Shown here one piece after another: positions 1 through 64,000 of a stretch of DNA of 64,000 nt; positions within the stretch are counted from its first letter, which is position 1, and the number at the start of each line of letters is the position of its first letter. The DNA is taken from positions 124,001 through 188,000 of IMG/VR virus record IMGVR_UViG_3300037054_000148; one strand, given 5' to 3'. The translations under genes were made by a program, and so were the position numbers. Under the pieces are notes generated by a model. That model saw nothing but the letters and a program-made list of their open reading frames with translations, made no database searches and was not told where the DNA came from.

Positions 1-1122
1 GAAATCCAGTACAAACTCGCTTCCTCACTCTTGGCGAATAGCACCAAGTCGTTGACCGCAATGTTGCGTCAGACGGCTATCAATGCTCATTATACCAAGG
101 TCGCTGAGAAGTTCGAACAGGTACACAAAGTCGAACTCAATGAATTCCTTGAAGATGAGTCCTTCCTCAAGAAGATGAAGGGTGAAGTCGAGAAGGAATT
201 GAAGAGTGAGCCTAAGTCAGCCAAGTTGAAGAAGGCTGATGAAACTGAAGAGCCCAAGGATGAGGCTCCGAAGGATGAGGCTCCGAAGGATGAGGGAGTG
301 CCCCCAATGGACGAAATGCCCCCAGAGGGTGATGTTCCCCCAGTTGACGAGGCTATGCCCCCAGTTGACGAGACGACTCCTCCAATGGATGAGACGACGC
401 CCCCTGAAGGTGGTGCCCCTGCGGGTGAGCCTATTCCTGACGAAAAGAAGCAGGAACTCCAAGAAAAGATCGATAATCTTGAAGCTGATGTTACTTCCCT
501 TGAGGAAGCGATTGAAGGCGAAGAGGAACTCGATTTCACCAAGATCTTCAATGAAGACGACATGGGCGACAAGACCGATGCGTTGGCGAATGAGGGTGAG
601 GGCGAAGAGTTCGGTGAAGATGGTCTTCCAGTCGAAGCTGATGGTGGTGCAGGATTCTTCGGATCCGAGCCCAATGAGCTTGAAGAGGGTGGAGCAACCG
701 CATCCCCAGAGGATTTCTTCCACCATGCATCTCGTTACGACATCTCTTCCCTTGATGTGTTGCTTGCCGATCAGAAGGTAGCCGCAAAGGTCCAGGGTGT
801 GGATGATCCAATTGTCGAGCGTGGCGATATGGCTGACGACCTTCTGAATGAAGGCGGAGTGCCAGACGCTGAGGAAGATCATGAAGATGTGATTCTTTAT
901 GAGGTTCTGAAGACCCTGGGTGTGGATAAGTATGATCCGGGTGCCAAGCGTGAGGGTGAGCCCAAGCTCGAACCCCCAAAGAAGTCTGTCGCCTCCAAGG
1001 CCCCTGCCAAGCCAGCCTCCAAGGCCGCTTCAATCCGCAGTCTCGGCAATGTCAAGACCGCCACGGATATGAGTAAAGAACAGGCAATGCTTGCCAATCT
1101 TGTCTTCACGGACGACATCTAA
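1..1122 (+). CDS. Probable capsid scaffolding/head assembly protein (5' truncated)
   Basis: Frame is open from base 1. The product is very acidic, low-complexity and Pro/Glu-rich (EAPKD repeats, PPxDE repeats) with several K-x-A motifs. It lies two genes upstream of the major capsid protein. Function is inferred from composition and position. Confidence 0.55.
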   Translation, partial: EIQYKLASSLLANSTKSLTAMLRQTAINAHYTKVAEKFEQVHKVELNEFLEDESFLKKMKGEVEKELKSEPKSAKLKKADETEEPKDEAPKDEAPKDEGVPPMDEMPPEGDVPPVDEAMPPVDETTPPMDETTPPEGGAPAGEPIPDEKKQELQEKIDNLEADVTSLEEAIEGEEELDFTKIFNEDDMGDKTDALANEGEGEEFGEDGLPVEADGGAGFFGSEPNELEEGGATASPEDFFHHASRYDISSLDVLLADQKVAAKVQGVDDPIVERGDMADDLLNEGGVPDAEEDHEDVILYEVLKTLGVDKYDPGAKREGEPKLEPPKKSVASKAPAKPASKAASIRSLGNVKTATDMSKEQAMLANLVFTDDI

Positions 1123-1148
1123 ACAGTAGGCAAATAGCTCTCTGAACT

Positions 1149-1180
1149 ATCAGCCCCTCTTACGAGGGGCTGATTTTTAT
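1149..1180 (+). terminator. Rho-independent terminator
   Basis: ATCAGCCCCTC-TTAC-GAGGGGCTGAT, a perfect 11-bp stem followed by a T-tract. Confidence 0.85.
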
Positions 1181-1631
1181 GTGGACGAATGAAAGCGAAA
1201 CTTGGGAGTTGATTTATATTCTTAAAGAAAAGAAGATGATGACTTCCAGGATTTGGAATTCGCTTAAACAGCGAACCTCTACGGCCAAGTTTTACTACTT
1301 CACCAGTCGTAATGGTTTTCAATTCTTTCAAAATAGAGTTTATACGGCTCAATATGTTAGAAATTGGATGTGGGTCTACGAACAGTTTAAGAACAAACTT
1401 TCTAACCCTAACGCCAATTACATGAATGTAAAATATCAGGTTAGTGTGGAAGACGTAGAGCACCCAGAAGGCTGTAAATGGGCCGAAGTAACTGGCCTAA
1501 ACCTGGATGATATGGACTCCCTCTCCAGTCAGTGCGACACCTTCGCCTATCAGAGTGATGCGGAGCCGAAGGTGCTCAGGGAGTTCCCGTTGACCACATT
1601 TACTCAAAATAAGGCGGAATTGCTGTATTAA
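1179..1631 (+). CDS. Hypothetical protein (start uncertain, may be ~1237)
   Basis: 150-aa ORF filling the gap between the terminator and the convergent endonuclease; no recognisable motif. Confidence 0.5.
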   Translation: MWTNESETWELIYILKEKKMMTSRIWNSLKQRTSTAKFYYFTSRNGFQFFQNRVYTAQYVRNWMWVYEQFKNKLSNPNANYMNVKYQVSVEDVEHPEGCKWAEVTGLNLDDMDSLSSQCDTFAYQSDAEPKVLREFPLTTFTQNKAELLY

Positions 1632-1633
1632 CT

Positions 1634-2188
1634 CTATCTAGTTAATGACCAGCCCTCGTTCAAATAGTAATCAATCTGCTGATTTCTCACTCGCTTATAC
1701 TTCTGTCCCTTATACATTTTTATTGTATTAGCAAACATTTCTTTCATTGATTGTCTCCACTCCTCATTGTTGGCCACATTATTATTCCCGCGCTTCTTTG
1801 CAATGGCTGACATTTTTTGTTTAGTTTCTTTCGAGCGTTTCACTCCAAGCTGAGACCCAGCGGTTACACAGGTATTATATAGTTCCACTCCATCAGATTT
1901 CAGTTTTTCCAACCAATACTGCTCTCTAAGCAGGAGAGCTTCTCGGGTGGGCTCAGTAACCTCTATAACTGACCATTGGAATGCGTTGACTCCATATCTT
2001 TCCCACGCCCGACTTAAATGCTCATTACTGTGGATTTTTTTGTTAAGCTCATTATGGTGCCGCCGCCATCTTCGGTAGAAGTTCAGGGCTGAACCTATAT
2101 AGCAGACTCCGCTCTCCTTATTATCTATGCGATACACCCCCGCCCTCATGTCGTACGGAAAGGGGTAGGTTCCCAATGGTCTCGCCAT
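1634..2188 (-). CDS. GIY-YIG homing endonuclease, free-standing, with NUMOD3-like segment
   Basis: GVYRIDN..CYIGSA.NFYRRWRRH, conserved E (LLLREQYWL) and YN; downstream KRSKETKQKMS motif; GAGGAG RBS upstream on the minus strand. Confidence 0.93.
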   Translation of the reverse strand: MARPLGTYPFPYDMRAGVYRIDNKESGVCYIGSALNFYRRWRRHHNELNKKIHSNEHLSRAWERYGVNAFQWSVIEVTEPTREALLLREQYWLEKLKSDGVELYNTCVTAGSQLGVKRSKETKQKMSAIAKKRGNNNVANNEEWRQSMKEMFANTIKMYKGQKYKRVRNQQIDYYLNEGWSLTR

Positions 2189-2354
2189 TATTTTTTCTCC
2201 TCATTAATAGAACGCGAATATCATGTGATAAAAGTAACCTTGTTTTATAAATACCCCTTCCTTCTTTGCACAAGCAACTTCACATTGTAGTGATCTCGCC
2301 ACCTCGGCTGATCCGTGAAGAAGCGATAAAAATCAACTCATATAGGAGAGATTA

Positions 2355-3166
2355 ATGTATCTCGAACTTAGTGACTTGGGTCTTCACAGTGGAAACGTTG
2401 TGAATGTAAGGTTTAAACTTGGAGAACGCTTAACAGATAATGCTGATGCCAATTCCAAACGAAGCCGGTCAATTGGTGCAGGATCGGAACGCTTAGAGGC
2501 CATAATAACCCACCTAAATTGAAAGCTAAGCTTTTAATATGGTGAAGGAATGGTCCAGACCACGAACACCCATTTGGGGTGGCGGTGAAAACCGAAGTGG
2601 TAGAGAAAAAAGCAAATATGGGGTTAAAACCATAAAAAGCTTAGAATAGTGAGTACTACGGTCAGAATGACGGAACTTGCGTCCCCAATCTGACTCTCAC
2701 AGGTGATCCTGGGACTGATAATGCTGCATTGACTGCTGCTGGCTACAATTCTGGAGCCATCGTTAGCATTCTTTACAATGGGACAACCACCCCTGGCGTT
2801 CTCAACCTGATCATCCACCCTCTGGACGGCGCAAACTCCCTCACCGGAGCCGGTCCAGAAGTGCCCTACGGCTTCCTGCTCTTGGGTGCTGGCCAGTTCT
2901 CGTCTTCCATTACCCCTTCGGGCTCTGGCAAGACCCCTGTGGTCCGCGCATTCCCCAAGTTCAAGGTTCCCGCCGCTCAGGTCACGGGCAGCACCCCTCT
3001 CAACGGGCAGCGTCTCTACACTGCTAACGTTGGTGGTGGCGTTGGTCCTGGTATGTTTACCGCAACCCCTGGTTCGGCTAACACCGCTGGTTCCATCGTC
3101 GTGGGTATCTGCACCCACCCAATCTCCGCCACCGAGCCTTGGCTTGGCGTTGCTTCGTTCTTGTAA
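2355..3166 (+). CDS. Capsid decoration/cement-like protein interrupted by a group I intron: join(2355..2368,2650..3166), 176 aa
   Basis: AGGAGAG RBS precedes ATG 2355. Removing 2369-2649 gives MYLEL-EYYGQNDGTCVPN.., in frame with ORF 2729..3166. The product is small, Gly/Thr-rich and beta-like, and sits directly upstream of the major capsid protein. Confidence 0.75.
2369..2649 (+). ncRNA. Group I self-splicing intron without internal ORF (281 nt)
   Basis: P-like AAACTTGGAGAAC, Q-like AATTCCAAACGAAG, R-like GCTTAGAGGCCAT and S-like AAGGAATGGTCC (P7 GGCCA/TGGTC). P9-type hairpin CGGT-GAAA-ACCG. The IGS GTGACTTGGGT pairs with both exons, with U.G at the 5' splice site. The intron ends in G. Confidence 0.85.
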
Positions 3167-3181
3167 AGGGAGACAAATACA

Positions 3182-4120
3182 ATGACTATTCTATCCCGCA
3201 CCCAAGCACAGACCGCCCAGCTTGGTCAGATTCTGAAGACCGCAGCCGGTCGCCAGAAGCTAGCCGCCGCTCTAGGCCCCTCTCTTCGTCGTCGCCGTGA
3301 CTACATGTCAATCGCCCGTAAGGCATTGATGGTAGAAACACTTCCCGATGGAGCCCTCCCGATTTACGACAAGGAATTTGACGAAACCGGACGCAGCTTC
3401 GTGCAGGCGTTCGTGGTCGGTGAACAGGGTGGAGACGTTGTAAACGTTGCCAACCCAATCCGTGTCACGGTCCCCACGTTTGAAATCGTGTCCAACCCCA
3501 TGATTCCAATCACCCAGATCAAAGAGCGCAGATTCGATATCGTTTCTCGCGCCCTCAATCTGGCTAAGGCCGAAGTCGGTGCCGCTGAGGACAACTACGT
3601 CTTCAACCTCTTCCTGAAGATTGATGCTGCGGCCACTACCGCAACCTCTTCGACCGGATACACTGATTACGTTTACAACAAGAGCCTTGCCTATAACGTC
3701 TCTTCATCTTCCGGACCTTACGGCCTCGCCGTTGATCCTTTCGCAGATGCTTTCGGTATGGTGCAGCGTCACGATCTCTCTGTTGCCTACATCTTCATGA
3801 ACCCTCGTGATTATGTGGACATCCTGAAGTGGACTGATGACAACATCGACCGTGAGACTCAGCGTCACTTGCTGAAAACCGGTATCATGGGCTACCTCTG
3901 GGGCGCAACGATCTTGCAGTCCAGAAAAGTCGCTTACGGTGATGTCTGGGTCATGGCTGATGCCGAGTTCCTTGGTGTCATCCCTGAGCGTGTCCCCCTG
4001 ACCGTTCTAAGTGCTGATCGCCCTGACCTTCGTCAGATTGGCTTCAGTGTTTTCGAGATTCTGGGATTTTTAATTTTCAATCCTTCTGGATTGGAGAGAA
4101 TCGTAATCACCCGGTCTTAA
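3182..4120 (+). CDS. Major capsid protein (HK97 fold)
   Basis: 312 aa with strongly C-ending codons typical of high expression. Sequence fits large-phage MCPs (ETLPDGALPIYDKE; VTVPTFEIVSNPMIPITQIKERRFDIV; YIFMNPRDY; GYLWGATI). Followed by a strong terminator. Confidence 0.85.
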   Translation: MTILSRTQAQTAQLGQILKTAAGRQKLAAALGPSLRRRRDYMSIARKALMVETLPDGALPIYDKEFDETGRSFVQAFVVGEQGGDVVNVANPIRVTVPTFEIVSNPMIPITQIKERRFDIVSRALNLAKAEVGAAEDNYVFNLFLKIDAAATTATSSTGYTDYVYNKSLAYNVSSSSGPYGLAVDPFADAFGMVQRHDLSVAYIFMNPRDYVDILKWTDDNIDRETQRHLLKTGIMGYLWGATILQSRKVAYGDVWVMADAEFLGVIPERVPLTVLSADRPDLRQIGFSVFEILGFLIFNPSGLERIVITRS

Positions 4121-4142
4121 AAAGTCCTTGATAATTAAGGCA

Positions 4143-4172
4143 AAGGGCCTCTTCGGAGGCCCTTGTTATTTC
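4143..4172 (+). terminator. Rho-independent terminator after the major capsid gene
   Basis: AAGGGCCTC-TTCG-GAGGCCCTT, a 9-bp stem with UUCG loop and a T-rich tail. Confidence 0.9.
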
Positions 4173-4292
4173 TTACAAAAATTAGTAAAAAATCGGCACC
4201 GGCCTCCACTCAATCTCAATTACTCTTAACCCAATTCATCCTACGTAAAACTAATCCAACTCAGTAAAATAATCTATCCAATTCCCTAGAAT

Positions 4293-4315
4293 ACCGAGTA
4301 TTATATTGTAGGAGG
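4293..4315 (+). promoter_or_regulatory. Putative promoter -10 plus RBS motif, copy 1
   Basis: ACCGAGTATTATATTGTAGGAGG is 21/23 identical to 63277-63299. It contains TATTAT and AGGAGG just upstream of ATG 4320. Confidence 0.55.
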
Positions 4316-4319
4316 TCCC

Positions 4320-5570
4320 ATGGACCAGACAATCAAAGATGCTTTTGCGGAAATACCCCATGATCCAGATTGGTTGGATCGCTACTTGAATTTTCTTGAG
4401 GAATCCACTATTCCGACTGAGGATGACTACTCCGAGTCTCATCATATTCTTCCCAGGAGTCTGTTTCCTGACTTTCAGTTGTTTACTCAGAACCCTTGGA
4501 ATCGCATTGACTTGAAGGGGACGGACCATCTGATCGCTCACTACTTCCTACTGAAAGCTTTACCAGAGGTTCATGCACTCAGACATGCGTTCTGCTTCAT
4601 GGTGGGCATTAGGCAGGATCAGCCGGTTCCTGATATCTCTCCCATCCTTCTTCAAGAGATGGCTGAAGAGTATGTGTTTCAGAAAACTGGGCTCAGATGG
4701 GTAACTAAAGATGGTCAGGAGCTGAAGATTTTGCCTCATGAACACACGAAGTATTTAATGGACGGGTGGGCTCTGGGTAGGGCTTATACCCATTCTAATG
4801 AAACTCGGCTAAAAATTATTGATGGAAATAGGGAGTGGCACCGACTTGAATCTCTCAAGTCTGACGCTTATGTATATCTGCCCCACGGTGATCAACATCA
4901 TCGTCGTATATTTGGCTGCCCCCCAGAAGTTAGGGCAAAAATTTCTGCTGGGCTGACCGGATTGGTTCAGTCTGCTGAAACGATTGAAAAGCGGCGGCTG
5001 AAAATAGTTGGGACACATTGGGTCTGGAACCCAGACTCCAAGAAACAGTTATCCGTTTCTCGCCAGGGTGAGGGCAACAACCGCTTTGGCCAAGTTGGTT
5101 ATTGGCGAGACAAACATCATTCTGAAGAGGAAAAGCAAAAAACCTCTGAGTCTCTCAAGCAGTTCAACAGGGAACACCCTGATGTGAATCGGGATAACAA
5201 GCCCAGAGGGGAGGATCATTGGACGTTCGGCAGGGAGCGACCAGAGGAGACGAGACAGAAGATATCTGCCTCGCTGACGGGCAAGAAACAGTCCACAGCG
5301 ACCAAACAGAAACGTGCGGAGTCCCTAGCGATGACTAAACTTCCCTCTTTTACTCCAGAAGAGGAAAGTATTTTTCATCGCATCCTCTCTGCCCCGACTG
5401 ACAGAGAGCGAGAGTGTCTGGCTAGGTTGATTAGTTCCACCAAGCAAGCACCGGCCAAATCCTTAGCTCTGGGTCTCTGCTTCCTTCTCAACGGAGAGTG
5501 GCAGACTCGTGACCGCCGCTACTGGAGGACGGCTGAAACTTGGCTGAAGAAAAATAACATCGTTATTTGA
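4320..5570 (+). CDS. HNH homing endonuclease with NUMOD3-type DNA-binding repeats
   Basis: ESHHILPRS..NRIDL..DHLIAHYFL HNH core; repeated modules such as HSNETRLKI, PEVRAKISAGLTG, HSEEEKQKTSESLK and PEETRQKISASLTG. Confidence 0.88.
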   Translation: MDQTIKDAFAEIPHDPDWLDRYLNFLEESTIPTEDDYSESHHILPRSLFPDFQLFTQNPWNRIDLKGTDHLIAHYFLLKALPEVHALRHAFCFMVGIRQDQPVPDISPILLQEMAEEYVFQKTGLRWVTKDGQELKILPHEHTKYLMDGWALGRAYTHSNETRLKIIDGNREWHRLESLKSDAYVYLPHGDQHHRRIFGCPPEVRAKISAGLTGLVQSAETIEKRRLKIVGTHWVWNPDSKKQLSVSRQGEGNNRFGQVGYWRDKHHSEEEKQKTSESLKQFNREHPDVNRDNKPRGEDHWTFGRERPEETRQKISASLTGKKQSTATKQKRAESLAMTKLPSFTPEEESIFHRILSAPTDRERECLARLISSTKQAPAKSLALGLCFLLNGEWQTRDRRYWRTAETWLKKNNIVI

Positions 5571-5628
5571 CAACAAACAGAGTAATAGTTCAATATCCCC
5601 TACGGGGGAACTCTTCCATGGAGAACAA

Positions 5629-6312
5629 ATGAACAAATGCTATAAATTCACCCGAGACGTTAACTTCCCTCAGAAGGGACCGGACGGGAAAACTCCCAAC
5701 GGTTTCGTCGCTTTGCCTGGGGACACGATTACCCAGATTTCTCACACCACCTATCAGTTTTCAGATGGATATAAGGAACGTGAACTCACATTAACCGACC
5801 AGGGTATTGAGACTATGCTGGGTCATGGCTGGATTGAAGAAATTGGTGTTGAGGGTGAGGAGGGAGAGGAACAAGAGGTCTCCACAGATCCCTATGAGAT
5901 CATCGCTGCGGCTCAGGCACAGATTGCTGCGGCTCAGGCTGCCATCAATCAGGCGACTGCCAGCAAGGCTATCTCTAAGGCAGCGGCTCTGCGTCCTGCA
6001 AATCGCCCTAATACCCCCACAGCTAAGCCTGTCCCCACTCCCCAGGCCCCTCGTCCTGTCCCTCCTCCGGCAAGGCCAGTAGTTCCAGCCCCCTCTCCTA
6101 AGCCAGCCCCCAAGCCCCTTCCTAAGCCCATTGGAAAGGTCGTGGCTCCCGCCGCCCCCGAGCGGGTATCCCCCATTCTTGAGTCCGCTCTGGGAGAAGA
6201 CCCCACGCAGGGTCATGGTCAGCTTTCAGAAGCTGAGGCAGTTGATGCCGTTCTATCCAGAGTCAAGAGGGTGAACCGCCCCCGTACCCCAGCAGGAACG
6301 GCAAAGGGTTAA
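5629..6312 (+). CDS. Hypothetical protein with Ala/Pro-rich linker
   Basis: 227-aa ORF with GGAG RBS and a long PxP tract. Confidence 0.7.
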   Translation: MNKCYKFTRDVNFPQKGPDGKTPNGFVALPGDTITQISHTTYQFSDGYKERELTLTDQGIETMLGHGWIEEIGVEGEEGEEQEVSTDPYEIIAAAQAQIAAAQAAINQATASKAISKAAALRPANRPNTPTAKPVPTPQAPRPVPPPARPVVPAPSPKPAPKPLPKPIGKVVAPAAPERVSPILESALGEDPTQGHGQLSEAEAVDAVLSRVKRVNRPRTPAGTAKG

Positions 6313-6313
6313 A

Positions 6314-6763
6314 ATGCTGCATCAGTATCAGTCAGATCGTGAGTTGAAGTTCCCTGATCAACGGCTTTACACTAAGCCGGGGGATATTTTAATGTATAAC
6401 GACCTAACCTTTGCACTGACCATTTATCGGAACTCAGTTTTGATGGGAACAGTTCAGTTCTCTCGAAGCGGCCTCCAGGAGTTCTTGAGACTCGGTTGGG
6501 TAAAAAAGCCGACTGAAATCAATTCTCTCCCCACTGTTTCCACCCCTCCTTACATCGTTGGGGTGGACCTGGGGTTTGGTGAGGGTAAGTCGGTCGAGGT
6601 GACAGCTATTCAGACACCTGAAGGGGATATCAAAATTACAAATATCGCAGAGGTTAAAGGGATCCCAGATTCCATGCTTCCGCTGGTTCCCGGCATCACC
6701 TCTGAAGATAGAATGGTCGAAACTATGGCCATCCCCAAACTACGCAAAGCGAAAAAGTCTTAG
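6314..6763 (+). CDS. Hypothetical protein
   Basis: 149-aa ORF starting 1 nt after the preceding stop; its N-terminal part resembles that of 5629..6312 in length and pattern. Confidence 0.65.
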   Translation: MLHQYQSDRELKFPDQRLYTKPGDILMYNDLTFALTIYRNSVLMGTVQFSRSGLQEFLRLGWVKKPTEINSLPTVSTPPYIVGVDLGFGEGKSVEVTAIQTPEGDIKITNIAEVKGIPDSMLPLVPGITSEDRMVETMAIPKLRKAKKS

Positions 6764-6826
6764 ACTATTGCCCTCTCTTATTGAAGGTGTGGGTCTACAA
6801 AATAGACCACTGACACAGAGTGATCA

Positions 6827-7735
6827 ATGTCCGATAGTCCCAAACAGCCAGAAGAAGTGTGGGTGAGCATCCCACTCCCCTATCTGGCTGTATCTCGTTA
6901 TAAAATTGCTTTGAACATCCGAGAGCTTACCACTCTGACTAATCAGTTCAGTTTGAAATACGTCAAGGGCTGTGTTCCCACGTTGATTCGCTCTCTCCCC
7001 AAAGAACTTTCAATGCAATACAGGGTGAAGTGCCAGAAAGAGGACTCTGATCCTGCTGGTCATGAGGTTAGAGTCAAATTCGATATATCTCAGGTAACCA
7101 AAGATACTACCCTGAATGACCTTCAGGTTCGTTGTTCCTGCACGTGCCCCGCCTTTTTATACTGGGGGGCTCAGTGGCACCTCCATGAGAAGGACGGCTT
7201 AGAGGGCCAGCCAAGGCCCCTCTTACAGGCCCCCCAGGAGCGGCTAGATTTGCGAAATGGATACTTGATTTGCAAGCACGTGAAAGTCGTCGCGGATCGT
7301 ATCATCCCTTCTATTAGCAAGGTCATCAAAAATATCTCCAGAGATCTTTTAGTTCAAGAGAACAAATCTCGTGAAGAGCAGGAACGCTTGGATCAGGAAG
7401 CTGACGATAAGTTGCAACAGGCTCTACCCCATGAAAAGGGCAAGCCAGTCGCCCCAAGGCCCACTAAAGCCCCAAAACCCACTCCTCCCCAGAAAGCTCT
7501 CACTCAGATGCAAGGGCCTAGCCCACAGGAAGTTCAGCGCAGACAAGATCTTCTTCAGAAAGAGCAAGACCGTTTGATGGATCTGGTTATGAAGCCTATC
7601 GAAGAAACTAAATCGGTAGAGGATATGCAGGGGACTCCAAATAGGCCAGCGAAGCCTAAAAAGCCAGAACGGAGTGGTCTGGACATGAGCCTCAAGCCCG
7701 GTCAAAAAGTTCGCACACGCCAGGGAGTTATTTGA
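6827..7735 (+). CDS. SWIM-type zinc finger protein
   Basis: VRCSCTCPAFLYWG...ICKHV pattern (CxC-x-C...CKH); basic Pro-rich C-terminus. Confidence 0.7.
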   Translation: MSDSPKQPEEVWVSIPLPYLAVSRYKIALNIRELTTLTNQFSLKYVKGCVPTLIRSLPKELSMQYRVKCQKEDSDPAGHEVRVKFDISQVTKDTTLNDLQVRCSCTCPAFLYWGAQWHLHEKDGLEGQPRPLLQAPQERLDLRNGYLICKHVKVVADRIIPSISKVIKNISRDLLVQENKSREEQERLDQEADDKLQQALPHEKGKPVAPRPTKAPKPTPPQKALTQMQGPSPQEVQRRQDLLQKEQDRLMDLVMKPIEETKSVEDMQGTPNRPAKPKKPERSGLDMSLKPGQKVRTRQGVI

Positions 7736-8712
7736 TGAAAAACGCCGCTCTTCCCGATACTATTAATCTTCCCAAACAACCGATGTCTAAGGAGTTTGAT
7801 GCGGTTCGCCGCACCTATCAGACTATGGCAGATGAGGGCATTCAAGCCTTGAGTTGGAGAGAGTTCCAACAAAAGTTCCAACAGGCCGTGAAGCAGTATC
7901 CTCAATTGTTCACAGAAATTCGCCACAATAAACCCACTGTCCAGCAGTCTGATCTGAAGAGTTGGGTTGATAAGCAGCAGAGCCGTGGAAACTATAATAT
8001 CACCTATGATAAATATCATAGTCCCGAGCACTCCTACCGAGATGTTGAACAATTGGTTATGCAGTTGAACAGGGGAGCCGATGCAAATAAAATATTGGAA
8101 GAGGACTCTCCGTTAGGTCAATTTATTGATATGGTAGGTCAGGCTAGTGGGCCTTCTGGGCACCCCGCCAAACGAGATACAGTAGGGTGGCTGCGGGTTG
8201 ACTTCGTGGATGAAGACTACCTGTTTGTTGACGAGATTCAGTCTGATTTGGTAAACGGAGTCTCCCAGGCTCAGGCATTTCTTAAGCACCCAAACTATCA
8301 GGCATGGTATGAGGCTCAGAATGCTGGGGTCAGAACCCAGATTGACGCGATTCCCGATGCGAGACAGCGGTTCAATGGAGCAAAGGGCCAGTTTCAAATG
8401 ATGGGTTACACGATTGAGAGTCTAGAAGAAATCAAGGGTAAACTAGTCCAGTTGTTTGAAGATTGGAGCGAGTATGCGTTAGCCACAATCTTGGAAATTG
8501 CAAGGTCACACGGGATCAAATATGTGGCCATTAATAGCTCTGACAGTATTGCTACGAGAGACCCCTCGGTAGACCCACAGAAAATCAAGATGTATTACGA
8601 TAATCTGGCAAAATCCTTTGGATTCAAAAAAGAGAAGGTCGATACGGGCCAGATTTCAGGCATCTTCTGGGTCCGCAAGGCTTCTATTCCCTCCTACCTG
8701 ACAGCCCGGTAA
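7732..8712 (+). CDS. Putative internal virion protein with LFVDEIQSD motif
   Basis: GWLRVD..YLFVDEIQSD motif recalls domains in phage large internal/polyvalent proteins; N-terminus MKNAA. Confidence 0.45.
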   Translation: MMKNAALPDTINLPKQPMSKEFDAVRRTYQTMADEGIQALSWREFQQKFQQAVKQYPQLFTEIRHNKPTVQQSDLKSWVDKQQSRGNYNITYDKYHSPEHSYRDVEQLVMQLNRGADANKILEEDSPLGQFIDMVGQASGPSGHPAKRDTVGWLRVDFVDEDYLFVDEIQSDLVNGVSQAQAFLKHPNYQAWYEAQNAGVRTQIDAIPDARQRFNGAKGQFQMMGYTIESLEEIKGKLVQLFEDWSEYALATILEIARSHGIKYVAINSSDSIATRDPSVDPQKIKMYYDNLAKSFGFKKEKVDTGQISGIFWVRKASIPSYLTAR

Positions 8713-8777
8713 GGACAAGTCTTCATCACAAATGGACTTCCTAATTCTTAGGATGTAGACTTTTACTAGGAGCCCCT

Positions 8778-8981
8778 ATGACTACAAAAATTGCTGCCGT
8801 TGACGCTGAGGCGATGAACAACCTCTTCGCTGAAGAACTCACTAAGACAGGTTCTAAGGTCGCTGCCGGAGAAAAGCTCCAGTGCTTTGACGATCACAAG
8901 GATTATGTGTCCACCCTCGAATCCGTCCTGAGTGACGACAAGAACGATGCGTGGGAACCAAATGACATGATTCTCGATTAA
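8778..8981 (+). CDS. Small acidic hypothetical protein
   Basis: 67 aa with AGGAG RBS; contains KIAA and KVAA motifs. Confidence 0.7.
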   Translation: MTTKIAAVDAEAMNNLFAEELTKTGSKVAAGEKLQCFDDHKDYVSTLESVLSDDKNDAWEPNDMILD

Positions 8982-8993
8982 TCGAGATAAATA

Positions 8994-9899
8994 ATGAAGC
9001 TCTCGGCTGGCCTAGTTCTCTCAGGTTTGAGAACACAAGAACAAGGACGGATAAAATCATCCGCCCTTTCCCGTTCTGTGTTTTCAAGTCTGGTGAGAAT
9101 TATGAGTTTCAACGAGGATTTCAACATCTATGTTCATGAGGCCCTAAAGGCCCATAATCTCCCTATTGACCCAAAAATGGACTGGGCCAAGTGGCTCAAT
9201 GCAGTGTATCGAACCAAGGTCGCCCCTCATAACGAGGAAATGCGTGATGAGGCGATTCACGAAGTCCTGGTCCACCACTTGTTCGAAGAAAAGTCGGATG
9301 TGTTGAGTAAATTTGACCCAGCCCGACTCCCTGAGAAAGTTCAGCAACGCCCTCTTGAAGAACAGGTTTCTTCTTATCTGAAAACCTGCTTTATTTACAT
9401 GATGGGAGACGCAATTAAGTATCTCCGTAAAATGTATCCCGAACAGGAGACCGCGATGGGTCTGACTACAGAAGATCCTGACGCCCCGAGCATTCTTAAC
9501 AAAATTCAACATGGAGTGGTCGATCAGGAAGAGGAGGAGCTTGTACAGAATGTTGAAATGCGTAAACTCCGTCATGCTTTTGACGAATGGTGTACACGAA
9601 AGCTACGGCCAGCTACGGCCAAGCAGATAAGGCAGTTTTTCGATCTGATTATCATCTTTGATGGGGGTCAGGGAGAGATGCTAGATGAGTTTGCTTCTCG
9701 TTCTGGGGTTAGTCGTGCGAGAGCCAACCAGCTTCTGTACCATGAATTACCCCGCTACCTACGTCAATTCTCTAGTTCCCCGGAAGGAAAAGGTTTTAGT
9801 CTTGCTAAGCGTATTCGCACCAAGATTGAAAACGAAGGGCGTGAATCCAAACAGCCTGCGGTCGAACCAGAACCAGAACTTGCCCAATCAAACCCCTAA
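8994..9899 (+). CDS. Sigma70-family/ECF-like sigma factor (start may be 9102)
   Basis: Region 2-like RDEAIHEVLVHHLF..FDP..SYLKTCF..DAIKYLR and C-terminal HTH DEFASRSGVSRARANQLL resembling sigma region 4. Confidence 0.55.
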   Translation: MKLSAGLVLSGLRTQEQGRIKSSALSRSVFSSLVRIMSFNEDFNIYVHEALKAHNLPIDPKMDWAKWLNAVYRTKVAPHNEEMRDEAIHEVLVHHLFEEKSDVLSKFDPARLPEKVQQRPLEEQVSSYLKTCFIYMMGDAIKYLRKMYPEQETAMGLTTEDPDAPSILNKIQHGVVDQEEEELVQNVEMRKLRHAFDEWCTRKLRPATAKQIRQFFDLIIIFDGGQGEMLDEFASRSGVSRARANQLLYHELPRYLRQFSSSPEGKGFSLAKRIRTKIENEGRESKQPAVEPEPELAQSNP

Positions 9900-9916
9900 T
9901 CCTTTGGAGGAACCTC

Positions 9917-10399
9917 ATGCGTGAGAAAAGAGAACTAGAAACCCCGGTTGTTGCTGCTGAACAGCCCGTCAAATTTGCCCGATTCAAGCAGATTGCCAAT
10001 GAAGATCCTGCCGCTCTGTCGGATGCCCTGTGTGAATTGTCAGAGGCATTTTCCAGTATGGCAGAGGCTTCAGAAGCATTGATCGAGAACCTCGATCTAA
10101 CCCCAACCCCTAAAGAAGCCTCTATTCGTGAAAAAGTAGCAGCCCGAAAGAAGTTCGCTACTATGTTGAAGAAGTTGGCTGAAGAGGCCCCCGAGAAGGT
10201 GGAAGAAGCTCTAAACGAGATTTATAACGCCGTAGATGAAGTGGCTCTCGCAATTGAGAACCTTTCTGGTAATCTTGGCTTTAATCTTGGAGAGACCGCT
10301 GAAGAACCAGTTGAGGGACCAGTAGATGAGGTTGAATTGGCTGAAGAGCATCTTGGAGAGCCCCCAGTTGCCCCAGCCGAAGAAAAATGCATGATGTAA
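9917..10399 (+). CDS. Acidic helical hypothetical protein (possible head/scaffold component)
   Basis: GGAGG RBS; internally duplicated helix (KQIANEDPAAL / KKLAEEAPEKV). Confidence 0.65.
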   Translation: MREKRELETPVVAAEQPVKFARFKQIANEDPAALSDALCELSEAFSSMAEASEALIENLDLTPTPKEASIREKVAARKKFATMLKKLAEEAPEKVEEALNEIYNAVDEVALAIENLSGNLGFNLGETAEEPVEGPVDEVELAEEHLGEPPVAPAEEKCMM

Positions 10400-10412
10400 T
10401 GCATCACAAAAT

Positions 10413-10462
10413 TAAGCTAAACTGCGTGATAGGTAAAAATTACCCTCACGCAGTTTAGCTTA
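10413..10462. repeat. Perfect 17-bp inverted repeat (long hairpin)
   Basis: TAAGCTAAACTGCGTGA ... TCACGCAGTTTAGCTTA flanking an inner GGTAA/TTACC stem, upstream of a homing endonuclease. Confidence 0.85.
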
Positions 10463-10503
10463 TACAGTAATATACAGAAGAATCACATCTTAAGGAGCTT
10501 GAT

Positions 10504-11193
10504 TTGGGCGCACGAAGAATCTATAAGAAACAACCGTACGAAACTGGTATTTACCACATAAAAAACAGTGTGACTGGTAAATACTACATCGGTTCCTCAA
10601 TTGAATTATCGAAACGAATGGGGAGGCACCTGTGGGGACTGCGAAAAGGTATTCATCATTCACTCAAGCTCCAGAGGTCTTTCGATAAGCACGGTGAAGT
10701 TGCGTTCGAATTCAAGATCCTGCTGGTGTGCGAGGCCAAGGATGTCGAGATGTTCGAGACCAGAGCCATCCATGCCTATGACTCTTACCAGAATGGCTAC
10801 AACGTAGCCCCAGAGGCCAAGGGAGGGTTCATGCGGGGCCGCAAGTGGCCCGAGAGGACTAAGGAAGCTAGAGTCGAAGCTATGCGAGGGCGCACTCACA
10901 CAGAAGAGTCAAAAGCACGAATTCGAGAAGGACTAGCCAAACTGACTGAAGAAGAGAAGCAGGCCCATCGAGATTGTATTGGGGCCGCTAATCGTAAACC
11001 TAAAAGTGAGAAAGGCAAGAAAGCCATCATCCAGGGATTGAAGAAACGCTATGAGTCCGCTAAGGCGCATGAACAGACGGCAGAGGCCACAAGAAATTCT
11101 TGGGCTGCAAGGCGGGAAAAATACGGCCCGACTGGACGAAAACCGAAAAATAGTGCAGTTGTAAGTTGTTCTGAGGAGGTGATTTACGGCTGA
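10504..11193 (+). CDS. GIY-YIG homing endonuclease, free-standing
   Basis: GIYHIKNSVTGKYYIGSS..LSKRMGRH, E (EMFETRAI), GYNV; NUMOD3 MRGRTHTEESKARI. Confidence 0.93.
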   Translation: MGARRIYKKQPYETGIYHIKNSVTGKYYIGSSIELSKRMGRHLWGLRKGIHHSLKLQRSFDKHGEVAFEFKILLVCEAKDVEMFETRAIHAYDSYQNGYNVAPEAKGGFMRGRKWPERTKEARVEAMRGRTHTEESKARIREGLAKLTEEEKQAHRDCIGAANRKPKSEKGKKAIIQGLKKRYESAKAHEQTAEATRNSWAARREKYGPTGRKPKNSAVVSCSEEVIYG

Positions 11194-11233
11194 GAATTCG
11201 CCTTATTTCGAGTCAATTGTAGCATCTAGGGCT

Positions 11234-11935
11234 ATGCTCTTGGACCCCGATGACTACCAGGGAGACCACACCCTTTCCTTGGAAACTCAGGCAGATATGG
11301 TCTCTCAAAGTACCATATCCTACATCCAGGACAATTTTGGCAAATTTATGGAATATCTGAAGTTTTTGAGTTTCGAAGACCAAGAACTGCTCCTATCCTA
11401 CTATTTGCTTAGTAAAACCCAATGGTCTATAGCGCGACTTCACGGTTCCACACAGACAATTTGCAGTTTCAAATTGCGCCTAGCCATGAAACGTCTAGGC
11501 ACCTATATTCTCATGGGTATCCCTTCAAAGGAAAAGATAAACCAGACGTTAGGGACCATTGATATGGTGAATTTTCAACCGGAAGAGTCTGCCGCCCCCA
11601 TCCCTTATTCGGATATGATTGACCTCTATGCTAAGACCCGTTCTTTCAAGACTGTGGCGTTGGCTTTTGGGGTAAAGCGTCCCGATGTGAGAAGAGCCCT
11701 CTCCTCTCTCTCTAAAACCCTCCTAGCCACCAAGGAATCTCCTACGTTGGCCCTAGGAGCCTATGTATTCGGCTTAATTGACAAGGCATCCGCACAGGGA
11801 AGGGGCCTGAGCCAGCGAGAACGTGCCAAGATATGCCCCATTTACCGAAGAGACCCAGACATGCTGGGGAAATTCGAAATCAACGTAGCAGCCCCAGAAT
11901 TTGATCATTTCCTTCTGTCTCGTGCGAACAATTAA
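11234..11935 (+). CDS. Sigma70 region 4-like HTH protein
   Basis: LKFLSFEDQELLLSYYLLSKTQWSIARLHGSTQTICSFKLRLAMKRL fits the sigma4 consensus; a second HTH-like segment is RSFKTVALAFGVKRPDVRRAL. Confidence 0.65.
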   Translation: MLLDPDDYQGDHTLSLETQADMVSQSTISYIQDNFGKFMEYLKFLSFEDQELLLSYYLLSKTQWSIARLHGSTQTICSFKLRLAMKRLGTYILMGIPSKEKINQTLGTIDMVNFQPEESAAPIPYSDMIDLYAKTRSFKTVALAFGVKRPDVRRALSSLSKTLLATKESPTLALGAYVFGLIDKASAQGRGLSQRERAKICPIYRRDPDMLGKFEINVAAPEFDHFLLSRANN

Positions 11936-11968
11936 GACCATCGCTAAAAAAGACTATCTGACCCATTA

Positions 11969-12283
11969 ATGAAATGGAGTCGCACACCCATGCAAGCCGA
12001 TATTAACCAGCAAGTTTACTACCTATCTGGCAAGCCCCAGAAGCTGGCGTCTTCGAAACGAGCGTCAGATAAAGGGTTGAAGAAGGCTGCGTCGATGGGG
12101 CTCATCAGGGTCGCTGGAAACTTTTTCGAATGCCCAAGCAGTAAGGATTTATGGAAAGTGGACGGGGATAAAGTGAAACGTGTGTCTTCAGTAGAAGTGG
12201 ACTTCAACGAAAAACTTTCCGCAGCCGACCCTGAAGATCCCAATGGATATTTGAAAGATATCCTGGCCCAACTCGATTTCTAA
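11969..12283 (+). CDS. Hypothetical protein
   Basis: 104-aa ORF; contains KLAS and KKAAS motifs. Confidence 0.65.
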   Translation: MKWSRTPMQADINQQVYYLSGKPQKLASSKRASDKGLKKAASMGLIRVAGNFFECPSSKDLWKVDGDKVKRVSSVEVDFNEKLSAADPEDPNGYLKDILAQLDF

Positions 12284-12297
12284 AAAGGTAAACCCTA

Positions 12298-13620
12298 ATG
12301 GACGACAACAAGCAATTCTCTCTTATCGACTCTTTCCTTCAGGATGTAGAACCCGACTATGGGAATATTGGCCTAAAAAAGCCTCAGAAGATGGATGAGC
12401 AATTCACTGATGCCTCGTCCCAGGTGGATAACGCCTTCCTTGACCAAATTGGGGGGAGGTCCGAGCACACTGTTGTTCCTTCTGGCCGAACTGCTGCTGG
12501 GGGTCGTGAGACTAAACCCATCAGGGACGCGACTACCGGAGACTCTGCTCTTGCTGATGCGTTCAAAGCCCTTGGAGCCGTAGAGCAGCATAACGAGCTT
12601 GATGTGCTCACGGATGCAGAAATCAAAAATCGTGTCAATTACCTACTGAGTTTGGGACACAAACCCAGTCGTGTGGCGGGTATGATGGAGAAGATGGCCG
12701 AGTCGGCTCTGAAGGTCTATGACAAGAAGACCACAACTGAGTTTCTTAAAGATCAGGCTGGGCAGGCTGGACTGGCCTATTTGGAGCCTAATTTTTACAT
12801 GAATTCTTGTGTGGCATCTGCTAAGGAGATCCAGAAGAACGGTCATCTAAACGCTATGTCAGTTAAAAAGATTGCCGCTTGCCCCGGATGCAAGTATAAC
12901 AATTGCGGTAATTGCACCCTTTATAGCCGCCCCATTGTTGCTTCGGCCAAAGAGCTTGAGACTGTGGTCAAGGCAAATTTGAAGGCCAAGGATATAAAAA
13001 TTGCCGGAACTTTGAAATCCACATTAGTCAAGATGCACGAAGGTGGGGAAAAAGAGGCCCAGGCCCTCCCATATAGCCGGAATACTGAAAAGTATGTGGT
13101 CAGGACTGCTGGTGATAAGCAGTCTATGGTCCACAAAGAGGCCAGTGTTGAAGAGATTGGCACTATGGTCAGTTCAGGCATCCCCCTTAAGGATGTGTAT
13201 AAGACCGCTGCGGCTCAGTATGGTAAGACTTCTGCAATGGCTGCGATTAAACGCTACATTACGGGCCTTAAGAAGAGTGGTGCAAAAGTGGTGCTGGCTG
13301 CGGTTGACTGCACTCTGCTGAAAAACAAGCTAGCAACTGGAAATGCCATTGTTGGTGAGAGTAAGTGTGCCTCCTGCTCCTATCGAAACGGAATGCACTG
13401 CGGTTTGACTGGTGGGACGCTCCTGACATTCCCTGGGATGGATCGCGTATCTTCTAAACATATCGCTCACGAAGGCGTGAAAGACGGGCGTGAAGTTCTA
13501 TTTGAGTTTGACCTTCTTGACACCGGAGAAGATAGCCCCATCGAGTATAAGGAAGTGCCAGAGCAGGCAGATACTGATGTGGAACTGACTCGTTCGTCAG
13601 AAATCAACATCGAGGACTAA
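12298..13620 (+). CDS. Cys-rich protein with duplicated putative zinc-binding domain (probable head-associated)
   Basis: Two similar clusters, C..CPGCKYNNCGNCTL and C..CASCSYRNGMHCGL; RTA, KIA and KTA motifs. Confidence 0.6.
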   Translation: MDDNKQFSLIDSFLQDVEPDYGNIGLKKPQKMDEQFTDASSQVDNAFLDQIGGRSEHTVVPSGRTAAGGRETKPIRDATTGDSALADAFKALGAVEQHNELDVLTDAEIKNRVNYLLSLGHKPSRVAGMMEKMAESALKVYDKKTTTEFLKDQAGQAGLAYLEPNFYMNSCVASAKEIQKNGHLNAMSVKKIAACPGCKYNNCGNCTLYSRPIVASAKELETVVKANLKAKDIKIAGTLKSTLVKMHEGGEKEAQALPYSRNTEKYVVRTAGDKQSMVHKEASVEEIGTMVSSGIPLKDVYKTAAAQYGKTSAMAAIKRYITGLKKSGAKVVLAAVDCTLLKNKLATGNAIVGESKCASCSYRNGMHCGLTGGTLLTFPGMDRVSSKHIAHEGVKDGREVLFEFDLLDTGEDSPIEYKEVPEQADTDVELTRSSEINIED

Positions 13621-14118
13621 ATGGAAAAAGACGGATTAATCACTTTTACGGTTCAGTCCACAGAGGCGGCTGGGAAGCCCTCTGAGGGGGAACTGTCAAA
13701 GCGTATGGTTGAGATTCTGGGGAAAATTAATGACCCCAGCCAGCCCGTATCCGAAATTAATCGACTGATTGCCGGTGAGATTGCCGTGGTCACGGGGGAG
13801 ATGAGTATGCTCTCTCAGGCCAATATGTACAAGCAGAAGCTCTATACCGAACAGATCAGATCTCTCAGAGATCTCTCTAAGACCCTCAGTGAGTCTGAGC
13901 TTCTTTCTAAGAAGGATTTCTTGAACTTTGATGGTCCGAAGTTCCAGTTCGTTTTCCAGGAACTTGCCGGTGCGGTTAGAAAGTCAGCCAAAGACTCCGG
14001 ATTCAGCGAAGATCAAACCAACACTCTGCTCCGTAATTTCCGAGACACGGTAACTCAGATGGAACCAGAGCTTCGCAAACAAACCGAAAAAATTGATTCC
14101 AGTTTTCTTCAGAGGTAA
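13621..14118 (+). CDS. Helical hypothetical protein
   Basis: 165-aa ORF starting immediately after the preceding stop; no diagnostic motif. Confidence 0.65.
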   Translation: MEKDGLITFTVQSTEAAGKPSEGELSKRMVEILGKINDPSQPVSEINRLIAGEIAVVTGEMSMLSQANMYKQKLYTEQIRSLRDLSKTLSESELLSKKDFLNFDGPKFQFVFQELAGAVRKSAKDSGFSEDQTNTLLRNFRDTVTQMEPELRKQTEKIDSSFLQR

Positions 14119-14120
14119 TA

Positions 14121-16856
14121 ATGGCACGAGTAGAAAAATCATTCACAACGCTAGGCTTGGAGGGCATCCTTCAGGGTGTCGTCGCTTGCCTCATTGATGC
14201 CGAGAAGAAGGCTCAGTCCTCTCGTGAGATTCAGTCTATTGATGTCAGTCGCCGTGGTCTCAGACAAGACCTCTACGTTGGCAAATTGATGGTGATCCCA
14301 GCTTCTGTCATGGATGAAATGGATAAGATTCCTGATCCGCTCCTCAAGGGCGCGGTTATCCGTCTCTTCGATGGAGAGGATGCCTCCTACCTGGAGATGC
14401 ACCGACTCAGCACGAGCGAGTTTGACAATTTGACTCCGAAAGAGATTAATGAATACAAGGATAAGGTGTTCAAGGATGCGGACGGAAAGATGGGGTGCAT
14501 CGTTATCTTCCAGCCAGCCTGGGGTAACGTTCGTGATCTTCATGCATTCCGTTTCACTAAGGAAGTCCCCAAACTGACTCTGCTGGTTCGTCACCTTGTA
14601 TTCTCCGCCTACTACAACCCCAGTCTTTCCGCATTGTTTGATACGCTAGCCGAAGACGCAATCAAACTGGATGCGGTGAACATCACCCACGATCACCTTG
14701 GCCCAGCTTATGAGTTTCAGTCTAAAGAGAATGTTTACCCTAAACTGGACAAACTGGCAAAGATTGCCGCCATCATGAAGATGAGCCCCGATGAGTTCAC
14801 TACAGCCTATCTGGAAGCCGCAGTGTGGACCGGAACGGATGAAACGGGTGAACCGCTGGATCGAGAAGGAAAATTCTCTATTGAGGATTTCTCCACCGAA
14901 GCTCTTCGAAAAGCTGAAGAAGATTGCACAGCCTTCATGGAGATGGCCGGTCCAGAATTGGACGCCCTGAGTTCCGATCAAGCGGGGCATCTGTTTTGGT
15001 TGAATCGTAACGGCCACGGCACCGGTTTCTGGGATGAGGATAAGCTCTCCCCAGAAGCTCAACAGTCCCTGGACAAACTAGCCCATTCATTTGGGGAATG
15101 TGATATGTATGTCAGTGATGACGGGGAGTTGGAACTCTCTGGAGGCCAGATTCCCGCACCCACTCCACAGCCTGGAAGTGGGCATATCCTCCCCAAGGAA
15201 TCTAAGTGGATTCGCCTAAACGCCGCCGCTCTGCCACTGATTTTGGCTGACAAGATCACACCTGAAGAGTCTAGTGTTTTTGACGAATTGACTATACAAT
15301 TAAAAAAAAAGACCGCTGGTAGCAAGACTGCTGTTGAAGTAGGGCCTTACGAAGGCTACTGCCCAATTTGTGGGACTCCTGGATGCCAGGGAGAGTGCTC
15401 CTCAGCCGGAACGGGGAATAAGGAAAATTTTACTGATCGAACCGCCACTGGGGATGCCGGTTCGGTAAGAATTCCCACCTCTCCTAATACCGGAACCCGA
15501 GCACAAGAAGATTTTCAGGATCCCGGTTCCCAACCGACTGAAGAGGAGCCGGTGCATTTTGGGTCAGCCAGGATGGCAGCTTTTTTAGAGAAAGTAGCAA
15601 GTGGTGAGGTTCTTAATGGGTATACACAGATGCGAGAGACTTTCAAATCTGACTTTGCTTCTAAGAACGAACCCACTAAGGAAACAGATCACGCAGAGGA
15701 TTTGGTCGCAAACAAGAAGGCAGCCGATCAGGCTGTTAGCTCTGCGGCTAACCGGCTGATAGAGCAGCATGAGGGGGAGTACCTCTCTAAAGAAAACTTG
15801 ATGCGACTCATATCCCACATGACGAACAATGTCAAAGCAGTGTTCTCCTTCCTAACACAGCAAGGGCTTCTTCAACCATACGGCAAGGATAGTTTCAAAG
15901 TTATGACCCGCACTGAGCAGGAGGATACCCATGGAGACGGGGTGTTCTGCCCTAACTGCGCTGGCCCTGGTGTTTCAATGGGGAACCTTGGTGGCCGTGA
16001 ACACTTCCGTTGTAGGAATTGCGGAACTGATTTCAGTCAAAAAACAGCCGGTGACGTTAAAACTGCGTCTACTCATAAGCTGGCCCTAACCTACATGCAT
16101 CCAGGTGAAGCCTTGGAGCAATTTTACCCGGAAATCCTGAAGGACACCTCTGACTATCCCATCGGTTACCCAGAGCGCAACTCCACCCCACCACCCCTCT
16201 CCTTGGAATTGCAGAATGAGCCGGGTGGCGAGTCTCAAGTAACGGACAAGGACTATAGTGATAATGGAATGAAGCACTCTTTAGGGGAGCCTGGACTGCT
16301 CCAAACTGAACAGGACAACTCCTCCGTTCCTCTCAAACCGAATGAACGTTCGATACGTGGTCCTTTCTTTTCTGACCAATTCTACCGAATCCACACAGAT
16401 ATTGAGCCAGCTTTACTGACCATGAAATCCTCTTTGGAGAACAAGACTGCGGCTGCCCCTGCCAAGGCGACTATTATAGCTGAGTTTCTCCGTAAACTAG
16501 CTGGTGAGATCGCTTCCTCCTTACTGGCCGCTTTTGTGGTAACAGACCGCCCCCTCTTTACCAACAGCCCCTCTTATTCAGTGGTAAACTTGGCAAATGA
16601 GTCTACGATTTGCCCCATGAACCCCCTGCTTACCAGCGGAGGGATGAGCCCCTATGTGGCTCAATTCAAGTCTCTGCTTTCCTCCGTCAATAGCGGAGAA
16701 CTCACTGAAGCAATCAACAACGCTTGGGCTCAGGGTGGGGTATGGCATGATGGTCCGGATGGCCGTTTCCTATACGAAATTTTCGTGAGAATCGAAAAAG
16801 TTGATCTGGAGACGCTGGATATCACGTATAAGTATATTACGGGAACCAAGGAGTAA
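14121..16856 (+). CDS. Large multidomain putative virion (poly)protein
   Basis: 911 aa. Contains a domain with AGHLFWLNRNGHGTGFWD, two zinc-ribbon clusters (CPICGTPGC; CPNC..CRNCG) and many K-x-A motifs at apparent domain boundaries. Confidence 0.6.
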   Translation: MARVEKSFTTLGLEGILQGVVACLIDAEKKAQSSREIQSIDVSRRGLRQDLYVGKLMVIPASVMDEMDKIPDPLLKGAVIRLFDGEDASYLEMHRLSTSEFDNLTPKEINEYKDKVFKDADGKMGCIVIFQPAWGNVRDLHAFRFTKEVPKLTLLVRHLVFSAYYNPSLSALFDTLAEDAIKLDAVNITHDHLGPAYEFQSKENVYPKLDKLAKIAAIMKMSPDEFTTAYLEAAVWTGTDETGEPLDREGKFSIEDFSTEALRKAEEDCTAFMEMAGPELDALSSDQAGHLFWLNRNGHGTGFWDEDKLSPEAQQSLDKLAHSFGECDMYVSDDGELELSGGQIPAPTPQPGSGHILPKESKWIRLNAAALPLILADKITPEESSVFDELTIQLKKKTAGSKTAVEVGPYEGYCPICGTPGCQGECSSAGTGNKENFTDRTATGDAGSVRIPTSPNTGTRAQEDFQDPGSQPTEEEPVHFGSARMAAFLEKVASGEVLNGYTQMRETFKSDFASKNEPTKETDHAEDLVANKKAADQAVSSAANRLIEQHEGEYLSKENLMRLISHMTNNVKAVFSFLTQQGLLQPYGKDSFKVMTRTEQEDTHGDGVFCPNCAGPGVSMGNLGGREHFRCRNCGTDFSQKTAGDVKTASTHKLALTYMHPGEALEQFYPEILKDTSDYPIGYPERNSTPPPLSLELQNEPGGESQVTDKDYSDNGMKHSLGEPGLLQTEQDNSSVPLKPNERSIRGPFFSDQFYRIHTDIEPALLTMKSSLENKTAAAPAKATIIAEFLRKLAGEIASSLLAAFVVTDRPLFTNSPSYSVVNLANESTICPMNPLLTSGGMSPYVAQFKSLLSSVNSGELTEAINNAWAQGGVWHDGPDGRFLYEIFVRIEKVDLETLDITYKYITGTKE

Positions 16857-17339
16857 TTGATGTCTGATACGAATATTGTCATCGCTCAACTGAAGAGTAT
16901 GATGAGTGAGGTTCTGGAACTTCGGGATCAAAAACCTGAAGCACAATCCAAGGCCATTGAACTCTTGAAAAATGTAATCAATGCTCTCCATCTGGGGCGT
17001 AAAACAGGGGCAAAGAGGGCTGCCACAGCCCCCAGGAGCTTTGATACCCCAGCCACCGAGTATTTGTACGGTCTGAAACCTGACCTCGAATCTGGCGACC
17101 CCAACCATGATAACGGCTGGTGGGGGCTTTATCTGGGTATGCTCTCAGAGGGCAGTCCAGAAGGTTCCGGTGTTTCCAGTGGGGCCGACTCTGATATGCT
17201 TAAGCGTAATCATGGTGCTATCATCCACGAAGCAGAAGATGGCTCTGTTACCGGTCAATTCTTTCCTCTTGAAGAAGATGCGGTTGACCAATGGGAAGAG
17301 TCTATCAGTGGCGACGAACCCGAACTTTCTCACATTTAA
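16857..17339 (+). CDS. Hypothetical protein
   Basis: 160 aa; helical N-terminus ending in KRAA, followed by a small acidic domain (NGWWGL..AIIHEAEDGSV). Confidence 0.65.
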   Translation: MMSDTNIVIAQLKSMMSEVLELRDQKPEAQSKAIELLKNVINALHLGRKTGAKRAATAPRSFDTPATEYLYGLKPDLESGDPNHDNGWWGLYLGMLSEGSPEGSGVSSGADSDMLKRNHGAIIHEAEDGSVTGQFFPLEEDAVDQWEESISGDEPELSHI

Positions 17340-17351
17340 TAGAGGTAATAC

Positions 17352-18617
17352 ATGAAACTCTCACTCACTGCAAGACTTTTCCTGGCTGATGTCTCTGGGT
17401 CTACCAAGGCCACCATCGTACAGATGTACAAAGCCAAGCCCACTTTCCCCAAAGATGACGCTCAGATCGGAGCAGTTCTTGCAGCTTTGGACTCCACTCT
17501 CCCCCCAGGTCTTCCTCCCAATCGTCAGAAGGTTTATTTGAAATATTTGGCCAAGCAGCTTTGGGGCATCACCCCTCCAGGATTCGTTTTGAAGATGAGT
17601 CCGGAGGGGCAGATCGACTTCGAGGATAAGCCCCGTGTCAGTTCTACGCTGGCTAATTTTGAGCAGGCCGTTAAGGACCAGACTCTAACCGGAGAGGCTA
17701 CGAATGTGGAAGCCTATGCCACCCTATCAGATATGCAGGAAGCTGCTGCCACGGAGAAGGGACAGAAAGTCAAGGCTAAGTTCACCATTGATAACCTTCC
17801 TGAAGAGGCAGAGTCCTCTAAGGGCGGTCAGCCCGGTAATCCCCGGCAGGCCGTAGCTGAGGGCAGCAAGGTGATTGCCCAGGACGGACCCTGGAAGTGC
17901 TACAAGATTAATGCCGGTGATCCAAAAGGTAAAGAAGCTGGAAGTTGGCTGGGAATGAACGGCTGGTGGGGCGTGAGTTGGTGTGTGGGCCGCGATTACA
18001 GCGGTGATGCCTGGAAGAGCCGCCCTTACATGAACGAAGGGGATTTTTATTTCCTGGTTCGTGATGGCATTAGCCGCTATGCCATTGCTACGGATGGATC
18101 CAAGGCGGATGTTTATAACCCTGCGGATGACGTGATTTGGCAGACCGGTGGAGCGAGTGGTGGAAACTTCCCGTCCCTGAAGGCCACAGCCAAGCAATTA
18201 GGGGCTGAGTTCAACGCAAGCTCTGTTTCTAGTCTTCCCCAAGAAGCTCTGGGTATCCTTCGTGCTGCTACGGCTGCTGACCCCTATCTGGCTGGTCTGA
18301 TCCCCCCAGACCAATTGAATGAGACTGACACATCCTCTCTGGACAAGGTTATTGCTTCTTGCCCTGCTGAGGGGTTGGTGAAGGATCTGAACTCCAACTC
18401 AGGCTATCGTGGCAAGGGAGTGACGGCTGGCATCATCAATCGTTGCGTGGCCAAGAATAATAAATTTGGCGCAAAGGATTTTTCCACTGTTTGGGATCAG
18501 TTCGGGGAGCAGGCTATGATCATGTATATTGAAGCTCTTGCCTCCAATGGTTACAAAGAGCTACCCCCCACATTGGAGGCTTACTTTGTCAAGGAGGCGG
18601 AGAACTTCGAGTTCTAA
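17352..18617 (+). CDS. Hypothetical phage protein with a WC-motif domain
   Basis: GAGG RBS; GWWGVSWCVG..PYMNEGDFYFLV resembles the W-C-x..Y..lyf domain common in large phage proteins. Confidence 0.6.
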   Translation: MKLSLTARLFLADVSGSTKATIVQMYKAKPTFPKDDAQIGAVLAALDSTLPPGLPPNRQKVYLKYLAKQLWGITPPGFVLKMSPEGQIDFEDKPRVSSTLANFEQAVKDQTLTGEATNVEAYATLSDMQEAAATEKGQKVKAKFTIDNLPEEAESSKGGQPGNPRQAVAEGSKVIAQDGPWKCYKINAGDPKGKEAGSWLGMNGWWGVSWCVGRDYSGDAWKSRPYMNEGDFYFLVRDGISRYAIATDGSKADVYNPADDVIWQTGGASGGNFPSLKATAKQLGAEFNASSVSSLPQEALGILRAATAADPYLAGLIPPDQLNETDTSSLDKVIASCPAEGLVKDLNSNSGYRGKGVTAGIINRCVAKNNKFGAKDFSTVWDQFGEQAMIMYIEALASNGYKELPPTLEAYFVKEAENFEF

Positions 18618-18640
18618 GCTGACTGAGAAAGTAAGGTAAT

Positions 18641-20494
18641 GTGAGTAGCAGACAGAGATTTAGCCAAAAGTCAAGGGAGTCGGTGCTGGGTGGGTTGGTT
18701 GATACTCACATCACAGACAGTACAACTCTGCTTAATGCCCTGGAATTCATTGAATCTCCTAGTGGGCTGAATATAACCTTATACCCAGTTCAGCGTGTTT
18801 TGATCAAATTGATATTTGGCATTCCGATGGACTGGGACGAACGGGAAGTGCCCGTTTACGACCAATTCTGTGAAAAGCTCCTCTTTACTTTTACAGAACG
18901 TGAATATATCCGTTATGTATTCGAGAAGGGTCGGATCAACATCCCCACCTGGGAGGATGCCAACCCGCTGGGATATAATGAGATTGACATGATTGTCGGT
19001 CGCCGTGGTGGTAAGAGCGTTGTGGTCGCCGCAGTTGCTGCCTACAAGCTCTACCTCTTGTTAAGCCATCGAGACCCCCAGGAATACTACGGCTTGGTCC
19101 CCGGTTCCCCGATTGATCTGACTATGATGGCCCAGGATTCCAAGGGGTCTAGTCGGCTTTATGATCAGCTTAAAGAGGATATCAACCGAGCCCCCTTCTT
19201 CGCCCCTTACATTAAATCCATGACAGGTGAGGAGATGACCTTCATCTCTGAATCTGACCGTGGTAAGCGAGAACTCACCCCCTCCATCAAAGCCGCCGCT
19301 TACCCCTGCACCACTAATGCCGTGCGTGGACCCAGCAGTTATTTCCTAGCCTTGGACGAGTTTGCTCACTATCGGCAGCAGATCGGTTCCACCTCTGATG
19401 AGATGTATTCCGCCGCCGCCCCCGCTACTATGCAATTCAAGGGTGGAGGAACCCGTGACGGTCTGAGGGAAAGTATGATTTTTATCATAACTTCCCCAGT
19501 AAATAAAATTGGTAAGTACTATACTTTGTTCAGGGATGCTTTATTGGAAGGCCCTTCTAGTCCTGTCCTAGCCTTCCAATGCTCAACCGCAGAGATGAAC
19601 CCTCGCTCCGACACTCCGTTCTTGAAGAAGGAGTACAAGGATAATCCTGAAAAGTTCAAGGCTGAGTATGGTGGGGAGTTTCTGGATGCATCTGAGACCT
19701 ATGTTAAAGGTTTAACGATTGATGAGTGTGTTGACCAAGATCGGGGTAATGTGACTATCCTCACTTCTTCTATGATAGGCCACAATTACTTCTGGGGTCT
19801 TGATTTGGGTATGAAACATGACGCTACGGCCCTTGCGGTCTGCCACTGGGAGGGGGGTCAGAACAAGGCATGGCTCGTATATGATTACATTGATAGGTTA
19901 ATGGTGGGCCTGGGTAAATATAAAGATGTTGCTGAACTTCCACTAGATGATGTGCTGGACTGGCTAAAGGACGCACATGCAATGCTCCCCTGCTTCCAGG
20001 GTGTGACTGACCAGTATGGTGGTTCCCTTCTGGTTCAGCTACTGAATGCAAATCAGGTAACTGGGATTGAGTTGCTTCATTTGACCTCTGGTGTTAACTC
20101 GCAAATGTACCTCACACTTAAAACTCTCATGGAGAATCGTCAGGTAAAGTTCCCTAATGTGTCTGCATTTGTCTTAGAAATGAAGCTCCTGGAAGCCTCT
20201 TTCATTAATAAATATCAGGTTATCGTTAAGGCTCCGACCGAAAAAGATGCTCATGATGATATGGCAGATGCGGCAGCTCTTGCAGCCTATAAAGCTCAGC
20301 TATGGGCCATAGGTGACGGTAAGCGTGTCATGTGGGACATCATGCAAGGGGTTCCGCAAAACATGATCCCCGGCACTATCAGGGGTGGGTGGGATATGAA
20401 TGGCTCCCTTGCCCATCTCAGATCCTACGAACGACAGCTTCAACATCAATTAAATCCCTATGGTGCGGTTCAAAACCCATGGAGAAGACATTAG
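18641..20494 (+). CDS. terL: Terminase large subunit
   Basis: Walker A VGRRGGKS, Walker B LALDEFAH, coupling motif ITSP, nuclease GLDLGMKHD and HDDMAD. Confidence 0.92.
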   Translation: MSSRQRFSQKSRESVLGGLVDTHITDSTTLLNALEFIESPSGLNITLYPVQRVLIKLIFGIPMDWDEREVPVYDQFCEKLLFTFTEREYIRYVFEKGRINIPTWEDANPLGYNEIDMIVGRRGGKSVVVAAVAAYKLYLLLSHRDPQEYYGLVPGSPIDLTMMAQDSKGSSRLYDQLKEDINRAPFFAPYIKSMTGEEMTFISESDRGKRELTPSIKAAAYPCTTNAVRGPSSYFLALDEFAHYRQQIGSTSDEMYSAAAPATMQFKGGGTRDGLRESMIFIITSPVNKIGKYYTLFRDALLEGPSSPVLAFQCSTAEMNPRSDTPFLKKEYKDNPEKFKAEYGGEFLDASETYVKGLTIDECVDQDRGNVTILTSSMIGHNYFWGLDLGMKHDATALAVCHWEGGQNKAWLVYDYIDRLMVGLGKYKDVAELPLDDVLDWLKDAHAMLPCFQGVTDQYGGSLLVQLLNANQVTGIELLHLTSGVNSQMYLTLKTLMENRQVKFPNVSAFVLEMKLLEASFINKYQVIVKAPTEKDAHDDMADAAALAAYKAQLWAIGDGKRVMWDIMQGVPQNMIPGTIRGGWDMNGSLAHLRSYERQLQHQLNPYGAVQNPWRRH

Positions 20495-20504
20495 AAATCA
20501 AAAC

Positions 20505-20530
20505 TTTCCTCTGCTATGATAGAGAGGAAA
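20505..20530 (+). promoter_or_regulatory. Hairpin sequestering the RBS of the downstream gene
   Basis: TTTCCTCT-G-CTAT-G-ATAG-AGAGGAAA; the 3' arm is the SD for GTG 20535. Confidence 0.5.
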
Positions 20531-20534
20531 GCGT

Positions 20535-20732
20535 GTGTCAGACTCTGATGAACTGCTATTCAAAATCCAACAGGATATCGAGCATCTGACTAATAGGGTT
20601 GGTCAGATAGAAGAGGATACAGGCTCCTTAGTAATGGTTCAAAGCCGAATCTTGAATTCTTTAAATGATTTGCAGACTTCTGTATTAAAAGTGCGTGAAG
20701 CCCTATTGAGAGTGAGAGAGAAACTAGGATGA
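20535..20732 (+). CDS. Small coiled-coil protein
   Basis: 65 aa with a heptad pattern and GAGG RBS. Confidence 0.65.
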   Translation: MSDSDELLFKIQQDIEHLTNRVGQIEEDTGSLVMVQSRILNSLNDLQTSVLKVREALLRVREKLG

Positions 20733-21412
20733 GCGAAGAACTGTTCGATGACGAAGAGACCACCGAGAGTGGGAAAAAATCTGGCCCTCGGTTCTTACCG
20801 AGCAAGACCACTATAAAGGATGATCTTCAAGAAATTTATGACACCGAACGCCAGATCGGCTCTGCGGTATTCAAACTCCACCAACTTATCGGTCAGGTGC
20901 AGGAGACATTGGGCAAGAAAGCCGATTCAGAAGAGGTTAGCGAGGGCCTTGAGGATCTCAACCTCTATCTTGAGACCAATAGTAAAGCTGTGCAGGACCG
21001 TCTGACAGAGATCAAGGCGGCGGCGGATGTGTTTACCAACCACTTGGCTAAAATCGATAATGATTGGCTTCGGGTGCAAAGGGCAACCAACGAGACCCTC
21101 AGATCTCATGGAATTGACCCCCAGACCCTGGCTGAGGAATCAGACAAAATAAAAAAACTTGGGCGATGGATGACGGCAATCCAGATGGTTGGAGTATCAA
21201 TCATAGTGACCCTCATTTCGGCCTGGATTATGTCCTCGGTCAGCAAAACGATTGTCACCGACCAGAAAGCAGTAAATGATCAATTATTGCAACAGAACCA
21301 ACAAATTTTGTTGCAAAATCAGCAGCTTGAACGCACAATGGAAGAGCACATACTCTTGGACGAACAGAAGTTCAGGCGTAGTAATGACCATTCTCCGGAA
21401 CACTCCCACTAG
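20729..21412 (+). CDS. Coiled-coil protein with one transmembrane segment
   Basis: Heptads, then hydrophobic WMTAIQMVGVSIIVTLISAWIM, then a Gln-rich coil. Confidence 0.7.
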   Translation: MSEELFDDEETTESGKKSGPRFLPSKTTIKDDLQEIYDTERQIGSAVFKLHQLIGQVQETLGKKADSEEVSEGLEDLNLYLETNSKAVQDRLTEIKAAADVFTNHLAKIDNDWLRVQRATNETLRSHGIDPQTLAEESDKIKKLGRWMTAIQMVGVSIIVTLISAWIMSSVSKTIVTDQKAVNDQLLQQNQQILLQNQQLERTMEEHILLDEQKFRRSNDHSPEHSH

Positions 21413-21481
21413 GCAAAAATTTCCGTATAGGTTTTCGCTGGGAAGTGGGTATAATAGGTTGCAGGACCACAGGAGGTTTTC

Positions 21482-22294
21482 TTGACAGACTCTTTTGTTT
21501 TCTCTTCAAAAATGCTAGGACACGGCTCAGATGCTGTGCCTGAGTACGAGGGTGAGCCGTTCACTGGGGACGGAACTCACTTCATCGGTCAGGACGGATT
21601 CGTCGTTCCGGCAAACTTCATCGAGTTCTTCGAACGCTACCCCGTGTACGTTCGGAACTGGGTGTCGAAGAAACTCCGCAAGTGCAGCAGCCATCCGGAT
21701 GTGGAGGACTGGACCCAAACGCTGCTGACCCACTTGTACCAGCTTCATCACGGGCGCACCATCAAAGGGGGTGAAGGTGAGGAGGATCGTGAAATCGGTG
21801 GAACTCTCTATAAATTGGGGTTCACGGACGTAATCCATGCCTTCAACCCATGGGCACAGCATGGAGCCTCGGCTCGTCGGTTTTTCAATTTCGTCAACAC
21901 GTGCCTGAGCAACAAGTACATCAGCCTTCGGTCCAAGTATGGCAAGGATGCGACCAGCCACTCCCTGTTCAGCCTGGATTCTCCCACTCCCATCCAGGGC
22001 ATGGATGAGTCCAATGGCCCCATCAGCCGTGAATACCTGCTGATGGACCGCTCTAGTCTCTATCGGGATCAGGTGGCTGAGAACCGCCCTCTCACTGCTG
22101 ATGATGTGTTCGTCCAGCAGTTCAGGGATTTCGTGGAGCGGAAGGATCCGAATCTGCTCCCTCTGGTTAGTGCGATCATGAACAAGGATAAGGTGGATGA
22201 GATCCTGGAGGTGCTGGGTTATGACCAGAACCGCTACCTTCGTGACCGGAAGAAGCTGATCCGGCTTTCCAAGTCGTTCCAGGCAGGGGACTAA
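21482..22294 (+). CDS. ECF-like sigma factor homolog
   Basis: YPVYVRNWVSKKL..DVEDWTQTLLTHL..FNP..RFFNFVNTCLSNKYIS resembles sigma region 2; C-terminal VDEILEVLGYDQNRYLRDRKKL resembles region 4. AGGAGG RBS and an upstream TATAAT. Confidence 0.55.
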   Translation: MTDSFVFSSKMLGHGSDAVPEYEGEPFTGDGTHFIGQDGFVVPANFIEFFERYPVYVRNWVSKKLRKCSSHPDVEDWTQTLLTHLYQLHHGRTIKGGEGEEDREIGGTLYKLGFTDVIHAFNPWAQHGASARRFFNFVNTCLSNKYISLRSKYGKDATSHSLFSLDSPTPIQGMDESNGPISREYLLMDRSSLYRDQVAENRPLTADDVFVQQFRDFVERKDPNLLPLVSAIMNKDKVDEILEVLGYDQNRYLRDRKKLIRLSKSFQAGD

Positions 22295-22330
22295 CAACGT
22301 CAACATCACTTCAAACCCGGAGGAGTTTAA

Positions 22331-22663
22331 ATGAGTAAGGCCAATAAGATTCAGGGAACCCCGAAACCAGCCGATGTGAAGCGGGTTGACTCACCTGATC
22401 TGCACCATCTTAAGGCTCGTCAGCGCAAGGTGTACCCACCACATATGCAAGTGCGAAGATGTGGAAACGGGGACTTCTTCGTCAAGCCGCATGGACTCCC
22501 CCACCTTAACCACTGGATCTACTATGACCACTGGGTGGATCGGAAAGACTTGCCGAGCATTATCCACTGGTTTGAGGGGCGCTACCCCGAAACCTGTGGT
22601 TTACCAGTTCGATTCATCAATTGTCCCCCCTTCGAGTGCGGACGGGAAGCTATTCCCAATTGA
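22331..22663 (+). CDS. Hypothetical protein (His/Trp-rich)
   Basis: 110 aa with strong GGAGGAG RBS. Confidence 0.6.
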   Translation: MSKANKIQGTPKPADVKRVDSPDLHHLKARQRKVYPPHMQVRRCGNGDFFVKPHGLPHLNHWIYYDHWVDRKDLPSIIHWFEGRYPETCGLPVRFINCPPFECGREAIPN

Positions 22664-22670
22664 AGTAAAA

Positions 22671-22781
22671 GTGCGGATGACCTGGGACCACGGCTCCCAT
22701 GCCTCACGGCGGGTCATCTCCTGGGTAGCGGGTGGGGTTAAACTCCCCGTCTGCGGAAAGGTTCGAATCCTTTCGCACCTA
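22671..22781 (+). ncRNA. tRNA-like structured RNA, non-canonical
   Basis: T-arm AAAGG-TTCGAAT-CCTTT; termini GTGCG/CGCAC pair; internal hairpins GATGACC/GGTCATC and GGGG-TTAAACT-CCCC. Intergenic. No canonical cloverleaf fit. Confidence 0.5.
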
Positions 22782-23675
22782 CAGTCTTCCCCGCGCAAAA
22801 CCTTCAGCTACTTCAGAGGGTTTTGCGCGAAGTTCTATGACCCCATTGTTATACCAATAAACCCCTAGAAGGGGACTCTCACCATCCGGTGTGCTAAACA
22901 CTTTCTTTCGACCTTTCAGTGCTTTTGACTTGGCTTTATTTTGTTTTTCTTTTTCCTCATCAGTCAAGCTAGCCCAGTAGGCTCTCTGTTTAGCTGATGC
23001 TATTTCGCTTCGTAGTTCTCGCTGCTCTTCTGTCATTGCAGCTTCGCGTCTAGCTGCTACATCTCTTCCGATTTGAGTGAGACGTTCTTTATCCTCCTCT
23101 GTTAGACTAACTCTATAGTTCTTTATACCTTCTCGTTGCGCTTGAACAGTCTTGGTGTAGAGAGCTTCCTGTTCTTCCTGAGTTAACTGTCTCTTCCATG
23201 TCTTCAATCGCTCTGCTCCAGCTACCTGTAAAGCAGTCCGCTTCTTTGAATTCTTTTCCCAGAACTCAACTGTTCCTTGCAGTCTTTCCTTTTTCTCCTC
23301 ATCTGAGCATTCTTTCCAATAATTTACCATCTGGGCCGAATGTAAAGCTCTCGTTTCATCGGTGCAATTCTTCAAGGGGTTCACGGCAATGGGGCAGACG
23401 TTATATCCAATCTCTCTGTCGTATGATTTTAACAAATCCAGATACCGCTGCTCTTTTTGATCAAGTTCTTCCACTGAGCATTCACATAAAACCTCAAATG
23501 TAAACTTTTCAATTCCATATTTTTTGACAGCCGCCAGCAGATGCCGATTGTGGTGGGTGCCTTTTCTGAGTTTGCTCAGGTGTGACCAGAGCCGCCCTTG
23601 AAGATTGATGGATTGACCCACATAGACCTTGCCGTTCACAGTATTAGTTATTAGATAGATACCACTTTTCCGCAT
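22779..23675 (-). CDS. GIY-YIG homing endonuclease, free-standing
   Basis: SGIYLITNTVNGKVYVGQS.NLQGRLWSH, E (DQKEQRYL), GYNVC; helical repeats in the C-terminus. Confidence 0.93.
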   Translation of the reverse strand: MRKSGIYLITNTVNGKVYVGQSINLQGRLWSHLSKLRKGTHHNRHLLAAVKKYGIEKFTFEVLCECSVEELDQKEQRYLDLLKSYDREIGYNVCPIAVNPLKNCTDETRALHSAQMVNYWKECSDEEKKERLQGTVEFWEKNSKKRTALQVAGAERLKTWKRQLTQEEQEALYTKTVQAQREGIKNYRVSLTEEDKERLTQIGRDVAARREAAMTEEQRELRSEIASAKQRAYWASLTDEEKEKQNKAKSKALKGRKKVFSTPDGESPLLGVYWYNNGVIELRAKPSEVAEGFARGRL

Positions 23676-23686
23676 GGAGCCCTTTC

Positions 23687-24316
23687 GTGGAAGAAAATCT
23701 TGATTTTGAGTTTGGAGACAAGCTACCCTATCTGGATGATGAGATTCATCCTGACAGGTGGCTTCGGGCCAGAAATGAAATTGATCACGTAGCCCTTTTG
23801 GAAGAGTTCATTAAGAAACCCATAATGGGGAATGTCATAAATTGCCCGTTGGGGATTCACCGAGACTCTACCCCTTCCTTTAATATATACAGACAGTCCA
23901 ATTCTTCACATTGCTTTGGTTGCCCTGGAACCACGAAAGAGCAGTACAATGACAACGTGAACCTCGTCTCCAAATGGTTTGGTATCAATAAAGTAGCTGC
24001 CTTGCAATGGCTAGAGAAGCATTTTAAGCTCCCCCCGATTGCAGGACAACCTATCGAACCTGACGAGGAAGAAGAAAGGGACGAGGAGGAATCCGATCCA
24101 TTCACGGTGAAGGATCTGGTTCCAATGTTCCTTACGATAGCCCCCACTCTGATTGAAACAGTGGATGACGCTAAGTATCTGATAAAGAAATACTTCTTGG
24201 CTCTTCATCTTGACGATCCACTATTTTTGGCACGGGTTCTTGGACGAAAGCGGCTTGAGAGTATTAGATTATCAGGACGAGTGTCGAATGAAGGAATTGG
24301 AAGAAGCAATAAATGA
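23687..24316 (+). CDS. DNA primase zinc-binding (CHC2) domain protein
   Basis: INCPLGIHRDSTPSFNIY..HCFGC..DNVNLVSKW..AALQWL matches the DnaG CHC2 zinc finger; no Toprim domain in this ORF. Confidence 0.85.
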   Translation: MEENLDFEFGDKLPYLDDEIHPDRWLRARNEIDHVALLEEFIKKPIMGNVINCPLGIHRDSTPSFNIYRQSNSSHCFGCPGTTKEQYNDNVNLVSKWFGINKVAALQWLEKHFKLPPIAGQPIEPDEEEERDEEESDPFTVKDLVPMFLTIAPTLIETVDDAKYLIKKYFLALHLDDPLFLARVLGRKRLESIRLSGRVSNEGIGRSNK

Positions 24317-27300
24317 GCAAGATCCTGTAATAACGGGAAAGAAGCCTCGTAAAAAGAAGGAAAAGGCTGAGAAAAAGCCCAAGGCCCCCAAAGTAATTAA
24401 AACCCTCCGTGAGATATTTATGGAGAGGTTGGCCCTCATCGATATCGAAAACTTGAAGAAGCCATGGATGGCTACCAAATCGTTCAGGTTGATTGATACG
24501 GCGGAGGAGCTTCAACGCTGGGTTGATATGGTCATGAGCGATCCTGGACGCTCCCAGACCCACTCATGGGCTGCTCACACTGGCCCCGTCATTGCGGTGG
24601 ACACCGAGACGGATGGCCTGGATATTCGTGTAGTTGAAGGGAAGATGCGAACCAAGCTGGCAGGAGTCTGTCTGTCAGCCGATGGACTGGAAGGTCTCTA
24701 CATTCCGGTCGGGCATGAGAATGGGAAGAACATTCCCGCCACTGAGTTGGCCCCGATCCTCCAGAAGCTCTTTGACCAGTGCCACCTCGTATTTTTTAAC
24801 GCCAAATTTGACCGTGAGGTATTGCGACTCAGCCTTGGTCTGACTTTCAGGGATTACCCGTTCTTTGAAGATGTACAGACGCTGACCTACCTGGATGACC
24901 CTAAAGCCAAAGTTGATGACAAAGGGGCTGGCAGCCTTCAAGAGGGCCTGAAGAATCTTTCCAAGGTGAAGCTGGGGTTTGAACAGATTGAACTGGAAGA
25001 TCTGGTCAAGGTCAAGGCCAAGGTATGGAATGTGGAGTTGGAGAAGTACACCCAGCGTATGGTTTACTGCCCATTCACTTGGGTTCCTACAGAAATGGCT
25101 CTTTGGTACGCGGCTTCTGATGCAATTACCACTTGGCTGCTCTGGCGATTATTCCACCAGGAGCGAGATTTCTCCCAGATGTTGGGGGTCCATCGACTTG
25201 ACCATCTATTAGTGGACACCATTACCTGGATTGAGCGGCAGCGTCCTCGTGTGGATGGGGATCGTCTGCAAAATACTATTGACTTTCACGCTAGTCGGGT
25301 GAAGCAACTTACTGAAGAATTGGGTAAGATTTCCGGCATCGAAAATTTCAATCCCGGCTCTACTCCTCAGATCACCAAAATTCTTTTTGAGGACAGGGGT
25401 ATGGAGGTGATTGAACGGTCTGAGAAGACTAACGATCCGTCTACAGCTATTGGGGTGCTGAAAGAGCTTCATAAACGATACCCTACTGATGAATTTCTGA
25501 TTAAATTGATGGATTTTCGTGAGTACGCGGCTCTGCATCCAGCTAGTATGCGTTATGACCCAGTTGACCACACAATTAGGTTCTACCTCAAACAGAACGT
25601 TGTGGCTGGCGGTCGTCTCGCGGCTGCGGGTGGAGAGTTTGAAAAGGATGGCGGGTGCCAACTTAACCCCCAGGCTATCAAGAAGGTGGGTGGAAATTGG
25701 TGGGTCAAAGGGTGGCTGTTGGACACGCTTCCAGAAGAGTTCGCCGCTCTGACGATTCTCACGGAGTATCCGGACCCCTCTATGCTAGAACCCTCTTGTG
25801 TTAAGGATGGAAAGATCGCCCCCAATATCGACTCCAATAACCACACGGCCACCTATTTTGGCAGACGCTACTGCATGGTCCCCTCCTGTAAGTCTTGTTT
25901 ACGGGCGCTAAAACCAGAGCGGATAGACGCCAATGAGATTATCAATTTCCGAGGTCTGATTGTTGCGGATCCAGGCTGGACGATGTTCAGTTCTGACTAC
26001 AGCAATATTGAAATGAGAGTAGCAGCAAACATTTCAAAAGAACCGCTATTCATCAAGGAGTTCATGGAAGGGGCGGGAGACTTCCACTCTCTCACCGCTA
26101 TGGCCCTTTTCCCTGAGTTTTCTAATCCCAACACCCCCAAGGCCAGAAAAAAAGAGCTTCGTGCATTGGCCAAAATTATTAACTTCGCTTTGTTGTATGG
26201 CGGGACTGCCTATACGATCAAAGAGAACATGAATAAGGAGGGGTTCAACATTAGCTTTGAAGAAGCTGAAGAACTGGTCCAAAAATATTGGGATTCAGTG
26301 CCCACGTTCGCCGCATGGTGCCAGAATAAGCGTGATGTGGCCAGAGCGAAATTGATCTGCCGTACTCCAACGGGTCGGATCGTTAATTTTGAATCAGCCA
26401 TGAAGGGATTCCGTATCCATAAGCCAGAGCAGTGGGAGAAGGACAATTTCTGGGAGTGGAAGAAGTTATGTAAGCGTGAGGTAGAGCTTACTCGCTTGGA
26501 GCTTAAAGAGGATGCGTTGGCGGTAAAGAGGACTGCGGAGGCAATTTGGGCTAATCCTAAATCTGGAGTGCGTAACGTTCAGGAGTTCAATCGTTTCCTG
26601 GGCAAGGCAGAGCGGGTAGCCATCAACATCCCGCTTCAGGGGACCGCAGGAGATCTAATGCGCTCCGCCCTAAATCGGATTCGTATTTGGGCATTGGCCA
26701 ACCCAGGTCTAGAGAAGGTGTTCCGTCTTCACCTTACTGTGCATGATGAAATTGACTTTTCAGTGAAGAATGAGTTCGTACCCTATGTGCTGCCTAGGGT
26801 TAACCGATTGATGAAGCTCCGCAAACTCCATGCATCTAAGGGATGGCCGGTACCTATCGAAACAGACTGTGAGTATGGACAGACCTGGGATGTGAACCAG
26901 CACCTTACTGGAGATGATGGTCATAAGGCGGCTGGATGGACGGCCATTGCGGGAATGGAAGCTTACACCCCTCCTGATTTCGCTGAAGATGTGGTAGACC
27001 GGATTGTTGACACATGGATGAAGGGCGACCGAGAGCGGGTAACTAAGTGGTTGCAACAGCTTCATCCCAGAGTTCATGGCTATTTGGCAGAGTTTAATGA
27101 TGACCCTGAGACGGTCCGTCATTACCTCATTGTAATGCTCCAACTCCACGAATTTTGGAAAATCGATGAAGATGAAAGTGACACGTTGACCTTGTTGGAG
27201 TATGCGGAGGAGAATGGTTTGAAGATAACTGAAGAGCCCCTGGTGGGTAATCTTTCGGGCTATTTGAACTCCGTCCCCCCGGAGGACATACCTATTGTCA

Positions 27301-27677
27301 CAGAGGTGGTGTTGGAACCAGAGGCTCAGTCTGAGCCAGAGCTAGCGGTAGAGCCGGAAACTGAGAAAATCACTTCCATCGAACAGCTTCATGAAATGGT
27401 ACAGAATGTCGTAGAGATGGCAGCAGCCGGAGAAGTGGAAGAGGAAGTGTTCTTTCAGGAACCCCCTCGTAAAGAGGTAGCTCAGGTTGTGGGTACAGCC
27501 CCAAAAATTCCAGTTGTTCGGAATATGGACCTGGATGAACAAAAGGTGTTCAAGACACTAATAGGAGCAGGTTTGGGTAGAAAGGAGATCGAATTTGTTT
27601 ACGAATTTGATAGCAAATATTACAAGATACCTAACACTATTACTGATGTGATTCCCAAGGAATACCTGCTATGTTAG
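24288..27677 (+). CDS. polA: Family A DNA polymerase with 3'-5' exonuclease, no 5'-3' exonuclease (ORF open from 24210)
   Basis: ExoI AVDTETDG, ExoII FFNAKFD, ExoIII YAASDA; motif A DYSNIEMR, motif B RALAKIINFALLYG, motif C LTVHDEI. Confidence 0.95.
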   Translation: MKELEEAINEQDPVITGKKPRKKKEKAEKKPKAPKVIKTLREIFMERLALIDIENLKKPWMATKSFRLIDTAEELQRWVDMVMSDPGRSQTHSWAAHTGPVIAVDTETDGLDIRVVEGKMRTKLAGVCLSADGLEGLYIPVGHENGKNIPATELAPILQKLFDQCHLVFFNAKFDREVLRLSLGLTFRDYPFFEDVQTLTYLDDPKAKVDDKGAGSLQEGLKNLSKVKLGFEQIELEDLVKVKAKVWNVELEKYTQRMVYCPFTWVPTEMALWYAASDAITTWLLWRLFHQERDFSQMLGVHRLDHLLVDTITWIERQRPRVDGDRLQNTIDFHASRVKQLTEELGKISGIENFNPGSTPQITKILFEDRGMEVIERSEKTNDPSTAIGVLKELHKRYPTDEFLIKLMDFREYAALHPASMRYDPVDHTIRFYLKQNVVAGGRLAAAGGEFEKDGGCQLNPQAIKKVGGNWWVKGWLLDTLPEEFAALTILTEYPDPSMLEPSCVKDGKIAPNIDSNNHTATYFGRRYCMVPSCKSCLRALKPERIDANEIINFRGLIVADPGWTMFSSDYSNIEMRVAANISKEPLFIKEFMEGAGDFHSLTAMALFPEFSNPNTPKARKKELRALAKIINFALLYGGTAYTIKENMNKEGFNISFEEAEELVQKYWDSVPTFAAWCQNKRDVARAKLICRTPTGRIVNFESAMKGFRIHKPEQWEKDNFWEWKKLCKREVELTRLELKEDALAVKRTAEAIWANPKSGVRNVQEFNRFLGKAERVAINIPLQGTAGDLMRSALNRIRIWALANPGLEKVFRLHLTVHDEIDFSVKNEFVPYVLPRVNRLMKLRKLHASKGWPVPIETDCEYGQTWDVNQHLTGDDGHKAAGWTAIAGMEAYTPPDFAEDVVDRIVDTWMKGDRERVTKWLQQLHPRVHGYLAEFNDDPETVRHYLIVMLQLHEFWKIDEDESDTLTLLEYAEENGLKITEEPLVGNLSGYLNSVPPEDIPIVTEVVLEPEAQSEPELAVEPETEKITSIEQLHEMVQNVVEMAAAGEVEEEVFFQEPPRKEVAQVVGTAPKIPVVRNMDLDEQKVFKTLIGAGLGRKEIEFVYEFDSKYYKIPNTITDVIPKEYLLC

Positions 27678-28138
27678 TGACATCTAAAAATCCAAAATAT
27701 CTCAATTTAGGGCGAGATATTGAGAACGCTACGCTTCGAATGGCTCATATGCGGCGATTAATCGATATGATGCAGGGGTGCCTTGGGTCTGGCGTGACAG
27801 TCCTGGAGTCCTTCAAGGAATTAGATAATAAGGGAAAGTATGCCAAAGTTGAAGGTGAGAAACTGGAACATCTGGTTCAAGTCAAAATGATTTTGTCAAA
27901 TATCCAGGAGTGTATTTCTATCGCTGATAGCGAATTTGAGAAATATGCAAATGAGTTTGACAAATTAGATAAGACATTCATTAGACTGAAGAATGCCCCT
28001 CAACCCAAAGAGAAGAAAGCGGCAGAACCCCAGCCCCAGCTTCCCGAGGCTACAGCAGCCTCATTCCCCGATGCCTTACCGGCTCCCATAGAACCACCCG
28101 AACTGCCCGAATCCCCAGAAGAGTCCAAGGACAACTGA
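27671..28138 (+). CDS. Coiled-coil hypothetical protein with Pro-rich tail
   Basis: 155-aa ORF overlapping the polymerase stop. Confidence 0.65.
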   Translation: MLVTSKNPKYLNLGRDIENATLRMAHMRRLIDMMQGCLGSGVTVLESFKELDNKGKYAKVEGEKLEHLVQVKMILSNIQECISIADSEFEKYANEFDKLDKTFIRLKNAPQPKEKKAAEPQPQLPEATAASFPDALPAPIEPPELPESPEESKDN

Positions 28139-28182
28139 TAAAAATGGACTTTTCCTCCCTTTCGTAGGGAGTTTGGTGGTAT

Positions 28183-30498
28183 ATGGCAGGAAGACGTAGG
28201 CAGACGAGAATCAAAGTAGCAAGTAAGGATATTCCGCAGTTCTCTGTGGGGAAATACTCCAGTTTTGATACCAATGGCACAGTTGTGGACCCCATTAGGA
28301 GTGCCTCCTCTGCTGATGCTAAAGTCAGAATGGCCAATAAGATGCGGAAGAGTGCTGATCTATGGGCTGGAGAGAATGGTCCTGCCAACATTTCTGATTC
28401 TGAGAATATTGGCTATTATAGCTATGAGTTCCCTGTGGATGCGTTGGAACTCCCGCAATCCAGAGCCCAGGAACTCCGATTTTACCGTCTAGCCTATGAT
28501 CGTGACCCCATCGTTGGAAGGGGTATTGATCTCCATACTGAAATCCCCATGAACAAGATCAACCTTGATCGTCCTAAGTGCTCATCTGAGGCTTTTGGAG
28601 ATTACATTTACGACTTCTATCAGGGATTGGTAACCAATTCAAGATTGTTTGAGACCCTTCTTCACGCTAGCCGTGAGTATTGGAACATTGGTGAAGCCTT
28701 CCTATTCGTAGAGGACGACCCTGACATCAAGCCATCTGAGGCGGCTGAAGAGTATGTTCAGGCCATGGATGAACAAGACGATCAGAAAATGGCAGAACAG
28801 GGTCAGTCCCGTTCTTATTTCGAAACTGACAACACCTCTTGGGGTTCTGAAGCGGTCAGCATGACCACCAAGCACTCCTCCGCCAAGTTGGCAGCCCAAT
28901 TGGGGTTTGATCCTCTTGCTGAGACTGACAAGGCTATTCGCAAGAAAGTAGCGGCTCTGACTCAGATTATGAGTGACTTGAAGACCTTGGAAAAGACTGC
29001 TGAGGCTAAACAAGCTGCCCCCCCAGCAGATGATGGAGGTGGAGCAGCCGTTGGAGAATCAACTGATGCCCCAACCGGTGGAGCGGATCTTCCGGCCCCA
29101 GGGGATGAGACGGGTGGGGGTGACGCAGACTTAGGCTTCGAAGACGACACGGCTGGTGGAGGTGGTGGAATTATGCCCTCCAGCGGTGGCGGAGGCGGGG
29201 GAGGGGGCTTTGGTGGCGGTGGCATGGATATGGGCCTGGATGATACGGGCACTGGCATGGAGCAGCCTGTTCCTCCTAAAGACTTAGAAACTCGCAGAAT
29301 GGAAGAAGTGATCAAGCTCTTGAGGAGAAAGAAAGACCTCTTGGAGGAGTTAGAAGATCTTCATGAGATCCGAAAGAACGACTTCGAGCTTTTCTCGCAT
29401 CTGTGCAACAAGAATTACATGGGATTTGACCGTATTCAGCTTCTTCCGCCTGAAAATGTGGAAATCAAGAAATCTTCAACCTTTGGTTCTGAACCTACGA
29501 TATTCTATAAGCCCCCAGAAGACGCCAAGGCGTCCTATATTGACAATCCGGATACCCCGGATGCGGTCCGAGATAGCCTTTCGGCGGATGGGGTCATCCC
29601 CTTGAATGATAACCCATTCAAGGGCTCTTATGCGATTCATTTCGCTCGTAAAAAAGCCCCATTTGAGGATCATGGACGTAGTATTCTTCAGCGTTGCATG
29701 AGAAGTATCATCTACCGTGAGAAGCTCCGTCAGGTCCAGACAACCATCGCTTCCCGCAATATGACCCCTAAAACTTTAGTGGTCGCTCCGGGTGTGGCGA
29801 ATGGAGAATTGATGGCCCTTAGAGGCCATATTGACGAGGCCAAAGCGGATCCGGATTATACCGTAGTGGTGAACTATGAATGCACCTGGAACGAGATTGG
29901 TTCTGAGGGTCGCCTTCTCACCCTGGATGGTGAGTGGAGCCATACCGGCAATGATCTAGCCATCGGTTTGGGCTTCAGTCCTGATATCCTCAACGGCGAA
30001 GGGCTCTACAGCAACACCCGTACTCAGTTGGATATCCTTAGCACTACCTACCTCCAGTTCCGCGCAGTCGTTGCTTATATCGTGCAGGAATTGATATTCA
30101 AGCCCATCGCAATGAAGAAGGGCTTCTATGAGATCGACCGTTATGGCCGTCCCCGCTGGCTCTACCCAGAAGTAAAATTTGGCCGCATGGCTCTTCGCAA
30201 TGCCGGAGAGACCTATCAGATGCTGTTTGATCTTTACCAGAAGGGTTCGGTGCCGGTTAGCGTCCTGCTTGAGCTTCTTGATGTAGACCCAGAAGTTTGC
30301 CGTAAGAACCTGGAGGCTGACCTCTTTACTGTCAATGACTCTAAGTTTAACGCTTTCTTGGAGAACCTCTATAGCAACGTTGCTGGCTCTGGCTCGTTCA
30401 CTACAACTGACATTGCAGATAAATTCAAACGTGCGCTTGGTTTGAAGGAAAAGGATATCGATGAATCTGAGATCGAAGGTTCTGGCGAGGGCATCTAA
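28183..30498 (+). CDS. Portal protein with a large low-complexity internal insertion
   Basis: FYRLAYDRDPIVGRGIDLHTEIP, EYW..GEAFLF and HFARK..PFEDHGRSILQRC..YREKLRQVQ fit large-phage portals; Gly/Asp-rich insert in the middle. Confidence 0.82.
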   Translation: MAGRRRQTRIKVASKDIPQFSVGKYSSFDTNGTVVDPIRSASSADAKVRMANKMRKSADLWAGENGPANISDSENIGYYSYEFPVDALELPQSRAQELRFYRLAYDRDPIVGRGIDLHTEIPMNKINLDRPKCSSEAFGDYIYDFYQGLVTNSRLFETLLHASREYWNIGEAFLFVEDDPDIKPSEAAEEYVQAMDEQDDQKMAEQGQSRSYFETDNTSWGSEAVSMTTKHSSAKLAAQLGFDPLAETDKAIRKKVAALTQIMSDLKTLEKTAEAKQAAPPADDGGGAAVGESTDAPTGGADLPAPGDETGGGDADLGFEDDTAGGGGGIMPSSGGGGGGGGFGGGGMDMGLDDTGTGMEQPVPPKDLETRRMEEVIKLLRRKKDLLEELEDLHEIRKNDFELFSHLCNKNYMGFDRIQLLPPENVEIKKSSTFGSEPTIFYKPPEDAKASYIDNPDTPDAVRDSLSADGVIPLNDNPFKGSYAIHFARKKAPFEDHGRSILQRCMRSIIYREKLRQVQTTIASRNMTPKTLVVAPGVANGELMALRGHIDEAKADPDYTVVVNYECTWNEIGSEGRLLTLDGEWSHTGNDLAIGLGFSPDILNGEGLYSNTRTQLDILSTTYLQFRAVVAYIVQELIFKPIAMKKGFYEIDRYGRPRWLYPEVKFGRMALRNAGETYQMLFDLYQKGSVPVSVLLELLDVDPEVCRKNLEADLFTVNDSKFNAFLENLYSNVAGSGSFTTTDIADKFKRALGLKEKDIDESEIEGSGEGI

Positions 30499-33400
30499 TG
30501 ATTACACAACTTGGAACCCAGTCATGGACCTCTGAAGTCCTTACCGGTAACGGGGAATTTCTGGAAACATCTCCAGGGACTTTTTACGTTGTATCCAATA
30601 GCTTATCTAATGGAACGTTCCAAATATTCAAATCAACAGATCATGGTAATACTTTTACCGCAACCGTAACTTACACATTCCCCACCGTAGGGGACATTGC
30701 GTTTGACCCAGCCATCAGCTATGATGGGACTTTAGTCCATATCATTGGGGCGGTTACCAACGCCACAAATAGCACTCTTACTGACTTGGTAGTCTTTACC
30801 CTCACTCCTGGGTCCACGGACACTCTCTCGGCCCCTTCAATCGTGATTACTGGCACCCGTATTCACTCTGGATACGACATCGTTTCACAGTCTGATGGGA
30901 CGAGCGTTATCGTCACAGCCGTCACCAATCCTACCGTGCCCACTTTGACGAACGATTATACGCTAGTGGGTATCGTCTTAGCTTCGAATAACACAGTAAG
31001 CAGCATCACACCACTACTTGCTCCGGCTTGGGCTGCCTCCACTATGTATGTAGTTGGAAATCGAGTATCCTACGGTGGGGTGGGGTATGTCTGCATCAAA
31101 GCCAACACTTCTGGCTCTTCCTTCGTCACTGATAAGGCGGCTGGGGATTGGGCCGTAGAGTCAATTCGAACCGGTGAGACTTATGGAGCCGTCTCCCTCA
31201 CGACCGATGGAACCACTGTTGAAGCCTACTATACGGCTCACCTTAAAGTATTGACTTTTGGCTCTGCCTTGCAACAAATTAGAGTGCGGACATTCCATAG
31301 TGGAGTATGGTCTGCGGAAACAGTTGTGTATTATTACGCCAGCAATTTCATCGACACCAAGCTCACTGTTCTCCCACTGACCGATCCAACCTATGATCGA
31401 GTCATGTCTCATTTGTATTACACTCAGGTTGGCAATCAGCTTTCCTCAACTCTTCTAGTCGGAACTAGAGCTTATGGAACTTGGCATTTCATTACCTACA
31501 CAGGGTCAACCACTCAGACTTACATGGAGCCAACGCTTATATACGACTCAGGGGATAACATTCACCTTAATTACTTATGGGGGAACGTTAATGCGGGTGC
31601 GGGAGGGCTTTTGGTCTCCAATTTGCTAGACCCCACAACGCTGAAATACACATTCCAACCGGGTCATTATGACCAATTACTCCTAACATGGCTGAGAGGG
31701 ACTAAGAGTGTAGTGGATACAGCCTCTGCCTGGGCTGTGATTGGAGAGCAGACCCCCGCCACCCCCACTATTCCTCCCTCTTACACCCCCTTATTCGTCT
31801 CCTTTTACAACTCTCCCCCTGTGGTAAGTCTAGTTATTGATGCGGGTAACCACACAACCATCACCCCTCCAATTGAGACAGTAAAAAGAGGGGCTGTAAC
31901 TATTCTAGATGCAACAGGAACTTTTGATCCGGATTATGATCCGATGCGTTTCATTTGGAGTAGTGATGATGGGACTGGGCTGGTTCAACTCATCCCAGTT
32001 GCCGGTAACCCAGCCCTTCTCAATGTTGTCATCCCTAATCAGATAGGCCCTTCCTCATTCACCGTGCATATCACGGTTTCCGTAGTTGACCTCGCTCAGG
32101 ATGGCCTCACCCCGCTGCACTCTCCCGTGACCGCCACCGCGACCCTCACAGTTGCAACCACAGCCCCTCCGGTCGTCACCTGGGATCCAGCCCTCTTTAC
32201 TTACAATTCCATGACGAGCCAGTGGGATATCCCACTTCCCCGAAATAGCACGGTTGCCCTGGTTCCAACTATTGTGGGTTCCTACGGGGCGACAGCTAGT
32301 TTCGCCACCAATGTGATGACCCTTCAGACCGTTCCATCTGAAGGAGAGATTGCAATAGGACAGACATTACAAGGGGCTGGTGGCGCACCCAATGCCCTAT
32401 CGGGTCTGACCATTACGGGACTCCTTTCAGGTGTGTTAAATGAGGTAGGATCTATCTACTCGCTTTCCGGAACAGTGGGAACCATCGCAACGGAAGACAT
32501 CTCTACCGGAAGCTACTACCCCTTAACTTATTCATGGGCTCAGATTTCTGGGACACCCATTCCTATCCTGAATAGCACTAGCCTTTCTTATCTTTGGATA
32601 CTGCTGAGCGGAACTTACGTGCTGGGCAGCACTGTGGTTTTCCAAGTTACCGTATCAGATGGGATCAACACTCCAGTGGTCTCCACGGTAGCTGTTGCGA
32701 TCTCAGCTATCAACACTACCGCCCTGGATGGGAATTTCATAAGCAGGGCCGTTTACTCCACTCCAGCCCTATCTTCAATCACCACGCGCAATAATCCAAC
32801 TGATCAGTCAGCCTGGGGTGCCATTGAGGTAGGGCTTGTCACATCAGATTTTGTCCAGATGAAAATCTCTCGGAACTCTGCTACGGGGGCCAGACGACAG
32901 ACTTACATCGGAGATTATTCCATTGCGATTATAGGAGAAGAGGGCTCTGGGGACATATATTATAGGAAGGTGTTCCTCCTTGGAAATGATCGTGGGAAGA
33001 TCGTGGATGCGGTCCTTTTAGAGGATGATGATCTGATGGTTTTGACGGACGATCACCAGCTTCTCCGATACACAGACCTAGGTCTTTACAACATTTCTGA
33101 CTATTATCAGAACTCTATCGATCTTAGCTCTTATTTTTCTGCTAATACGGAAGTAATGTGGTTTTCTGCCACTCCTTCGTTTAATGGCTCTAGAGTTTTT
33201 GCTTTTGCCACCTCAGCAGGGGCTTTCCTCATCCAAGTGGCGGAAACCGGTTTGGTCCTTGGGGATGTTTTGCTCCTATCTACTTCTAGCTTCAATCTGT
33301 ATGGTGGAGACTACATTGTGTTCATTAGATTCCAGCAGGTTGAAAGTCTTCGTCAGGGCACAATTTTGGTGGGAAGCCTCGCCCCCAAGACTCAAACGTC

Positions 33401-33695
33401 TGCTCTTCAATACTTTGAAACGGTGTTCGATCTCAGTCTGAGATCGATTGTTAATGTGTGGGATCGCACCAGCCGTATCAATCAGAGCGTGGTTACGGGC
33501 GAGTTTCTCAGTAACTTCGAGTCCAACTACACCGGAGTTCTCCAGGCTCCCATTCTTACTCTTACTCAAAATACCAATACAGCCGTGACCCTTACGTGGA
33601 CTCAGGTTAGACCAGACTTAGTTGAGACCTATCAAGTATTTGGTAGCTCTACACCTGGGGTGTCGGTGGCCCCACTTTCTGATGCGACGAGCTAG
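30498..33695 (+). CDS. Large beta-rich tail/virion adhesin with carbohydrate-binding and PKD/Ig-like domains
   Basis: Thr/Ser/Val-rich; CBM5/12-like AWAASTMYVVGNRVSYGGVGYVC; PKD-like LDATGTFDPD..FIWS and LTYSWAQISG; ends in half of an FN3 domain. Confidence 0.7.
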   Translation: MITQLGTQSWTSEVLTGNGEFLETSPGTFYVVSNSLSNGTFQIFKSTDHGNTFTATVTYTFPTVGDIAFDPAISYDGTLVHIIGAVTNATNSTLTDLVVFTLTPGSTDTLSAPSIVITGTRIHSGYDIVSQSDGTSVIVTAVTNPTVPTLTNDYTLVGIVLASNNTVSSITPLLAPAWAASTMYVVGNRVSYGGVGYVCIKANTSGSSFVTDKAAGDWAVESIRTGETYGAVSLTTDGTTVEAYYTAHLKVLTFGSALQQIRVRTFHSGVWSAETVVYYYASNFIDTKLTVLPLTDPTYDRVMSHLYYTQVGNQLSSTLLVGTRAYGTWHFITYTGSTTQTYMEPTLIYDSGDNIHLNYLWGNVNAGAGGLLVSNLLDPTTLKYTFQPGHYDQLLLTWLRGTKSVVDTASAWAVIGEQTPATPTIPPSYTPLFVSFYNSPPVVSLVIDAGNHTTITPPIETVKRGAVTILDATGTFDPDYDPMRFIWSSDDGTGLVQLIPVAGNPALLNVVIPNQIGPSSFTVHITVSVVDLAQDGLTPLHSPVTATATLTVATTAPPVVTWDPALFTYNSMTSQWDIPLPRNSTVALVPTIVGSYGATASFATNVMTLQTVPSEGEIAIGQTLQGAGGAPNALSGLTITGLLSGVLNEVGSIYSLSGTVGTIATEDISTGSYYPLTYSWAQISGTPIPILNSTSLSYLWILLSGTYVLGSTVVFQVTVSDGINTPVVSTVAVAISAINTTALDGNFISRAVYSTPALSSITTRNNPTDQSAWGAIEVGLVTSDFVQMKISRNSATGARRQTYIGDYSIAIIGEEGSGDIYYRKVFLLGNDRGKIVDAVLLEDDDLMVLTDDHQLLRYTDLGLYNISDYYQNSIDLSSYFSANTEVMWFSATPSFNGSRVFAFATSAGAFLIQVAETGLVLGDVLLLSTSSFNLYGGDYIVFIRFQQVESLRQGTILVGSLAPKTQTSALQYFETVFDLSLRSIVNVWDRTSRINQSVVTGEFLSNFESNYTGVLQAPILTLTQNTNTAVTLTWTQVRPDLVETYQVFGSSTPGVSVAPLSDATS

Positions 33696-33703
33696 GAGTA
33701 AAG

Positions 33704-34360
33704 ATGTCCGCACCCTTTAGTCTTTTACAAACGATTGGTAGTGGGGCCATAACCACTGCCTCACTGACTGGACTGGACCCCACCCTAACCTATAAATTCT
33801 ACGTAAACTCCACAAATAGTGATGGGACGAGCCCTAATTCAAACGTGGTAACCTTCGGAGCCCCTCCGCTCTTCTTTACTTATCTACCAAAATTCTTTAA
33901 GACTGTTCCTGGCACCTCTGGAATTCTAACTCAACCGGTCACTATGGTGGATGGCTCAGACCCCACCTCTTACACCTGGACCGCTACGTTGACAATGCTG
34001 AGTGTCATCCTTAACTTCCCTCCTAATACCTCTGATGACACCATCTTAAGTATCCCTGCGTCTACCACAGCCCCGACTCAAATCACCAATTATGAGTGGA
34101 CATGGTTCGACCCCGCTACAGGGACATTTTACCTTTCGAATAATTATACTAGCTGGTTCACCAATGGAGCCCGACTTTCGTTTGATGTTACGGCCACCAG
34201 AATTTCAGATGGGTTGATTTTGCAGGGAGCCTATTACTCTTTCCAAGCCCCGCCATCACTTGAGGTTGACCCCCTAACAACTTTTGGTTTTGCAGGATCA
34301 GGATTCCAGCCCTTCGGTCAGGGAACGTTCTCTCAGGGAGTTGTAAATGTCCGCAGTTAG
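33704..34360 (+). CDS. Virion protein beginning with the C-terminal half of a fibronectin type III domain
   Basis: [30 protein letters not shown] matches FN3 strands E-G; AGGAG RBS. Confidence 0.7.
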
Positions 34361-35864
34361 TAAACCCGTAATTCAGACTAATCCATTCGCCTACGCAGGG
34401 TTGAAAAATGCTATCTCGTATGCATCCAACTCCCCGGCTGCCTCCACACATGATGGGTTCCCTCAGACCACAATGCAGCCCATTGCCTTCGGCGGTCAGC
34501 CACCCACCGGTCAAGATTTTAATGGTATTTTCAATTTTATAACCGCTTCTCAGGTTTGGACTAATTGTGGCGGCTACTGGTGGTACGATTCCAACTTTGC
34601 CGATACGATTGGTTATCCAATTGGTGCGGTGTTGAAGACTAACGATTTAGGCTATGAATTTGCCTGTATTGAAGACGGAACAGCCGTGGATCCTAATGTG
34701 AGCGGTCCAGACGGCACCAACTGGGCCTCTTGGGGTGGTCTGGTCTCCGGGGCTTTGAGACATGTTCAAGATACTGGGCTAATTAATGCTCTAGTTGTTA
34801 CCACTAAGCCTATTGTTACCAACCTCTATGATGGCATGAGTTTCAGCGTTGTGGTAAAAAACACTATCACAGGTGCTTGCACATTGAATGTGGGAACGGG
34901 GGCCATCTCTATTGTTCGCTCTGATGGCTCGACCCCCCATCCTAATGATATGGTAGCCGGGGGTTGCTACGAACTTGTGTATGACAAGACCAAGAACAAG
35001 TTCTTTGTTGGCTCCAGTGTGATGGGTGCGACCGGTTCGACTGGTCCGACTGGTGCCCAAGGGCAAACCGGAAAAACTGGGCTGACCGGTGCGACTGGTT
35101 TGACGGGCCTCACAGGTCAGAGTGGGTACACCGGGTACACGGGGTCTACTGGGCCAACTGGTGCGGCTGGAATGACCGGAGCGACCGGTTTGACTGGCAT
35201 TAACGGTAACACCGGCCTGACTGGAATCGTGGGGCCGACCGGACCGCAAGGCAATCAGGGTATCCAAGGTATCCAAGGTATCCAAGGTATCCAGGGTATC
35301 CAAGGTAATCAAGGTAATCAAGGTATCCAGGGGGTGGCTGGGGCTGCTGCCTATTCAGGCTACTTTACTGTGATCAACGGAATGGTTACCGCTGGAGTCA
35401 ACCCAGCCGGTGCATCCATTTCCGGCTCTTCTACCAAGTTGTCAGCCACTTATAATTCAGGTAATACGGTTGAATTCACCGCTAACACTTCCTGCCTTGT
35501 AATCATTGGAGGGTGGCTATGGGCTCAAGGTTATGATGATACGGGCTACGGAGGAGGTCACTGTGGTTACATTGGCTCCATATACAATCAACAGACTAGT
35601 GTCGGAGGGTCCATTACAATTTGGCTTAGTAATGCAAGCAGCAGTGATGGCCTTCCTATTTCTTACATTTTGAATAATCCTTATTGGAACCAGATGGTGC
35701 TCAATAGTTCTGGGAACGCCCCTTGGGCAACGGTTGCGATGGGTCAAATCACTGTTCCCCTGGCCGCAGGACAAGTGCTAGTCCTGACGATGAATAATAC
35801 GTGGAACACTTCCGCTTGGGTTCAGAGCACTTGGTACTGGTACAACTCTATCGCGGTCGTCTAA
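34347..35864 (+). CDS. Tail fibre protein with collagen-like repeats
   Basis: N-terminal [33 protein letters not shown] motif typical of tail-fibre baseplate anchors; central Gly-X-Y run. Confidence 0.85.
35025..35345 (+). repeat. Collagen-like Gly-X-Y coding repeats
   Basis: GAT/GPT/GLT triplets, then near-perfect 9-bp CAAGGTATC / CAAGGTAAT tandem repeats (QGI/QGN). Confidence 0.9.
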
Positions 35865-35890
35865 CCGCTCCCTATGGAGTAATAGGTTAG

Positions 35891-36577
35891 ATGGACTTCA
35901 ACTCTCAATTCGAATCTGTGCGCTCCGGACTACTCACCGAACAGACCATTCTACAACGAAACCAAGTCAAGATTGATGATCTGGAAGCTCAGAAAATCAT
36001 GAATACAAAAGCCTTGGGGGTCATAGACAAGGCCATCCAGGTCATCAGTGCAAATGGCATTGGCAAGGTGGAGTCCATCGTTTCAGATGGATTGAAACTA
36101 GTTTTTGACCAGGATCTCCAACTTGTGATTGAACGTAAGGAAGGGGCCAGGGGGGACTCCTATCGTCTCATGGTCCAGGAAGGTGATGTGATTGGCCCCC
36201 CAATCGACACGATGGGTGGGGGCGTGGTCAATGTCATCTCCTTCCTCCTCAGAGTCATCATGATCCAGCGGTTCAAATTGAATAAACTGATCATCTTGGA
36301 TGAAGCGTTCAATAACGTATCAGCGGACCGGCTCCCCAAGGTCTCAGAAATGCTCAAATCTCTCTGTGATGACCACGACTACACTATTTTATCAATAACC
36401 CAGCAGCCCTTGCTGGCGTGTGCGGCAGACCGAGTATTGAGTGTAGAGACGGGGCCGCTCCTGCGGGAGCTTACCTCTGATGAACTGGATGAATTGAGGG
36501 CAAATGGCTCAAATCAAAGTAAAGTCCGATCTGGAGATTCTGGCAAGGCTAAAAGAACTCCTTCAGCGACATCGTAA
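35891..36577 (+). CDS. SbcC/Rad50-like ABC ATPase, C-terminal half only
   Basis: Short coiled coil, signature-like MGGG, Walker B LIILDE, D-loop AFNNVS, H-loop ITQ; no Walker A. Confidence 0.85.
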   Translation: MDFNSQFESVRSGLLTEQTILQRNQVKIDDLEAQKIMNTKALGVIDKAIQVISANGIGKVESIVSDGLKLVFDQDLQLVIERKEGARGDSYRLMVQEGDVIGPPIDTMGGGVVNVISFLLRVIMIQRFKLNKLIILDEAFNNVSADRLPKVSEMLKSLCDDHDYTILSITQQPLLACAADRVLSVETGPLLRELTSDELDELRANGSNQSKVRSGDSGKAKRTPSATS

Positions 36578-36920
36578 ACGATATGTTAAGGCCAGACTCA
36601 AGCCCAAGGGCTCAAACTGTGCTCACAAAGTGTGGGACGATGCGAAAAAGGAGTGGTTCTGTGAGGGCTGTGGGTCCAGAGACCCCGAACTATGCCTCAA
36701 CCCTATGTGTTTCGAGCCTGAACTAACCAAAGAAGAACTGGCCGTGGCCTTCAGGGAGGATATCTGCAATACGCAGCGGATGCTTCGTGATTACCGGGAT
36801 ATTGCCACGCTTTTGTGGGTTCTGAGTCAGTTTGACGATCCGGCTGAGTATGAGCGGACCAAGGAAGGGTTGATTGGAATGGAGCAGCGACAGATCTCTG
36901 ACACTCCGGAGAAAAAATGA
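36504..36920 (+). CDS. Hypothetical protein with Cys cluster
   Basis: CAHK..CEGC..C..C putative zinc site. Confidence 0.6.
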   Translation: MAQIKVKSDLEILARLKELLQRHRKRYVKARLKPKGSNCAHKVWDDAKKEWFCEGCGSRDPELCLNPMCFEPELTKEELAVAFREDICNTQRMLRDYRDIATLLWVLSQFDDPAEYERTKEGLIGMEQRQISDTPEKK

Positions 36921-37012
36921 ACAAAGAGCCTATACGGATTGTCGATGTTGTGGGTATAATAGCTGTAGTGGCCATCCTCTTGGTCGCTCATTTTTTTCTG
37001 CATTGGATCTGA
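36917..37012 (+). CDS. Small membrane protein (31 aa)
   Basis: MNKEPIRIVDVVGIIAVVAILLVAHFFLHWI; overlaps the previous stop (ATGA) and ends 1 nt before the next gene. Confidence 0.45.
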   Translation: MNKEPIRIVDVVGIIAVVAILLVAHFFLHWI

Positions 37013-37013
37013 T

Positions 37014-38015
37014 ATGAAACTTCTGGTTAAAACGATCTACGGTTCTAAACTGTTCGGCACCGCCCTCCCCACTTCTGATACGGACCTAAAAGCCGTGTTC
37101 GTATGCGACATGGAGGGGTTGGTTTTCAATAAAACCGATGCGGAGAACACGGTGGAGGGAAAGGGAAGCCAGAAGGTCGAGTTCGAAGCACACCACATTT
37201 CCAACTTTTGCCGTATGCTCAAGCAGGGGCAGACTCTGGCCTACAGCATGTTGTTCACGCCAAAGGATTTGGTGGTCAGCACCTCTGATGCATGGGAGGA
37301 GTTGGTGGAGAACAAGGCTCGGCTGGTGAGCAAGAATCTTCGGCCCTTTGTCGGCTATGCTCGTTCCCAGGCTCAGAAATACAGTCTGAAGGGGGAGCGT
37401 CTGGCCACTCTTGATCATTTCATTGAGGACATTAAGATGTTCCTGGATGAAAAAGAAGTCACCCCCAATGGTCGTCTTTATGAATCCGCTTTTTGTGGGC
37501 TCATGGAGCATTACAAGGATGCTGAGGGTGCTAGACTTTGGACTGAGCACACAGCCAACATGGACGTTCGGCATATCGAGATCTGTGGCAAGAGTTTCGG
37601 TGAGACTACCCCTCTGAAGTTGTGGGTAACACCCCTGATGGAGCTTCGCAGTCGCTACGGGGGCCGCTCCCAACAGGCCAAAGAGGACAAGGGCATTGAT
37701 TTGAAGGCCATGTATCATGCGGTTCGGATCACAAGTGAGATGAACGAAATCCTCACCACTGGTAGTCTCACATACCCTAGGCCAGAGGCCCCACTGCTCA
37801 TGGATATTCGCAATGGCAAGTTGACGAATCGTGAGGTTGGTGATATCATCGACCGTCTCATCTGTACGGGTGACGAGTTGTTTGAAACCTCCACTCTTCG
37901 GGATAAACCTGATGCTGAGTGGCTGGATGACTGGCAGCTTCGCACTCAAGGTGACGCAGCCTTCTGGGCTTGGAGTAATCGAAATGCCATGGTGAGGCCC
38001 AATGCACGTTCCTGA
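37014..38015 (+). CDS. Nucleotidyltransferase (Pol beta superfamily, YcgL/RlaP-like)
   Basis: YGSKLFGTALPTSDTDLKAVF (GS..xDxD motif) and C-terminal KAMYHAVR..E..TG.LT.PR..LL.IR.G typical of the family. Confidence 0.85.
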   Translation: MKLLVKTIYGSKLFGTALPTSDTDLKAVFVCDMEGLVFNKTDAENTVEGKGSQKVEFEAHHISNFCRMLKQGQTLAYSMLFTPKDLVVSTSDAWEELVENKARLVSKNLRPFVGYARSQAQKYSLKGERLATLDHFIEDIKMFLDEKEVTPNGRLYESAFCGLMEHYKDAEGARLWTEHTANMDVRHIEICGKSFGETTPLKLWVTPLMELRSRYGGRSQQAKEDKGIDLKAMYHAVRITSEMNEILTTGSLTYPRPEAPLLMDIRNGKLTNREVGDIIDRLICTGDELFETSTLRDKPDAEWLDDWQLRTQGDAAFWAWSNRNAMVRPNARS

Positions 38016-38181
38016 TCCCGTAGAACTCTCAGAGGCGCGGATCGACCGGCTCATGGCCTTGTTTGTCGATGAACATACCTGCATGGAGTGTGGAAAGCAC
38101 GTAGACTACGAGTTGTACTGTATGTCACCACAAGGGGATGGCCCGTGCGTTTGCATGGAATGCGCGGGGGTTAGCGAGTAG
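38002..38181 (+). CDS. Small zinc-finger protein (59 aa)
   Basis: Own translation: MHVPDP..TCMECGKH..CVCMECAGVSE; fills the gap between neighbours. Confidence 0.6.
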   Translation: MHVPDPVELSEARIDRLMALFVDEHTCMECGKHVDYELYCMSPQGDGPCVCMECAGVSE

Positions 38182-38184
38182 TCT

Positions 38185-38916
38185 ATGGGTTTATACTTAC
38201 AAGACGCATGGTGGAACGACCTTAACGAATTGAGGTCCAGGACAGAGAAGCTGTATGAGAAAATAGGTCGTGATATGTGGCAAGTCACGGCTGAAAAAAT
38301 GATTGCGCTTCGAGGCTGGAAAATCAAGGAGTCTGAGGTCATTCCAGTTTTGCAGGAATTGGGAGCGTATTATGTCCCCAAGAAAATGATTCCTGGCCCC
38401 ATGTTCGTGTTCCCCAAGGTGGATGCGGCGGGGCATACCACTAGTGCTCAGACAAAGCCTCTCCACGACTTGTTTGGCCCCGGTAAGTATCATACACTAG
38501 GGGTGAGTCAGAAAGTCTTTCTAGGCCCTACCTGGATAGGGAATACAGATGAGACGCTGGAGAAGATCCTACGGCTAAAATCGGTCACACTGGCAGAGGG
38601 TCCGTTTGATTTGGTGGCCGCGAAGATCCTGGCCCCCCTCCTCCCTATTATGTCTTCCCTCACCAAGTCTATTGGAGAGAAGCATGTCGCGTATTTGAAG
38701 ATCCTTGGAGTTCAGCATCTCTACCTGTTGTTTGATCATGATGAGGCTGGTGAAAAATCTAAAATCATTCTGAGTAAAATTCTGGACATTCCGGTAGAGG
38801 CGATTGGTGATTGCCCAGGAGACGATCCTTCTGGGGCGTTAAAGACTAAAGGTACAAAAGATGCTCTCCGTCGAGTATTAAAGACCATAGAAGAGGATCA
38901 TGAACATGATGATTGA
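38185..38916 (+). CDS. DNA primase catalytic (Toprim) domain protein
   Basis: VTLAEGPFDLVA..SSLTKSIGEKHVAYLK..LYLLFDHDEAG..DDP matches DnaG Toprim; lacks the zinc-binding domain. Confidence 0.82.
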   Translation: MGLYLQDAWWNDLNELRSRTEKLYEKIGRDMWQVTAEKMIALRGWKIKESEVIPVLQELGAYYVPKKMIPGPMFVFPKVDAAGHTTSAQTKPLHDLFGPGKYHTLGVSQKVFLGPTWIGNTDETLEKILRLKSVTLAEGPFDLVAAKILAPLLPIMSSLTKSIGEKHVAYLKILGVQHLYLLFDHDEAGEKSKIILSKILDIPVEAIGDCPGDDPSGALKTKGTKDALRRVLKTIEEDHEHDD

Positions 38917-39274
38917 CTCCATCCCTTTGCTTAGAGGAGCCCTCTATAAGGTCTTCAAACACCGTGACACAGCGGAGATGATGGATGTATTTATCTCCGG
39001 AGAGTGTGGTCGCTATTGGATTTATGACCTCACTTTGGAGGATGGAACCGTTACCCCGTTTATCTACTATTCTCTCCAAGATGGAGGAGGCTGGCTCAAT
39101 ACGGGCTGCTCCTATACAGATTTTGTAGCTGCGGTGGACCAAATCATTTCCACTTGGCCTCTGTCTGAGGGTATCAAAACAATTCTTGAAAATGAAAAAT
39201 CCAGGCTTGCAAAATTGATGCAAGACAGTATCAGTAATAGCAAGCCTGATTCACTGCCCAAGGAGGCAAAATGA
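38900..39274 (+). CDS. Hypothetical protein
   Basis: ~124-aa ORF overlapping both neighbours. Confidence 0.6.
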   Translation: MNMMIDSIPLLRGALYKVFKHRDTAEMMDVFISGECGRYWIYDLTLEDGTVTPFIYYSLQDGGGWLNTGCSYTDFVAAVDQIISTWPLSEGIKTILENEKSRLAKLMQDSISNSKPDSLPKEAK

Positions 39275-39423
39275 ACAACGTAGCGAAGTTTTTTTACTCG
39301 GTCGGTGGGGTGGCGGTCGTCACTCTCGGCTCCTGGCTCCTCAATTTCGGACTCATCCATGGCCTTATCGCGGGTGTGATCCTCTGCATCGGAGCCCACA
39401 TCTTTCTTAAGCTGAAGGGGTAA
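39271..39423 (+). CDS. Small two-helix membrane protein (50 aa)
   Basis: Own translation: MNNVAKFFYSVGGVAVVTLGSWLLNFGLIHGLIAGVILCIGAHIFLKLKG; AGGAGG RBS. Confidence 0.65.
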   Translation: MNNVAKFFYSVGGVAVVTLGSWLLNFGLIHGLIAGVILCIGAHIFLKLKG

Positions 39424-39429
39424 GTCACA

Positions 39430-40737
39430 ATGATGTTTGGTAAAGGAACATGGACCCTGCTGAAACTAGTGCAGGGTGATGGGGGTGTGACCCCATTGGA
39501 AGCCTTCAAGACAGCGTTTGAAGCCGCTGGGTCTCGCTATATTCCCCTTGTGGCCATTAGCGAGGCTATCCACGAGAAGTCTTCCACGATTGGCCTCGCT
39601 CCCTTTTCTCAGCCCCGCATGGGGGATCTGGAAGAGATCGAGTTCTACGTGGACAAGGCGGCAAAGGACTTCAAATCAGAAGATACGGAGTGTTTTATCA
39701 ATAACCAGACCAACCTCCGTGAATGGGAGATGGTCGATGGGGAGCTTCTTTCGGGGCAGATTCATGTCCCCCTGGACCCTTTCTGGGAGCCAAGTTTTGA
39801 TCAGTGGCAGTTCTCCCCTGGTGTTTACGGTATGTGGGTAATGATGTTCGAGTATATCGACGCGATGGATGTGAACAGCAAGAAAGAGCATCTGGCCTAC
39901 AATTACGGTGCCCCTTTCAAGTTCCAGTCTGCGGATATCAAGAAGCAGATCACCGAACAGGTGGAGGATATCAACACCTTCGTTCGCAAGCACCATCAGG
40001 TGGTGATTGACTTCAATATGGGCTACATCTGGATTAGTAGTGGGGCAAAGGCAATTCTTGAACCCGTCATGACCTTGCTGGATGAAATGGGCCTGATTTT
40101 TGAAACCCCCACTGATTTGGTGGGAGACATCAACGCAGATGACGTTTCTGAGGCTCTGGAGACGCTGTACAACGCTTCCGTGATCAAGGATGATGTGGTG
40201 CGCCGTCTGGAAGAGTTCAAGCTCCACGGAGCCGATGGGGTTGAACCAGACTCCAACGCAGTGATGGAGAAGATCCTGAAGGCTTATTGTGCATTCAGCG
40301 AAATTCAGGGGTTCCATGTCGGCATGTCCGCGCCATTGGCCCTTTTTCTGGATCCCCGCTTCGTCTCACCCACAGCAGCCAGGAGCACCTACGAGGTGAC
40401 AGAGCTTCTCAACTCGCATGAGTCGGCACGGGTAGCAGTCGCAGATTTGACGTTCTGTCATTACACTGATCGGATTGCCAAGAACGGAGAACCCAGGAAG
40501 TTTCTGGAGAAGCTGTTCAGCATTCAGGCATCCCCTGTGTTATTCCATAAGGATATTCCAGGGCTTCGAGTCTGTGGTTTGAATATCGATAACTACAGAC
40601 GGATGATCAAGGTTCATATCAAAGCCACTGGTAATGCCCCAACGATTGCGGAATACTGGAAGATGAGTCACGACTCCATGAAGGAATCGGTGTTCACTTA
40701 CTACTCCGTGCTGAAGGACATCAAAGAATCCAGGTAA
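39430..40737 (+). CDS. Hypothetical protein, weak resemblance to RdgC
   Basis: 435 aa with GC3-rich codons; HHQVVIDFNMGYIWISSGAKAILE recalls RdgC. Tentative. Confidence 0.35.
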   Translation: MMFGKGTWTLLKLVQGDGGVTPLEAFKTAFEAAGSRYIPLVAISEAIHEKSSTIGLAPFSQPRMGDLEEIEFYVDKAAKDFKSEDTECFINNQTNLREWEMVDGELLSGQIHVPLDPFWEPSFDQWQFSPGVYGMWVMMFEYIDAMDVNSKKEHLAYNYGAPFKFQSADIKKQITEQVEDINTFVRKHHQVVIDFNMGYIWISSGAKAILEPVMTLLDEMGLIFETPTDLVGDINADDVSEALETLYNASVIKDDVVRRLEEFKLHGADGVEPDSNAVMEKILKAYCAFSEIQGFHVGMSAPLALFLDPRFVSPTAARSTYEVTELLNSHESARVAVADLTFCHYTDRIAKNGEPRKFLEKLFSIQASPVLFHKDIPGLRVCGLNIDNYRRMIKVHIKATGNAPTIAEYWKMSHDSMKESVFTYYSVLKDIKESR

Positions 40738-40762
40738 TAGATAGTAGGAAGAGGGAGCACTG

Positions 40763-41794
40763 TTGAATTTCTGGGCACCGGTATCGCTGAATCAAATTGT
40801 GGGCAACACTAGATCATTGGAGTTGCTTAGAGCGATCCTGGAGAACCGGGATCGTGCTCCCTCCTGCTATGTGTTAGACGGGCTGAATGGAGTCGGGAAG
40901 AACGCCATGGCTAAGCTGTTTCTCCATGAGTTGTTTCCCGATGTCAAACCTAAAGTTGTCCAGCCTGAATTTTTCACACAAACGCTACAACAGGAAGACC
41001 TGGACGAGTATACTTGTCTGATTTGGGATCATGCGGAGCGGCTATCCACCGAACAGGCGGATCAACTTTGCGCTTATTTGGATCGATCAGATGTGAAATC
41101 GGTTTCGGTGTTCCTCTGTGTTAATTACAACAAGGTGCATAAAGGGCTCAGGGCCAGGGCCTTACGAATTCCTTGCTTGAAGCCAAGTCGAGCGGATCTG
41201 GTTGGTCTGCTTGGCTCCATTTGCGCGAGTCACCATCTTAACTTTGAGCTAGAGGCGCTTAACCTCATAGCTGCCCGAAGTTCAGATACCCCTTCACGAG
41301 CTATTCTAGACCTTCAGGCTATTTCAGTGATGGGAGGGGTAACAACTAAGACGGTGTGTAAATTGCAAGTAAATATTGAGGAGCAAGCCATCCAGCTTCT
41401 AACTAATATTGATCATCCGGATATCATGAAAATGGCTAGTTTGATTAAGGATATGCACCCCATGGAGGAGCTTATCGATGCTTTATTTGAAGTATATTCG
41501 ACAGCTTTTTATGATAGTACAAAATCTCTTGGGGTTATTGCCGAAAAACTGAGTAATAATAAAAGGGTGGGAGACATTTTCATTAAATGGAAATCTGTTG
41601 TGGCTCCTCCCTCCTCAGCGTTGTTTATTCTCATAAAAGAACTAGTAGATTCAAGAAAAGCAGTGGAAATGCCAGTTTTCATCTCCTCCCCTTCTCCAAA
41701 AAAGGAGGTCCAACGGGCTCCCATTGCCACGGAGGAAAGTTGGAACAAAATTATTTCTGAAGCGAGTAATATCGGTGATTCTTCAATACGGTGA
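40763..41794 (+). CDS. Clamp-loader AAA+ subunit (DnaX/RFC-like)
   Basis: WAPVSLNQIVGN, YVLDGLNGVGKN, LIWDHAERLS, sensor/lid PSRAILDLQ. Confidence 0.8.
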   Translation: MNFWAPVSLNQIVGNTRSLELLRAILENRDRAPSCYVLDGLNGVGKNAMAKLFLHELFPDVKPKVVQPEFFTQTLQQEDLDEYTCLIWDHAERLSTEQADQLCAYLDRSDVKSVSVFLCVNYNKVHKGLRARALRIPCLKPSRADLVGLLGSICASHHLNFELEALNLIAARSSDTPSRAILDLQAISVMGGVTTKTVCKLQVNIEEQAIQLLTNIDHPDIMKMASLIKDMHPMEELIDALFEVYSTAFYDSTKSLGVIAEKLSNNKRVGDIFIKWKSVVAPPSSALFILIKELVDSRKAVEMPVFISSPSPKKEVQRAPIATEESWNKIISEASNIGDSSIR

Positions 41795-42872
41795 TATCAA
41801 AAAGCTCAAAGGACTCAAGTGGTATATCCTTGAAGTCAGATCAGAGCGAACAGTAGAGAACGTAATTCGTCGTGTTGGTAAGACCATGCCTACTATATTT
41901 AAGGACGGAGGGTCTTGTGAGGTGTTTGTTCCGATAGAGGACCGAGATCTCAATTTGTTTAGCCTATCCACCTCCTCCTATGTGTTTCTCCGTTCTGATC
42001 GAAAGAAAGAATTACAGAAGTTCAAAGGGGTCACAGGTGTGGTAGGGATCCTCTGTGAGGGGGAGCAGCAGCGGATTGATAAGGCCCTGATGGTGGAGGA
42101 TGACTACGTTCAGGAATTAATCAAGATGACAGAGGAGAAGTTTATGAAGAGCCCAGAGTCCATACAGGTCGGCTCCTTTGTTCGTATTCTGGATGGTTTG
42201 GATAAAGGGTTCTGTGGGCATGTATCTCGCATAGATCGAGGCTACGCCCTGATCCGGGTTGAGCTTAAAACTAGACAGATGTTCATTGATACTCCTCTGC
42301 ACAATCTCAAAGATTTGAGTTTTGTGCCACCCAACTCAAGAGTGTTTTACTACTCTGACTTAGTGGACGAGTATGTGAAGGATTACAGTGATGAGGCCAT
42401 CATGACCCTAGCTAAGGATTTGGAGTTTGTGATGGAGGTGACTGAACCCCTCCCCTCTGATGAACCAGATGAAAAGAAAGTCAAGTATGGTCGGCAGAAG
42501 ACCGTTACGGCCATGACAAAGAAATTGATATTCAGCGGCATCAAAGACCCAAAGGTCATAATTAAAGAAGCATTGGCAGCCATTGAATCAAGTGACATCA
42601 AAAAACCGAAGAGTGCGTTTATCTTCTATTCAATCCTTAAACAGGCCATCATGGAGACCCTGTTCAAAGATGATAGTAGGATCAAAACTTATAAAGATGT
42701 GGTCAAGTATTACGGGGATTCTTACCGTTTTTCTCCAAAAATGATCGCTGAATTGGATGAACATTCGATCCTATCTCCAAAAAGCGAGACCTCGGATAAA
42801 TCGAATCAGCACTCTACAGTAATAAAAATCAAACTGACCAAGGAGTCAAAATGTCAAACACCACCGGAATAG
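41775..42872 (+). CDS. NusG-family transcription factor (NGN + KOW) with a ~200-aa C-terminal extension
   Basis: KWYILEV, EVFVP, SYVFL, GVVGIL (NGN); IQVGSFVRILDGLDKGFCGHV (KOW). ORF is open from 41724. Confidence 0.85.
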   Translation: MILQYGDIKKLKGLKWYILEVRSERTVENVIRRVGKTMPTIFKDGGSCEVFVPIEDRDLNLFSLSTSSYVFLRSDRKKELQKFKGVTGVVGILCEGEQQRIDKALMVEDDYVQELIKMTEEKFMKSPESIQVGSFVRILDGLDKGFCGHVSRIDRGYALIRVELKTRQMFIDTPLHNLKDLSFVPPNSRVFYYSDLVDEYVKDYSDEAIMTLAKDLEFVMEVTEPLPSDEPDEKKVKYGRQKTVTAMTKKLIFSGIKDPKVIIKEALAAIESSDIKKPKSAFIFYSILKQAIMETLFKDDSRIKTYKDVVKYYGDSYRFSPKMIAELDEHSILSPKSETSDKSNQHSTVIKIKLTKESKCQTPPE

Positions 42873-43933
42873 GATTAGATATTGGTACCGCTTACATCGT
42901 CTCTGCCAAATCTGACATCGACAATAAAGTCAAAATTAGCTCGGTAAGGGACTGCTTTCTTGCTCTCCCTCTGGATCAATCTCCCGCATTGGAGATTGCG
43001 GGAGTGGAGTTCATTGAGGGTGCAGAGGAGGTCTATGTGGTCGGTAACGATGCGATCAATTTGATTGGTGTCCTCGGAGGGGAGCTACGCCGTCCTCTCA
43101 GCAAGGGCTTTATCAGTCCCAAGGAAGAAGATGGGAAGGAGATACTTCAACTCATCCTTCAGCAGATCCTTGGAAAGCCCCAGGTTCCGGGGGAGCTTGT
43201 GGCTTTCTCAGTACCTGGGCCTATTTTTGACGTTGAATCCACGGTCGCCCCTAAACCCAGCCATGATTCCTCTCTGACCTTCCATACCAGCTTCTTCAAG
43301 AATCTGATCACCGATCTGGGTTATACGGCCCGTCCGGTCAACGAAGCGGTAGCAGTCTGCTTCAATGAAACCGTGGTCCCCAAGAACCCATCTGAAACCC
43401 CCCTAACCGGACTCTCAATTTCGTTTGGTGCTGGCACTACAAATTTGGCCTTAACATTCAAATCTATTCCTGTTAAGTGCTTTGCTCTTCCCTTCGGCGG
43501 AGATTATGTAGACCAGATGGCAGCCAAGGCCACTGATTCCACACTTTCTCATGTAACTTTGTTGAAAGAACGTGGTGTTGATTTGATGACTGGACTCGTA
43601 ACAACCAAGGGTGAGTTTGACGATACCCAGACTGAACGTCAGGCCGAAGCAATTGCAGTCGCCTATGCAGACCTAATCACTAAATTGGTCAACGCCACCA
43701 ATAAATTCTTCAGCTTCAATGAGAATCGTGTGGAAATCCCTGATACTATTCCGGTCATCCTGGCGGGTGGGACTACTAAGGCCCCCAATTTCATGAAACT
43801 TTTCAATAAAATTTTCATGGAGAATCTTGATGTGAGATTCAAAGTTTCAGAGGCAAGGCTGTCCGCAACTCCTTTGGATGCTACGGCCAGTGGCTGCTTG
43901 AACTTCGTCCGGATCCTTCAGAAAAGAGGCTAA
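42851..43933 (+). CDS. Actin-fold ATPase (MreB/MamK/ParM-like)
   Basis: Phosphate 1 GLDIGTAY, connect 1 NEAVAV, phosphate 2 SFGAGTTN, FGGDYVD, adenosine LAGGTTKAPNF. Confidence 0.88.
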   Translation: MSNTTGIGLDIGTAYIVSAKSDIDNKVKISSVRDCFLALPLDQSPALEIAGVEFIEGAEEVYVVGNDAINLIGVLGGELRRPLSKGFISPKEEDGKEILQLILQQILGKPQVPGELVAFSVPGPIFDVESTVAPKPSHDSSLTFHTSFFKNLITDLGYTARPVNEAVAVCFNETVVPKNPSETPLTGLSISFGAGTTNLALTFKSIPVKCFALPFGGDYVDQMAAKATDSTLSHVTLLKERGVDLMTGLVTTKGEFDDTQTERQAEAIAVAYADLITKLVNATNKFFSFNENRVEIPDTIPVILAGGTTKAPNFMKLFNKIFMENLDVRFKVSEARLSATPLDATASGCLNFVRILQKRG

Positions 43934-43985
43934 TCGGAGTAGTGGGCTACCCGTTTCTCTGTTTGTAGCGGAACAGGTAACTCTC

Positions 43986-44873
43986 ATGAATGACGATAAA
44001 GCTCTCCTTAATTCAGTCCCAGCATTGGTCCCAGCCCCAGCGGTTACCCCGCTCCCCGTGGCCCCCCCGAGACTTCAAATGCCCACCATTAATTTCAGTG
44101 GTGGGCATTTTATCATAATGCTCATAGCCATTGGAATCACATGGTGGGTGACTAAACGCAATCTCCCTACTCAAGCCATCGCTCAGACTCAGATGGCTCA
44201 ATTCCAAGCCCTTTCTGATAAAGTTGACCAACTAGCCGGTCACGTAGTCACACAATCTGACCTTGAAGACAAGGTTAAGGCTCAGATGGGATCAGCCTTC
44301 TCCGCAGCGGTAGCCAAACAGGATGGAACCCTCACTAATCTTGCCACAGCAGTTGGGCAAATCCAGGGGCAATTATCAGCTATGGGTCAGACCACGGTAC
44401 AGAAAACACCTACCGGAGGCTTCAGCACCACTCTGAATCAGGATAGAGGGGCAGCCCCCCCGCTTACCAGTGTAAATCTCACATATGATCCGACCTCCTC
44501 TGGGCTTAAAAGTCAGTGGGATAATCATACTGAAAAATTTACAGCAAGTTATGGAGAGTGGAGAACTAGCGGGGATGGCGCGAGAGCGGCACTTACACTG
44601 TCTAGGGATGTGTATAACGGCTCAGTGAAAGTTGGAACTGAACAGATCCCCCTAGTCAACGGAGACGCCTATTTCAGTCAATCTGATATTGCTCGAACTG
44701 CTCCAACACCAAAGTATACGTTTATGATTGGATCCAGTTATGATATGCAAACAGGGAAACCCCACCTGAGTGGTCTGATCGGAAAGCAGTTCTCCCCAGT
44801 ATCTGGGATTGCTACCGGCTATGTGAATAACGGATGGACAGTCCTTTATACCTATAGGTTTGGCACGAAATAG
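43986..44873 (+). CDS. Membrane-anchored protein with coiled coil and beta-rich C-terminus
   Basis: Hydrophobic FIIMLIAIGITWWV, Gln-rich coil, alternating beta strands ending in YTYRFGTK. Confidence 0.7.
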   Translation: MNDDKALLNSVPALVPAPAVTPLPVAPPRLQMPTINFSGGHFIIMLIAIGITWWVTKRNLPTQAIAQTQMAQFQALSDKVDQLAGHVVTQSDLEDKVKAQMGSAFSAAVAKQDGTLTNLATAVGQIQGQLSAMGQTTVQKTPTGGFSTTLNQDRGAAPPLTSVNLTYDPTSSGLKSQWDNHTEKFTASYGEWRTSGDGARAALTLSRDVYNGSVKVGTEQIPLVNGDAYFSQSDIARTAPTPKYTFMIGSSYDMQTGKPHLSGLIGKQFSPVSGIATGYVNNGWTVLYTYRFGTK

Positions 44874-45018
44874 TGTATTTTTAACACTGAGTCAGAATCG
44901 TAGTTTTATGCGAGTTCCTCAACAACATAAAAGTAAATTTTGGCCTTAATAAACTGAATATTCAGTACCTAGAATAGGTGAGGAACTTCCCCCTTTTTGA
45001 TATCATAGGAGACGCAAC

Positions 45019-45525
45019 ATGGCAGCACCCATCAATGCAACTGGAGTGACTGGAGCAACCGGAGCAACTGCTCCTCCCCTCCCCCCCATCACTATTGTAA
45101 TCAACAAGGCACAGTTTGAGGCGGCGGTCCAGCAGTATCTCAACTTATCCCCCGCAAAGGCAGAGTTGGATGTCATCAAGTCGTTGAGTTGGCCGTCCTG
45201 CTGCACCCCCCCAGCCCTTTGGACTACTATGGCAGATGTGGAGACCCTGATTGCCTTGGTCGCCTCAGCTTGTGAGTTGGCAAAGACGGCTATCCTGAAA
45301 CAGTATGACCCTGCGGGAACCTTGGGAAACAAGATTGACAACGAGATCGTACTCGCTGTGGCAGTGCAGATTGTGGGTCAGGCCATTTCCTTTGGTGGCA
45401 TTTTCGGGGTACTGGCCGAGCATCTGAAAGAGGGGCTCCTCTCTATGCTGGTAAGCGTCTGGGTAGACCAGCAGCCCACAAACTGGGTTTCGCTGGCAGA
45501 AAAAATTCTCGGCCTCAGTCTCTAA
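45019..45525 (+). CDS. Hypothetical protein
   Basis: AGGAG RBS; short GAT repeats at the N-terminus; hydrophobic C-terminal helices. Confidence 0.65.
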   Translation: MAAPINATGVTGATGATAPPLPPITIVINKAQFEAAVQQYLNLSPAKAELDVIKSLSWPSCCTPPALWTTMADVETLIALVASACELAKTAILKQYDPAGTLGNKIDNEIVLAVAVQIVGQAISFGGIFGVLAEHLKEGLLSMLVSVWVDQQPTNWVSLAEKILGLSL

Positions 45526-45536
45526 TCGAGGTCAAT

Positions 45537-45812
45537 GTGTGCCTTCTTGCTAAAATCGGAGATCATGAATACCTGGCCTTTTTTAAGCCAGTGCATGGCA
45601 GCACCGACTACAGCGGGAGAATAGAACTCCGAGACTCCACCTTTCAAACTATCCCTCTTGATTCTCTACTCGGCCCCATTGGTAGTATCCTGGTTAAGGA
45701 TCCCGCTGAGGCCGATTGGCATGAAATGTCTATAGAAGATTTAAAACAACTGGCCAAGGATTCTATGGCGAAATCTCTCGTCGGCCTGCAAAGTCTTTCG
45801 AAGCAGTCATGA
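45537..45812 (+). CDS. Hypothetical protein
   Basis: 91 aa with GAGG RBS. Confidence 0.55.
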   Translation: MCLLAKIGDHEYLAFFKPVHGSTDYSGRIELRDSTFQTIPLDSLLGPIGSILVKDPAEADWHEMSIEDLKQLAKDSMAKSLVGLQSLSKQS

Positions 45813-45851
45813 CAAAACGCAGTATTAGTAGAGCAGGTAGAAGGAGTTTGG

Positions 45852-46097
45852 GTGGGTGTCTTGAGCCTTAGTAAGTTAGACCGTATTGAACCGAAGGGCG
45901 GGACACGCTCCACATATGAGAAGAGGGCACCGGCAGGTTCCAAGGCAATTCCGTGCTGTCTCCAATGTAGGGCACCCTTTGACTTGGCAGAATTGTCTAT
46001 GGTAGATCAGATGGACGCCCTGGACGGTGTTTTGATTTGTGAAGATTGCAAGAAAGAGAACAAACTTTCTGAGCAAAAGCATCACCATTTCGAGTAA
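45852..46097 (+). CDS. Small zinc-finger protein
   Basis: CLQC...CEDC; AAGGAG RBS. Confidence 0.6.
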   Translation: MGVLSLSKLDRIEPKGGTRSTYEKRAPAGSKAIPCCLQCRAPFDLAELSMVDQMDALDGVLICEDCKKENKLSEQKHHHFE

Positions 46098-46151
46098 TAC
46101 ATAACATACCAGCGGAATCCTCCGCACCCCGTTAACTCAAAGGAGAGTCCT

Positions 46152-46358
46152 ATGACCACCAAGCCCGATGTAACCTCAGTCATCAGAGGAGAGTTCGCCA
46201 AGACCGACACGCTCACCGTCAAGCAGATCAGAGCCATCAGTCCCGAACTCGACAACGCCAATCTCGTTCGCAAGGGGTTCAAGGCCCTGATTGCCGAGAA
46301 TCTCTGCACTCTGGAGGGCAGCAAGCGCGGATCCAAATACGTCCGCAAGCAGTCCTAA
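46152..46358 (+). CDS. Small basic winged-helix DNA-binding protein
   Basis: LTVKQIRAI..LVRKGFKALIAENLCTLEGSKRGSKY; strong RBS and its own terminator. Confidence 0.65.
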   Translation: MTTKPDVTSVIRGEFAKTDTLTVKQIRAISPELDNANLVRKGFKALIAENLCTLEGSKRGSKYVRKQS

Positions 46359-46392
46359 CCAGACCCCAAGAGCACAGCAAGTTGATGAGTAG

Positions 46393-46422
46393 ACCGAGGC
46401 TTAAATGAGCCTCGGTTTTTTA
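46393..46422 (+). terminator. Rho-independent terminator
   Basis: ACCGAGGCT-TAAATG-AGCCTCGGT followed by a T-tract. Confidence 0.88.
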
Positions 46423-46460
46423 TTGCTGGACTTTTTGTCCCTCCTGTAGAGGGGGTAGCC

Positions 46461-47246
46461 ATGCGACCCATATGTTTTGCCCTAGTGATGGGGTTGGTAT
46501 TAATGGTAAATTGCGGGAGGACACCTCCCCCCATAAAGACGGTGGCCCCCGTTCCGGCTGAAACAACCATTCGGACTAAGGTAGAGGAACAGGCCGTTTC
46601 TAAATCAGTGGCGAAAGCTGTCCAGCAGTCTCATCTTAAGATAGCAGCCACTCCTAAACCACCTCCTAAACCCCCTGAGAAGGAAGCAATGGATACTTTG
46701 GAAGTGGAAACTGACACCTCTGTTTGGACAGTGGGGAAGACGGGGATCATTACAGTGGTGATCGCTGAGCCGGAACTAGTAGCGGACGCCTCTCATTCGA
46801 ATGAGATTGGCATCGGGTCCACTTTGGTGCCTATCTCCGCATACTATCTCGTAGCCCTCGAAGGAGCCCTTCCAGGGCAGTTTGATATCGCTCCCGCCCC
46901 AGGACAGCAGGAAAAGCAACACAGGGCTCCAAAGGGCTATCCGGCCACTTGGCGATACGAAATCACACCGCTTCGCAAGGGGAAGGTGGACCTTCTCTTC
47001 ACCCTGAAAATTTTTGCGGAGAATGATACGGCTGGGACAGCCATCGCTACCCGTCCCCTTCATCTGGATGTTACCTCAAAATTTCCCTCTTCATTTTTAT
47101 TCAGTCTGAACCACACTATTACCAACGGCCCCGGCTGGGGAGCAGTATTAGGAGTTGTGGCCGCCCTCATCACAGCGTTGGCATATTCAACGTGGTGGAG
47201 AAGTAGGCGCAAAAGTCGTAAAAAGCAAATCGTTTCGAAGGACTGA
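46461..47246 (+). CDS. Putative lipoprotein/secreted protein with C-terminal transmembrane helix
   Basis: N-terminal signal ending in C (LVLMVNC), Pro-rich linker, beta-rich core, C-terminal TM helix and basic tail. Confidence 0.65.
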   Translation: MRPICFALVMGLVLMVNCGRTPPPIKTVAPVPAETTIRTKVEEQAVSKSVAKAVQQSHLKIAATPKPPPKPPEKEAMDTLEVETDTSVWTVGKTGIITVVIAEPELVADASHSNEIGIGSTLVPISAYYLVALEGALPGQFDIAPAPGQQEKQHRAPKGYPATWRYEITPLRKGKVDLLFTLKIFAENDTAGTAIATRPLHLDVTSKFPSSFLFSLNHTITNGPGWGAVLGVVAALITALAYSTWWRSRRKSRKKQIVSKD

Positions 47247-47291
47247 AACCAGCTAGTTTACCACTACCAGCTTCTCTTGAAAGGGGACACA

Positions 47292-47519
47292 ATGGACACC
47301 GTGAAACAGTCTTGTCAGGTGTTGGATCGCATCCTACGTCAGGGTGGGGTGATCGATGAATCTGCGTTACCCTATGATAACGACTTGCTTATGTACAGAC
47401 TAACCCAGAGAAAGTTCATTCAGCCTACCGCTACGTATGACAGCGGGGAACGCATTTTTGCCATAACCGACAAGGGCATTGCAGAATTGGAGCGTCACCC
47501 CAGTCATGCCGGGAACTGA
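47292..47519 (+). CDS. Small winged-helix-like protein
   Basis: LMYRLTQRKFI....RIFAITDKGIAELE, the typical wHTH wing ending (Y.iT.kG..eL). Confidence 0.55.
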   Translation: MDTVKQSCQVLDRILRQGGVIDESALPYDNDLLMYRLTQRKFIQPTATYDSGERIFAITDKGIAELERHPSHAGN

Positions 47520-47793
47520 TATGTTTCCCGTTGACTACCGCATCCACCAGTTGGAATTGCGTGTCAACGGCTGGTTGTTCCCCCATGTATGGCTGGCTAT
47601 TTATTCATTTGATAAAGTCGTGAAGTATGCTCTGATGGTTGAAGACCCCACCTTTGGCAGATTCGAATTATCAAGTAATATGGTAGTAGAATGGAAGACC
47701 AAAGGACGATGGTATCAGACTAAGCCGCAGTTTGTGATTAATCACCTACTCGCTAAAGGAGCGTACGATGACGCAGAGGCCCAAGAAGGTTGA
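47479..47793 (+). CDS. Hypothetical protein (start uncertain)
   Basis: ~100-aa ORF in an operon-like run. Confidence 0.55.
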   Translation: MQNWSVTPVMPGTDMFPVDYRIHQLELRVNGWLFPHVWLAIYSFDKVVKYALMVEDPTFGRFELSSNMVVEWKTKGRWYQTKPQFVINHLLAKGAYDDAEAQEG

Positions 47794-47947
47794 AGATATT
47801 GAAGACCAGATGGACGCAGCGATTGATCAAAAAGATCATAAGGAAATGAGAAAGTGCCGCCATGGGATCAGCAAACATATCGAATCCAGCGTTAAGCTCA
47901 GGATTTCTGATGAGGTGGAAGATCCCCCATCCTGGAAATACGAGTAA
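47768..47947 (+). CDS. Small hypothetical protein (59 aa)
   Basis: Own translation: MTQRPKKVEDIEDQ..WKYE; AAGGAG RBS. Confidence 0.55.
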   Translation: MTQRPKKVEDIEDQMDAAIDQKDHKEMRKCRHGISKHIESSVKLRISDEVEDPPSWKYE

Positions 47948-47955
47948 TACGTAAG

Positions 47956-49911
47956 GTGAGGGTCGGCGTGGACGAACAGTGCCCACTGGTTACACCATAT
48001 ACGGATAATGAAGGCATCCCAGTAAAGATGCTGGAGTTGCTGTATCGGATCCGAAAGCATGATCCGGAGGACGGGCCTATTCCGGTCCCAGTCCCCTCAT
48101 GCTTTCGAGAATTTTCCCTCACGGCGCATAAACCAGTAAAACTTAAAAACTTCCAGACCCAAATGACGGCCCATCTGATCAAGATGCATCGGTTTATCAA
48201 TGGGGAGGGGACGGGCCTGGGTAAGACCCTGGAGAGCATCGCTGCGGCTGCCTATCTGCATGAGAAGCACGGCTGCAAAATCTTGGTCTTGGGCACTAAA
48301 TCAACTACATATCAGTGGAAGACAGAGGGATTTGACGAGTTCACCACACTCAGGACTCATGTGGCCACCGACACTTACAAGGGGCTGAAGGGGTCGCAAG
48401 CCAGACTCGCTCAGATCACAGATTTTCTTAAAAATGATATGTGTGATGTGATGATATGCAAATATTCCTCTCTCATCGGCAGAACCAAATCTCTAGAAGG
48501 TGAATTTGACGAACAGGGCTACCCAATTGAAAAAGGTCAACGAGAAGAGTTAAGCCAGGAAGTGAAGGATCTGATTCAGATTGTCGAACCTTACGGGGAG
48601 AAACTGATTCTGATTTGCGATGAGGCTCAGAAATTTAAATCCACCACTACCCAGGTTCGCAAAATGATTTTGGAGTTGCAGAGCCGAGTGGGCCGAGTGT
48701 GGGCCATGACTGCTACGGTTATCCAGAATAGTTTGGAAGAATTCTATAGTATCGCTAGCGCGATTGGGATCCGCCCCTTTGGGGGGATGGCTAAGTTCAG
48801 AGATCGCTTCTGCAAGTATCAGATGTCATATATCGGCAACGGGAGGCAGAAGCCTTCGTTAGTGGGTTACCGGAATGTCAAAGAATTCAAGATTGGGATG
48901 CGCCCCTTTTACTTGGGTCGGTCCTGTGCTCAGGTAAAAGAGCCTCTACCTAAGCTCACCACTCTCTATCACCCGATTGATCTGGACGCCAAACAGGTCA
49001 AAATGTTGGAAGACATCCGAAGTAAAAAGCTGGTGCTCCCGCCCTCTATTCACAAAATAGCCGGGGAAATCGTAGAGAAAGAGCGGGATGCGGATAACCG
49101 GATGACTATGTTGTCGGTTATGCAGTTAATTTCAAATCATCCCTGCCTTATTGACCCCACTGACAAAAAAGCCTTCTTCTCTAAGTCCCTTAGCCCGAAG
49201 GAGGAGGCCCTGCTTGAGCTTCTAGACGGAGAGCTTGCGGGGGAGAAGGTCTTAGTCTTCACAAAATCCAGAAAGTGGATTGACCGATTTGAGCAGCTTT
49301 GTAAGGATGGCCATTTTACTAATCGTAAGTTCCTCCGGATCACTGGGGCTGAAGACGAAAAGCAACGGGACACCAACAAACGTCTGTTCCAAACTGACCC
49401 CGACTATAATCTGTTGTTCATCAACACTGCAATTATGGAGGGGGCAAACCTTCAACAATCTGCCCATATGATTCTCTTGGATGCTCCGTGGGGTTGGGGG
49501 GCACTGATTCAATTGGTGGGCCGGATGGTCCGGATGTCAAGTCCTCACTCGGTTTGTACCTTGCATGTGGTATGTGCTAAAGGCACGATTGATGAATATG
49601 TGATCGATACGCTGCGAGGCAAGAAAGGGGTGTTTGACATCATTCTTGGAGAGTCCCATGCGGCGGGACTGCTGGACACCGGGAATGACCTCGATCTTTC
49701 TAGCGGTATGGAAACCCTGAATGATGACAAGGAGTTTAGGGAACTTTTGACCGCTCATGTCAAAACTACAAAAATGGGCGACTATTTGAAAGGCAAAATC
49801 CTCGCAGAAGCAATAGGGGAGGGGGAAGATTATGTAATGAGCTTCGAGAAGGAGCCCAAAGAGAGTAATAAGAACAAGAAGAAATCATTCGAGTTTTCTG
49901 AGAAATGGTGA
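47956..49911 (+). CDS. SNF2-family (SF2) helicase/ATPase
   Basis: GEGTGLGKT, ICDEAQ, MTAT, EGANLQ..LLDAPW..IQLVGRMVR. Confidence 0.92.
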   Translation: MRVGVDEQCPLVTPYTDNEGIPVKMLELLYRIRKHDPEDGPIPVPVPSCFREFSLTAHKPVKLKNFQTQMTAHLIKMHRFINGEGTGLGKTLESIAAAAYLHEKHGCKILVLGTKSTTYQWKTEGFDEFTTLRTHVATDTYKGLKGSQARLAQITDFLKNDMCDVMICKYSSLIGRTKSLEGEFDEQGYPIEKGQREELSQEVKDLIQIVEPYGEKLILICDEAQKFKSTTTQVRKMILELQSRVGRVWAMTATVIQNSLEEFYSIASAIGIRPFGGMAKFRDRFCKYQMSYIGNGRQKPSLVGYRNVKEFKIGMRPFYLGRSCAQVKEPLPKLTTLYHPIDLDAKQVKMLEDIRSKKLVLPPSIHKIAGEIVEKERDADNRMTMLSVMQLISNHPCLIDPTDKKAFFSKSLSPKEEALLELLDGELAGEKVLVFTKSRKWIDRFEQLCKDGHFTNRKFLRITGAEDEKQRDTNKRLFQTDPDYNLLFINTAIMEGANLQQSAHMILLDAPWGWGALIQLVGRMVRMSSPHSVCTLHVVCAKGTIDEYVIDTLRGKKGVFDIILGESHAAGLLDTGNDLDLSSGMETLNDDKEFRELLTAHVKTTKMGDYLKGKILAEAIGEGEDYVMSFEKEPKESNKNKKKSFEFSEKW

Positions 49912-49914
49912 TAA

Positions 49915-50715
49915 ATGGACCCAAATGAAGTTTCGGAATGCCCTCGTTGCAAAGGCTCCGGATTCATAAGACTTGCTAACGGGATGCTGGACTTCTGCAC
50001 TTGTTTTTTCACGAGGCAGCTAGCATTACAACTAGGCACTCTGACTACCTTCCCTGAGATCAATGTGCCATCCAAGCTCTCTCCGTTCCTGCTCAAACGA
50101 AGAGGGAACGGGCTTATAGAAGTAGACTCCTTGGATGGGAGCATGGAGGCACTCTCGGTCCATTTGCGAAAGGCTCTCACAGACGAATTTTATGACGCGA
50201 TCAATAAGGGTCGTAAGCCTATTACGTGGAGAGAGACTACAATGGTGGAGGTGACAGATATCAGATTTGGTAATATGCCGTACGCGGAGAAATTCGCCCT
50301 CTTGACTGCTCCTCAGCTTCTCATTATCAGAGCCGCCATGTGGCCCCCTTATGTTCAGCACTATGACAATGTTAGGATGTTGATCGGGGACCGAATGGGG
50401 AAGAAGAATCTAACATGGCTGGTCAACCCTAACTTTTCAAAAATGAAGGATGATAAGGCTATCCCCTTGTCATTTAAAGATTTTATTAAGGATATTATGG
50501 GGTTGAACAGGTTTGTTCATATAACCAGGGAAGAATCAAAAGGGGAGAGCGGAGCAAAAGTGAAAAAAACAACTGAAATGGGTATTCACCAGGGGATCGG
50601 GGTAGCGGGTATTAATCAAAAGATGCTGACCGATGCAAACGATCCGGTTCAGACCAGAATAGCCAAGATGGAGAAGACCGTTGACCAATATGACCGTAAC
50701 AGCAGTGATGGTTAG
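49915..50715 (+). CDS. Zinc-ribbon protein resembling a degenerate DnaC/IstB-type loader
   Basis: CPRCKGSG..FCTC N-terminus; C-terminal part resembles the loader ATPase (QLLIIR, LIGDR..LTWLVNPN) but has no Walker A. Confidence 0.4.
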   Translation: MDPNEVSECPRCKGSGFIRLANGMLDFCTCFFTRQLALQLGTLTTFPEINVPSKLSPFLLKRRGNGLIEVDSLDGSMEALSVHLRKALTDEFYDAINKGRKPITWRETTMVEVTDIRFGNMPYAEKFALLTAPQLLIIRAAMWPPYVQHYDNVRMLIGDRMGKKNLTWLVNPNFSKMKDDKAIPLSFKDFIKDIMGLNRFVHITREESKGESGAKVKKTTEMGIHQGIGVAGINQKMLTDANDPVQTRIAKMEKTVDQYDRNSSDG

Positions 50716-51022
50716 CCTTAAAGTTGGGGATGTGGACTACGGACGAGGATCTGAACGATTCGTCTCGCTACGTGGGGAGATCCCTGAAGGCCAGGAAGGT
50801 ATCCCTATCAATGACTACGATGAGATCTTGAAAAGGGTTTTAGATCTTCAATTAGAGGCATGGGAAGCAGTGCAGGGCAGCCGGTATGTGGGAGGGGTCG
50901 TGAAGGCTCCGTTGTTCAAGGATTTGATCGCCATAGGCCGAAAGCGCACCGAACGAGTGAAACAATTTTTGACTGAAAGAGGCGAAGTAGATGTTACCGA
51001 TATTGAATCAACTGAAAGCTGA
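50681..51022 (+). CDS. Hypothetical protein (start may be 50708)
   Basis: ~105-113-aa ORF in an operon run. Confidence 0.6.
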   Translation: MTNMTVTAVMVSLKVGDVDYGRGSERFVSLRGEIPEGQEGIPINDYDEILKRVLDLQLEAWEAVQGSRYVGGVVKAPLFKDLIAIGRKRTERVKQFLTERGEVDVTDIESTES

Positions 51023-52451
51023 GACAGTCCTGGAGGGAACGGGGCTACTTGAGAAGGTGGAAAAACTCCGCTCAACCTTCACTTATAAGTCGTCTGAAGA
51101 GGCTTACTCTTTTGATGACTATTACTTGAGGCTGCTGAAAGAGGCAGATGGGGTTGAACAGATCACCCTCCTGTCCTCCGTAGCTCCTGGCACGGCTCAG
51201 TCTTATTTGGTGCAGCTTACCCAATCTCTGCAATTGGTCACTGATAAAATTGAATCTATCCACAGTCGAGCTTTATTTTTCCTGGGGAAGGTCCGTGCGG
51301 CTATCCACAATAAGGATGGGCTGGAAGCTGCATTCACCGTATGGTACCAGATTGCCATCACCGATGTGCTAAAGGCACATGACCTCAAGTTCACAGCCTC
51401 TGTCTGTAAGGCTTTGGCCGAGTCTGAGTTCACTCGTCTGATTGGTGAAGAGGTGGTCCTGGAAGGCATGGAGGATGCGATCAGTATGCTGATCGAACAT
51501 CTGAAAAGTGCTAAGAAATTGGCCATGGAAAAGTATAAACTCGGCACCGAACAGGCCAATGCCTCTCTCCTACGTATGCCACCCAGTCAGGGCTTAACGG
51601 AGAATGAAGACCCATACCCTCTGCTAAAGCAACGATACGGCTCCCTCACAGAGGAGCCCCAGAAGCCTAAATACGATGATGACGATGAGTCCGAAAACGG
51701 ACTCCCTGCTGAAGAGGGTGACCCTAACTACGTGGAAAGACGCGAGTTTGCTGGACACCCTTTGAGTGACAAGGTAATCAAATTCATTCAGGGCACCGTC
51801 GAACAACCGGAAGTCGGTGTGGTGCTGGGCGGAGAACTTGAAGAAGTGGCGAAGAAGTGGCGTGAAGAGCAGTTGGACGCAGCCCAAGAAGCTGAGGACA
51901 AAGCACTCCTTCAGATGCTAGTTTCTAAGGAACTCACTCCCTTGGTGGAGATGCTGGCTCAGCTTCCAGATACCGGCTTCACTCATAGCGAAGATTCAAA
52001 TGCGGATGCAGAATATGTAGCTGCTCATCCAGAGACCCGGACACCATTGGTGGTGAAGCGGCGTGATTTTGATGAGGCTCTAGAAGTTCAAATAGAGCCC
52101 TCTCCAAACTTGGCCCCCGGCCCCGCCTTTGATGTTGATAAATTTGATGAGGTGCCCTCGGCTCTACCCGCAGATAAAATCATTCACGATCCCTTTGTTG
52201 GAGACGTAAAGGTGGTTCAGGGTGAGGATGGCCCCGCGCTCGTAAAAGAAAAGGGAGAGAAGGCTATTCAGCCCCAGCCTAAGCCAAAAACCAAGCCCAA
52301 ATACGATGATGAAGATGATGAAGATGGTATCTCTGTGCCCTCTTCTACCCCGGAGTCCCTAGCCCCGGAACTAGTAAGTCCAGTAGCACCAGCGGAAGTT
52401 CAACCGGTCAAAAAAGATCGAAGAAAGATCACTTTTGACGACTCATTCTGA
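50991..52451 (+). CDS. Helical protein with long acidic disordered C-terminus (possible recombination mediator)
   Basis: Coiled/helical N-terminal half; lies upstream of SSB, RuvC and RecA. Function is inferred from context only. Confidence 0.45.
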   Translation: MLPILNQLKAETVLEGTGLLEKVEKLRSTFTYKSSEEAYSFDDYYLRLLKEADGVEQITLLSSVAPGTAQSYLVQLTQSLQLVTDKIESIHSRALFFLGKVRAAIHNKDGLEAAFTVWYQIAITDVLKAHDLKFTASVCKALAESEFTRLIGEEVVLEGMEDAISMLIEHLKSAKKLAMEKYKLGTEQANASLLRMPPSQGLTENEDPYPLLKQRYGSLTEEPQKPKYDDDDESENGLPAEEGDPNYVERREFAGHPLSDKVIKFIQGTVEQPEVGVVLGGELEEVAKKWREEQLDAAQEAEDKALLQMLVSKELTPLVEMLAQLPDTGFTHSEDSNADAEYVAAHPETRTPLVVKRRDFDEALEVQIEPSPNLAPGPAFDVDKFDEVPSALPADKIIHDPFVGDVKVVQGEDGPALVKEKGEKAIQPQPKPKTKPKYDDEDDEDGISVPSSTPESLAPELVSPVAPAEVQPVKKDRRKITFDDSF

Positions 52452-52480
52452 GTATCAATTAGAGAGCAAGGAGCACACAT

Positions 52481-53281
52481 ATGGCGAACAAGCCAAAGTT
52501 TGACGAAGACGAAGAGCTAGACCTTAAGGCCGGATCGAAGGCCGGTGCGGGTCAAAAAGGAACCGCTGCTGCGGGAAAGAAGACCCTGGAGAATGAGGAA
52601 GAACTCGACTGCGACTGGGGTGACACCGAACTGATGAAGAAGAAGGATCCGATGCCACGGGTCAAGCCAGAGAAGGGCAAGGCCGTTCGCTTCGCCATTC
52701 TTCCCTTCATCAAGCCGAAGAAGGCGTTTAACCACTATATCGACAAGAAAGGCACTTTCCGTTGCCTCTCCACTGAAGAGAACGAGGGGGTCTGCTGCAC
52801 CTCTGGTCTGGCTGGCAATGCCAATCTGGCCATTGTTGCTCTGGTGGTCAAATACACCAACTGCGATCCCAAGACCGGCAAATACGGCCTGGATAAGGAC
52901 GGTCGAAAGATCGTGGAAACTGACTGGGAGGTGGGCCATGTCAATCTCAGCCGCACCAACTACACGGCCATCAACCGCATGATGGAGGATGAAGACGCCG
53001 CCAACGGGAATCCGGAGACCGTCTATGACTTCGATATCATCATGACTCACAATGAGACCACTGGTATCGGTTATACCCTCACCCGTGCATCTCGTACGCC
53101 ACGCTACCGCAAGGATCCAGAAATGGTCGCGGCCATCGAAGAAGCCGTTCAGCCTCTCATGGACGGCAAGCTCCTCACCGCAAGGCTGGGTCGCAAAATC
53201 AACGCCATCGAGTGGAAGGCCCTGCTCTCCGGCATCTCCGGAGCGAACGATGATGACGCTTCGGATAACGGCGATCTGTAA
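52481..53281 (+). CDS. Single-stranded DNA-binding protein (gp32-like)
   Basis: VRFAILP..HY..FRC..CC zinc-like segment, acidic C-terminal tail (DDDASDNGDL), strongly biased codons, own terminator. Confidence 0.7.
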   Translation: MANKPKFDEDEELDLKAGSKAGAGQKGTAAAGKKTLENEEELDCDWGDTELMKKKDPMPRVKPEKGKAVRFAILPFIKPKKAFNHYIDKKGTFRCLSTEENEGVCCTSGLAGNANLAIVALVVKYTNCDPKTGKYGLDKDGRKIVETDWEVGHVNLSRTNYTAINRMMEDEDAANGNPETVYDFDIIMTHNETTGIGYTLTRASRTPRYRKDPEMVAAIEEAVQPLMDGKLLTARLGRKINAIEWKALLSGISGANDDDASDNGDL

Positions 53282-53300
53282 GTAGCCCAAGAGTTTGACT

Positions 53301-53330
53301 CGGGGAGCCTCGGGGCTCCCCGTTTTATTT
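53301..53330 (+). terminator. Rho-independent terminator
   Basis: CGGGGAGCC-TCGG-GGCTCCCCG followed by TTTTATTT. Confidence 0.88.
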
Positions 53331-53340
53331 TGGAGAAGCA

Positions 53341-54156
53341 GTGGCACCACGTAAACCGAAGAAAACGTTCGCTGAAAAGATTACTTTTCCAGCTACATCC
53401 ACTATCAAAAAATGGCTAGTCATCGGACTTGACCCTTCTCTGAGCCGCACCGGTTTTGCCTTTGCTAAGATGGTCAGCCTCTCCTCCCAATGGTTGAGTA
53501 TTGGCTCTCTTAAACCTGATGATACCTCTCTTCCCATATGGCTCAGATCTCAACAGATAGCCAGTGCGATTGGAGAGATGATGCTACACTGGCAAAATAC
53601 TGCTGTGACCGGTAGCCTGGAACCAACTGGTTTGATTGTCTGTATGGAAGTCCCAACCCCCAGAAACGACTATCTCAATATTCTTTCCAAGACTATTCAT
53701 GCCCACCTTCTCCCTCTCACGGGTAAACTGTTCTCTGAAGTGCATGTGCTTCAGGTAAACGCAGCTACGATGAGATCCAACATGGGTCTGACTGCTACGG
53801 GAGACAACAAATGGGAGAACGTGCGGAAAAGTCAGGAGTTCGCTGATCCGGCAACCTATCCAGGCATTGATTCAGACTCATGCGATGCAATTCTCTTTGC
53901 TGAATATGGTAAGATGGTGGCGGAATTGTTGACTCCCGAAACCAATTTGGTTGGTGAATCCCCAATACTGCTGAGCCTCTGTGACAACACTCCCGTAGTG
54001 AAAGGCAAGGGCAAGAGAGCAAAAATTGTGACCAAAGGTATCCTTCACAATCCGGCATATTGGTACACCTACACCCCCACCGAATACAGTATTAGCTTAA
54101 AAGACGCTACCGTCCCGCCCAAGAAGCGGTTGCAAAAAATTACCATAACCATCTAA
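53341..54156 (+). CDS. ruvC: RuvC-like Holliday junction resolvase
   Basis: VIGLDPSLSRTGFA, VCMEVP, DSCDAILFA. Confidence 0.85.
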   Translation: MAPRKPKKTFAEKITFPATSTIKKWLVIGLDPSLSRTGFAFAKMVSLSSQWLSIGSLKPDDTSLPIWLRSQQIASAIGEMMLHWQNTAVTGSLEPTGLIVCMEVPTPRNDYLNILSKTIHAHLLPLTGKLFSEVHVLQVNAATMRSNMGLTATGDNKWENVRKSQEFADPATYPGIDSDSCDAILFAEYGKMVAELLTPETNLVGESPILLSLCDNTPVVKGKGKRAKIVTKGILHNPAYWYTYTPTEYSISLKDATVPPKKRLQKITITI

Positions 54157-54164
54157 GGAGAACC

Positions 54165-55409
54165 ATGGCTGTAAAGCGCGTTAAACACACTAAGGAAGCA
54201 GGAGAAGTTCCTGATTCCAAAGCAGCATTCCTGGAGGCCCTAGACGGCTTCGGGGAAGACCCCACAATTCAGAAGATGGAGGTCCAGGAGACGTTCGTTC
54301 CTATGGGGTCTATTATCCTTGACCACGTGCTGCAACTGAAGGGCATCCCCGGTGGGGGCCGAGTCATTCAGATTCACGGTAAGGAGCATGGGGGCAAGTC
54401 CACCCTCTGTTACAACATCGTCAAGTCTTATCAGCGGCTGACCGGCAAGGCTGCGGCCATCTTCGATTTTGAGGGCACCAGCACCCCCGAATACTTCAAA
54501 TCTAACGGGGTTAATACCGACCGTGATGCTCTAGTGGTATTCAAGAACAACTCCATTGAGGCCGCAATCCAGAAGTCCATCGTCCTGATGAAGGCCGGAG
54601 TGAAAGTGTTCATTTACGACTCTGTACCTCGTATGAAGTCCATGGTGGATGAGAAAGAAATCATGAATGGCAAGGCTTTCAAGAACACCGTTGGTGCTCA
54701 CGCCAAAACCATGAACATGTTCTTTGACATTCTCCTCCCCTACGCCCAGCACTATGACTGCGTTTTGATCATGGTCAATCAGATCAGAGCTAGGATTGAT
54801 GGATCACGCGAGGGCCAATCGGCTGCGAAATACAGCACCATCACCAATCTCAACTACGTCCTACCCGGAGGATTCGCCATGCGATTCATCCCCTCTCTGA
54901 CCATTGAAGTCAACGTGGCCAAGGCCCTTCGTGCGGGTGGTGGTGAGTCTGATTGGGACATCGAGCCAGGAGAGAACAAGGGGAACAACTATGTGGCGAC
55001 CCGCATCAACGTTCGTGTCTTGAAGAACAAGGTCACGATGGGTGGGTATCGGGCTGGGGTGCTCTACCTCCGTTCCGGCTTGGGGCTGGATGACAATATC
55101 AGCATCCGTGAATTGGCCCATCACTATAAGCTCATCTCCTATGTGGGGCGCAAGTATGTGATCGGATTAGAGTCTGACCCGATCATCATCTATGACTCTA
55201 AGGATGCGGCAATTCGAGATCTGGTGATTGAGCAGAACCCTATAGTTCTTAGTAAACTGCGCGAACTAGTGGTTGCGGCGGTTGAAAATGACCAACACGG
55301 GTTCTCCATCCAGCCCTCTGAGGAAGATTTGGCCTCCTCTGACGAGGACTTCTATCAGAAGATCTCTGCTAAGGTGGCATTTGATGATGAGGACCAGGAT
55401 CTATCATGA
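54165..55409 (+). CDS. recA: RecA/UvsX recombinase
   Basis: GRVIQIHGKEHGGKST (Walker A), VFIYDSV (Walker B), LIMVNQIR, PGGFAMRF, VLKNKV. Confidence 0.93.
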   Translation: MAVKRVKHTKEAGEVPDSKAAFLEALDGFGEDPTIQKMEVQETFVPMGSIILDHVLQLKGIPGGGRVIQIHGKEHGGKSTLCYNIVKSYQRLTGKAAAIFDFEGTSTPEYFKSNGVNTDRDALVVFKNNSIEAAIQKSIVLMKAGVKVFIYDSVPRMKSMVDEKEIMNGKAFKNTVGAHAKTMNMFFDILLPYAQHYDCVLIMVNQIRARIDGSREGQSAAKYSTITNLNYVLPGGFAMRFIPSLTIEVNVAKALRAGGGESDWDIEPGENKGNNYVATRINVRVLKNKVTMGGYRAGVLYLRSGLGLDDNISIRELAHHYKLISYVGRKYVIGLESDPIIIYDSKDAAIRDLVIEQNPIVLSKLRELVVAAVENDQHGFSIQPSEEDLASSDEDFYQKISAKVAFDDEDQDLS

Positions 55410-55969
55410 TTATCGACTCCAACAACCTCCTCCTCAAGACCTTTTGGTTCCTGGCTCTTTTGGGTTCCACCCTCTTCATGGCTTCAAATCTCGCTTACAG
55501 CCCTGCCGCCTCTCAGTACTGGATGTGGGCCGGAGGGGTTATCCTGGGGGCCTATTTGACTGGGTTCCTCGGTGTGCTAACCTATACTGTGGCCCATTCC
55601 GGAGGGGTCGATCAAGCTCTTCGAAAGATGGGCACACTGGAGAAGTTCGTAGACGCTCTAGCTGAGCCATTCCCATGGGCCAATAAGGCGTTCTGGTTCA
55701 CCATTTTCTACTACGCCTCCCTCCTTATTGGCTGGCCCTTATTGCACGGAGCCTTGCTTTGCATCTCAGTCTCTCTCCTTGCTACCACCGTCCTATGCGT
55801 CCTTCGCAATCTTCACCTCATCAGAGCCTTCCTTCGTCTCTCGATCAAGGGGGTAATGATTGAGAGTGCGGTCAAGGATTTAATCTCTCACATTATGGCC
55901 TCTGAAGCAGAGAAAGAATGTGATAAAGAAGGCTGCTCCTGCAAGACCCCACCTGAAGAGGAATCATGA
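55406..55969 (+). CDS. Integral membrane protein (about 4 TM helices)
   Basis: Multiple long hydrophobic segments. Confidence 0.7.
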   Translation: MIIDSNNLLLKTFWFLALLGSTLFMASNLAYSPAASQYWMWAGGVILGAYLTGFLGVLTYTVAHSGGVDQALRKMGTLEKFVDALAEPFPWANKAFWFTIFYYASLLIGWPLLHGALLCISVSLLATTVLCVLRNLHLIRAFLRLSIKGVMIESAVKDLISHIMASEAEKECDKEGCSCKTPPEEES

Positions 55970-57198
55970 AATTTCGGCTTGTAGGCAGGGATTTCCAGTC
56001 TTGGAAACACTTCGATTTGAATGTCAACGGATTCACCATCATCGTTGGCAGTTCAAATCGAGGGAAGTCCGCGATTGTCAGATCCCTGCGTGGTATTCTG
56101 AGGAACCAAGTACAAGATGCTTTCATCCGACATGGCCAGAAAGCTGTTGAGCTTAAGCTCGAAGTAGAAAATGGCCCCACGGCTGTCCTGACCAGAGGGA
56201 AGACTACCACCTACAAAGTCAATGGGGAGGACTTCGCTAAGCTGAATGGAGATGTGCCCCAACTGATCAAAGAACTAAAGCTGGGCGAAATCACCATTGG
56301 TTCTGCTAAGTTGGACCCCACATTCGCAGGGCAGTTTGACAGCCAGTTCATGATGAACCTCTCCCCCAGTGAGTTAAACTCTGTGTTCGGTCTGTTCAGC
56401 AATACGGAGCAATTGAACCAAGGTAAAAAGGCCATCAATCTAAATAACGCAGAGATCAACTCTCAGGCTAAGATGCTGGCTCTGGAGGTTCAAGCCGGTC
56501 ATACGAAAATTGCTGAGATTAGCTCCGTGCTAGGGGCATTTGAATCCCTAAAGCCCAGGCACGATGACACGCGACAGAAAATTACCACGGCTCAAACCGT
56601 ACAAACTTTGTTGAATCAAAGAATTGTGCAATGGAGCCGGGTTGTAACTCTGGAAAGCATAAATCGTATCTCTCCCCCGTCTACCCAAAAAGTGACGAAG
56701 GCCCACAAAGTCCACACGCTCCTATCTCACAAGATGCAGACTTCAAGTCGTGTCAGAGTCCTTCGCCAATCCTCCCAGGTAGCCCCACCTTCAACCGAAC
56801 TGGTTTCCCGCTACCTCCGCCTAGGGAAAAGCCTCAGACATGTCCAGAGGCTCCAGGAGCATGTTGCAATCGGCTCTGAGGTGATGGTTGCGGCCAGACC
56901 GATCAAATGGGGGCTGCTGGTTCGACAATGGAGTCTGTGGAAGGAATATTTTCCTCTTCGAAAGCGGCTCGAAGCAGCCCCATCCGTAGAGCGGATGGAT
57001 GTTAGTAAACCGGAGCATGATCTTATGGTTCTCAGGCTTCTAGCTGCATGGCCTAAGATGCGCACTCTCTTGGCTTCGCGCAAGGAGGACGTATCCGTAG
57101 TTAATCGTCAACTAGCCGACCTCCACAATCAGCTTCATGAACTTACCAAAGACACCATCTCGTGCCCGAAATGCGGGTATCAATTCATCAAGGAGTAA
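55966..57198 (+). CDS. SbcC/Rad50-like ABC ATPase, N-terminal half ending in a zinc hook
   Basis: FQSW, IVGSSNRGKSAIVR (Walker A), Q-loop GQFD, coiled coil, terminal CPKCG; no Walker B. Confidence 0.88.
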   Translation: MKFRLVGRDFQSWKHFDLNVNGFTIIVGSSNRGKSAIVRSLRGILRNQVQDAFIRHGQKAVELKLEVENGPTAVLTRGKTTTYKVNGEDFAKLNGDVPQLIKELKLGEITIGSAKLDPTFAGQFDSQFMMNLSPSELNSVFGLFSNTEQLNQGKKAINLNNAEINSQAKMLALEVQAGHTKIAEISSVLGAFESLKPRHDDTRQKITTAQTVQTLLNQRIVQWSRVVTLESINRISPPSTQKVTKAHKVHTLLSHKMQTSSRVRVLRQSSQVAPPSTELVSRYLRLGKSLRHVQRLQEHVAIGSEVMVAARPIKWGLLVRQWSLWKEYFPLRKRLEAAPSVERMDVSKPEHDLMVLRLLAAWPKMRTLLASRKEDVSVVNRQLADLHNQLHELTKDTISCPKCGYQFIKE

Positions 57199-57200
57199 TC

Positions 57201-57482
57201 GTGGCCATAGCCGAAGAAATCCAGGATCTGAACAAACGTATCTCTGGTTTGGAGAAGAAGCAGGAAGAGGTCAAGCGGACCCTAGCCGTTGAAGAGCACA
57301 AACTATCAGAACTCCAGGCACAACTCAAGGACGAGGGGTATGACGTTTCCAAAATGTCTGATGCAGAGATTGAAGCTCTGATGGATAAACTAGCAGAGAG
57401 CATCGAAACTGAGATGGAAAGACTCAAGGGAATCATCGAAGAGGCCGAAAAGCAATATGAGAAGTTCCAAGAGCTTCGATAA
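57201..57482 (+). CDS. Coiled-coil protein (possible middle segment of the split SbcC)
   Basis: Pure heptad protein with AGGAG RBS, directly after the SbcC N-half. Confidence 0.65.
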   Translation: MAIAEEIQDLNKRISGLEKKQEEVKRTLAVEEHKLSELQAQLKDEGYDVSKMSDAEIEALMDKLAESIETEMERLKGIIEEAEKQYEKFQELR

Positions 57483-57490
57483 GGTAGTCT

Positions 57491-57646
57491 ATGTGGCCCG
57501 AACCCCTCCTCCCGGCTTCCTCTTATTACCCCACCCCTCCAATGCGAAGGGTGGAGCCGGTGGTGCGGATTCAACCGCAAAACTTGGGTAAACGGATTCC
57601 TGTTGGAAACAATCAAGTTGGCACCCTCATTGATGTCTACATCTAA
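57491..57646 (+). CDS. Small protein (51 aa) ending GTLIDVYI
   Basis: Own translation: MWPEPLLP..NQVGTLIDVYI; AAGG RBS; fills the gap. Confidence 0.45.
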   Translation: MWPEPLLPASSYYPTPPMRRVEPVVRIQPQNLGKRIPVGNNQVGTLIDVYI

Positions 57647-57683
57647 CCGAATTGGCTAGCTGTTCCATAATGAGGAGAGTCCG

Positions 57684-58310
57684 ATGGAGTTTAAACTTGA
57701 GCCCCAAGCCCTGATCCCTTGGAAGCTAGTGAATAGTAGTCAGTTGCACCAGGATATGGTTCTGGTAGACACAGATTACATGGCCTTGATGTACGATGAA
57801 GGGTTTGATTGGTGCGATGTCTCACTGCCCAACGATAAAGCACTTAAAGTAGTGCGGCTGTTAGAGACCCCGAACCTCGGTCAGAGGTTAGCATTTTTGT
57901 TCAATTGGATCCAGTCGGAGACCCTTAAATCCGAGTGTCTCCGAAATCATATCGGGGCAGTCGTTACGGATGAGGATTTACGTATCCTCGGATCTGGCTT
58001 TAACCGCAAACCCTCATATTTTACCCATTGTGATACGATGGGGTGCGATCCGGAAAGGATTTGTCGTGCCACCTTTCAGCCAGAATTGATGGCACTGAGC
58101 CAGCTAGAGATGGGTGTCAAACCCTTTGCCATGTTTTCTAGTGTGGCACCAAATTTAAGTAGCATTAATCTGTGTGAGCTACATGGAGTATCAATTATTG
58201 TATACTTGGCTTCCCGAAAATTTTCTAAACTAGACACACCAGTTATCAGTTTTAAGACGGTGAAGTCCGGTATTATTTTTCTGAAAGCCACCATGGGAGC
58301 AGCAGAATGA
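57684..58310 (+). CDS. dCMP deaminase-like protein with degenerate zinc site
   Basis: SECLRNHIGAVV..ILGSGFN..HC..GC matches the dCMP deaminase/ComEB fold, but HAE reads QPE and PCxxC reads PNxxS. Confidence 0.7.
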   Translation: MEFKLEPQALIPWKLVNSSQLHQDMVLVDTDYMALMYDEGFDWCDVSLPNDKALKVVRLLETPNLGQRLAFLFNWIQSETLKSECLRNHIGAVVTDEDLRILGSGFNRKPSYFTHCDTMGCDPERICRATFQPELMALSQLEMGVKPFAMFSSVAPNLSSINLCELHGVSIIVYLASRKFSKLDTPVISFKTVKSGIIFLKATMGAAE

Positions 58311-58588
58311 AACTTCTTATCGACCTACGCAGGAAACGAGTCAAAATTGAGTTTGAAGCCACTCAAGATGAGATGGGTCAGCCTGAGTCTCAGGTCAATG
58401 TCGAGGTCAAGACCAATAAGCGGCAGAACAAGCAGATTCTGGACCAGATCCCCGATATCACAGGTAAGCTGCTGTATTATCTGACTATGACTAATGTTGT
58501 CCTTCTTGACTCGACGTATGAGCAGATGGAACGGATGATTGCCAAGGCTTTAGAAAGCGAAAAGTGCAATGACAAAAGACCCGTTTGA
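58307..58588 (+). CDS. Hypothetical protein
   Basis: 93-aa ORF overlapping neighbours. Confidence 0.6.
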   Translation: MKLLIDLRRKRVKIEFEATQDEMGQPESQVNVEVKTNKRQNKQILDQIPDITGKLLYYLTMTNVVLLDSTYEQMERMIAKALESEKCNDKRPV

Positions 58589-58931
58589 GCAAGCGCACAC
58601 CCACATACTAGAACTCTTGGATCATCTTCACGTAGGAGCCAACTCTCCGGTTCTTTTAGGTGAGTTAATTGACCATTTGAGTAATCATTTCATTGACGAG
58701 GAACGTTTGATGAAGGTCTGCAACTACCCTGAACGGGAAAGGCACATCAACGAGCACCTTCTCATCCAGGATTTCATTCTTCCGCTTCTTCCTCGTCTCG
58801 TGTCGGGTAATAACTTACAGGAGGAACTTGATCTGATACGGGAGAGAATGGCTCTTCATATCTCTGCCGATGACGCTAAGCTCATCCAATACGCCAACAC
58901 CTACACCCCGGAGATCCTCGAAGCCCTATGA
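58569..58931 (+). CDS. Bacteriohemerythrin-like protein
   Basis: H..HFIDEERLM..YP..HINEH..HISADD, the complete hemerythrin H..HxxxE..HxxxH..HxxxxD pattern. Confidence 0.88.
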   Translation: MTKDPFEQAHTHILELLDHLHVGANSPVLLGELIDHLSNHFIDEERLMKVCNYPERERHINEHLLIQDFILPLLPRLVSGNNLQEELDLIRERMALHISADDAKLIQYANTYTPEILEAL

Positions 58932-59944
58932 AATTGAAAAGGATAGATGATGAAGTAAATATTGTGTGGATGACAGATATCCATCTTTCAGATCGCGCTC
59001 CAGGGAGGCGTTCAGACGCTTATAGGGAGCAGATTTTTGATAAGATCCGTCAGGTCCGTAAGATATGTGAGGATAACCACGCGATTTGCTTGGTTGGGGG
59101 GGATGTATTCCACATCAAGACTCCCAAATCCCCGGCCAACAGCCTATCCCTGATCCGAGAGGCCATCGAGATATTCAGCGAATTCCCAGGTGGTTGCGTG
59201 TACGGCTGCGTGGGTAATCATGACATCCAGTTTGACCGCATGGACACACTCCCACACCAACCCTTGGGTATTCTGATGGAGGCAGGGGTATACCGGTCCT
59301 TGAACGAGGAATCTCTGATCATCGAGACACGGGAGGAAGCGTTGTTAGACCCCTCTTTCACCATCCAGGTGGATGCGTGGGACTATGCGGAGCCGGGTGA
59401 CACTTATGAGGCTCTGAAACGGTCTGGGGCTCGTCCAGAGGGTATTGACTATCGCCTTGGAGTCGTCCATGCATCTGGGTGCAGCGGGGACACGAAGGTA
59501 TTTGGGGATCAAGTTAGCCTCATTGGCTACAATCAACTTCGAAAGTTGGATTATGACATCCTGCTTTGGGGGCATGATCACACCAGGACTGAGACGGAAC
59601 GCTGCGGCAATATCACCCACATCAACCTGGGGAGTATCGCCCGTGCGGCCCTTTCCCAGGATGAAGCAGATCGACCCGTAAGTGCGGCGCTGCTCAGATT
59701 CACCTCTGAAGGGGCTAAGATAAAAGAAATCCCACTCAACGTGGTGCCGCTTGAACAAGCATTTCGAACAGAGGACAAGCGAGTAATAGATGTGAAGGAT
59801 AGCACTAGCATGAAGGCGTTTTTCTCAGAATTATCAGAGTCGGTGGATGAGATTGAATCGTCAGACCCCATCACTGTGATTGAAGCCCTGTGCAAGAACG
59901 ACCCCACGTTATGTGCTCATGTAAAGGAGAAGTGCAACCTATGA
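58928..59944 (+). CDS. SbcD/Mre11-like metallophosphoesterase nuclease
   Basis: TDIHL, GGDVFH, GNHD, GVVH, GHDH motifs. Confidence 0.9.
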   Translation: MKLKRIDDEVNIVWMTDIHLSDRAPGRRSDAYREQIFDKIRQVRKICEDNHAICLVGGDVFHIKTPKSPANSLSLIREAIEIFSEFPGGCVYGCVGNHDIQFDRMDTLPHQPLGILMEAGVYRSLNEESLIIETREEALLDPSFTIQVDAWDYAEPGDTYEALKRSGARPEGIDYRLGVVHASGCSGDTKVFGDQVSLIGYNQLRKLDYDILLWGHDHTRTETERCGNITHINLGSIARAALSQDEADRPVSAALLRFTSEGAKIKEIPLNVVPLEQAFRTEDKRVIDVKDSTSMKAFFSELSESVDEIESSDPITVIEALCKNDPTLCAHVKEKCNL

Positions 59945-60762
59945 AATCAATTGAAGAAATCTGGCAATCCGAAGAGTCCATGGGGGAAGCCTACAAGGAC
60001 ATTCTTCATCTCTCAAAGTTCGACCGCACGACTGACGCAAGCAAGCTGGTCAACAGACTAGTGGACAATGAGGTTATGATGGTCCAGAATGGCACCCCCC
60101 TCTACTATGACAAGCGGATTTGGATCCTTCAGCACATTCAGGATTTCAACATCGCCACCCAGCTTCTATTGAATTGTCAAGAAGGCTCTGTGCGGTTTGA
60201 CATTGCGAAGCTAGACAATGATACCCAGCAGTGGCAAAGGGATGGTAATTTCGAAGCTTCCCCCTTCGATAAAAAAGCTAAGTTCATGGAGGGTGAGGAT
60301 GAGAAGTCTAAGAAGTTTAACACTATTCTTGCTGGAATTCGTAATCTTAAGATTCTATCGGCGGGGCTGATTGGGTTAAACAGTTTTCGAATCAGCCCCA
60401 TCGGCTCGACCCCAGCATTTGCTGACATGAACAACTTGTCCAACCTTTCTATCATGGGGTTGAGTAACTACGCTGGTTCTGATGTAAGAATCTGGATGTT
60501 GAATCATAAGGCCATCCAAGAGTTTATCCATGTTCGTCAACAGGATGACGGCGGAACCATTGCTGACGGGCTGGTCTACCCGATCTACTCCAAGAGTGGG
60601 GGGGACATCCTCCTTCGTGCGTTGACTAGTCGCTGGGTGGCCTATCAGGCGCTGAGTGAGCGGTTTCGTATTTATGTGGTTCCCAAGTACGACTCCATCC
60701 TCACGGTCGGAGAGGATCTTCCGGAAGGTTTGAAGGAGTTTGTGAGTGAGTTTAAGGGCTGA
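59941..60762 (+). CDS. Hypothetical protein
   Basis: ATG 59941 with AAGGAG RBS; ORF open from 59890. Confidence 0.65.
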   Translation: MKSIEEIWQSEESMGEAYKDILHLSKFDRTTDASKLVNRLVDNEVMMVQNGTPLYYDKRIWILQHIQDFNIATQLLLNCQEGSVRFDIAKLDNDTQQWQRDGNFEASPFDKKAKFMEGEDEKSKKFNTILAGIRNLKILSAGLIGLNSFRISPIGSTPAFADMNNLSNLSIMGLSNYAGSDVRIWMLNHKAIQEFIHVRQQDDGGTIADGLVYPIYSKSGGDILLRALTSRWVAYQALSERFRIYVVPKYDSILTVGEDLPEGLKEFVSEFKG

Positions 60763-60997
60763 TGTCAAAGATAAGCTCCGTGCGCCAGCCAAGGGTGGGT
60801 GGAAAGAAACGATTCAGGGGAAGCCTGATGTCCAGCAATGCGTAATTGAAATCATAGGTGATACCCTAGGACAAGGCATCGTGGATGCGAAAGGTAAACC
60901 CCCTGACAATTTGGTGATCTTCTTGGACCGAATCCTCCAGAAGAAACAACATATAAACGATCTGGATTTGCTTTTGATTTTGAATGAGGTGGAATAA
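60746..60997 (+). CDS. Small hypothetical protein
   Basis: 83-aa ORF whose stop overlaps the thyX start. Confidence 0.5.
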   Translation: MSLRADVKDKLRAPAKGGWKETIQGKPDVQQCVIEIIGDTLGQGIVDAKGKPPDNLVIFLDRILQKKQHINDLDLLLILNEVE

Positions 60998-61617
60998 TGA
61001 AAATAGTGCAGCCAAGTGTAACCCTCTTACACCATACTCCCGAAGCGGAGAAAGTCATTGAACGTGCGGGGAGGGTCTGCTGGAAGTCGGAGGAGAAGAT
61101 TACTGAAGATTCTCACGTGGCCTTTATCAAAATGATTATGGACCCAAGTCGGAAGCATGAATCTGTATTGGAACACGCTTCCGCTGGATTTAGCATCGTA
61201 TGTGACCGTGGGATCAGTCATGAGATCGTTAGGCACCGCATCGCTTCATATTCTCAGGCTTCGACTCGTTACTGCTGCTATGCGAAAGACAAATTCGGTG
61301 GGGAGATTTCCGTCATCTGTCCAAGTGGCATAGAAGAATGCACGAGTGAGCATATTGCGTGGTACGAGGGCTGTTATGAGGCTGAAAAAGCCTATCTAAA
61401 GCTCATTGAACTGAAGGTTTCCCCTCAGAATGCGCGTTCGGTCCTCCCCACATGCCTCGCAACAGAAATCGTCTGGACGGCAAATCTTCGAGAGTGGATG
61501 CATATCCTCTCCCTCAGATCGGCAAAAGCTGCCCATCCCGATATCCGAATTATCATGGAAATGATTAAACCACACCTAGTAAGTATCGCTCCGACAATAT
61601 TTGCAGATTACGTCTAG
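60997..61617 (+). CDS. thyX: FAD-dependent thymidylate synthase
   Basis: AGRVCWKS, HESVLEH, DRGISHEIVRHRIASYSQASTRY (RHRx7S), ARSVLP, ANLREWMH. Confidence 0.95.
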   Translation: MKIVQPSVTLLHHTPEAEKVIERAGRVCWKSEEKITEDSHVAFIKMIMDPSRKHESVLEHASAGFSIVCDRGISHEIVRHRIASYSQASTRYCCYAKDKFGGEISVICPSGIEECTSEHIAWYEGCYEAEKAYLKLIELKVSPQNARSVLPTCLATEIVWTANLREWMHILSLRSAKAAHPDIRIIMEMIKPHLVSIAPTIFADYV

Positions 61618-61663
61618 GAAAGTCTGAAATAACGGTTCCTCTTCTGTATAGAGAGGAACCCCA

Positions 61664-62215
61664 ATGGATTCACATAATACCTATTTCATTGTAGAGGCGT
61701 CACATTTATTTAGAGCCGGTGAGATTCACTCTTCCCAGCTTTACGTCATAGACGTAGTTAGTTATATCGCACGAGAAATTCTGGATGCTCCGATTACCGA
61801 CACTTGGGTTCTATTCGGTTCGACAAAAGAGCAACAGGCTGATAAATATGTTCAGGCCGTAGAGCGAACTGGCGTAAAAGTTGTCCGAATGGTCCCGATT
61901 GATTCGAGAATCATTCCAGGGAACAAGTTTTATAAGCCCTCTACTTACTTACACGACATTTTTGCCACCTTGCCAATTGGATCCCAGGTCTGCTTGGTGG
62001 GGTTTCATAATACTCGGTTTGAAGACCTGCTTCGTAAATATCAGGAGTCATTCAAGATCAGCATTTGTGCGTTCACTACGAAGTCAAAGACGAATAACGA
62101 TATGCGGATTCCAGAGAATTTCACGCCGCTAGTAGAACGAGCCGTTAGTCTGGATGATCATATCTCAGGCATCAAAAACGAGTATAAGCGGTCTAAGCAG
62201 GTTGAAGTCCAGTAA
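61664..62215 (+). CDS. Possible degenerate NYN/PIN-fold protein
   Basis: YFIVEASHLF..VCLVGFHNTRFEDLLRKY..ISICAF follows NYN (LabA/DUF88) topology but lacks the catalytic Asp residues. Confidence 0.4.
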   Translation: MDSHNTYFIVEASHLFRAGEIHSSQLYVIDVVSYIAREILDAPITDTWVLFGSTKEQQADKYVQAVERTGVKVVRMVPIDSRIIPGNKFYKPSTYLHDIFATLPIGSQVCLVGFHNTRFEDLLRKYQESFKISICAFTTKSKTNNDMRIPENFTPLVERAVSLDDHISGIKNEYKRSKQVEVQ

Positions 62216-62260
62216 TAATTAAGTAAGGATCAAACTTTTTGACACTATGTAGAGGATCCG

Positions 62261-62881
62261 ATGAAGTATAGCACTGTAACAGAGGAACAATTAGACGTAC
62301 TCCAGCAGGGATTAGACTTACTGGCACACGTTAATCACGACCTCGTGCCCACCACGCTGTATTTATACGGCCTGTTAAAACCGGGGAGTCCAGTTCTGGC
62401 AAATGTGGCGGAAGCCGCATGGGAAGATAGCTATGCGGGGGAAGCCAAAGAAAACGATATCCGTATTGAGACTGCTGCGGTGGGAATCCGGCTAAGCAGT
62501 GATATTTTGCAGCATATCCTAGGTTCAGGGTATCGTTCTGATGATGACGACTTTCAGTATATGCTGAACGGGGAGATTCATGAGAGCAGTTTTTCTTATA
62601 CAAGCACCAAGCCAATGCTTTCGTTTTCGCAATTCGCAAAGGTGGCCCTGGCTGATGATTCCTACTGGCTCAAAGATTTCCTACAGGCCGAAGGGGCGGT
62701 TTCTGAGCAGCAAAACCCCAGTGTAGTGACTCGAACCACCCCAGCGACCAAGGAACCTCATGGCGGGGCGGAGGAAGCCCTTCACCAGCAACACCCCCAT
62801 CAGTCCTCTCTGAAGCCCATCGTGGGCAACTTGAGTCCTGAGATGATCGAGCAACTGATCTGGAAGAATCGTCTAAAATAA
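62261..62881 (+). CDS. Hypothetical protein
   Basis: 206 aa with GAGG RBS. Confidence 0.65.
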   Translation: MKYSTVTEEQLDVLQQGLDLLAHVNHDLVPTTLYLYGLLKPGSPVLANVAEAAWEDSYAGEAKENDIRIETAAVGIRLSSDILQHILGSGYRSDDDDFQYMLNGEIHESSFSYTSTKPMLSFSQFAKVALADDSYWLKDFLQAEGAVSEQQNPSVVTRTTPATKEPHGGAEEALHQQHPHQSSLKPIVGNLSPEMIEQLIWKNRLK

Positions 62882-62891
62882 AGGAGTTCCG

Positions 62892-63254
62892 ATGAGAGTC
62901 ATGGATGCCCCACCCGCCACCCAGTCGCCAGTTGAGATCCAATTGGTCGTATCATCGGAGTATGAGCAGGCTGTTAGAAAGCCCAACTATATCAAGGTAC
63001 TGTTATGGTTCAGCACCGAACAACCCCGAACCCTCGCCTCTCGGATCCTTAAGACCTCTCCTTTTGATGTGCCGGGGCCAGTTCTTGAATACGTGGCTAT
63101 TCTAAAGCCAGCCGATAAGACATTTGACCTCCTCTGGGCTTTCCTTGAGGATTTCGAAACCCTCAAGGATAGAGGGGTCGTCCCCCCAGATGCCAAGTTG
63201 GGCAATTTTGACTTCATCGAAGAAGATCAACGTTTTCTCGCTTTCGTAATGTAA
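62892..63254 (+). CDS. Hypothetical protein
   Basis: 120 aa with AAGGAG RBS. Confidence 0.65.
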   Translation: MRVMDAPPATQSPVEIQLVVSSEYEQAVRKPNYIKVLLWFSTEQPRTLASRILKTSPFDVPGPVLEYVAILKPADKTFDLLWAFLEDFETLKDRGVVPPDAKLGNFDFIEEDQRFLAFVM

Positions 63255-63270
63255 ATCCTATACAGAACCC

Positions 63271-63299
63271 CCTCCCACCGAGTATAATATGGTAGGAGG
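63271..63299 (+). promoter_or_regulatory. Putative promoter -10 plus RBS motif, copy 2, within a hairpin
   Basis: CCTCCCACC-GAGTATAATAT-GGTAGGAGG; TATAAT lies in the loop and the SD in the 3' arm. Confidence 0.55.
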
Positions 63300-63304
63300 C
63301 TCTG

Positions 63305-63502
63305 ATGAGCAATAGTTCTGCAAATACGGGTGGGGGATGTGTCACAGTTGGATCGGTGGTCGCGGTGATCCTCAGCGCAGCCCTGAACCACTCCTTCTGG
63401 TGGGGTGTGCTTCATTTCTTCTTCGGGTGGCTCTATGTCATTTATGTGGTCCTGTGCCGCTCCCATGAGATCATGCCTGCGCTGAAGGCAATGTTTTCAT
63501 GA
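63305..63502 (+). CDS. Small membrane protein
   Basis: 65 aa with two hydrophobic segments (NHSFWWGVLHFFFGWLYVIY). Confidence 0.75.
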   Translation: MSNSSANTGGGCVTVGSVVAVILSAALNHSFWWGVLHFFFGWLYVIYVVLCRSHEIMPALKAMFS

Positions 63503-63726
63503 CTTTTGATGAAGTCATTCACGATCTGACCAACTGCATGGTCCTACAAGTCACTGAGCTTCAGCGGGGCATCAAAGAGGCAAAGAATTTGGTGCATGTG
63601 CTTGAAACCTGCCCCATTTCTACCAACGAAGCAGAACAGAAAAAGGTGGATGACTTCATTAATCTGTATTCCAGCTATGCCATGGCACTAGAAGCGGCTG
63701 TGGATATCGTAAATCAAAGCAAGTAA
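63499..63726 (+). CDS. Small helical hypothetical protein
   Basis: 75 aa with ATGA overlap. Confidence 0.6.
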   Translation: MTFDEVIHDLTNCMVLQVTELQRGIKEAKNLVHVLETCPISTNEAEQKKVDDFINLYSSYAMALEAAVDIVNQSK

Positions 63727-63737
63727 TCGAGGAAAGC

Positions 63738-64000
63738 ATGGCAGAAGATAAAAGGACATTCGAGGAGGCGGGTAAGGGCCTGATCCTCGATACGAACAAC
63801 GAACTGATTAATGCCCGTCACGCATACTACGCGCTGGCCCAACCCATTATGACCGATGCAGAATATGATCGGCTGGAGCGACAGCTATATGACATGGTGA
63901 AAGGGTTGCCCCAATTCAAGTCGCTGGCCACAGTCCTGACGACTGTTGGATCTGACTTGGTAAACACGGGGGGTCGGATCAAACATCAGACTCCTATGTT
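63738..64000 (+). CDS. ligA: NAD-dependent DNA ligase, N-terminus (3' truncated)
   Basis: Own translation: ..ARHAYYALAQPIMTDAEYDRLERQL..TVGS..IKHQTPM, the LigA Ia-domain motif (YY..P.mtD.eYD). Confidence 0.9.
   Translation, partial: MAEDKRTFEEAGKGLILDTNNELINARHAYYALAQPIMTDAEYDRLERQLYDMVKGLPQFKSLATVLTTVGSDLVNTGGRIKHQTPM

What the first reader, a model, noticed from the sequence alone, without database searches (positions are those of the whole stretch)
22671..22781. Non-canonical tRNA-like RNA with a perfect T-arm but a branched 5' domain
Seen: 5' GTGCG pairs with 3' CGCAC. A three-way junction (GATGACC/GGTCATC enclosing TGGGA/TCCCA and GCC/GGC hairpins) sits in or before the D-arm position. 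It is followed by a D-loop-like CCTGGGTAG, a GGGG-TTAAACT-CCCC arm and the canonical T-arm AAAGG-TTCGAAT-CCTTT. There is no encoded CCA and no canonical anticodon loop. It does not fit tRNA-Sec, tRNA-Pyl or the permuted order of YrlA as I know them. Inference: a tRNA mimic (for example a decoy for anticodon nucleases or a T-loop-processed ncRNA), or a degenerate tRNA.
Basis: partly seen in the sequence, partly recalled or inferred. Interest (0 to 1): 0.62.

Follow-up and report, generated by a model that had tools for sequence, protein, structure and literature searches.

The report
Phage tRNA-shaped RNA with extra arm
A small group of uncultivated giant phages carries a conserved gene for a roughly 113-base RNA that has the ends and elbow of a transfer RNA but a large extra arm where the D-stem should be; it is a real, selected RNA of unknown job, probably a tRNA mimic, not a working decoder.

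Summary
At window 22669-22781 (+) there is a 7-bp acceptor-like stem, a canonical T arm, a GGGUA D-loop-like linker and no encoded CCA. A ~43-nt extra domain replaces tRNA positions 8-13.

ARAGORN and Rfam call nothing. After in-silico removal of ~36 nt, ARAGORN calls a tRNA in all three full-length variants. A covariance model of the element aligns end to end with genuine T4 tRNAs, skipping the extra domain.

Four sequence variants exist, all in related jumbo phages whose nearest cultured relative is Tunturiibacter phage Tunturi_5. Base pairing is kept in 98% of cells against 36-50% in slid controls. There are many two-sided compensatory changes. 73% of columns are invariant against 42% at terminase third codon positions. 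G·U pairs make only the + strand fold well.

It is therefore a selected RNA, not a decaying tRNA or a DNA site. It is probably cut out of a polycistronic transcript by tRNA-maturation enzymes and acts as a non-decoding tRNA mimic. Function was not tested. Whether the extra domain is a three-way junction is unresolved. Closest analogues are the 'E-loop' irregular tRNAs attributed to acidobacteria and T4 species 1 RNA. I rate it a new variant of a known kind.

The parts
22669..22781 (+). Whole tRNA-shaped RNA element (about 113 nt), from the 5' acceptor strand to the discriminator
   Evidence: CM R1 built from three variants matches 22661-22783 at 147 bits. The boundaries are set by the upstream stop codon TGA at 22661-22663 and by the point where homology to L001/L005 ends after CAG at 22784.
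22669..22675 (+). Acceptor-like stem, 5' strand (AAGTGCG)
   Evidence: Pairs with 22774-22780. One two-sided change (G:C to C:G) and one C:G to U·G change among variants. The two outermost pairs each fail in one variant.
22676..22718 (+). Extra domain replacing tRNA positions 8-13: stem H1 (22676-22682 with 22712-22718) enclosing hairpin 1a (22683-22699) and hairpin 1b (22700-22711)
   Evidence: H1 has one two-sided change (C:G to U:A) and one G:C to G·U change. Hairpin 1b has C:G, U·G and U:A at its inner pair across four variants. Hairpin 1a is 16/17 invariant. RNAalifold proposes an alternative interior of similar energy.
22719..22727 (+). Single-stranded linker UCCUGGGUA, D-loop-like (GGGUA invariant in three variants, GGGCA in L047)
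   Evidence: Aligns with G18 G19 U20 A21 of genuine T4 tRNAs in the R1 alignment. Conservation.
22728..22754 (+). 10-bp hairpin with 7-nt loop UUAAACU (anticodon-limb equivalent)
   Evidence: 100% paired in three variants, with 6 variable pairs. In L047 there are 9 pairs, 6 of them changed on both sides relative to the window. The loop motif YUAA is kept in all four variants.
22755..22756 (+). GG spacer between the long hairpin and the T arm
   Evidence: Invariant in all four variants.
22757..22773 (+). Canonical T arm: AAAGG / UUCGAAU / CCUUU, with the G53:C61 equivalent
   Evidence: Loop invariant in three variants; UCCGAAU in L047. Four of the five stem pairs show two-sided changes across the four variants.
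22774..22780 (+). Acceptor-like stem, 3' strand (CGCACCU)
   Evidence: Pairs with 22669-22675.
22781..22781 (+). Discriminator-position base (A), followed by CAG and not CCA
   Evidence: Read directly from the sequence. The equivalent tails are A-CAG, A-CAG, U-CAG and G-CAU in the four variants.

Best explanation
The element is a gene for a structured RNA of about 113 nt, carried on the coding strand of a jumbo phage between a small ORF and the primase-like gene. It has no room for its own promoter or terminator, so it is made as part of a polycistronic transcript.

Its 7-bp closing stem stacked on a 5-bp T stem, with a canonical T loop, forms the 12-bp minihelix that RNase P, 3' tRNA-processing enzymes and the CCA-adding enzyme recognise. 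It is therefore most likely cut out and matured like a tRNA. CCA would be added after transcription, because none is encoded.

The 10-bp hairpin has the length of a stacked D stem plus anticodon stem. The GGGUA linker can dock on the T loop. The body probably adopts a tRNA-like L shape. The D stem is missing; in its place a highly conserved domain of about 43 nt projects from the junction.

I propose that the mature RNA acts in trans as a tRNA mimic, not as a decoder. The extra arm and the conserved hairpin loop motif (YUAA) would be the parts read by a partner, which could be a host or phage tRNA-binding protein.

Shown: the fold, selection on it, the strand, the tRNA-like scaffold, and the restricted distribution.
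Inferred: processing, L shape, trans action, non-decoding role.

My probabilities: selected structured RNA about 0.9; matured by tRNA enzymes about 0.65; non-decoding mimic about 0.5-0.6.
For: Structure:
- 38 pairs in 6 helices are 98.2% paired in three variants, against 36-50% when the partners are slid by 1-3 columns. 0 of 500 column shuffles reach that value.
- 15 pairs vary. 13 of them keep pairing in every variant. The two that fail are the outermost acceptor pairs.
- A fourth, 5'-truncated variant (L047; R1 21.8 bits, E 2.5e-4) keeps every pair of hairpin 1b, the long hairpin and the T stem. Across the four variants, 10 of those 19 pair positions show a two-sided change.

Strand:
- 19 G·U cells give 98.2% pairing on the + strand against 82.5% on the - strand.
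- The + strand folds 7-8 kcal/mol better in all three variants.

Selection:
- 73% of element columns are invariant, against 42% of terminase third codon positions in the same three phages.

tRNA scaffold:
- Removing about 36 nt in silico makes ARAGORN, at default thresholds, call a tRNA in all three variants.
- R1 aligns full length to the T4 tRNAs Gln, Pro, Thr, Arg and Gly at 21-11 bits, with the 43-nt domain skipped.

Against a decoding role:
- There is no D stem.
- Position 37 is a pyrimidine.
- The triplet at positions 34-36 is AAA, AAA or AAC.
- The L047 loop is 11 nt and its T loop has C at position 55.

Extra arm is functional:
- H1 5' strand plus hairpin 1a is 22/24 invariant, the most conserved part together with the T loop.

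No own promoter or terminator:
- The element starts 5 nt after the upstream stop codon. In L001 and L047 it ends about 25-35 nt before the primase-like start.
- No terminator-like site follows it on the + strand.
Against: - There is no expression data of any kind. Processing, CCA addition and trans action are inferred only from what is established about minihelix substrates.
- Only four variants exist, one of them truncated, and all come from one phage clade. Statistical power is limited and R-scape-type significance cannot be claimed.
- Single-sequence MFE folds differ between variants, and z-scores are modest.
- The outermost acceptor pairs are mismatched in two of the three variants, which could impair RNase P or 3' processing.
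- In the two lineages without later insertions, the element lies directly upstream of the primase-like gene. That equally fits a cis-acting role.
- No partner protein has been identified.
Confidence: 0.5

Rival explanations
1. Cis-acting processing or stability element ('tRNA punctuation'). The tRNA-like fold exists only so that RNase P and 3' processing cut the long transcript between the sigma-like/small-ORF block and the primase-polymerase block. This would set different stabilities or translation rates for the two halves. The excised RNA itself would have no job.
For: - The element is wedged between ORFs with no own promoter or terminator.
- In L001 and L047 it lies about 25-35 nt upstream of the primase-like start codon.
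- It sits exactly at the border between two gene blocks that abut directly in relatives lacking it.
Against: - A minihelix alone would suffice for cleavage. Yet the extra domain and the hairpin loop motif are the most conserved parts.
- The window phage has a reverse-strand homing endonuclease between the element and the primase-like gene, and L005 has a 112-aa ORF there, so tight coupling is dispensable.
- Close relatives manage without any such element.
Confidence: 0.2
2. A working but irregular tRNA. It would be aminoacylated and used on the ribosome, like the allo-tRNAs and 'E-loop' tRNAs reported from acidobacteria and soil metatranscriptomes. It might act as a missense or nonsense suppressor, with the extra arm as an identity element.
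For: - Three variants have a 12-bp acceptor/T branch, a 7-nt loop with U33, and an anticodon limb of the correct length.
- ARAGORN calls Phe(AAA) or Val(AAC) once the extra domain is removed.
- Irregular tRNAs with an extra loop between the acceptor stem and the D stem have been described from forest and peat-soil metatranscriptomes and attributed to acidobacteria (PMC5389517, PMC7609411).
- The nearest cultured relative of this phage infects an acidobacterium.
Against: - A34 with a pyrimidine at position 37 is highly atypical for a decoder.
- The triplet at 34-36 changes identity (AAA to AAC) within the clade.
- L047 has an 11-nt loop and C55.
- There is no D stem. A 43-nt domain sits where the D stem of a ribosome-bound tRNA contacts the large subunit (established structural knowledge; inference).
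- The ORFs of the window read through normally in code 11, so no recoding needs a suppressor.
- The published E-loop tRNA was not charged by E. coli enzymes.
Confidence: 0.15
3. A DNA-level feature and not an RNA: the recognition site of the adjacent GIY-YIG homing endonuclease, a remnant tRNA-type attachment site, or an origin-like structure.
For: - A GIY-YIG endonuclease gene (22779-23675, minus strand) ends exactly inside the 3' end of the element.
- In T4 the GIY-YIG gene segB also sits inside the tRNA cluster.
Against: - Pairing is strand-specific through 19 G·U cells.
- Compensatory changes preserve an RNA fold, not a DNA sequence.
- Endonuclease genes or their remnants occupy the same spot upstream of the primase-like gene in relatives that lack the element (L044, L046 and the P0005 contig). 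The endonuclease therefore follows the primase 5' end.
- No second copy or direct repeat of the 3' half exists in the window.
- No cellular tRNA matching the element was found.
Confidence: 0.05
4. A decaying phage tRNA gene that suffered an insertion and is drifting.
For: - No tRNA caller or Rfam model accepts it.
- The acceptor stem has mismatches.
- The T loop is altered in L047.
Against: - Conservation is well above the synonymous-site level (73% against 42% invariant).
- Nearly all stem substitutions keep pairing.
- The 'insertion' is the best conserved part.
- The element persists in four lineages whose primase-like proteins are only 65-82% identical.
Confidence: 0.03

Closest known systems
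'E-loop' and other irregular tRNAs / allo-tRNA-like sequences from forest and peat-soil metatranscriptomes, attributed to acidobacteria (Mukai et al. 2017, PMC5389517; review PMC7609411)
   Same: - tRNA-shaped RNAs with an extra structured element between the acceptor stem and the D region.
- Doubtful decoding role; the tested E-loop tRNA was not charged by E. coli synthetases.
- Plausibly the same ecological setting, since the nearest cultured relative of this phage infects an acidobacterium from soil.
   Different: - Those are described as 8/4 branch tRNAs with a D stem and a real anticodon (GCU), and they occur in tRNA polycistrons near toxin-antitoxin genes.
- This one is a single phage gene. 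It has a 7/5 branch (8/4 or 9/3 registers are possible but untested), no D stem, a 43-nt domain instead of a loop, and a 10-bp hairpin.
Bacteriophage T4 species 1 RNA (rnaC), a small stable RNA of unknown function in the T4 tRNA cluster
   Same: - Same order of parts in my fold of the annotated 139-nt RNA: a closing stem joining the 5' and 3' ends, a large 5' hairpin domain, a linker, a 10-bp hairpin, and a canonical T arm (CCGGG-UUCGAAU-CCCGG).
- It is phage-encoded, has no recognisable anticodon function, and lies next to a GIY-YIG homing endonuclease gene (segB).
   Different: - There is no detectable sequence homology: R1 scores it only 9.3 bits and not over its full length.
- rnaC lies among genuine tRNA genes, whereas this element is the only tRNA-like gene in 64 kb.
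- The resemblance is architectural and rests on an MFE prediction.
Canonical bacterial and phage tRNA (Rfam RF00005)
   Same: - 7-bp acceptor stem.
- 5-bp T stem with a UUCGAAU loop and G53:C61.
- GG in the D-loop position.
- 7-nt loop with U33.
- Discriminator base, and a CCA-less gene.
- R1 aligns to T4 tRNAs.
   Different: - No D stem.
- A 43-nt insertion at positions 8-13.
- The variable-region strand pairs with positions 22-26 to give a 10-bp arm.
- Pyrimidine at position 37.
- Not detected by ARAGORN or Rfam.
tmRNA tRNA-like domain; bacterial Y RNA (YrlA); mascRNA; plant-virus 3' tRNA-like structures
   Same: All reuse an acceptor/T-arm module so as to be handled by tRNA enzymes while doing a non-decoding job. 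This is the functional analogy I favour.
   Different: - There is no tag reading frame and there are no pseudoknots; ARAGORN finds no tmRNA.
- There is no Rfam match to YrlA. mascRNA scores only 12.5 bits against a cut-off of 42.5.
- The element is not at the 3' end of an RNA genome.
- The domain order is not permuted.

Membership tests
Canonical tRNA | 7-bp acceptor stem closing the 5' and 3' ends, plus a discriminator base | tested here: met
   22669-22675 pairs with 22774-22780. All 7 pairs form in L001; there is one mismatch each in the window and L005. There is one two-sided compensatory change.
Canonical tRNA | T arm: 5-bp stem, 7-nt loop UUCRANY, G53:C61 | tested here: met
   AAAGG-UUCGAAU-CCUUU. 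The loop is invariant in three variants and the stem covaries. L047 has UCCGAAU.
Canonical tRNA | D arm with a 3-4 bp stem formed by positions 10-13 and 22-25 | tested here: not met
   No conserved partner exists for positions 22-25; they pair with the variable-region strand instead. ARAGORN finds only weak, inconsistent D stems after artificial deletion.
Canonical tRNA | 5-bp anticodon stem, 7-nt loop with U33 and a purine at 37, and a conserved anticodon | tested here: not met
   The loops are UUAAACU, CUAAAUC and CUAACCU: U33 is present, position 37 is a pyrimidine, and the triplet is AAA/AAA/AAC. L047 has an 11-nt loop.
Canonical tRNA | Recognition by tRNA detectors or Rfam RF00005 | tested here: not met
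   ARAGORN finds 0 genes in the window and all loci. Rfam gives nothing at gathering score and no RF00005 hit at E up to 10. tRNAscan-SE was not available.
tRNA-Sec | 8/5 (or 9/4) branch, 6-bp D stem with a 4-nt loop, long variable arm, UCA anticodon | tested here: not met
   RF01852 scores 12.9 bits against a cut-off of 47, and only on L001. No UCA lies in a loop preceded by U.
tmRNA | tRNA-like domain plus a tag-peptide reading frame and pseudoknots (standard or permuted) | tested here: not met
   ARAGORN tmRNA search is negative. There are no Rfam tmRNA hits. The element is only 113 nt long.
Allo-tRNA / E-loop irregular tRNAs (Mukai 2017) | Extra structured element between the acceptor stem and the D region | tested here: met
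   The 43-nt domain 22676-22718 follows directly on the acceptor 5' strand. The feature is described.
Allo-tRNA / E-loop irregular tRNAs (Mukai 2017) | 8/4 or 9/3 acceptor/T branch | tested here: inconclusive
   G22676·U22773 and A22677:U22772 could extend the acceptor to 9 bp at the expense of H1 and the T stem. The columns involved are invariant, so covariation cannot decide (reading of alignment A4).
Allo-tRNA / E-loop irregular tRNAs (Mukai 2017) | Long variable arm and Sec-like D arm; sequence homology to the published members | tested here: not met
   The long variable arm and Sec-like D arm were tested here and are absent: only GG lies between the long hairpin and the T stem, and there is no D stem. 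Sequence homology to the published members could not be tested, because no supplementary text with their sequences is held.
T4 species 1 RNA (rnaC) | Sequence/structure homology to T4 rnaC | tested here: not met
   R1 scores rnaC 9.3 bits, partial. Only the order of the domains is similar.
Hammerhead or other small self-cleaving ribozymes (considered because of GAUGA and GAAA near a multi-helix junction) | Conserved catalytic core (CUGAnGA ... GAAA) flanked by three stems | tested here: not met
   GAUGA is base-paired in H1, which has covariation support. No ribozyme family appears in the Rfam scans at E up to 10.

The most novel reading that the evidence does not exclude
The element could be a natural 'tRNA-scaffolded' effector. 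A phage would use the tRNA ends and elbow to get an RNA matured, stabilised and delivered to tRNA-handling proteins. The invariant extra arm and the conserved YUAA loop would then bind and neutralise a specific host factor, for example a tRNA-targeting defence nuclease or a tRNA-dependent enzyme. This would be an RNA-based counter-defence of a kind not yet described for DNA phages. It could also finally suggest a role for T4 species 1 RNA-like molecules.
Probability: 0.15. Interest if true: 0.85.

Novelty: new variant of a known kind. Interest (0 to 1): 0.6.

Why it matters
Phage-encoded tRNA look-alikes that are not decoders have been known since T4 species 1 RNA but remain unexplained. Irregular tRNAs with extra loops from soil bacteria are equally obscure.

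This element is a clean, covariation-supported example. The tRNA parts needed for maturation are kept. The D stem is replaced by a strongly conserved extra arm. The gene sits in an accessory-gene hot spot of jumbo phages.

It gives a defined, short RNA on which to test two questions: whether phages use tRNA mimicry as a tool against the host, and how far tRNA-processing enzymes tolerate added domains. It is also a practical warning that standard tRNA and Rfam scans miss such genes.

Tried and rejected
- ARAGORN on the window and on all fetched loci found nothing. Relaxed ARAGORN settings gave only inconsistent junk calls.
- Rfam at gathering score and at E up to 10 gave nothing meaningful.
- BLAST of the element or of its 5' domain against 50,697 GenBank phages gave no real hit.
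- Eight pattern or protein scans of IMG/VR and one scan of JGI metagenomes found only three full-length variants.
- One pattern scan of 185,579 species genomes returned 19 chance hits. 17 are ordinary tRNAs with a chance upstream match and 2 have no tRNA. None resembles the element, so no cellular homologue or att-type donor was found.
- A CM search of the window, of related loci and of the first 28.7 kb of Tunturi_5 found no paralogue or distant copy.
- Walking outward through primase-like and 110-aa protein homologues yielded one new truncated variant (L047) and showed that more distant relatives lack the element.
- I rejected a hammerhead reading, an archaeal bulge-helix-bulge intron (H1 is an uninterrupted 7-bp helix with no bulges), an attP remnant, tRNA-Sec, tRNA-Pyl and tmRNA.
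- I first modelled a 5-bp 'anticodon stem' and an MFE-type register. Both were superseded by the 10-bp hairpin.
- My early impression that the hairpin loop evolves neutrally was corrected by L047, which keeps the motif CUAAAC.
- The idea that the homing endonuclease targets the element was weakened by finding endonucleases at the same spot in phages without the element.
- Literature searches for Tunturiibacter phage and for T4 species 1 RNA found nothing in the held library.

Full report
**Setting**

The window is phage DNA. Nearly all ORFs lie on the + strand.
- Large terminase: 18641-20494.
- Portal-like protein: 28183-30498.
- Family A DNA polymerase: 24210-27677.
- Primase zinc-ribbon protein: 23687-24316.
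- Also a clamp loader, a RecA-like protein, an SNF2 helicase and an actin-like 'volactin'.

The sequence is identical to a 313.6-kb IMG/VR contig. The best cultured relative is the 308.7-kb Tunturiibacter phage Tunturi_5, isolated from Finnish soil on an acidobacterium. Its polymerase is 40% identical and it has the same gene order: terminase, sigma-like gene, primase, polymerase.

**The observation**

ARAGORN finds no tRNA or tmRNA in the 64 kb. Rfam 15 has no hit at gathering score, and only noise at E up to 10. The 24-nt T-arm/acceptor string is unique in the window even with three mismatches allowed, with none expected by chance.

**Homologues**

- Exact and degenerate pattern scans of IMG/VR and of JGI metagenomes recovered only three full-length sequence types: the window type, L001 and L005.
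- A scan of one genome per species returned 19 chance hits. 17 are ordinary tRNAs with a chance upstream match, 2 have no tRNA, and none resembles the element.
- GenBank phages have nothing similar.
- Walking outward through homologues of the primase-like protein gave a fourth, more distant variant on a 900-nt Logan contig (L047). Its primase-like protein is 65% identical, and it is cut off at its 5' end. My covariance model scores it 21.8 bits, E 2.5e-4.
- Relatives whose primase-like protein is 46-58% identical have the sigma-like and primase-like genes abutting, or carry only endonuclease genes or their remnants between them. They have no element.

**Structure**

RNAalifold and explicit pair counting agree on a four-helix junction:
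- a 7-bp closing (acceptor-like) stem;
- stem H1 (7 bp) carrying the extra domain;
- a 9-nt linker YCMYGGGUA;
- a 10-bp hairpin with a 7-nt loop;
- GG;
- a 5-bp T stem with the loop UUCGAAU.

In three variants, 98.2% of 114 pair cells are standard pairs. The figure is 36-50% when partners are slid by 1-3 columns, and no column shuffle out of 500 reaches the observed value. Fifteen pairs vary. Thirteen of them keep pairing in every variant; the two failures are the outermost acceptor pairs.

L047 keeps every pair of hairpin 1b, of the long hairpin (9 bp) and of the T stem. Across the four variants, 10 of those 19 pair positions show a two-sided change, for example A:U to G:C and G:C to C:G.

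Nineteen G·U cells make the fold strand-specific: 98.2% paired on the + strand against 82.5% on the - strand. The + strand also folds 7-8 kcal/mol better in each variant. Single-sequence folds are not consistent between variants and their z-scores are modest. The case is therefore comparative, not thermodynamic.

**What stays unresolved in the fold**

The interior of the extra domain can be drawn in two ways:
- as an extension of H1 with a small terminal hairpin.

The energies differ by about 1 kcal/mol and the variable positions fit both. An 8/4 or 9/3 register of the acceptor/T branch is also possible, but it involves only invariant columns.

**Selection**

The phages are more diverged than their protein identities suggest.
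- Terminase third codon positions are only 57-63% identical pairwise. Only 42% are invariant among the three phages.
- By contrast, 73% of the element's columns are invariant.
- The most conserved parts are the T loop (7/7), the GGGUA of the linker, and the 5' strand of H1 with hairpin 1a (22/24).
- The hairpin loop keeps the motif YUAA in all four variants, even in L047, where the loop is 11 nt.

No ORF spans the element in L001. The substitution pattern is pair-wise, not codon-wise.

**How tRNA-like is it?**

- Removing about 36 nt in silico, anywhere from the H1 5' strand to the H1 3' strand, makes ARAGORN at default thresholds call a tRNA in all three variants: Phe-AAA, Phe-AAA and Val-AAC.
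- Run on the T4 tRNA cluster, my model aligns end to end with genuine tRNAs (Gln 21.1 bits, Pro 16.7, Thr 13.9, Arg 13.0, Gly 10.8) while skipping its 43-nt domain. GGGUAG falls on G18 G19 U20 A21 G22.
- The scaffold is thus a tRNA lacking nucleotides 8-13.
- The strand that would be positions 22-26 pairs with the variable-region strand. This gives a 10-bp arm equal in length to a stacked D stem plus anticodon stem. That equivalence is my inference from standard tRNA geometry.

The features that argue against decoding are:
- no D stem;
- a pyrimidine at position 37;
- A at position 34;
- a change of triplet within the clade;
- an 11-nt loop and C55 in L047.

**Genomic logic**

- The element begins 5 nt after the stop codon of the upstream ORF.
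- In L001 and L047 it ends about 25-35 nt before the primase-like start codon.
- No promoter-like or terminator-like site flanks it on the + strand.
- It lies in a variable stretch between the sigma-like and primase-like genes. That stretch also holds a conserved 110-aa ORF.
- In L001 and L005 the stretch holds a 140-aa ORF of a widely travelling phage family as well. That ORF matches phrog_22771 and is 55% identical to proteins of Pseudomonas temperate phages.
- In L005 there is also a 112-aa ORF.
- In the window there is a reverse-strand GIY-YIG homing endonuclease whose stop codon overlaps the last bases of the element.
- Endonuclease genes or their remnants occupy the same place in relatives without the element. 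The endonuclease is therefore tied to the primase 5' end, not to the RNA.

**Interpretation**

The comparative data establish a selected, + strand, tRNA-shaped RNA. The 12-bp acceptor/T minihelix with a canonical T loop is the known minimal substrate of RNase P, tRNA 3'-processing enzymes and the CCA-adding enzyme (established knowledge).

I therefore infer that the RNA is excised from the polycistronic transcript and matured like a tRNA. I also infer that it works in trans as a non-decoding mimic, with the extra arm and the loop motif as the specific surfaces.

The main rival is a purely cis-acting 'punctuation' signal between the two gene blocks. A real irregular decoder, a DNA-level site and a dying pseudogene are progressively less likely, for the reasons listed under the rivals.

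**Comparison with what is known**

The nearest described things are:
- the irregular 'E-loop' tRNAs, which have an extra loop between the acceptor stem and the D stem, were found in forest and peat-soil metatranscriptomes and are attributed to acidobacteria (PMC5389517, PMC7609411);
- T4 species 1 RNA (rnaC). In my fold it shows the same order of parts: closing stem, large 5' domain, 10-bp hairpin, canonical T arm. It also neighbours a GIY-YIG endonuclease gene.

Neither is demonstrably homologous. The element fails defining features of canonical tRNA, tRNA-Sec and tmRNA, so I do not file it under any of them.

**Verdict**

This is a real and unusual small RNA gene, and a new variant within the loose class of phage and bacterial tRNA-like RNAs. 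Its fold is well supported. Its function is open.

Noticed in passing
window 22779-23675 (-); L044 4800-5000; L046 4080-5000: A GIY-YIG homing endonuclease gene is inserted between the RNA element and the primase-like gene, and its stop codon overlaps the 3' end of the element. Relatives that lack the element carry an endonuclease gene, or a remnant plus a duplicated primase 5' end, at the same spot. The endonuclease therefore appears to home to the start of the primase gene.
   Followed up: partly
window 22792-22802 / 22819-22829: A perfect 11-bp inverted repeat (CGCGCAAAACC ... GGTTTTGCGCG) with a 16-nt loop lies just 3' of the element. It sits inside the endonuclease cassette and inside the mechanical 3' end of the endonuclease ORF. 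No U-tract follows on either strand. It is absent from L001 and L005.
   Followed up: no
window 37014-38015 (+): A 333-aa nucleotidyltransferase of the RlaP 'RNA repair pathway' family (PF10127, 2e-7; phrog_388, 1e-64). It hints that the phage manipulates RNA 3' ends. No RNA ligase or kinase was recognised next to it.
   Followed up: partly
window 22738-22744; L001, L005 and L047 equivalents: The loop of the long hairpin keeps the motif YUAA(A/C) in all four variants, although the loop is 7 nt in three of them and 11 nt in L047. In the 7-nt loops, UUA/CUA occupy positions 32-34 and not 34-36. The meaning is unexplained.
   Followed up: partly
L047 1-100: The most distant variant has C instead of U at T-loop position 55 (UCCGAAU) and GGGCA instead of GGGUA in the linker. 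Both lie at the presumed elbow contact.
   Followed up: no
L045 118-3051; L049 1-3087: In related phages the large terminase gene is expanded to 977 aa or more than 1355 aa and carries LAGLIDADG / Hom_end hits. This indicates intein or homing-endonuclease insertions in the terminase.
   Followed up: no
L005 2409-2831 (-); L001 1699-1944 (-): The 140-aa ORF directly upstream of the element in two variants belongs to phrog_22771. It is about 55% identical to proteins of Pseudomonas temperate phages (JBD44, Ab31) and Caulobacter jumbo phages. It is a horizontally mobile accessory gene and is absent from the window phage.
   Followed up: partly
window 42851-43933 (+): An actin-like protein of the 'volactin' family (PF25216, 3e-48) is encoded in this jumbo phage.
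   Followed up: no
L043 (T4 70908-71046, rnaC): T4 species 1 RNA folds with an unusually strong z-score (-4.6). The fold has a closing stem, a long 5' hairpin, a 10-bp hairpin and a canonical T arm, an architecture parallel to the element studied here.
   Followed up: partly

What the first reader, a model, noticed from the sequence alone, without database searches (positions are those of the whole stretch)
35891..57482. Rad50/SbcC natively split at the zinc hook into two or three genes, with halves 20 kb apart
Seen: 55966-57198 carries Walker A, the Q-loop and a coiled coil, and ends at CPKCG. 57201-57482 is a pure coiled coil. 35891-36577 carries a short coil, the signature MGGG, Walker B and the D-loop, with Gln replacing the switch His (ITQ). 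SbcD/Mre11 is at 58928. Each piece has its own RBS and no intein termini. Established: Rad50/SbcC/T4 gp46 are single chains that fold back at the CXXC hook. Inference: a heterotrimeric ATPase assembled via antiparallel coils, with the halves under separate regulation (the C-half RBS lies in a hairpin).
Basis: partly seen in the sequence, partly recalled or inferred. Interest (0 to 1): 0.66.

Follow-up and report, generated by a model that had tools for sequence, protein, structure and literature searches.

The report
Phage Rad50 split after zinc hook
A 314-kb soil phage encodes its Rad50/SbcC DNA-end-processing ATPase as three separate genes, cut right after the zinc hook, and the same cut recurs in thousands of phage relatives; I found no published description of it.

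Summary
ORF 55966-57198 is a Rad50/SbcC N lobe (Walker A, Q-loop) plus a helical rod that ends in CPKCG seven residues before the stop. ORF 35891-36577 is a short helix plus the Rad50 C lobe (GGG signature, Walker B DE, and Gln where the switch His normally sits). ORF 57201-57482 is a small helical protein, and SbcD lies at 58928.

Family profiles find exactly one N-half and one C-half in the whole 313.6-kb genome. All pieces are under strong purifying selection.

The split is not private to this phage:
- In 80 of 80 related viral loci the C lobe is a stand-alone ORF of 190-304 aa.
- N-halves are separate ORFs that nearly always end in CPxCG.
- A small helical protein is found once per locus in 66 loci.
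- The best 150 of 2,528 strong database clusters are all 183-308 aa.

Cultured examples are Tunturiibacter phage Tunturi_5, Microbacterium phage Magritte and Bacillus prophage phBC6A51.

A complex prediction supports binding (0.74 against a best control of 0.04). It joins the two lobes into one head and pairs N-half 150-199 antiparallel with C-half 3-57.

Separate regulation of the halves is not shown. My verdict is a real, widespread variant of Rad50/SbcC that I could not find described.

The parts
55966..57198 (+). N-half of the split Rad50/SbcC-like ATPase (410 aa). It has the N lobe with Walker A (residues 28-35, nt 56047-56070) and Q-loop Q123 (nt 56332-56334), then a helical rod, then the hook.
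   Evidence: phrog_16465 3.9e-13. Family profile A2 matches Rad50 N lobe 5f3w/3aux at 1.4e-18. AF2 model has mean pLDDT 75 with lobe 1-145 and helices 148-269, 279-337 and 347-394. Best Foldseek hits are Rad50 and SMC heads. dN/dS is 0.12.
56413..56562 (+). N-half residues 150-199, the base of the rod. It is predicted to pair antiparallel with the N-terminal helix of the C-half.
   Evidence: Heptad-spaced contacts with C-half residues 3-57. Pairs 168:28 and 185:14 have an expected error of 1.3 A.
56566..57150 (+). Distal rod (residues 201-395), built of tandem units of about 37 aa with Pro-containing linkers at 237/238, 274/275, 312 and 349.
   Evidence: The lag-37 self-similarity score is 0.237; the maximum of 300 shuffles is -0.089. 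Lag 38 stands out in Tunturi_5 and lag 47 in phBC6A51. AF2 confidence is low here.
57163..57177 (+). Zinc-hook motif CPKCG (residues 400-404), seven residues before the stop codon.
   Evidence: C400 is present in 37/37, P401 in 34/37 and C403 in 36/37 family N-halves. A2 profile positions 299-369 match the Rad50 hook crystals 6zff (8.4e-7) and 1l8d (5.3e-6).
57190..57195 (+). Shine-Dalgarno AAGGAG for the small ORF, lying inside the last codons of the N-half.
   Evidence: Read directly from the sequence.
57201..57482 (+). Small helical subunit (93 aa, GTG start): a helix, a conserved (E/L)G turn, then a second helix.
   Evidence: Homologues exist in Tunturi_5 (gp180) and phBC6A51 (BC1854). An iterated profile gives one hit per locus in 66 loci, 38 of them directly upstream of the C-half. 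dN/dS is 0.02-0.06. Residues 78-93 touch the C-half in the complex model.
35891..36577 (+). C-half of the split ATPase (228 aa). It has an N-terminal helix (residues 3-57, nt 35897-36061), signature GGG (nt 36215-36223), Walker B DE (nt 36299-36304) and Gln171 at the switch position (nt 36401-36403).
   Evidence: phrog_15167 2e-16. Family profile A3 matches Rad50 C lobe 3aux at 8.1e-16 and 3qkr_B at 6.7e-15. Motif counts are. dN/dS is 0.018. In the complex model it forms a shared beta-sheet with N-half residues 22-26.
35855..35897 (+). RNA hairpin enclosing the stop codon of the upstream tail-fibre gene, the GGAG and the ATG of the C-half.
   Evidence: -19.6 kcal/mol, z -2.59, equalled by 1 of 200 shuffles. 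Similar hairpins with other sequences occur in L014 and L018, weaker ones in L013 and L015, and none in L019, L020 or Tunturi_5.
58928..59944 (+). SbcD/Mre11-type nuclease (338 aa), the presumed partner.
   Evidence: Metallophos 1.4e-7 and phrog_100 SbcD-like 2.7e-7. SbcD homologues lie next to the split pieces in most related loci. dN/dS is 0.034.
54165..55409 (+). UvsX/RecA-type recombinase (context). The order UvsX - small ORF - N-half - small - ... - SbcD matches Tunturi_5 gp183-gp177.
   Evidence: RecA 1.3e-21 and phrog_97 5.2e-44. Synteny is shown.

Best explanation
This is the phage's Mre11-Rad50 (SbcCD-type) DNA-end-processing machine, with the Rad50 ATPase made from three polypeptides instead of one.

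The pieces:
- The N-half supplies the Walker A/Q-loop lobe and a rod built of about 37-aa helical repeats. Its C-terminus carries a CPKCG zinc hook.
- The C-half supplies a 55-residue helix and the signature/Walker B/switch lobe.
- A 93-aa helical protein is the third subunit.

How it is thought to work (inferred):
- The two lobes dock non-covalently into one ABC head through a shared beta-sheet.
- The C-half helix runs antiparallel along N-half 150-199 to make the base of the arm, where the C-terminal helices of SbcD would bind.
- The small protein continues upward from the N-terminus of the C-half.
- Two such heads would sandwich ATP (Walker A against GGG in trans), and two hooks would share a zinc ion, as in Rad50.
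- Gln in place of the switch His probably slows hydrolysis in this subclade.

What is shown and what is inferred:
- Shown: the motifs, the homology of each piece to the matching Rad50 part, single copy in the genome, co-conservation of the pieces, purifying selection, and the breadth of the family.
- Inferred: physical assembly (prediction only), zinc binding, ATPase and nuclease activity, and the role in recombination-dependent replication and repair.
For: Homology of each piece to the matching part of Rad50:
- The best solved-structure hits of the N-half profile are the Rad50 N lobe (1.4e-18) and Rad50 hook crystals (8.4e-7, 5.3e-6). Those of the C-half profile are the Rad50 C lobe (8.1e-16).
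- Foldseek on the N-half model returns Rad50 and SMC heads.
- The catalytic residues are invariant across the family.

Partnership of the pieces:
- The 313.6-kb genome holds one N-half and one C-half only.
- In 80 of 80 related loci the C lobe stands alone. In 51 of them a separate N-half lies within 10 kb on the same strand (one of these is fused to SbcD). In five records without a nearby N-half there is exactly one N-half elsewhere.
- The small protein occurs once per locus in 66 loci.
- SbcD is linked to the pieces in most loci, and the window shares synteny with the UvsX...SbcD module of Tunturi_5.

Function and assembly:
- dN/dS ranges from 0.02 to 0.13 for all pieces.
- Complex prediction gave a score of 0.74 against a best control of 0.04. 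That mark was reached by 58 of 80 solved complexes and 2 of 110 mismatched pairs. The runs agree in at least 92% of contacts and the partner pLDDT is at least 78. The interface is a shared sheet plus an antiparallel coil.
- PDB entries 1f2t, 1ii8 and 3qkr are Rad50 heads reconstituted from separate N and C chains. This shows that such halves can assemble in trans.
Against: - There is no experimental evidence of binding, ATPase or nuclease activity.
- The complex pass may partly reflect the model's memory of solved Rad50 heads. It also used my own alignments and three chains, unlike the calibration.
- The small protein's place along the rod was not scored. Only its last 16 residues are seen touching the C-half.
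- The rod (about 250 aa) is much longer than the small protein plus the C-half helix (about 150 aa). Across the family, rod length does not track their length (r -0.06). The arm architecture is therefore unresolved, and AF2 confidence is low for residues 269-346.
- The switch His is Gln here, so this copy could be a slow or binding-only ATPase.
- The N-half also matches a Lamassu LmuB model (2.4e-12).
Confidence: 0.8

Rival explanations
1. A two-piece enzyme only. The small helical ORF is a conserved neighbour with another role, for example a regulator or adaptor, and is not a structural part of the Rad50 arm.
For: Its sequence is generic coiled coil, and Pfam and NCBIfam give only weak coil matches. 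Its position on the rod was not scored. It is too short to complete the descending strand.
Against: It occurs once per locus in 66 loci, and in 38 it lies immediately upstream of the C-half, often with overlapping stop and start codons. It stays with the N-half when the C-half has moved away, in the window and in Tunturi_5. dN/dS is 0.02-0.06. Its C-terminal helix touches the N-terminus of the C-half in all runs.
Confidence: 0.2
2. The pieces belong to a Lamassu-like or other SMC-type conflict system (defence or inter-phage competition), not to a recombination and repair nuclease.
For: The N-half matches PADLOC LmuB PDLC03859 at 2.4e-12, with weaker hits to Old and GajA. SbcD gives faint hits to anti-phage phosphoesterase models.
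Against: All Rad50-like ATPases cross-match these models. The best solved-structure hits are Rad50 itself, including the hook. The genes sit inside the phage's own UvsX / clamp-loader / helicase / ThyX module and next to an Mre11-type nuclease. Jumbo phages nearly always carry SbcCD (PMC7824862), and this genome has no other copy.
Confidence: 0.07
3. The two halves are not partners. The C-half is an independent ABC-lobe protein, or it pairs with something else.
For: The two genes are 20 kb apart and lie in different gene modules. The C-half follows a tail-fibre gene.
Against: A lone C lobe has no Walker A and cannot bind ATP. The genome has exactly one complementary N lobe. The two are adjacent in most family members. 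The complex prediction passes, and when chain 1 is swapped the control scores 0.04.
Confidence: 0.04
4. An artefact, decay, or covalent rejoining. The candidates are a broken or mis-assembled gene, a programmed frameshift joining the N-half to the small ORF, or a split intein or trans-splicing event joining the chains.
For: The small ORF starts 2 nt after the N-half stop, in another frame.
Against: The same architecture appears in independent contigs and in cultured phages. In most relatives the small gene lies next to the C-half, not the N-half. Every piece shows strong purifying selection. Only 7 residues follow the hook, and the C-half starts with the helix, so there is no room for intein halves. 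Each ORF has its own start and RBS.
Confidence: 0.02

Closest known systems
Single-chain Rad50/SbcC with Mre11/SbcD (E. coli SbcCD, archaeal Mre11-Rad50, T4 gp46/gp47)
   Same: It has the Walker A/Q-loop N lobe, the signature/Walker B/switch C lobe, a helical arm, a CxxC zinc hook at the arm tip and a linked Mre11-type nuclease. Both halves find Rad50 as their best solved-structure relative.
   Different: The chain ends 7 residues after the hook, and the C lobe is a separate gene with only a helix of about 55 residues. A third small helical protein is conserved with them. The distal rod is made of repeats of about 37-47 aa rather than an evident two-strand coil. The signature is GGG rather than S-G-G. 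In this window the switch His is Gln.
Engineered two-chain Rad50 catalytic domains (PDB 1f2t, 1ii8, 3qkr, 1us8)
   Same: Separate N and C polypeptides assemble in trans into one ABC head. The window's halves align to chains A and B of these entries respectively.
   Different: Those are laboratory truncations that discard the arm and hook. Here the cut is natural, lies after the hook, keeps the arm, and is conserved across a large family.
Mre11::Rad50 fusion proteins (Mimivirus R555 and others; PMC3175470)
   Same: Both are architectural rearrangements of the same two-gene system in viruses. One relative here (L026) fuses SbcD to the N-half in a 707-aa ORF, while its C-half stays separate.
   Different: That case is a fusion rather than a fission. 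The paper reports Mre11/Rad50 fusions; I read only its title and abstract, and my searches found no description of a split Rad50.
Lamassu LmuB and other SMC/Rad50-like defence ATPases
   Same: They share the Rad50-like head and coiled coil. PADLOC LmuB matches the N-half at 2.4e-12.
   Different: Those model lengths (605-1,007 positions) fit single chains. To my knowledge they sit in defence islands and are not paired with an Mre11-type nuclease inside a phage replication module.

Membership tests
Rad50/SbcC (SMC-like ABC ATPase of the Mre11/SbcD complex) | N-terminal lobe with a Walker A P-loop and a Q-loop glutamine | tested here: met
   G28, G33, K34 and Q123 are invariant in 37 family N-halves. 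The profile matches the Rad50 N lobe at 1.4e-18.
Rad50/SbcC (SMC-like ABC ATPase of the Mre11/SbcD complex) | C-terminal lobe with the signature motif, Walker B D-E and the D-loop | tested here: met
   G109-G111 are present in 57-60 of 60, D137 and E138 in 60/60, and S144 in 57/60. The profile matches the Rad50 C lobe at 8.1e-16. The signature is a G-G-G variant.
Rad50/SbcC (SMC-like ABC ATPase of the Mre11/SbcD complex) | Switch (H-loop) histidine | tested here: not met
   The window has Gln171 (ITQ). His is present in 53 of 60 family members. Gln is confined to the window's subclade plus one other sequence.
Rad50/SbcC (SMC-like ABC ATPase of the Mre11/SbcD complex) | CxxC zinc hook at the tip of a long helical arm | tested here: met
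   CPKCG at residues 400-404. C400 is present in 37/37 and C403 in 36/37. The profile matches the hook crystals 6zff and 1l8d. Zinc binding itself could not be tested.
Rad50/SbcC (SMC-like ABC ATPase of the Mre11/SbcD complex) | One polypeptide whose arm is an intramolecular antiparallel coiled coil that folds back at the hook | tested here: not met
   There are three separate ORFs, and the chain ends after the hook. This holds in 80 of 80 related loci and in the best 150 database clusters.
Rad50/SbcC (SMC-like ABC ATPase of the Mre11/SbcD complex) | Genetic and physical partnership with an Mre11/SbcD phosphoesterase | tested here: inconclusive
   The genetic linkage is met: SbcD lies 1.7 kb downstream of the N-half and is linked to the pieces in most relatives. 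Physical binding was not tested, because adding SbcD would have exceeded the size limit of the single complex job.
Rad50/SbcC (SMC-like ABC ATPase of the Mre11/SbcD complex) | N and C lobes form one nucleotide-binding head | tested here: met
   This rests on prediction only: a score of 0.74 against a best control of 0.04, with a shared beta-sheet (N-half 22-26 against C-half 165-170 and 180-183) and an antiparallel coil.
Rad50/SbcC (SMC-like ABC ATPase of the Mre11/SbcD complex) | ATP-dependent control of nuclease activity on DNA ends and hairpins | not testable with these tools
   This needs biochemistry.
Split-intein or trans-spliced protein | Intein N- and C-fragments flanking the break | tested here: not met
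   There are 7 residues after the hook and none before the C-half helix. No extra domains appear in the Pfam scan.

The most novel reading that the evidence does not exclude
A very large phage family, undescribed as far as I could find, builds Rad50 from three chains cut exactly at the zinc hook, with an arm made of stackable 37-47-aa repeat modules. At least 2,528 database clusters match at E <= 1e-30, though only the best 150 were checked for length. In this phage's lineage the ATPase-completing C-half has been moved to the end of the late tail-fibre operon and is translationally coupled to it through an RBS hairpin. The nuclease machine would then become ATP-competent only late in infection. 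That would be a timing switch made possible by the split.
Probability: 0.15. Interest if true: 0.8.

Novelty: new variant of a known kind. Interest (0 to 1): 0.62.

Why it matters
How the Rad50 arm and hook communicate with the ATPase head is a long-standing question. All the models I know of assume a single chain that folds back at the hook.

A natural, strongly conserved system in which the chain stops at the hook says that covalent continuity through the hook is dispensable. In it the descending strand is supplied in trans, and only in part. It offers a small, separable set of proteins (305-520 aa, about 80 aa, and about 210 aa, plus SbcD) for dissecting arm function.

The family includes cultured phages and a Bacillus cereus prophage, so it can be studied experimentally.

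There is also a practical point for annotation. Thousands of 'ATPase', 'exonuclease' and 'chromosome segregation ATPase' ORFs in phage genomes are halves of one enzyme, and jumbo-phage surveys that look for a full-length SbcC may be misled.

Tried and rejected
Explanations tested and rejected:
- Other partner halves in the genome. Three Pfam families and both family profiles find none.
- A frameshift fusing the N-half to the small ORF. In most relatives the small gene sits beside the C-half instead.
- Pseudogene fragments. dN/dS is 0.02-0.13.
- An intein. There is no room for one.
- The small protein plus the C-half helix as the complete descending strand. Rod length varies from 147 to 356 aa in steps of about 45-50 and is uncorrelated with their length.

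Checks that gave no answer:
- Curated families. Pfam, NCBIfam and PADLOC give only sub-threshold or generic matches, and no curated family describes the split.
- Literature. Five searches found no description of a split Rad50/SbcC. The SPN3US paper speaks only of the SbcC and SbcD genes lying far apart, and of the ABC domain being 'split' within one chain.
- RNA evidence. Four metatranscriptome runs from peat, permafrost and a bioreactor hold only 150-270-nt contigs. One lies on the C-half (35891-36154) and none bridges the tail-fibre/C-half junction. They say nothing on co-transcription or timing.

Calls that failed:
- Complex prediction was busy three times before it ran.
- One search used wrong coordinates, timed out and one search had too many terms.

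Only genetic code 11 was used.
Full report
**Where the window lies.** The window is bases 124001-188000 of a 313,597-bp IMG/VR virus record that CheckV rates 100% complete. Nearly all genes are on the + strand. A structural block with tail-fibre-like ORFs runs to 35864. After it come DNA-metabolism genes: a nucleotidyltransferase, a clamp loader, a helicase, UvsX, SbcD and ThyX. The closest cultured relative is the 309-kb Tunturiibacter (Acidobacteriota) phage Tunturi_5.

**The observation.** The three ORFs are there as described.
- The N-half (55966-57198, 410 aa) has Walker A at residues 28-35 and Q123. It ends with CPKCG at residues 400-404, seven residues before the stop.
- The next ORF starts with GTG at 57201, two bases after that stop. 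An AAGGAG lies inside the last codons of the N-half.
- The C-half (35891-36577, 228 aa) has a GGG signature, Walker B D137-E138, and ITQ where relatives have (V/I)TH.
- SbcD (58928-59944) is a Metallophos / SbcD-like protein.

**What each piece is.** The window's own sequences give only weak single-sequence Pfam matches, so I built family alignments from related viral loci: A2 with 37 N-halves and A3 with 60 C-halves.
- Against all solved structures, A2's best hits are archaeal Rad50 heads over the N lobe (1.4e-18). Its last 70 positions hit the Rad50 zinc-hook crystals 6zff and 1l8d (8.4e-7, 5.3e-6).
- A3's best hits are the C lobe of the same Rad50 heads (8.1e-16).
- The AF2 model of the N-half (mean pLDDT 75) has an ABC N lobe, helices 148-269, 279-337 and 347-394, and a terminal hairpin. 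Foldseek returns Rad50 and SMC heads.

The two halves are therefore the two complementary lobes of a Rad50-type ATPase, and the break falls right after the hook.

**Are they partners?**
- The family profiles and three Pfam families find exactly one N-half and one C-half in the whole genome.
- All pieces are under strong purifying selection against close relatives. dN/dS is 0.12-0.13 for the N-half (0.026 for its lobe), 0.02-0.06 for the small ORF, 0.018 for the C-half and 0.034 for SbcD.
- The single complex job used N-half, small protein and C-half, with the C-half as the scored partner. It gave 0.74 against a best control of 0.04. That mark was reached by 58 of 80 solved complexes and 2 of 110 mismatched pairs. 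The runs agree in at least 92% of contacts and the partner pLDDT is at least 78.
- The interface is what a Rad50 head requires. N-half strand 22-26 joins C-half strands 165-170 and 180-183 in one sheet. N-half 150-199 runs antiparallel to C-half 3-57 with heptad spacing (168 with 28, 185 with 14). The last 16 residues of the small protein touch the C-half.
- This pass supports binding but does not show it. It may lean on the model's memory of solved Rad50 heads, and it used my own alignments.
- PDB entries 1f2t, 1ii8 and 3qkr are Rad50 heads assembled from separately made N and C chains. They are independent precedent that such halves associate.

**The split is a family trait.**
- Three GenBank phages carry both halves as separate genes. 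They are Tunturi_5 (gp181 and gp14, about 108 kb apart), Microbacterium phage Magritte (gp155 and gp2) and an uncultured 485-kb phage (about 8 kb apart).
- Bacillus cereus prophage phBC6A51 has them in one operon. The genes are BC1852 'SbcC' (518 aa), BC1853, BC1854 (77 aa), BC1855 'chromosome segregation ATPase' (211 aa), BC1856 and BC1857 SbcD.
- A profile-guided scan of IMG/VR gave 136 relatives. In all 80 that were kept, the C lobe is a stand-alone ORF of 190-304 aa.
- In 51 of them a separate N-half of 305-523 aa lies within 10 kb on the same strand. One of these, L026, is an SbcD::N-half fusion of 707 aa.
- Almost every N-half ends with CPxCG 8-22 residues before its stop.
- Five large records with no nearby N-half each have exactly one, 18-92 kb away.
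- An exhaustive profile search of 1.84 billion cluster representatives found 2,528 clusters at E <= 1e-30. The best 150 are all 183-308 aa and match end to end. No fused form appeared among them.
- Gene order varies (N-C-D, N-D-C, N-s-C-D), so the pieces behave as independent genes.

**The third subunit.**
- The window's 93-aa ORF aligns with Tunturi_5 gp180 and phBC6A51 BC1854. All three are a helix of about 40 residues, a conserved (E/L)G turn, and a helix of about 30 residues.
- An iterated profile restricted to small ORFs finds one hit per locus in 66 loci. In 38 it lies immediately upstream of the C-half, often overlapping its start.
- In the window and in Tunturi_5, where the C-half has moved away, the small gene stayed behind the N-half.

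I take it as a genuine third chain, with about 0.75-0.8 confidence.

**The arm is unusual.**
- The small protein plus the C-half helix (about 150 aa) cannot cover the window's 250-aa rod.
- Across 34 distinct systems, rod length runs from 147 to 356 aa in steps of roughly 45-50. It does not correlate with the length of the other two chains (r -0.06).
- The rod has a significant internal period: 37 aa here, with prolines at 237/238, 274/275, 312 and 349. The period is 38 aa in Tunturi_5 and 47 aa in phBC6A51, each beyond all 300 shuffles.
- The distal arm is thus probably a stack of helical repeat modules made by the N-half alone, not a classical two-strand coil. AF2 is unsure in this region, so the geometry is open.

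**Regulation.**
- The C-half starts 26 nt after the tail-fibre ORF.
- A -19.6 kcal/mol hairpin (z -2.6) encloses that ORF's stop codon together with the GGAG and ATG of the C-half.
- A terminator-like hairpin follows the next ORF, at 36967-36988.
- Hairpins over the RBS recur with different sequences in some relatives (L014 and L018, weaker in L013 and L015) but not in others.

This fits translational coupling to a late gene. It hints that the C-half may be made on a different schedule from the N-half and SbcD, but nothing tests it. The RNA-library contigs were too short to help.

**The Gln switch.** His occupies the switch position in 53 of 60 family members. Gln is found in the window, its three nearest relatives and one unrelated member. 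To my knowledge from ABC ATPases, this residue supports hydrolysis, so a slower ATPase is a reasonable but untested inference.

**Comparison and novelty.**
- The system works like Mre11-Rad50/SbcCD and meets most defining features of Rad50.
- It fails the single-chain fold-back architecture, and in this clade it lacks the switch His.
- PHROGs already holds the pieces as separate families: 'exonuclease' (phrog_16465) and 'ATPase' (phrog_15167). GenBank annotators named them piecemeal.
- Neither curated family libraries nor five full-text searches describe a split Rad50/SbcC. The nearest published architectural variant found is the opposite case, Mre11::Rad50 fusions (PMC3175470).
- The absence from the held library does not prove that nobody has noted it.

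I class it as a new variant of a known kind. It is real, widespread, and open to experiment in cultured phages.

Noticed in passing
window 56566-57150 (N-half residues 201-395); also L001 and L010: The Rad50-like arm has a tandem repeat of about 37 aa with proline linkers (38 aa in Tunturi_5, 47 aa in phBC6A51). Across the family, arm length changes in steps of about 45-50 aa.
   Followed up: partly
window 36504-36920 (+), and 36967-36988: A 138-aa Cys-rich ORF overlaps the 3' end of the C-half by 74 nt. It is conserved only in the window's clade (L011-L021) and matches no family. A terminator-like hairpin with a T-run follows it.
   Followed up: partly
window 1634-2188 (-), 10504-11193 (+), 22779-23675 (-): Three GIY-YIG homing-endonuclease ORFs are scattered through the structural block. 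Two of them are on the otherwise nearly empty minus strand.
   Followed up: partly
L026 7087-9210: A relative encodes SbcD fused to the N-half in one 707-aa ORF, while its small protein and C-half remain separate genes.
   Followed up: no
G005 C1 27995-28927 (L095): In a complete 136-kb relative, the hook-bearing end of the N-half matches only after a TGA. This could be a further split, a frameshift or a read-through.
   Followed up: no
window 55406-55969 (+): A 187-aa ORF lies between UvsX and the N-half and looks hydrophobic and membrane-like from its sequence. Its stop overlaps the N-half start (ATGA), and it matches no family. The SPN3US paper notes small membrane proteins next to T4 gene 47 and next to the SPN3US SbcC gene.
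   Followed up: no
window 34347-35864 (+): The tail-fibre-like ORF just upstream of the C-half carries a long collagen-like G-X-Y run, including repeated GIQ triplets.
   Followed up: no
window 57684-58931 (+): Three ORFs lie between the small subunit and SbcD: a 208-aa ORF with weak dCMP-deaminase matches, a 93-aa ORF, and a 120-aa hemerythrin-domain protein (2.2e-6). Tunturi_5 has unrelated small ORFs in the same slot.
   Followed up: no
L016 and L011 (one contig, IMGVR_UViG_3300014168_000003): In this close relative the C-half is 100% identical to the window's but the N-half is only 81% identical. The N-half, mainly its rod, evolves much faster, or the region is mosaic.
   Followed up: partly
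window 33700-36154: Short contigs from peat, permafrost and bioreactor metatranscriptome libraries match the tail-fibre genes and the start of the C-half at 95-100% identity. This is consistent with a cold, acidic soil habitat.
   Followed up: partly

What the first reader, a model, noticed from the sequence alone, without database searches (positions are those of the whole stretch)
42851..43933. Phage actin-fold ATPase translationally coupled to the clamp-loader and NusG genes
Seen: all actin-fold motifs are intact. The gene overlaps the NusG gene end and is followed by a membrane-anchored coiled-coil protein. No ParR/parC-like adaptor or centromere repeats are evident. Established: some large phages use tubulin (PhuZ) or actin-like proteins (AlpC of CGP3) to position DNA. 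Inference: a filament system for replication-factory positioning or capsid transport, perhaps with a membrane anchor.
Basis: partly seen in the sequence, partly recalled or inferred. Interest (0 to 1): 0.6.

Follow-up and report, generated by a model that had tools for sequence, protein, structure and literature searches.

The report
Volactin-type actin gene in jumbo phage
A 313-kb peat-soil bacteriophage carries a well-conserved gene for an actin-like protein of the "volactin" family, so far studied only in salt-loving archaea; it probably builds filaments inside the infected cell, but what those filaments would move or organise is not known.

Summary
The ORF at 42851-43933 (+) is real and encodes a 360-aa actin-fold protein. 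It matches Pfam PF25216 (Volactin) over its full length (E 2.8e-48, 165 bits against a cut-off of 35). The AlphaFold model is confident (pLDDT 91). Its best structural matches are the filament formers MamK, BeeR and MreB.

The window lies in a CheckV-complete 313.6-kb jumbo phage found in peat metagenomes. Its nearest cultured relative is Tunturiibacter (Acidobacteriota) phage Tunturi_5.

The gene overlaps the end of a NusG-like gene by 22 nt and has its own AAGGAG ribosome-binding site. The block primase-like / 435-aa protein / clamp loader / NusG-like / actin is kept in relatives down to 56% actin identity. dN/dS is about 0.05.

- The phosphate-2 motif is SxGxGxxN, not DxGxGxxD. This holds across the whole family.
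- The downstream membrane protein is not an actin partner. Tunturi_5 has it without the actin, and a 70%-identity relative has the actin without it.
- The actin is an accessory gene in this phage lineage.

No adaptor, centromere repeats or tubulin were found. Filament formation and a role in organising replication are inferred, not shown. In sequence databases the family is mostly viral.

The parts
42851..43933 (+). Volactin-family actin-like ATPase gene (360 aa)
   Evidence: Pfam PF25216 E 2.8e-48, 165.5 bits, cut-off 35. AF2 model pLDDT 91. VIA-align Z 28.5 to the MamK filament, 27.3 to BeeR, 25.9 to MreB. dN/dS 0.05-0.06 against relatives.
42840..42845 (+). Shine-Dalgarno-like AAGGAG, 5 nt before the actin ATG, inside the end of the upstream gene
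   Evidence: Read directly from the sequence.
42872..42889 (+). Phosphate-1 motif GLDIGT (residues 8-13)
   Evidence: G8, D10, G12 and T13 are invariant in 37 family members.
43337..43354 (+). Connect-1 region VNEAVA (N164, E165)
   Evidence: Invariant N-E; aligns with S-E-P of MamK.
43421..43444 (+). Variant phosphate-2 motif SFGAGTTN (S191...N198)
   Evidence: Aligns with VDIGAGTTD of MamK, IDIGGGTSD of BeeR and VDIGAGTMD of FtsA. Ser and Asn are invariant family-wide.
43760..43777 (+). Adenosine motif LAGGTT (G306, G307)
   Evidence: Invariant GG; aligns with the GGG of MamK and BeeR.
41775..42872 (+). NusG-like gene (NGN+KOW-like N-terminal half, unassigned C-terminal half); the ORF could also start at TTG 41724
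   Evidence: phrog_6386 E 2e-4 and weak KOW matches. Profile against NusG 2lq8 E 0.0015. 41% identical to Tunturi_5 gp25, annotated 'transcription antiterminator'. Always immediately upstream of the actin in clade A.
40763..41794 (+). Clamp-loader (RFC-like AAA+) gene
   Evidence: phrog_5846 E 3e-14. The homologue in L012 carries an RFC lid domain.
39430..40737 (+). Conserved 435-aa protein of the same operon
   Evidence: Homologous to Tunturi_5 gp23, E 1e-28; that record annotates gp23 as 'exonuclease recombination-associated protein'. No family match found here.
38185..38916 (+). Primase-like (Toprim) gene at the head of the conserved block
   Evidence: phrog_47 E 1.3e-7. The L012 homologue has Toprim_2.
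43986..44873 (+). Downstream single-pass membrane protein (TM ~39-58, helical 63-131, beta domain 165-290); part of the lineage backbone, not an actin-specific partner
   Evidence: Hydropathy. Low-confidence fold, pLDDT 47. Homologue gp26 is present in the actin-less Tunturi_5. No match in the actin-bearing L007 record.

Best explanation
The gene encodes a phage member of the volactin family of actin homologues. It is an ATP-binding, very probably polymerising protein of the MreB/MamK/BeeR branch. It is made from the same tightly packed operon as the phage's primase-like, clamp-loader and NusG-like genes, so most likely in the replication phase of infection. The proposed mechanism is that ATP-bound subunits assemble into dynamic filaments in the host cytoplasm, as archaeal volactin does. 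The phage would use these filaments as its only cytomotive or scaffolding polymer to organise infection in space. The most likely role is holding or positioning the replicating genome and its factory in a large-burst jumbo-phage infection. Shown: family membership, fold, conserved nucleotide-site residues, purifying selection, operon context, accessory status in the lineage, and absence of tubulin. Inferred: ATPase activity, polymerisation, timing of expression, and the cargo.
For: Family: PF25216 at 165 bits, full length. All 155 homologues found carry PF25216. Volactin forms dynamic filaments in vivo in Haloferax volcanii (PMC10869688). Fold: pLDDT 91. The top matches are filament structures: MamK Z 28.5 (rmsd 3.0, 304 residues), BeeR 27.3, Mbl/MreB about 26. 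The profile against PDB sequences finds only MamK (2e-10), BeeR, FtsA and MreB at E < 1e-4. Nucleotide-site residues are invariant. dN/dS is 0.02-0.06. Operon: the overlaps are 20 and 22 nt, and the predicted promoters and terminators in 36500-48000 are no more numerous than in shuffled sequence. The block primase / 435-aa / clamp loader / NusG-like / actin is conserved at 69-70% and 56% actin identity. The genome has no tubulin (PhuZ) and no second actin. Short contigs 100% identical to parts of the gene occur in peat and permafrost metatranscriptome libraries from four studies.
Against: No direct evidence of polymerisation. The Asp of phosphate 2 that other actins have is Ser. From general knowledge, replacing that Asp impairs hydrolysis in ParM and MreB. 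DnaK nucleotide-binding domains score nearly as well structurally (Z 24.7 against 28.5). The gene is dispensable for the lineage, since Tunturi_5 lacks it. In other large phages the homologue sits in an unrelated neighbourhood with weak, below-threshold family matches, so the replication link may be local history rather than function. RNA-library contigs do not prove transcription.
Confidence: 0.5

Rival explanations
1. Virion-assembly or capsid-trafficking filament. The polymer would move or align capsids or tails, as the PhuZ tubulin does for capsids in chimalliviruses, rather than acting on DNA.
For: In the huge-phage relatives (LR745208, and the loci L011 and L013) the homologue lies beside large conserved proteins with weak, below-threshold matches to DUF2460 and DUF4815. 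Reading these as structural genes rests on my own knowledge of those domains. In the window, terminase, portal and tail-fibre genes lie 7-24 kb upstream on the same strand.
Against: In clade A the immediate, conserved neighbours are replication and transcription genes. The structural-domain matches in the huge phages fall below Pfam cut-offs.
Confidence: 0.12
2. Host-takeover factor. The phage actin would reshape or enlarge the host cell, or block its division, by forming its own filaments or by interfering with host MreB or FtsA.
For: The only studied family member, volactin, acts in cell-shape transition (PMC10869688). The fold is closest to the shape and positioning actins MamK and MreB. 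The gene is accessory, as takeover genes often are.
Against: No membrane-targeting helix is evident. Identity to MreB-type proteins is about 17% and the MreB Pfam score is below cut-off, so co-polymerisation is unlikely. There is no supporting context.
Confidence: 0.12
3. A non-polymerising ASKHA ATPase, for example a chaperone- or EutJ-like factor serving the replication proteins.
For: Hsp70/DnaK nucleotide-binding domains align at Z about 24.5, and EutJ appears among the hits. The phosphate-2 Asp is missing. The self-association prediction gave no verdict.
Against: Sequence profiles pick only filament-forming actins at significant E-values. The family's founding member polymerises in vivo. 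There is no substrate-binding or lid domain: the protein is a bare 360-aa actin core.
Confidence: 0.12
4. Partition motor (ParM/AlpC-like) that segregates the phage genome as an episome during a carrier or pseudolysogenic state.
For: Known phage and plasmid actins (ParM, Alp7A, AlpC of CGP3) do this (PMC4446434 and PMC5539076, listed).
Against: There is no adaptor gene: both flanking genes exist without the actin in Tunturi_5. There are no centromere-like repeats. No ParM/StbA family match appears in the Pfam scan. The genome looks like that of a lytic jumbo myovirus relative.
Confidence: 0.05

Closest known systems
Volactin (VolA, HVO_2015) of Haloferax volcanii; Pfam PF25216
   Same: Same Pfam family, with a full-length match at 165 bits. 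Same invariant residues, including the unusual SxGxGxxN phosphate-2 motif. Same size class, with no extra domains.
   Different: Only about 33-34% identical to the haloarchaeal proteins, which score 340-465 bits on the profile and form a separate tight clade. Encoded by a bacteriophage, not a cell. Carries three clade-specific insertions, at about residues 125-140, 172-186 and 245-262. The archaeal role, the rod-to-disk shape transition, has no obvious counterpart here.
MamK (magnetosome-positioning actin), PDB 5ljv
   Same: Best structural match (Z 28.5, rmsd 3.0 over 304 residues) and best sequence-profile match (E 2e-10). MamK is an organelle-positioning filament, which is the kind of job proposed here.
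   Different: 19% identity. MamK has the canonical DxGxGxxD phosphate-2 motif. It works with MamJ and other magnetosome partners that are absent here.
BeeR (three-stranded tubular bacterial actin, PDB 8r2n; PMC11929497)
   Same: Second-best structural match (Z 27.3) and second-best profile match (E 7e-8).
   Different: 18% identity. A cellular protein of Verrucomicrobiota. Its filament architecture cannot be transferred to this protein without experiment.
AlpC/AlpA of Corynebacterium prophage CGP3, and ParMRC
   Same: AlpC is a phage-encoded actin-like protein linked to viral DNA replication and transport (PMC4446434, PMC5539076).
   Different: Those systems need an adjacent DNA-binding adaptor and cis sites, and none is found here. 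They belong to different actin subfamilies. CGP3 is a temperate prophage, whereas this is a probably lytic jumbo phage.
PhuZ tubulin spindle of nucleus-forming jumbo phages (Chimalliviridae)
   Same: A cytomotive filament encoded by a jumbo phage, used to position the replication compartment and move capsids. This is the functional analogy.
   Different: PhuZ has the tubulin fold. This genome has no tubulin match and no detectable multisubunit RNA polymerase beta subunit. Its terminase is related to Tunturi_5, and no chimallivirus record was among its matches.

Membership tests
Volactin family (Pfam PF25216) | Whole-protein score above the curated Pfam cut-off, with full-length coverage | tested here: met
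   165.5 bits against a cut-off of 35; residues 7-350 match profile positions 3-318 of 321. Repeated on the genome at 164.7 bits.
Volactin family (Pfam PF25216) | Family-invariant residues shared with the haloarchaeal members (D10/G12/T13, R81-P82, N164-E165, S191xGxGxxN198, G306-G307) | tested here: met
   Invariant in alignment A1, which holds 37 sequences including Natronomonas proteins.
Volactin family (Pfam PF25216) | Orthology with cellular volactin (same clade as HVO_2015-type proteins) | tested here: not met
   The window protein lies in a phage-only clade of 19 rows (SH-aLRT 100). The 12 labelled haloarchaeal rows, with three unlabelled metagenomic rows, form a separate clade (support 99). 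It is a family member, not an orthologue.
Volactin family (Pfam PF25216) | Dynamic filament formation in vivo | not testable with these tools
   Shown only for Haloferax volactin (PMC10869688).
Polymerising prokaryotic actins (MreB/MamK/FtsA/BeeR branch of the ASKHA superfamily) | Four-subdomain actin fold closest to the filament formers | tested here: met
   Z 28.5 MamK, 27.3 BeeR, 25-26 MreB/Mbl, 25.5 crenactin. DnaK follows closely at 24.7.
Polymerising prokaryotic actins (MreB/MamK/FtsA/BeeR branch of the ASKHA superfamily) | Five canonical nucleotide-binding motifs | tested here: inconclusive
   Four are canonical. Phosphate 2 has Ser and Asn in place of the two Asp residues, family-wide.
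Polymerising prokaryotic actins (MreB/MamK/FtsA/BeeR branch of the ASKHA superfamily) | Self-assembly into protofilaments | not testable with these tools
MreB/Mbl (PF06723) | Score above the Pfam cut-off | tested here: not met
   20.5 bits against a cut-off of 27, covering residues 58-130 only; 13.9 bits in the genome search.
ParMRC / AlpAC-type actin segregation systems | Adjacent small DNA-binding adaptor gene specific to the actin | tested here: not met
   Both flanking genes have homologues in Tunturi_5, which lacks the actin.
ParMRC / AlpAC-type actin segregation systems | Centromere-like iterated repeats near the operon | tested here: not met
   Only chance-level short repeats in 36000-48000, and no tandem arrays near the gene.
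PhuZ-type phage spindle | Tubulin/FtsZ-fold GTPase | tested here: not met
   No PF00091 match in the 313.6-kb genome, while 13 of 14 control genomes gave a match.

The most novel reading that the evidence does not exclude
Volactin-type actins are first of all a virus cytoskeleton. Many lineages of jumbo and huge tailed phages of bacteria would use them as an actin-based counterpart of the PhuZ tubulin spindle. The single, tightly conserved haloarchaeal volactin would then be one cellular offshoot of this mostly viral family, exchanged between viruses and the ancestor of Halobacteria.
Probability: 0.2. Interest if true: 0.75.

Novelty: new member of a known kind. Interest (0 to 1): 0.5.

Why it matters
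Phage cell biology has one well-studied cytoskeleton, the PhuZ tubulin of nucleus-forming jumbo phages, plus a few ParM-like partition actins. This finding points to a different actin family that is common in large phages and has been studied only in haloarchaea.

The supporting numbers are:
- All 155 homologues found in the metagenome search carry PF25216.
- In the nearest ESM Atlas clusters, 78-94% of members with a taxonomy record are Uroviricota.
- The family occurs in phage genomes from 215 kb to 595 kb.

If the protein polymerises in infected cells, it would show that jumbo phages without a proteinaceous nucleus also organise infection with their own filaments. It would also offer a simple, adaptor-less actin for mechanistic study, with a natural Asp-to-Ser variant at the catalytic phosphate-2 site. 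Finally, it would bear on where the haloarchaeal volactin came from.

The related cultivable system, Tunturiibacter with phage Tunturi_5, naturally lacks the gene. That makes it a ready background for gain-of-function tests.

Tried and rejected
- The complex prediction of two copies of the protein returned 'no answer'. I do not use it for or against binding.
- The AlphaFold model of the downstream membrane protein, built on 10 homologues, was too poor to search with (pLDDT 47). Only its secondary-structure outline is used.
- PHROGs has no family for the actin, and a single-sequence search of the PDB found nothing. The profile search was needed.
- The pattern scan of genome contigs with the broad alignment A1 failed because no stretch was conserved enough. 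The narrower alignment A6 worked, but the 80 loci shown were all Halobacteria. The other 273 matches were not seen.
- 'Relatives' cannot be drawn for a virus record.
- Scans of viral contigs with the NusG-like alignment and with Tunturi_5 gp25 gave nothing new. I therefore could not count how many relatives lack the actin.
- Profile-profile tests for homology between the window's flanking genes and those of the huge-phage loci were negative. No universal partner gene emerged.
- The apparent lead in the COBRA paper was a false one: 'actin' there matched 'actinophages'.
- Outgroup rooting of the family tree rests on a branch of 4.8 changes per site with long-branch warnings. I draw no direction of transfer from it.
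- I did not run the large representative-protein search, because the family scans had already settled membership.
- No other genetic code was used.
Full report
**What is there.** The ORF 42851..43933 (+) exists as described and encodes 360 residues. Its ATG is preceded by AAGGAG at 42840-42845 with a 5-nt spacer. The upstream ORF ends with TAG at 42870-42872, so the two genes overlap by 22 nt. The upstream gene most likely starts at GTG 41775, because the homologues' ORFs begin at the equivalent position. From that start it overlaps the clamp-loader stop (41794) by 20 nt. The actin stop is followed by a 52-nt spacer and then the 43986 gene.

**Family.** Pfam places the protein in PF25216 (Volactin) with E 2.8e-48 and 165.5 bits against a cut-off of 35. 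The match covers residues 7-350 and profile positions 3-318 of 321. FtsA and MreB_Mbl match only below their cut-offs. PHROGs has no family for it. Volactin (HVO_2015) is the actin homologue of Haloferax volcanii. It forms dynamic filaments that span the cytoplasm, are anchored at the membrane by their tips, and are needed for timely rod-to-disk transition (PMC10869688).

**Fold.** An AlphaFold model built on 37 homologues is confident (pLDDT 91.1, pTM 0.89).
- Foldseek's best PDB matches are Mbl/MreB, MamK, crenactin, BeeR and FtsA.
- VIA-align ranks the MamK filament first (Z 28.5, rmsd 3.0, 304 residues, 19% identity). BeeR follows at 27.3, Mbl at 26.1, MreB at 25.9, crenactin at 25.5, eukaryotic actin at 24.9 and DnaK at 24.7.
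- The spread in Z is small, so structure alone does not exclude an Hsp70-like ATPase.
- The family's sequence profile, however, finds only MamK (2e-10), BeeR (7e-8), FtsA and MreB in the PDB at E < 1e-4.

**Motifs.** Across 37 family members from phages and haloarchaea the invariant residues include G8, D10, G12 and T13 (phosphate 1), R81-P82, N164-E165 (connect 1), S191, G193, G195 and N198 (phosphate 2), and G306-G307 (adenosine). The HMM alignment puts the family's 'SFGAGxxN' against 'DIGAGTTD' of MamK, 'DIGGGTSD' of BeeR and 'DIGAGTMD' of FtsA. This is a trait of the whole family, including the cellular members, and not a defect of this gene. From general knowledge, the equivalent Asp is needed for normal hydrolysis in ParM and MreB, so the family may hydrolyse ATP differently. 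This is untested.

**The genome.** The window is bases 124001-188000 of a 313,597-bp IMG/VR virus record that CheckV rates as complete.
- It encodes a large terminase, portal, DNA polymerase, collagen-like tail fibre, helicase, UvsX-like recombinase and exonuclease.
- The terminase is 43.7% identical to that of Tunturiibacter phage Tunturi_5, a 309-kb jumbo myovirus of Acidobacteriota from Finnish tundra soil.
- It is 31% identical to that of the 485-kb uncultured phage LR745208.
- The stretch around the gene (41700-44900) occurs nearly identically in peat and freshwater metagenomes from many studies.
- An acidobacterial host is therefore an inference from kinship and habitat.
- The genome has no tubulin, no second actin-like gene and no detectable RNA polymerase beta homologue.

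**Context and comparative genomics.** The gene is the fifth in a same-strand block:
- primase-like gene (38185);
- a 435-aa protein (39430);
- clamp loader (40763; phrog_5846 E 3e-14);
- NusG-like gene (41775);
- the actin.

The NusG call is weak and covers only the N-terminal half: phrog_6386 E 2e-4, KOW E 0.015-0.06, and the profile against NusG 2lq8 E 0.0015. The block is conserved with tight gene spacing in relatives whose actin is 90%, 69-70% and 56% identical.

Tunturi_5 has the same backbone: primase gp22, gp23 (a homologue of the 435-aa protein, E 1e-28), clamp loader gp24 and antiterminator gp25 (41% identical). There, gp25 is followed directly by gp26, a homologue of the window's 43986 product (E 3e-17). 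The complete Tunturi_5 genome has no volactin match by tblastn or by the Pfam HMM.

Conversely, the 221-kb relative behind L007 has the actin but no match to a profile of the 43986 family. In L004 a homing endonuclease (phrog_314, E 4e-21) sits between the two genes.

Three conclusions follow.
- The actin is an accessory gene lying between two backbone genes. Whether it was inserted or lost cannot be told.
- The membrane protein is not its dedicated anchor.
- Neither neighbour is an actin-specific adaptor.

No centromere-like repeats are present. The gene itself is under strong purifying selection, with dN/dS 0.02-0.06, although dS is near saturation.

**The family at large.**
- The word-based search found 155 homologues, all carrying PF25216.
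- Those at 41-100% identity and about 360 aa form the window's clade, found on contigs up to 305 kb.
- A second tier at 31-40% identity, mostly about 330-350 aa long, includes proteins on contigs of 160-595 kb. These contigs look like phage by gene content, and their gene neighbourhoods are unrelated to the window's.
- The second tier also includes the haloarchaeal proteins.
- In a quick maximum-likelihood tree the window's clade is monophyletic (SH-aLRT 100) on a long stem. The haloarchaeal sequences form one tight clade (99), and several other phage-like clades lie between them.
- The root is unreliable.
- Among species-representative prokaryote genomes, 353 loci matched; the 80 best were all Halobacteria.
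- In a sample of 401 genomes of that phylum, 88 passed the cut-off, at 340-465 bits.
- The nearest ESM Atlas clusters all carry PF25216, and among members with a taxonomy record 78-94% are Uroviricota.
- In sequence space, then, this family is largely viral.

**Expression.** Short contigs 100% identical to parts of the stretch occur in four peat and permafrost metatranscriptome libraries from four studies. Some lie inside the actin gene (43025-43276, 43598-44083). These are assembled contigs in RNA libraries, which can also hold DNA. They are compatible with transcription in situ but do not prove it.

**Mechanism and rivals.** The best-supported reading is an ATP-dependent, filament-forming actin made together with the replication genes. 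The phage would use it to organise infection in space, most likely the replicating DNA or factory. I put about 0.9 on family membership, about 0.65 on polymerisation, and about 0.3 on the specific replication-positioning role. The rivals are listed with their tests in the Rival explanations section:
- a role in virion assembly or capsid traffic, suggested by the different context in huge phages;
- manipulation of host shape or division, suggested by volactin's role;
- a non-polymerising ASKHA ATPase;
- an episome partition motor, which is disfavoured by the lack of an adaptor and a centromere.

**Novelty.** Phage actin-like proteins are known (AlpC/AlpA of CGP3: PMC4446434, PMC5539076), and so is the volactin family. 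Automatic annotation already labels viral proteins as 'Volactin domain-containing'. In the paper library I found no study of a phage volactin-type actin. I therefore file it as a new member of a known kind. It has an unusual host (a bacteriophage rather than a haloarchaeon), clade-specific insertions, and no known partners.

**Limits.** The complex prediction gave no verdict, and the downstream protein could not be folded with confidence. I could not count actin-less relatives beyond Tunturi_5. Host assignment and timing of expression are inferences.

Noticed in passing
L004:7144-7932 (relative IMGVR_UViG_3300014168_000003): A 262-aa homing endonuclease (phrog_314, E 4e-21) is inserted in the spacer between the actin gene and the homologue of the 43986 gene. 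The window itself has only a 52-nt spacer there.
   Followed up: yes
window 4320-5570: A 416-aa HNH/homing endonuclease gene (phrog_655, E 9e-23). This is a second sign of mobile endonucleases in this phage group.
   Followed up: no
window 34347-35864, with tandem repeats at 35247-35329: A tail-fibre gene with collagen-like repeats: about 8 copies of a 9-nt unit GGTATCCAA, and many PHROG tail-fibre and collagen-like matches.
   Followed up: no
window 39430-40737: A conserved 435-aa protein with no Pfam or PHROG match here. Its Tunturi_5 homologue gp23 (E 1e-28) is annotated 'exonuclease recombination-associated protein'. It always sits between the primase-like gene and the clamp loader.
   Followed up: partly
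G218:C38:30224-31171, G238:C1:411632-412576, G338:C1:3718877-3719857 and others (haloarchaeal genomes): Some haloarchaea carry a second full-length volactin domain inside open frames of about 1100-1250 aa. These are volactin paralogues fused to large extra regions, and some genomes have 2-4 matches.
   Followed up: no
L011:7075-7731 and L012:9060-9260: In a ~466-kb huge phage a ferritin-family gene lies immediately upstream of the volactin homologue. In the 256-kb relative a 66-aa 'Sequestin' (PF21825) gene lies immediately downstream.
   Followed up: no
L009, L011, L013 (huge-phage loci): A second conserved neighbourhood surrounds the volactin homologue: a ~460-aa Cys-rich protein upstream, then a 372-472-aa protein, a Zn-ribbon protein and a 987-1665-aa protein downstream. 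By profile comparison it is unrelated to the window's neighbours.
   Followed up: partly
window 46391-46418: The only strong intrinsic-terminator-like hairpin of the region (12-bp stem followed by a T-run). It lies 1.5 kb downstream of the 43986 gene, which fits a long transcription unit through the actin gene.
   Followed up: no
BFVD hit G3MAP7 (Bacillus phage G Gp506): Another megaphage protein with an actin-like fold (371 aa, Foldseek E 5e-11, 12% identity). Actin-fold proteins may recur in very large phages outside the volactin family.
   Followed up: no
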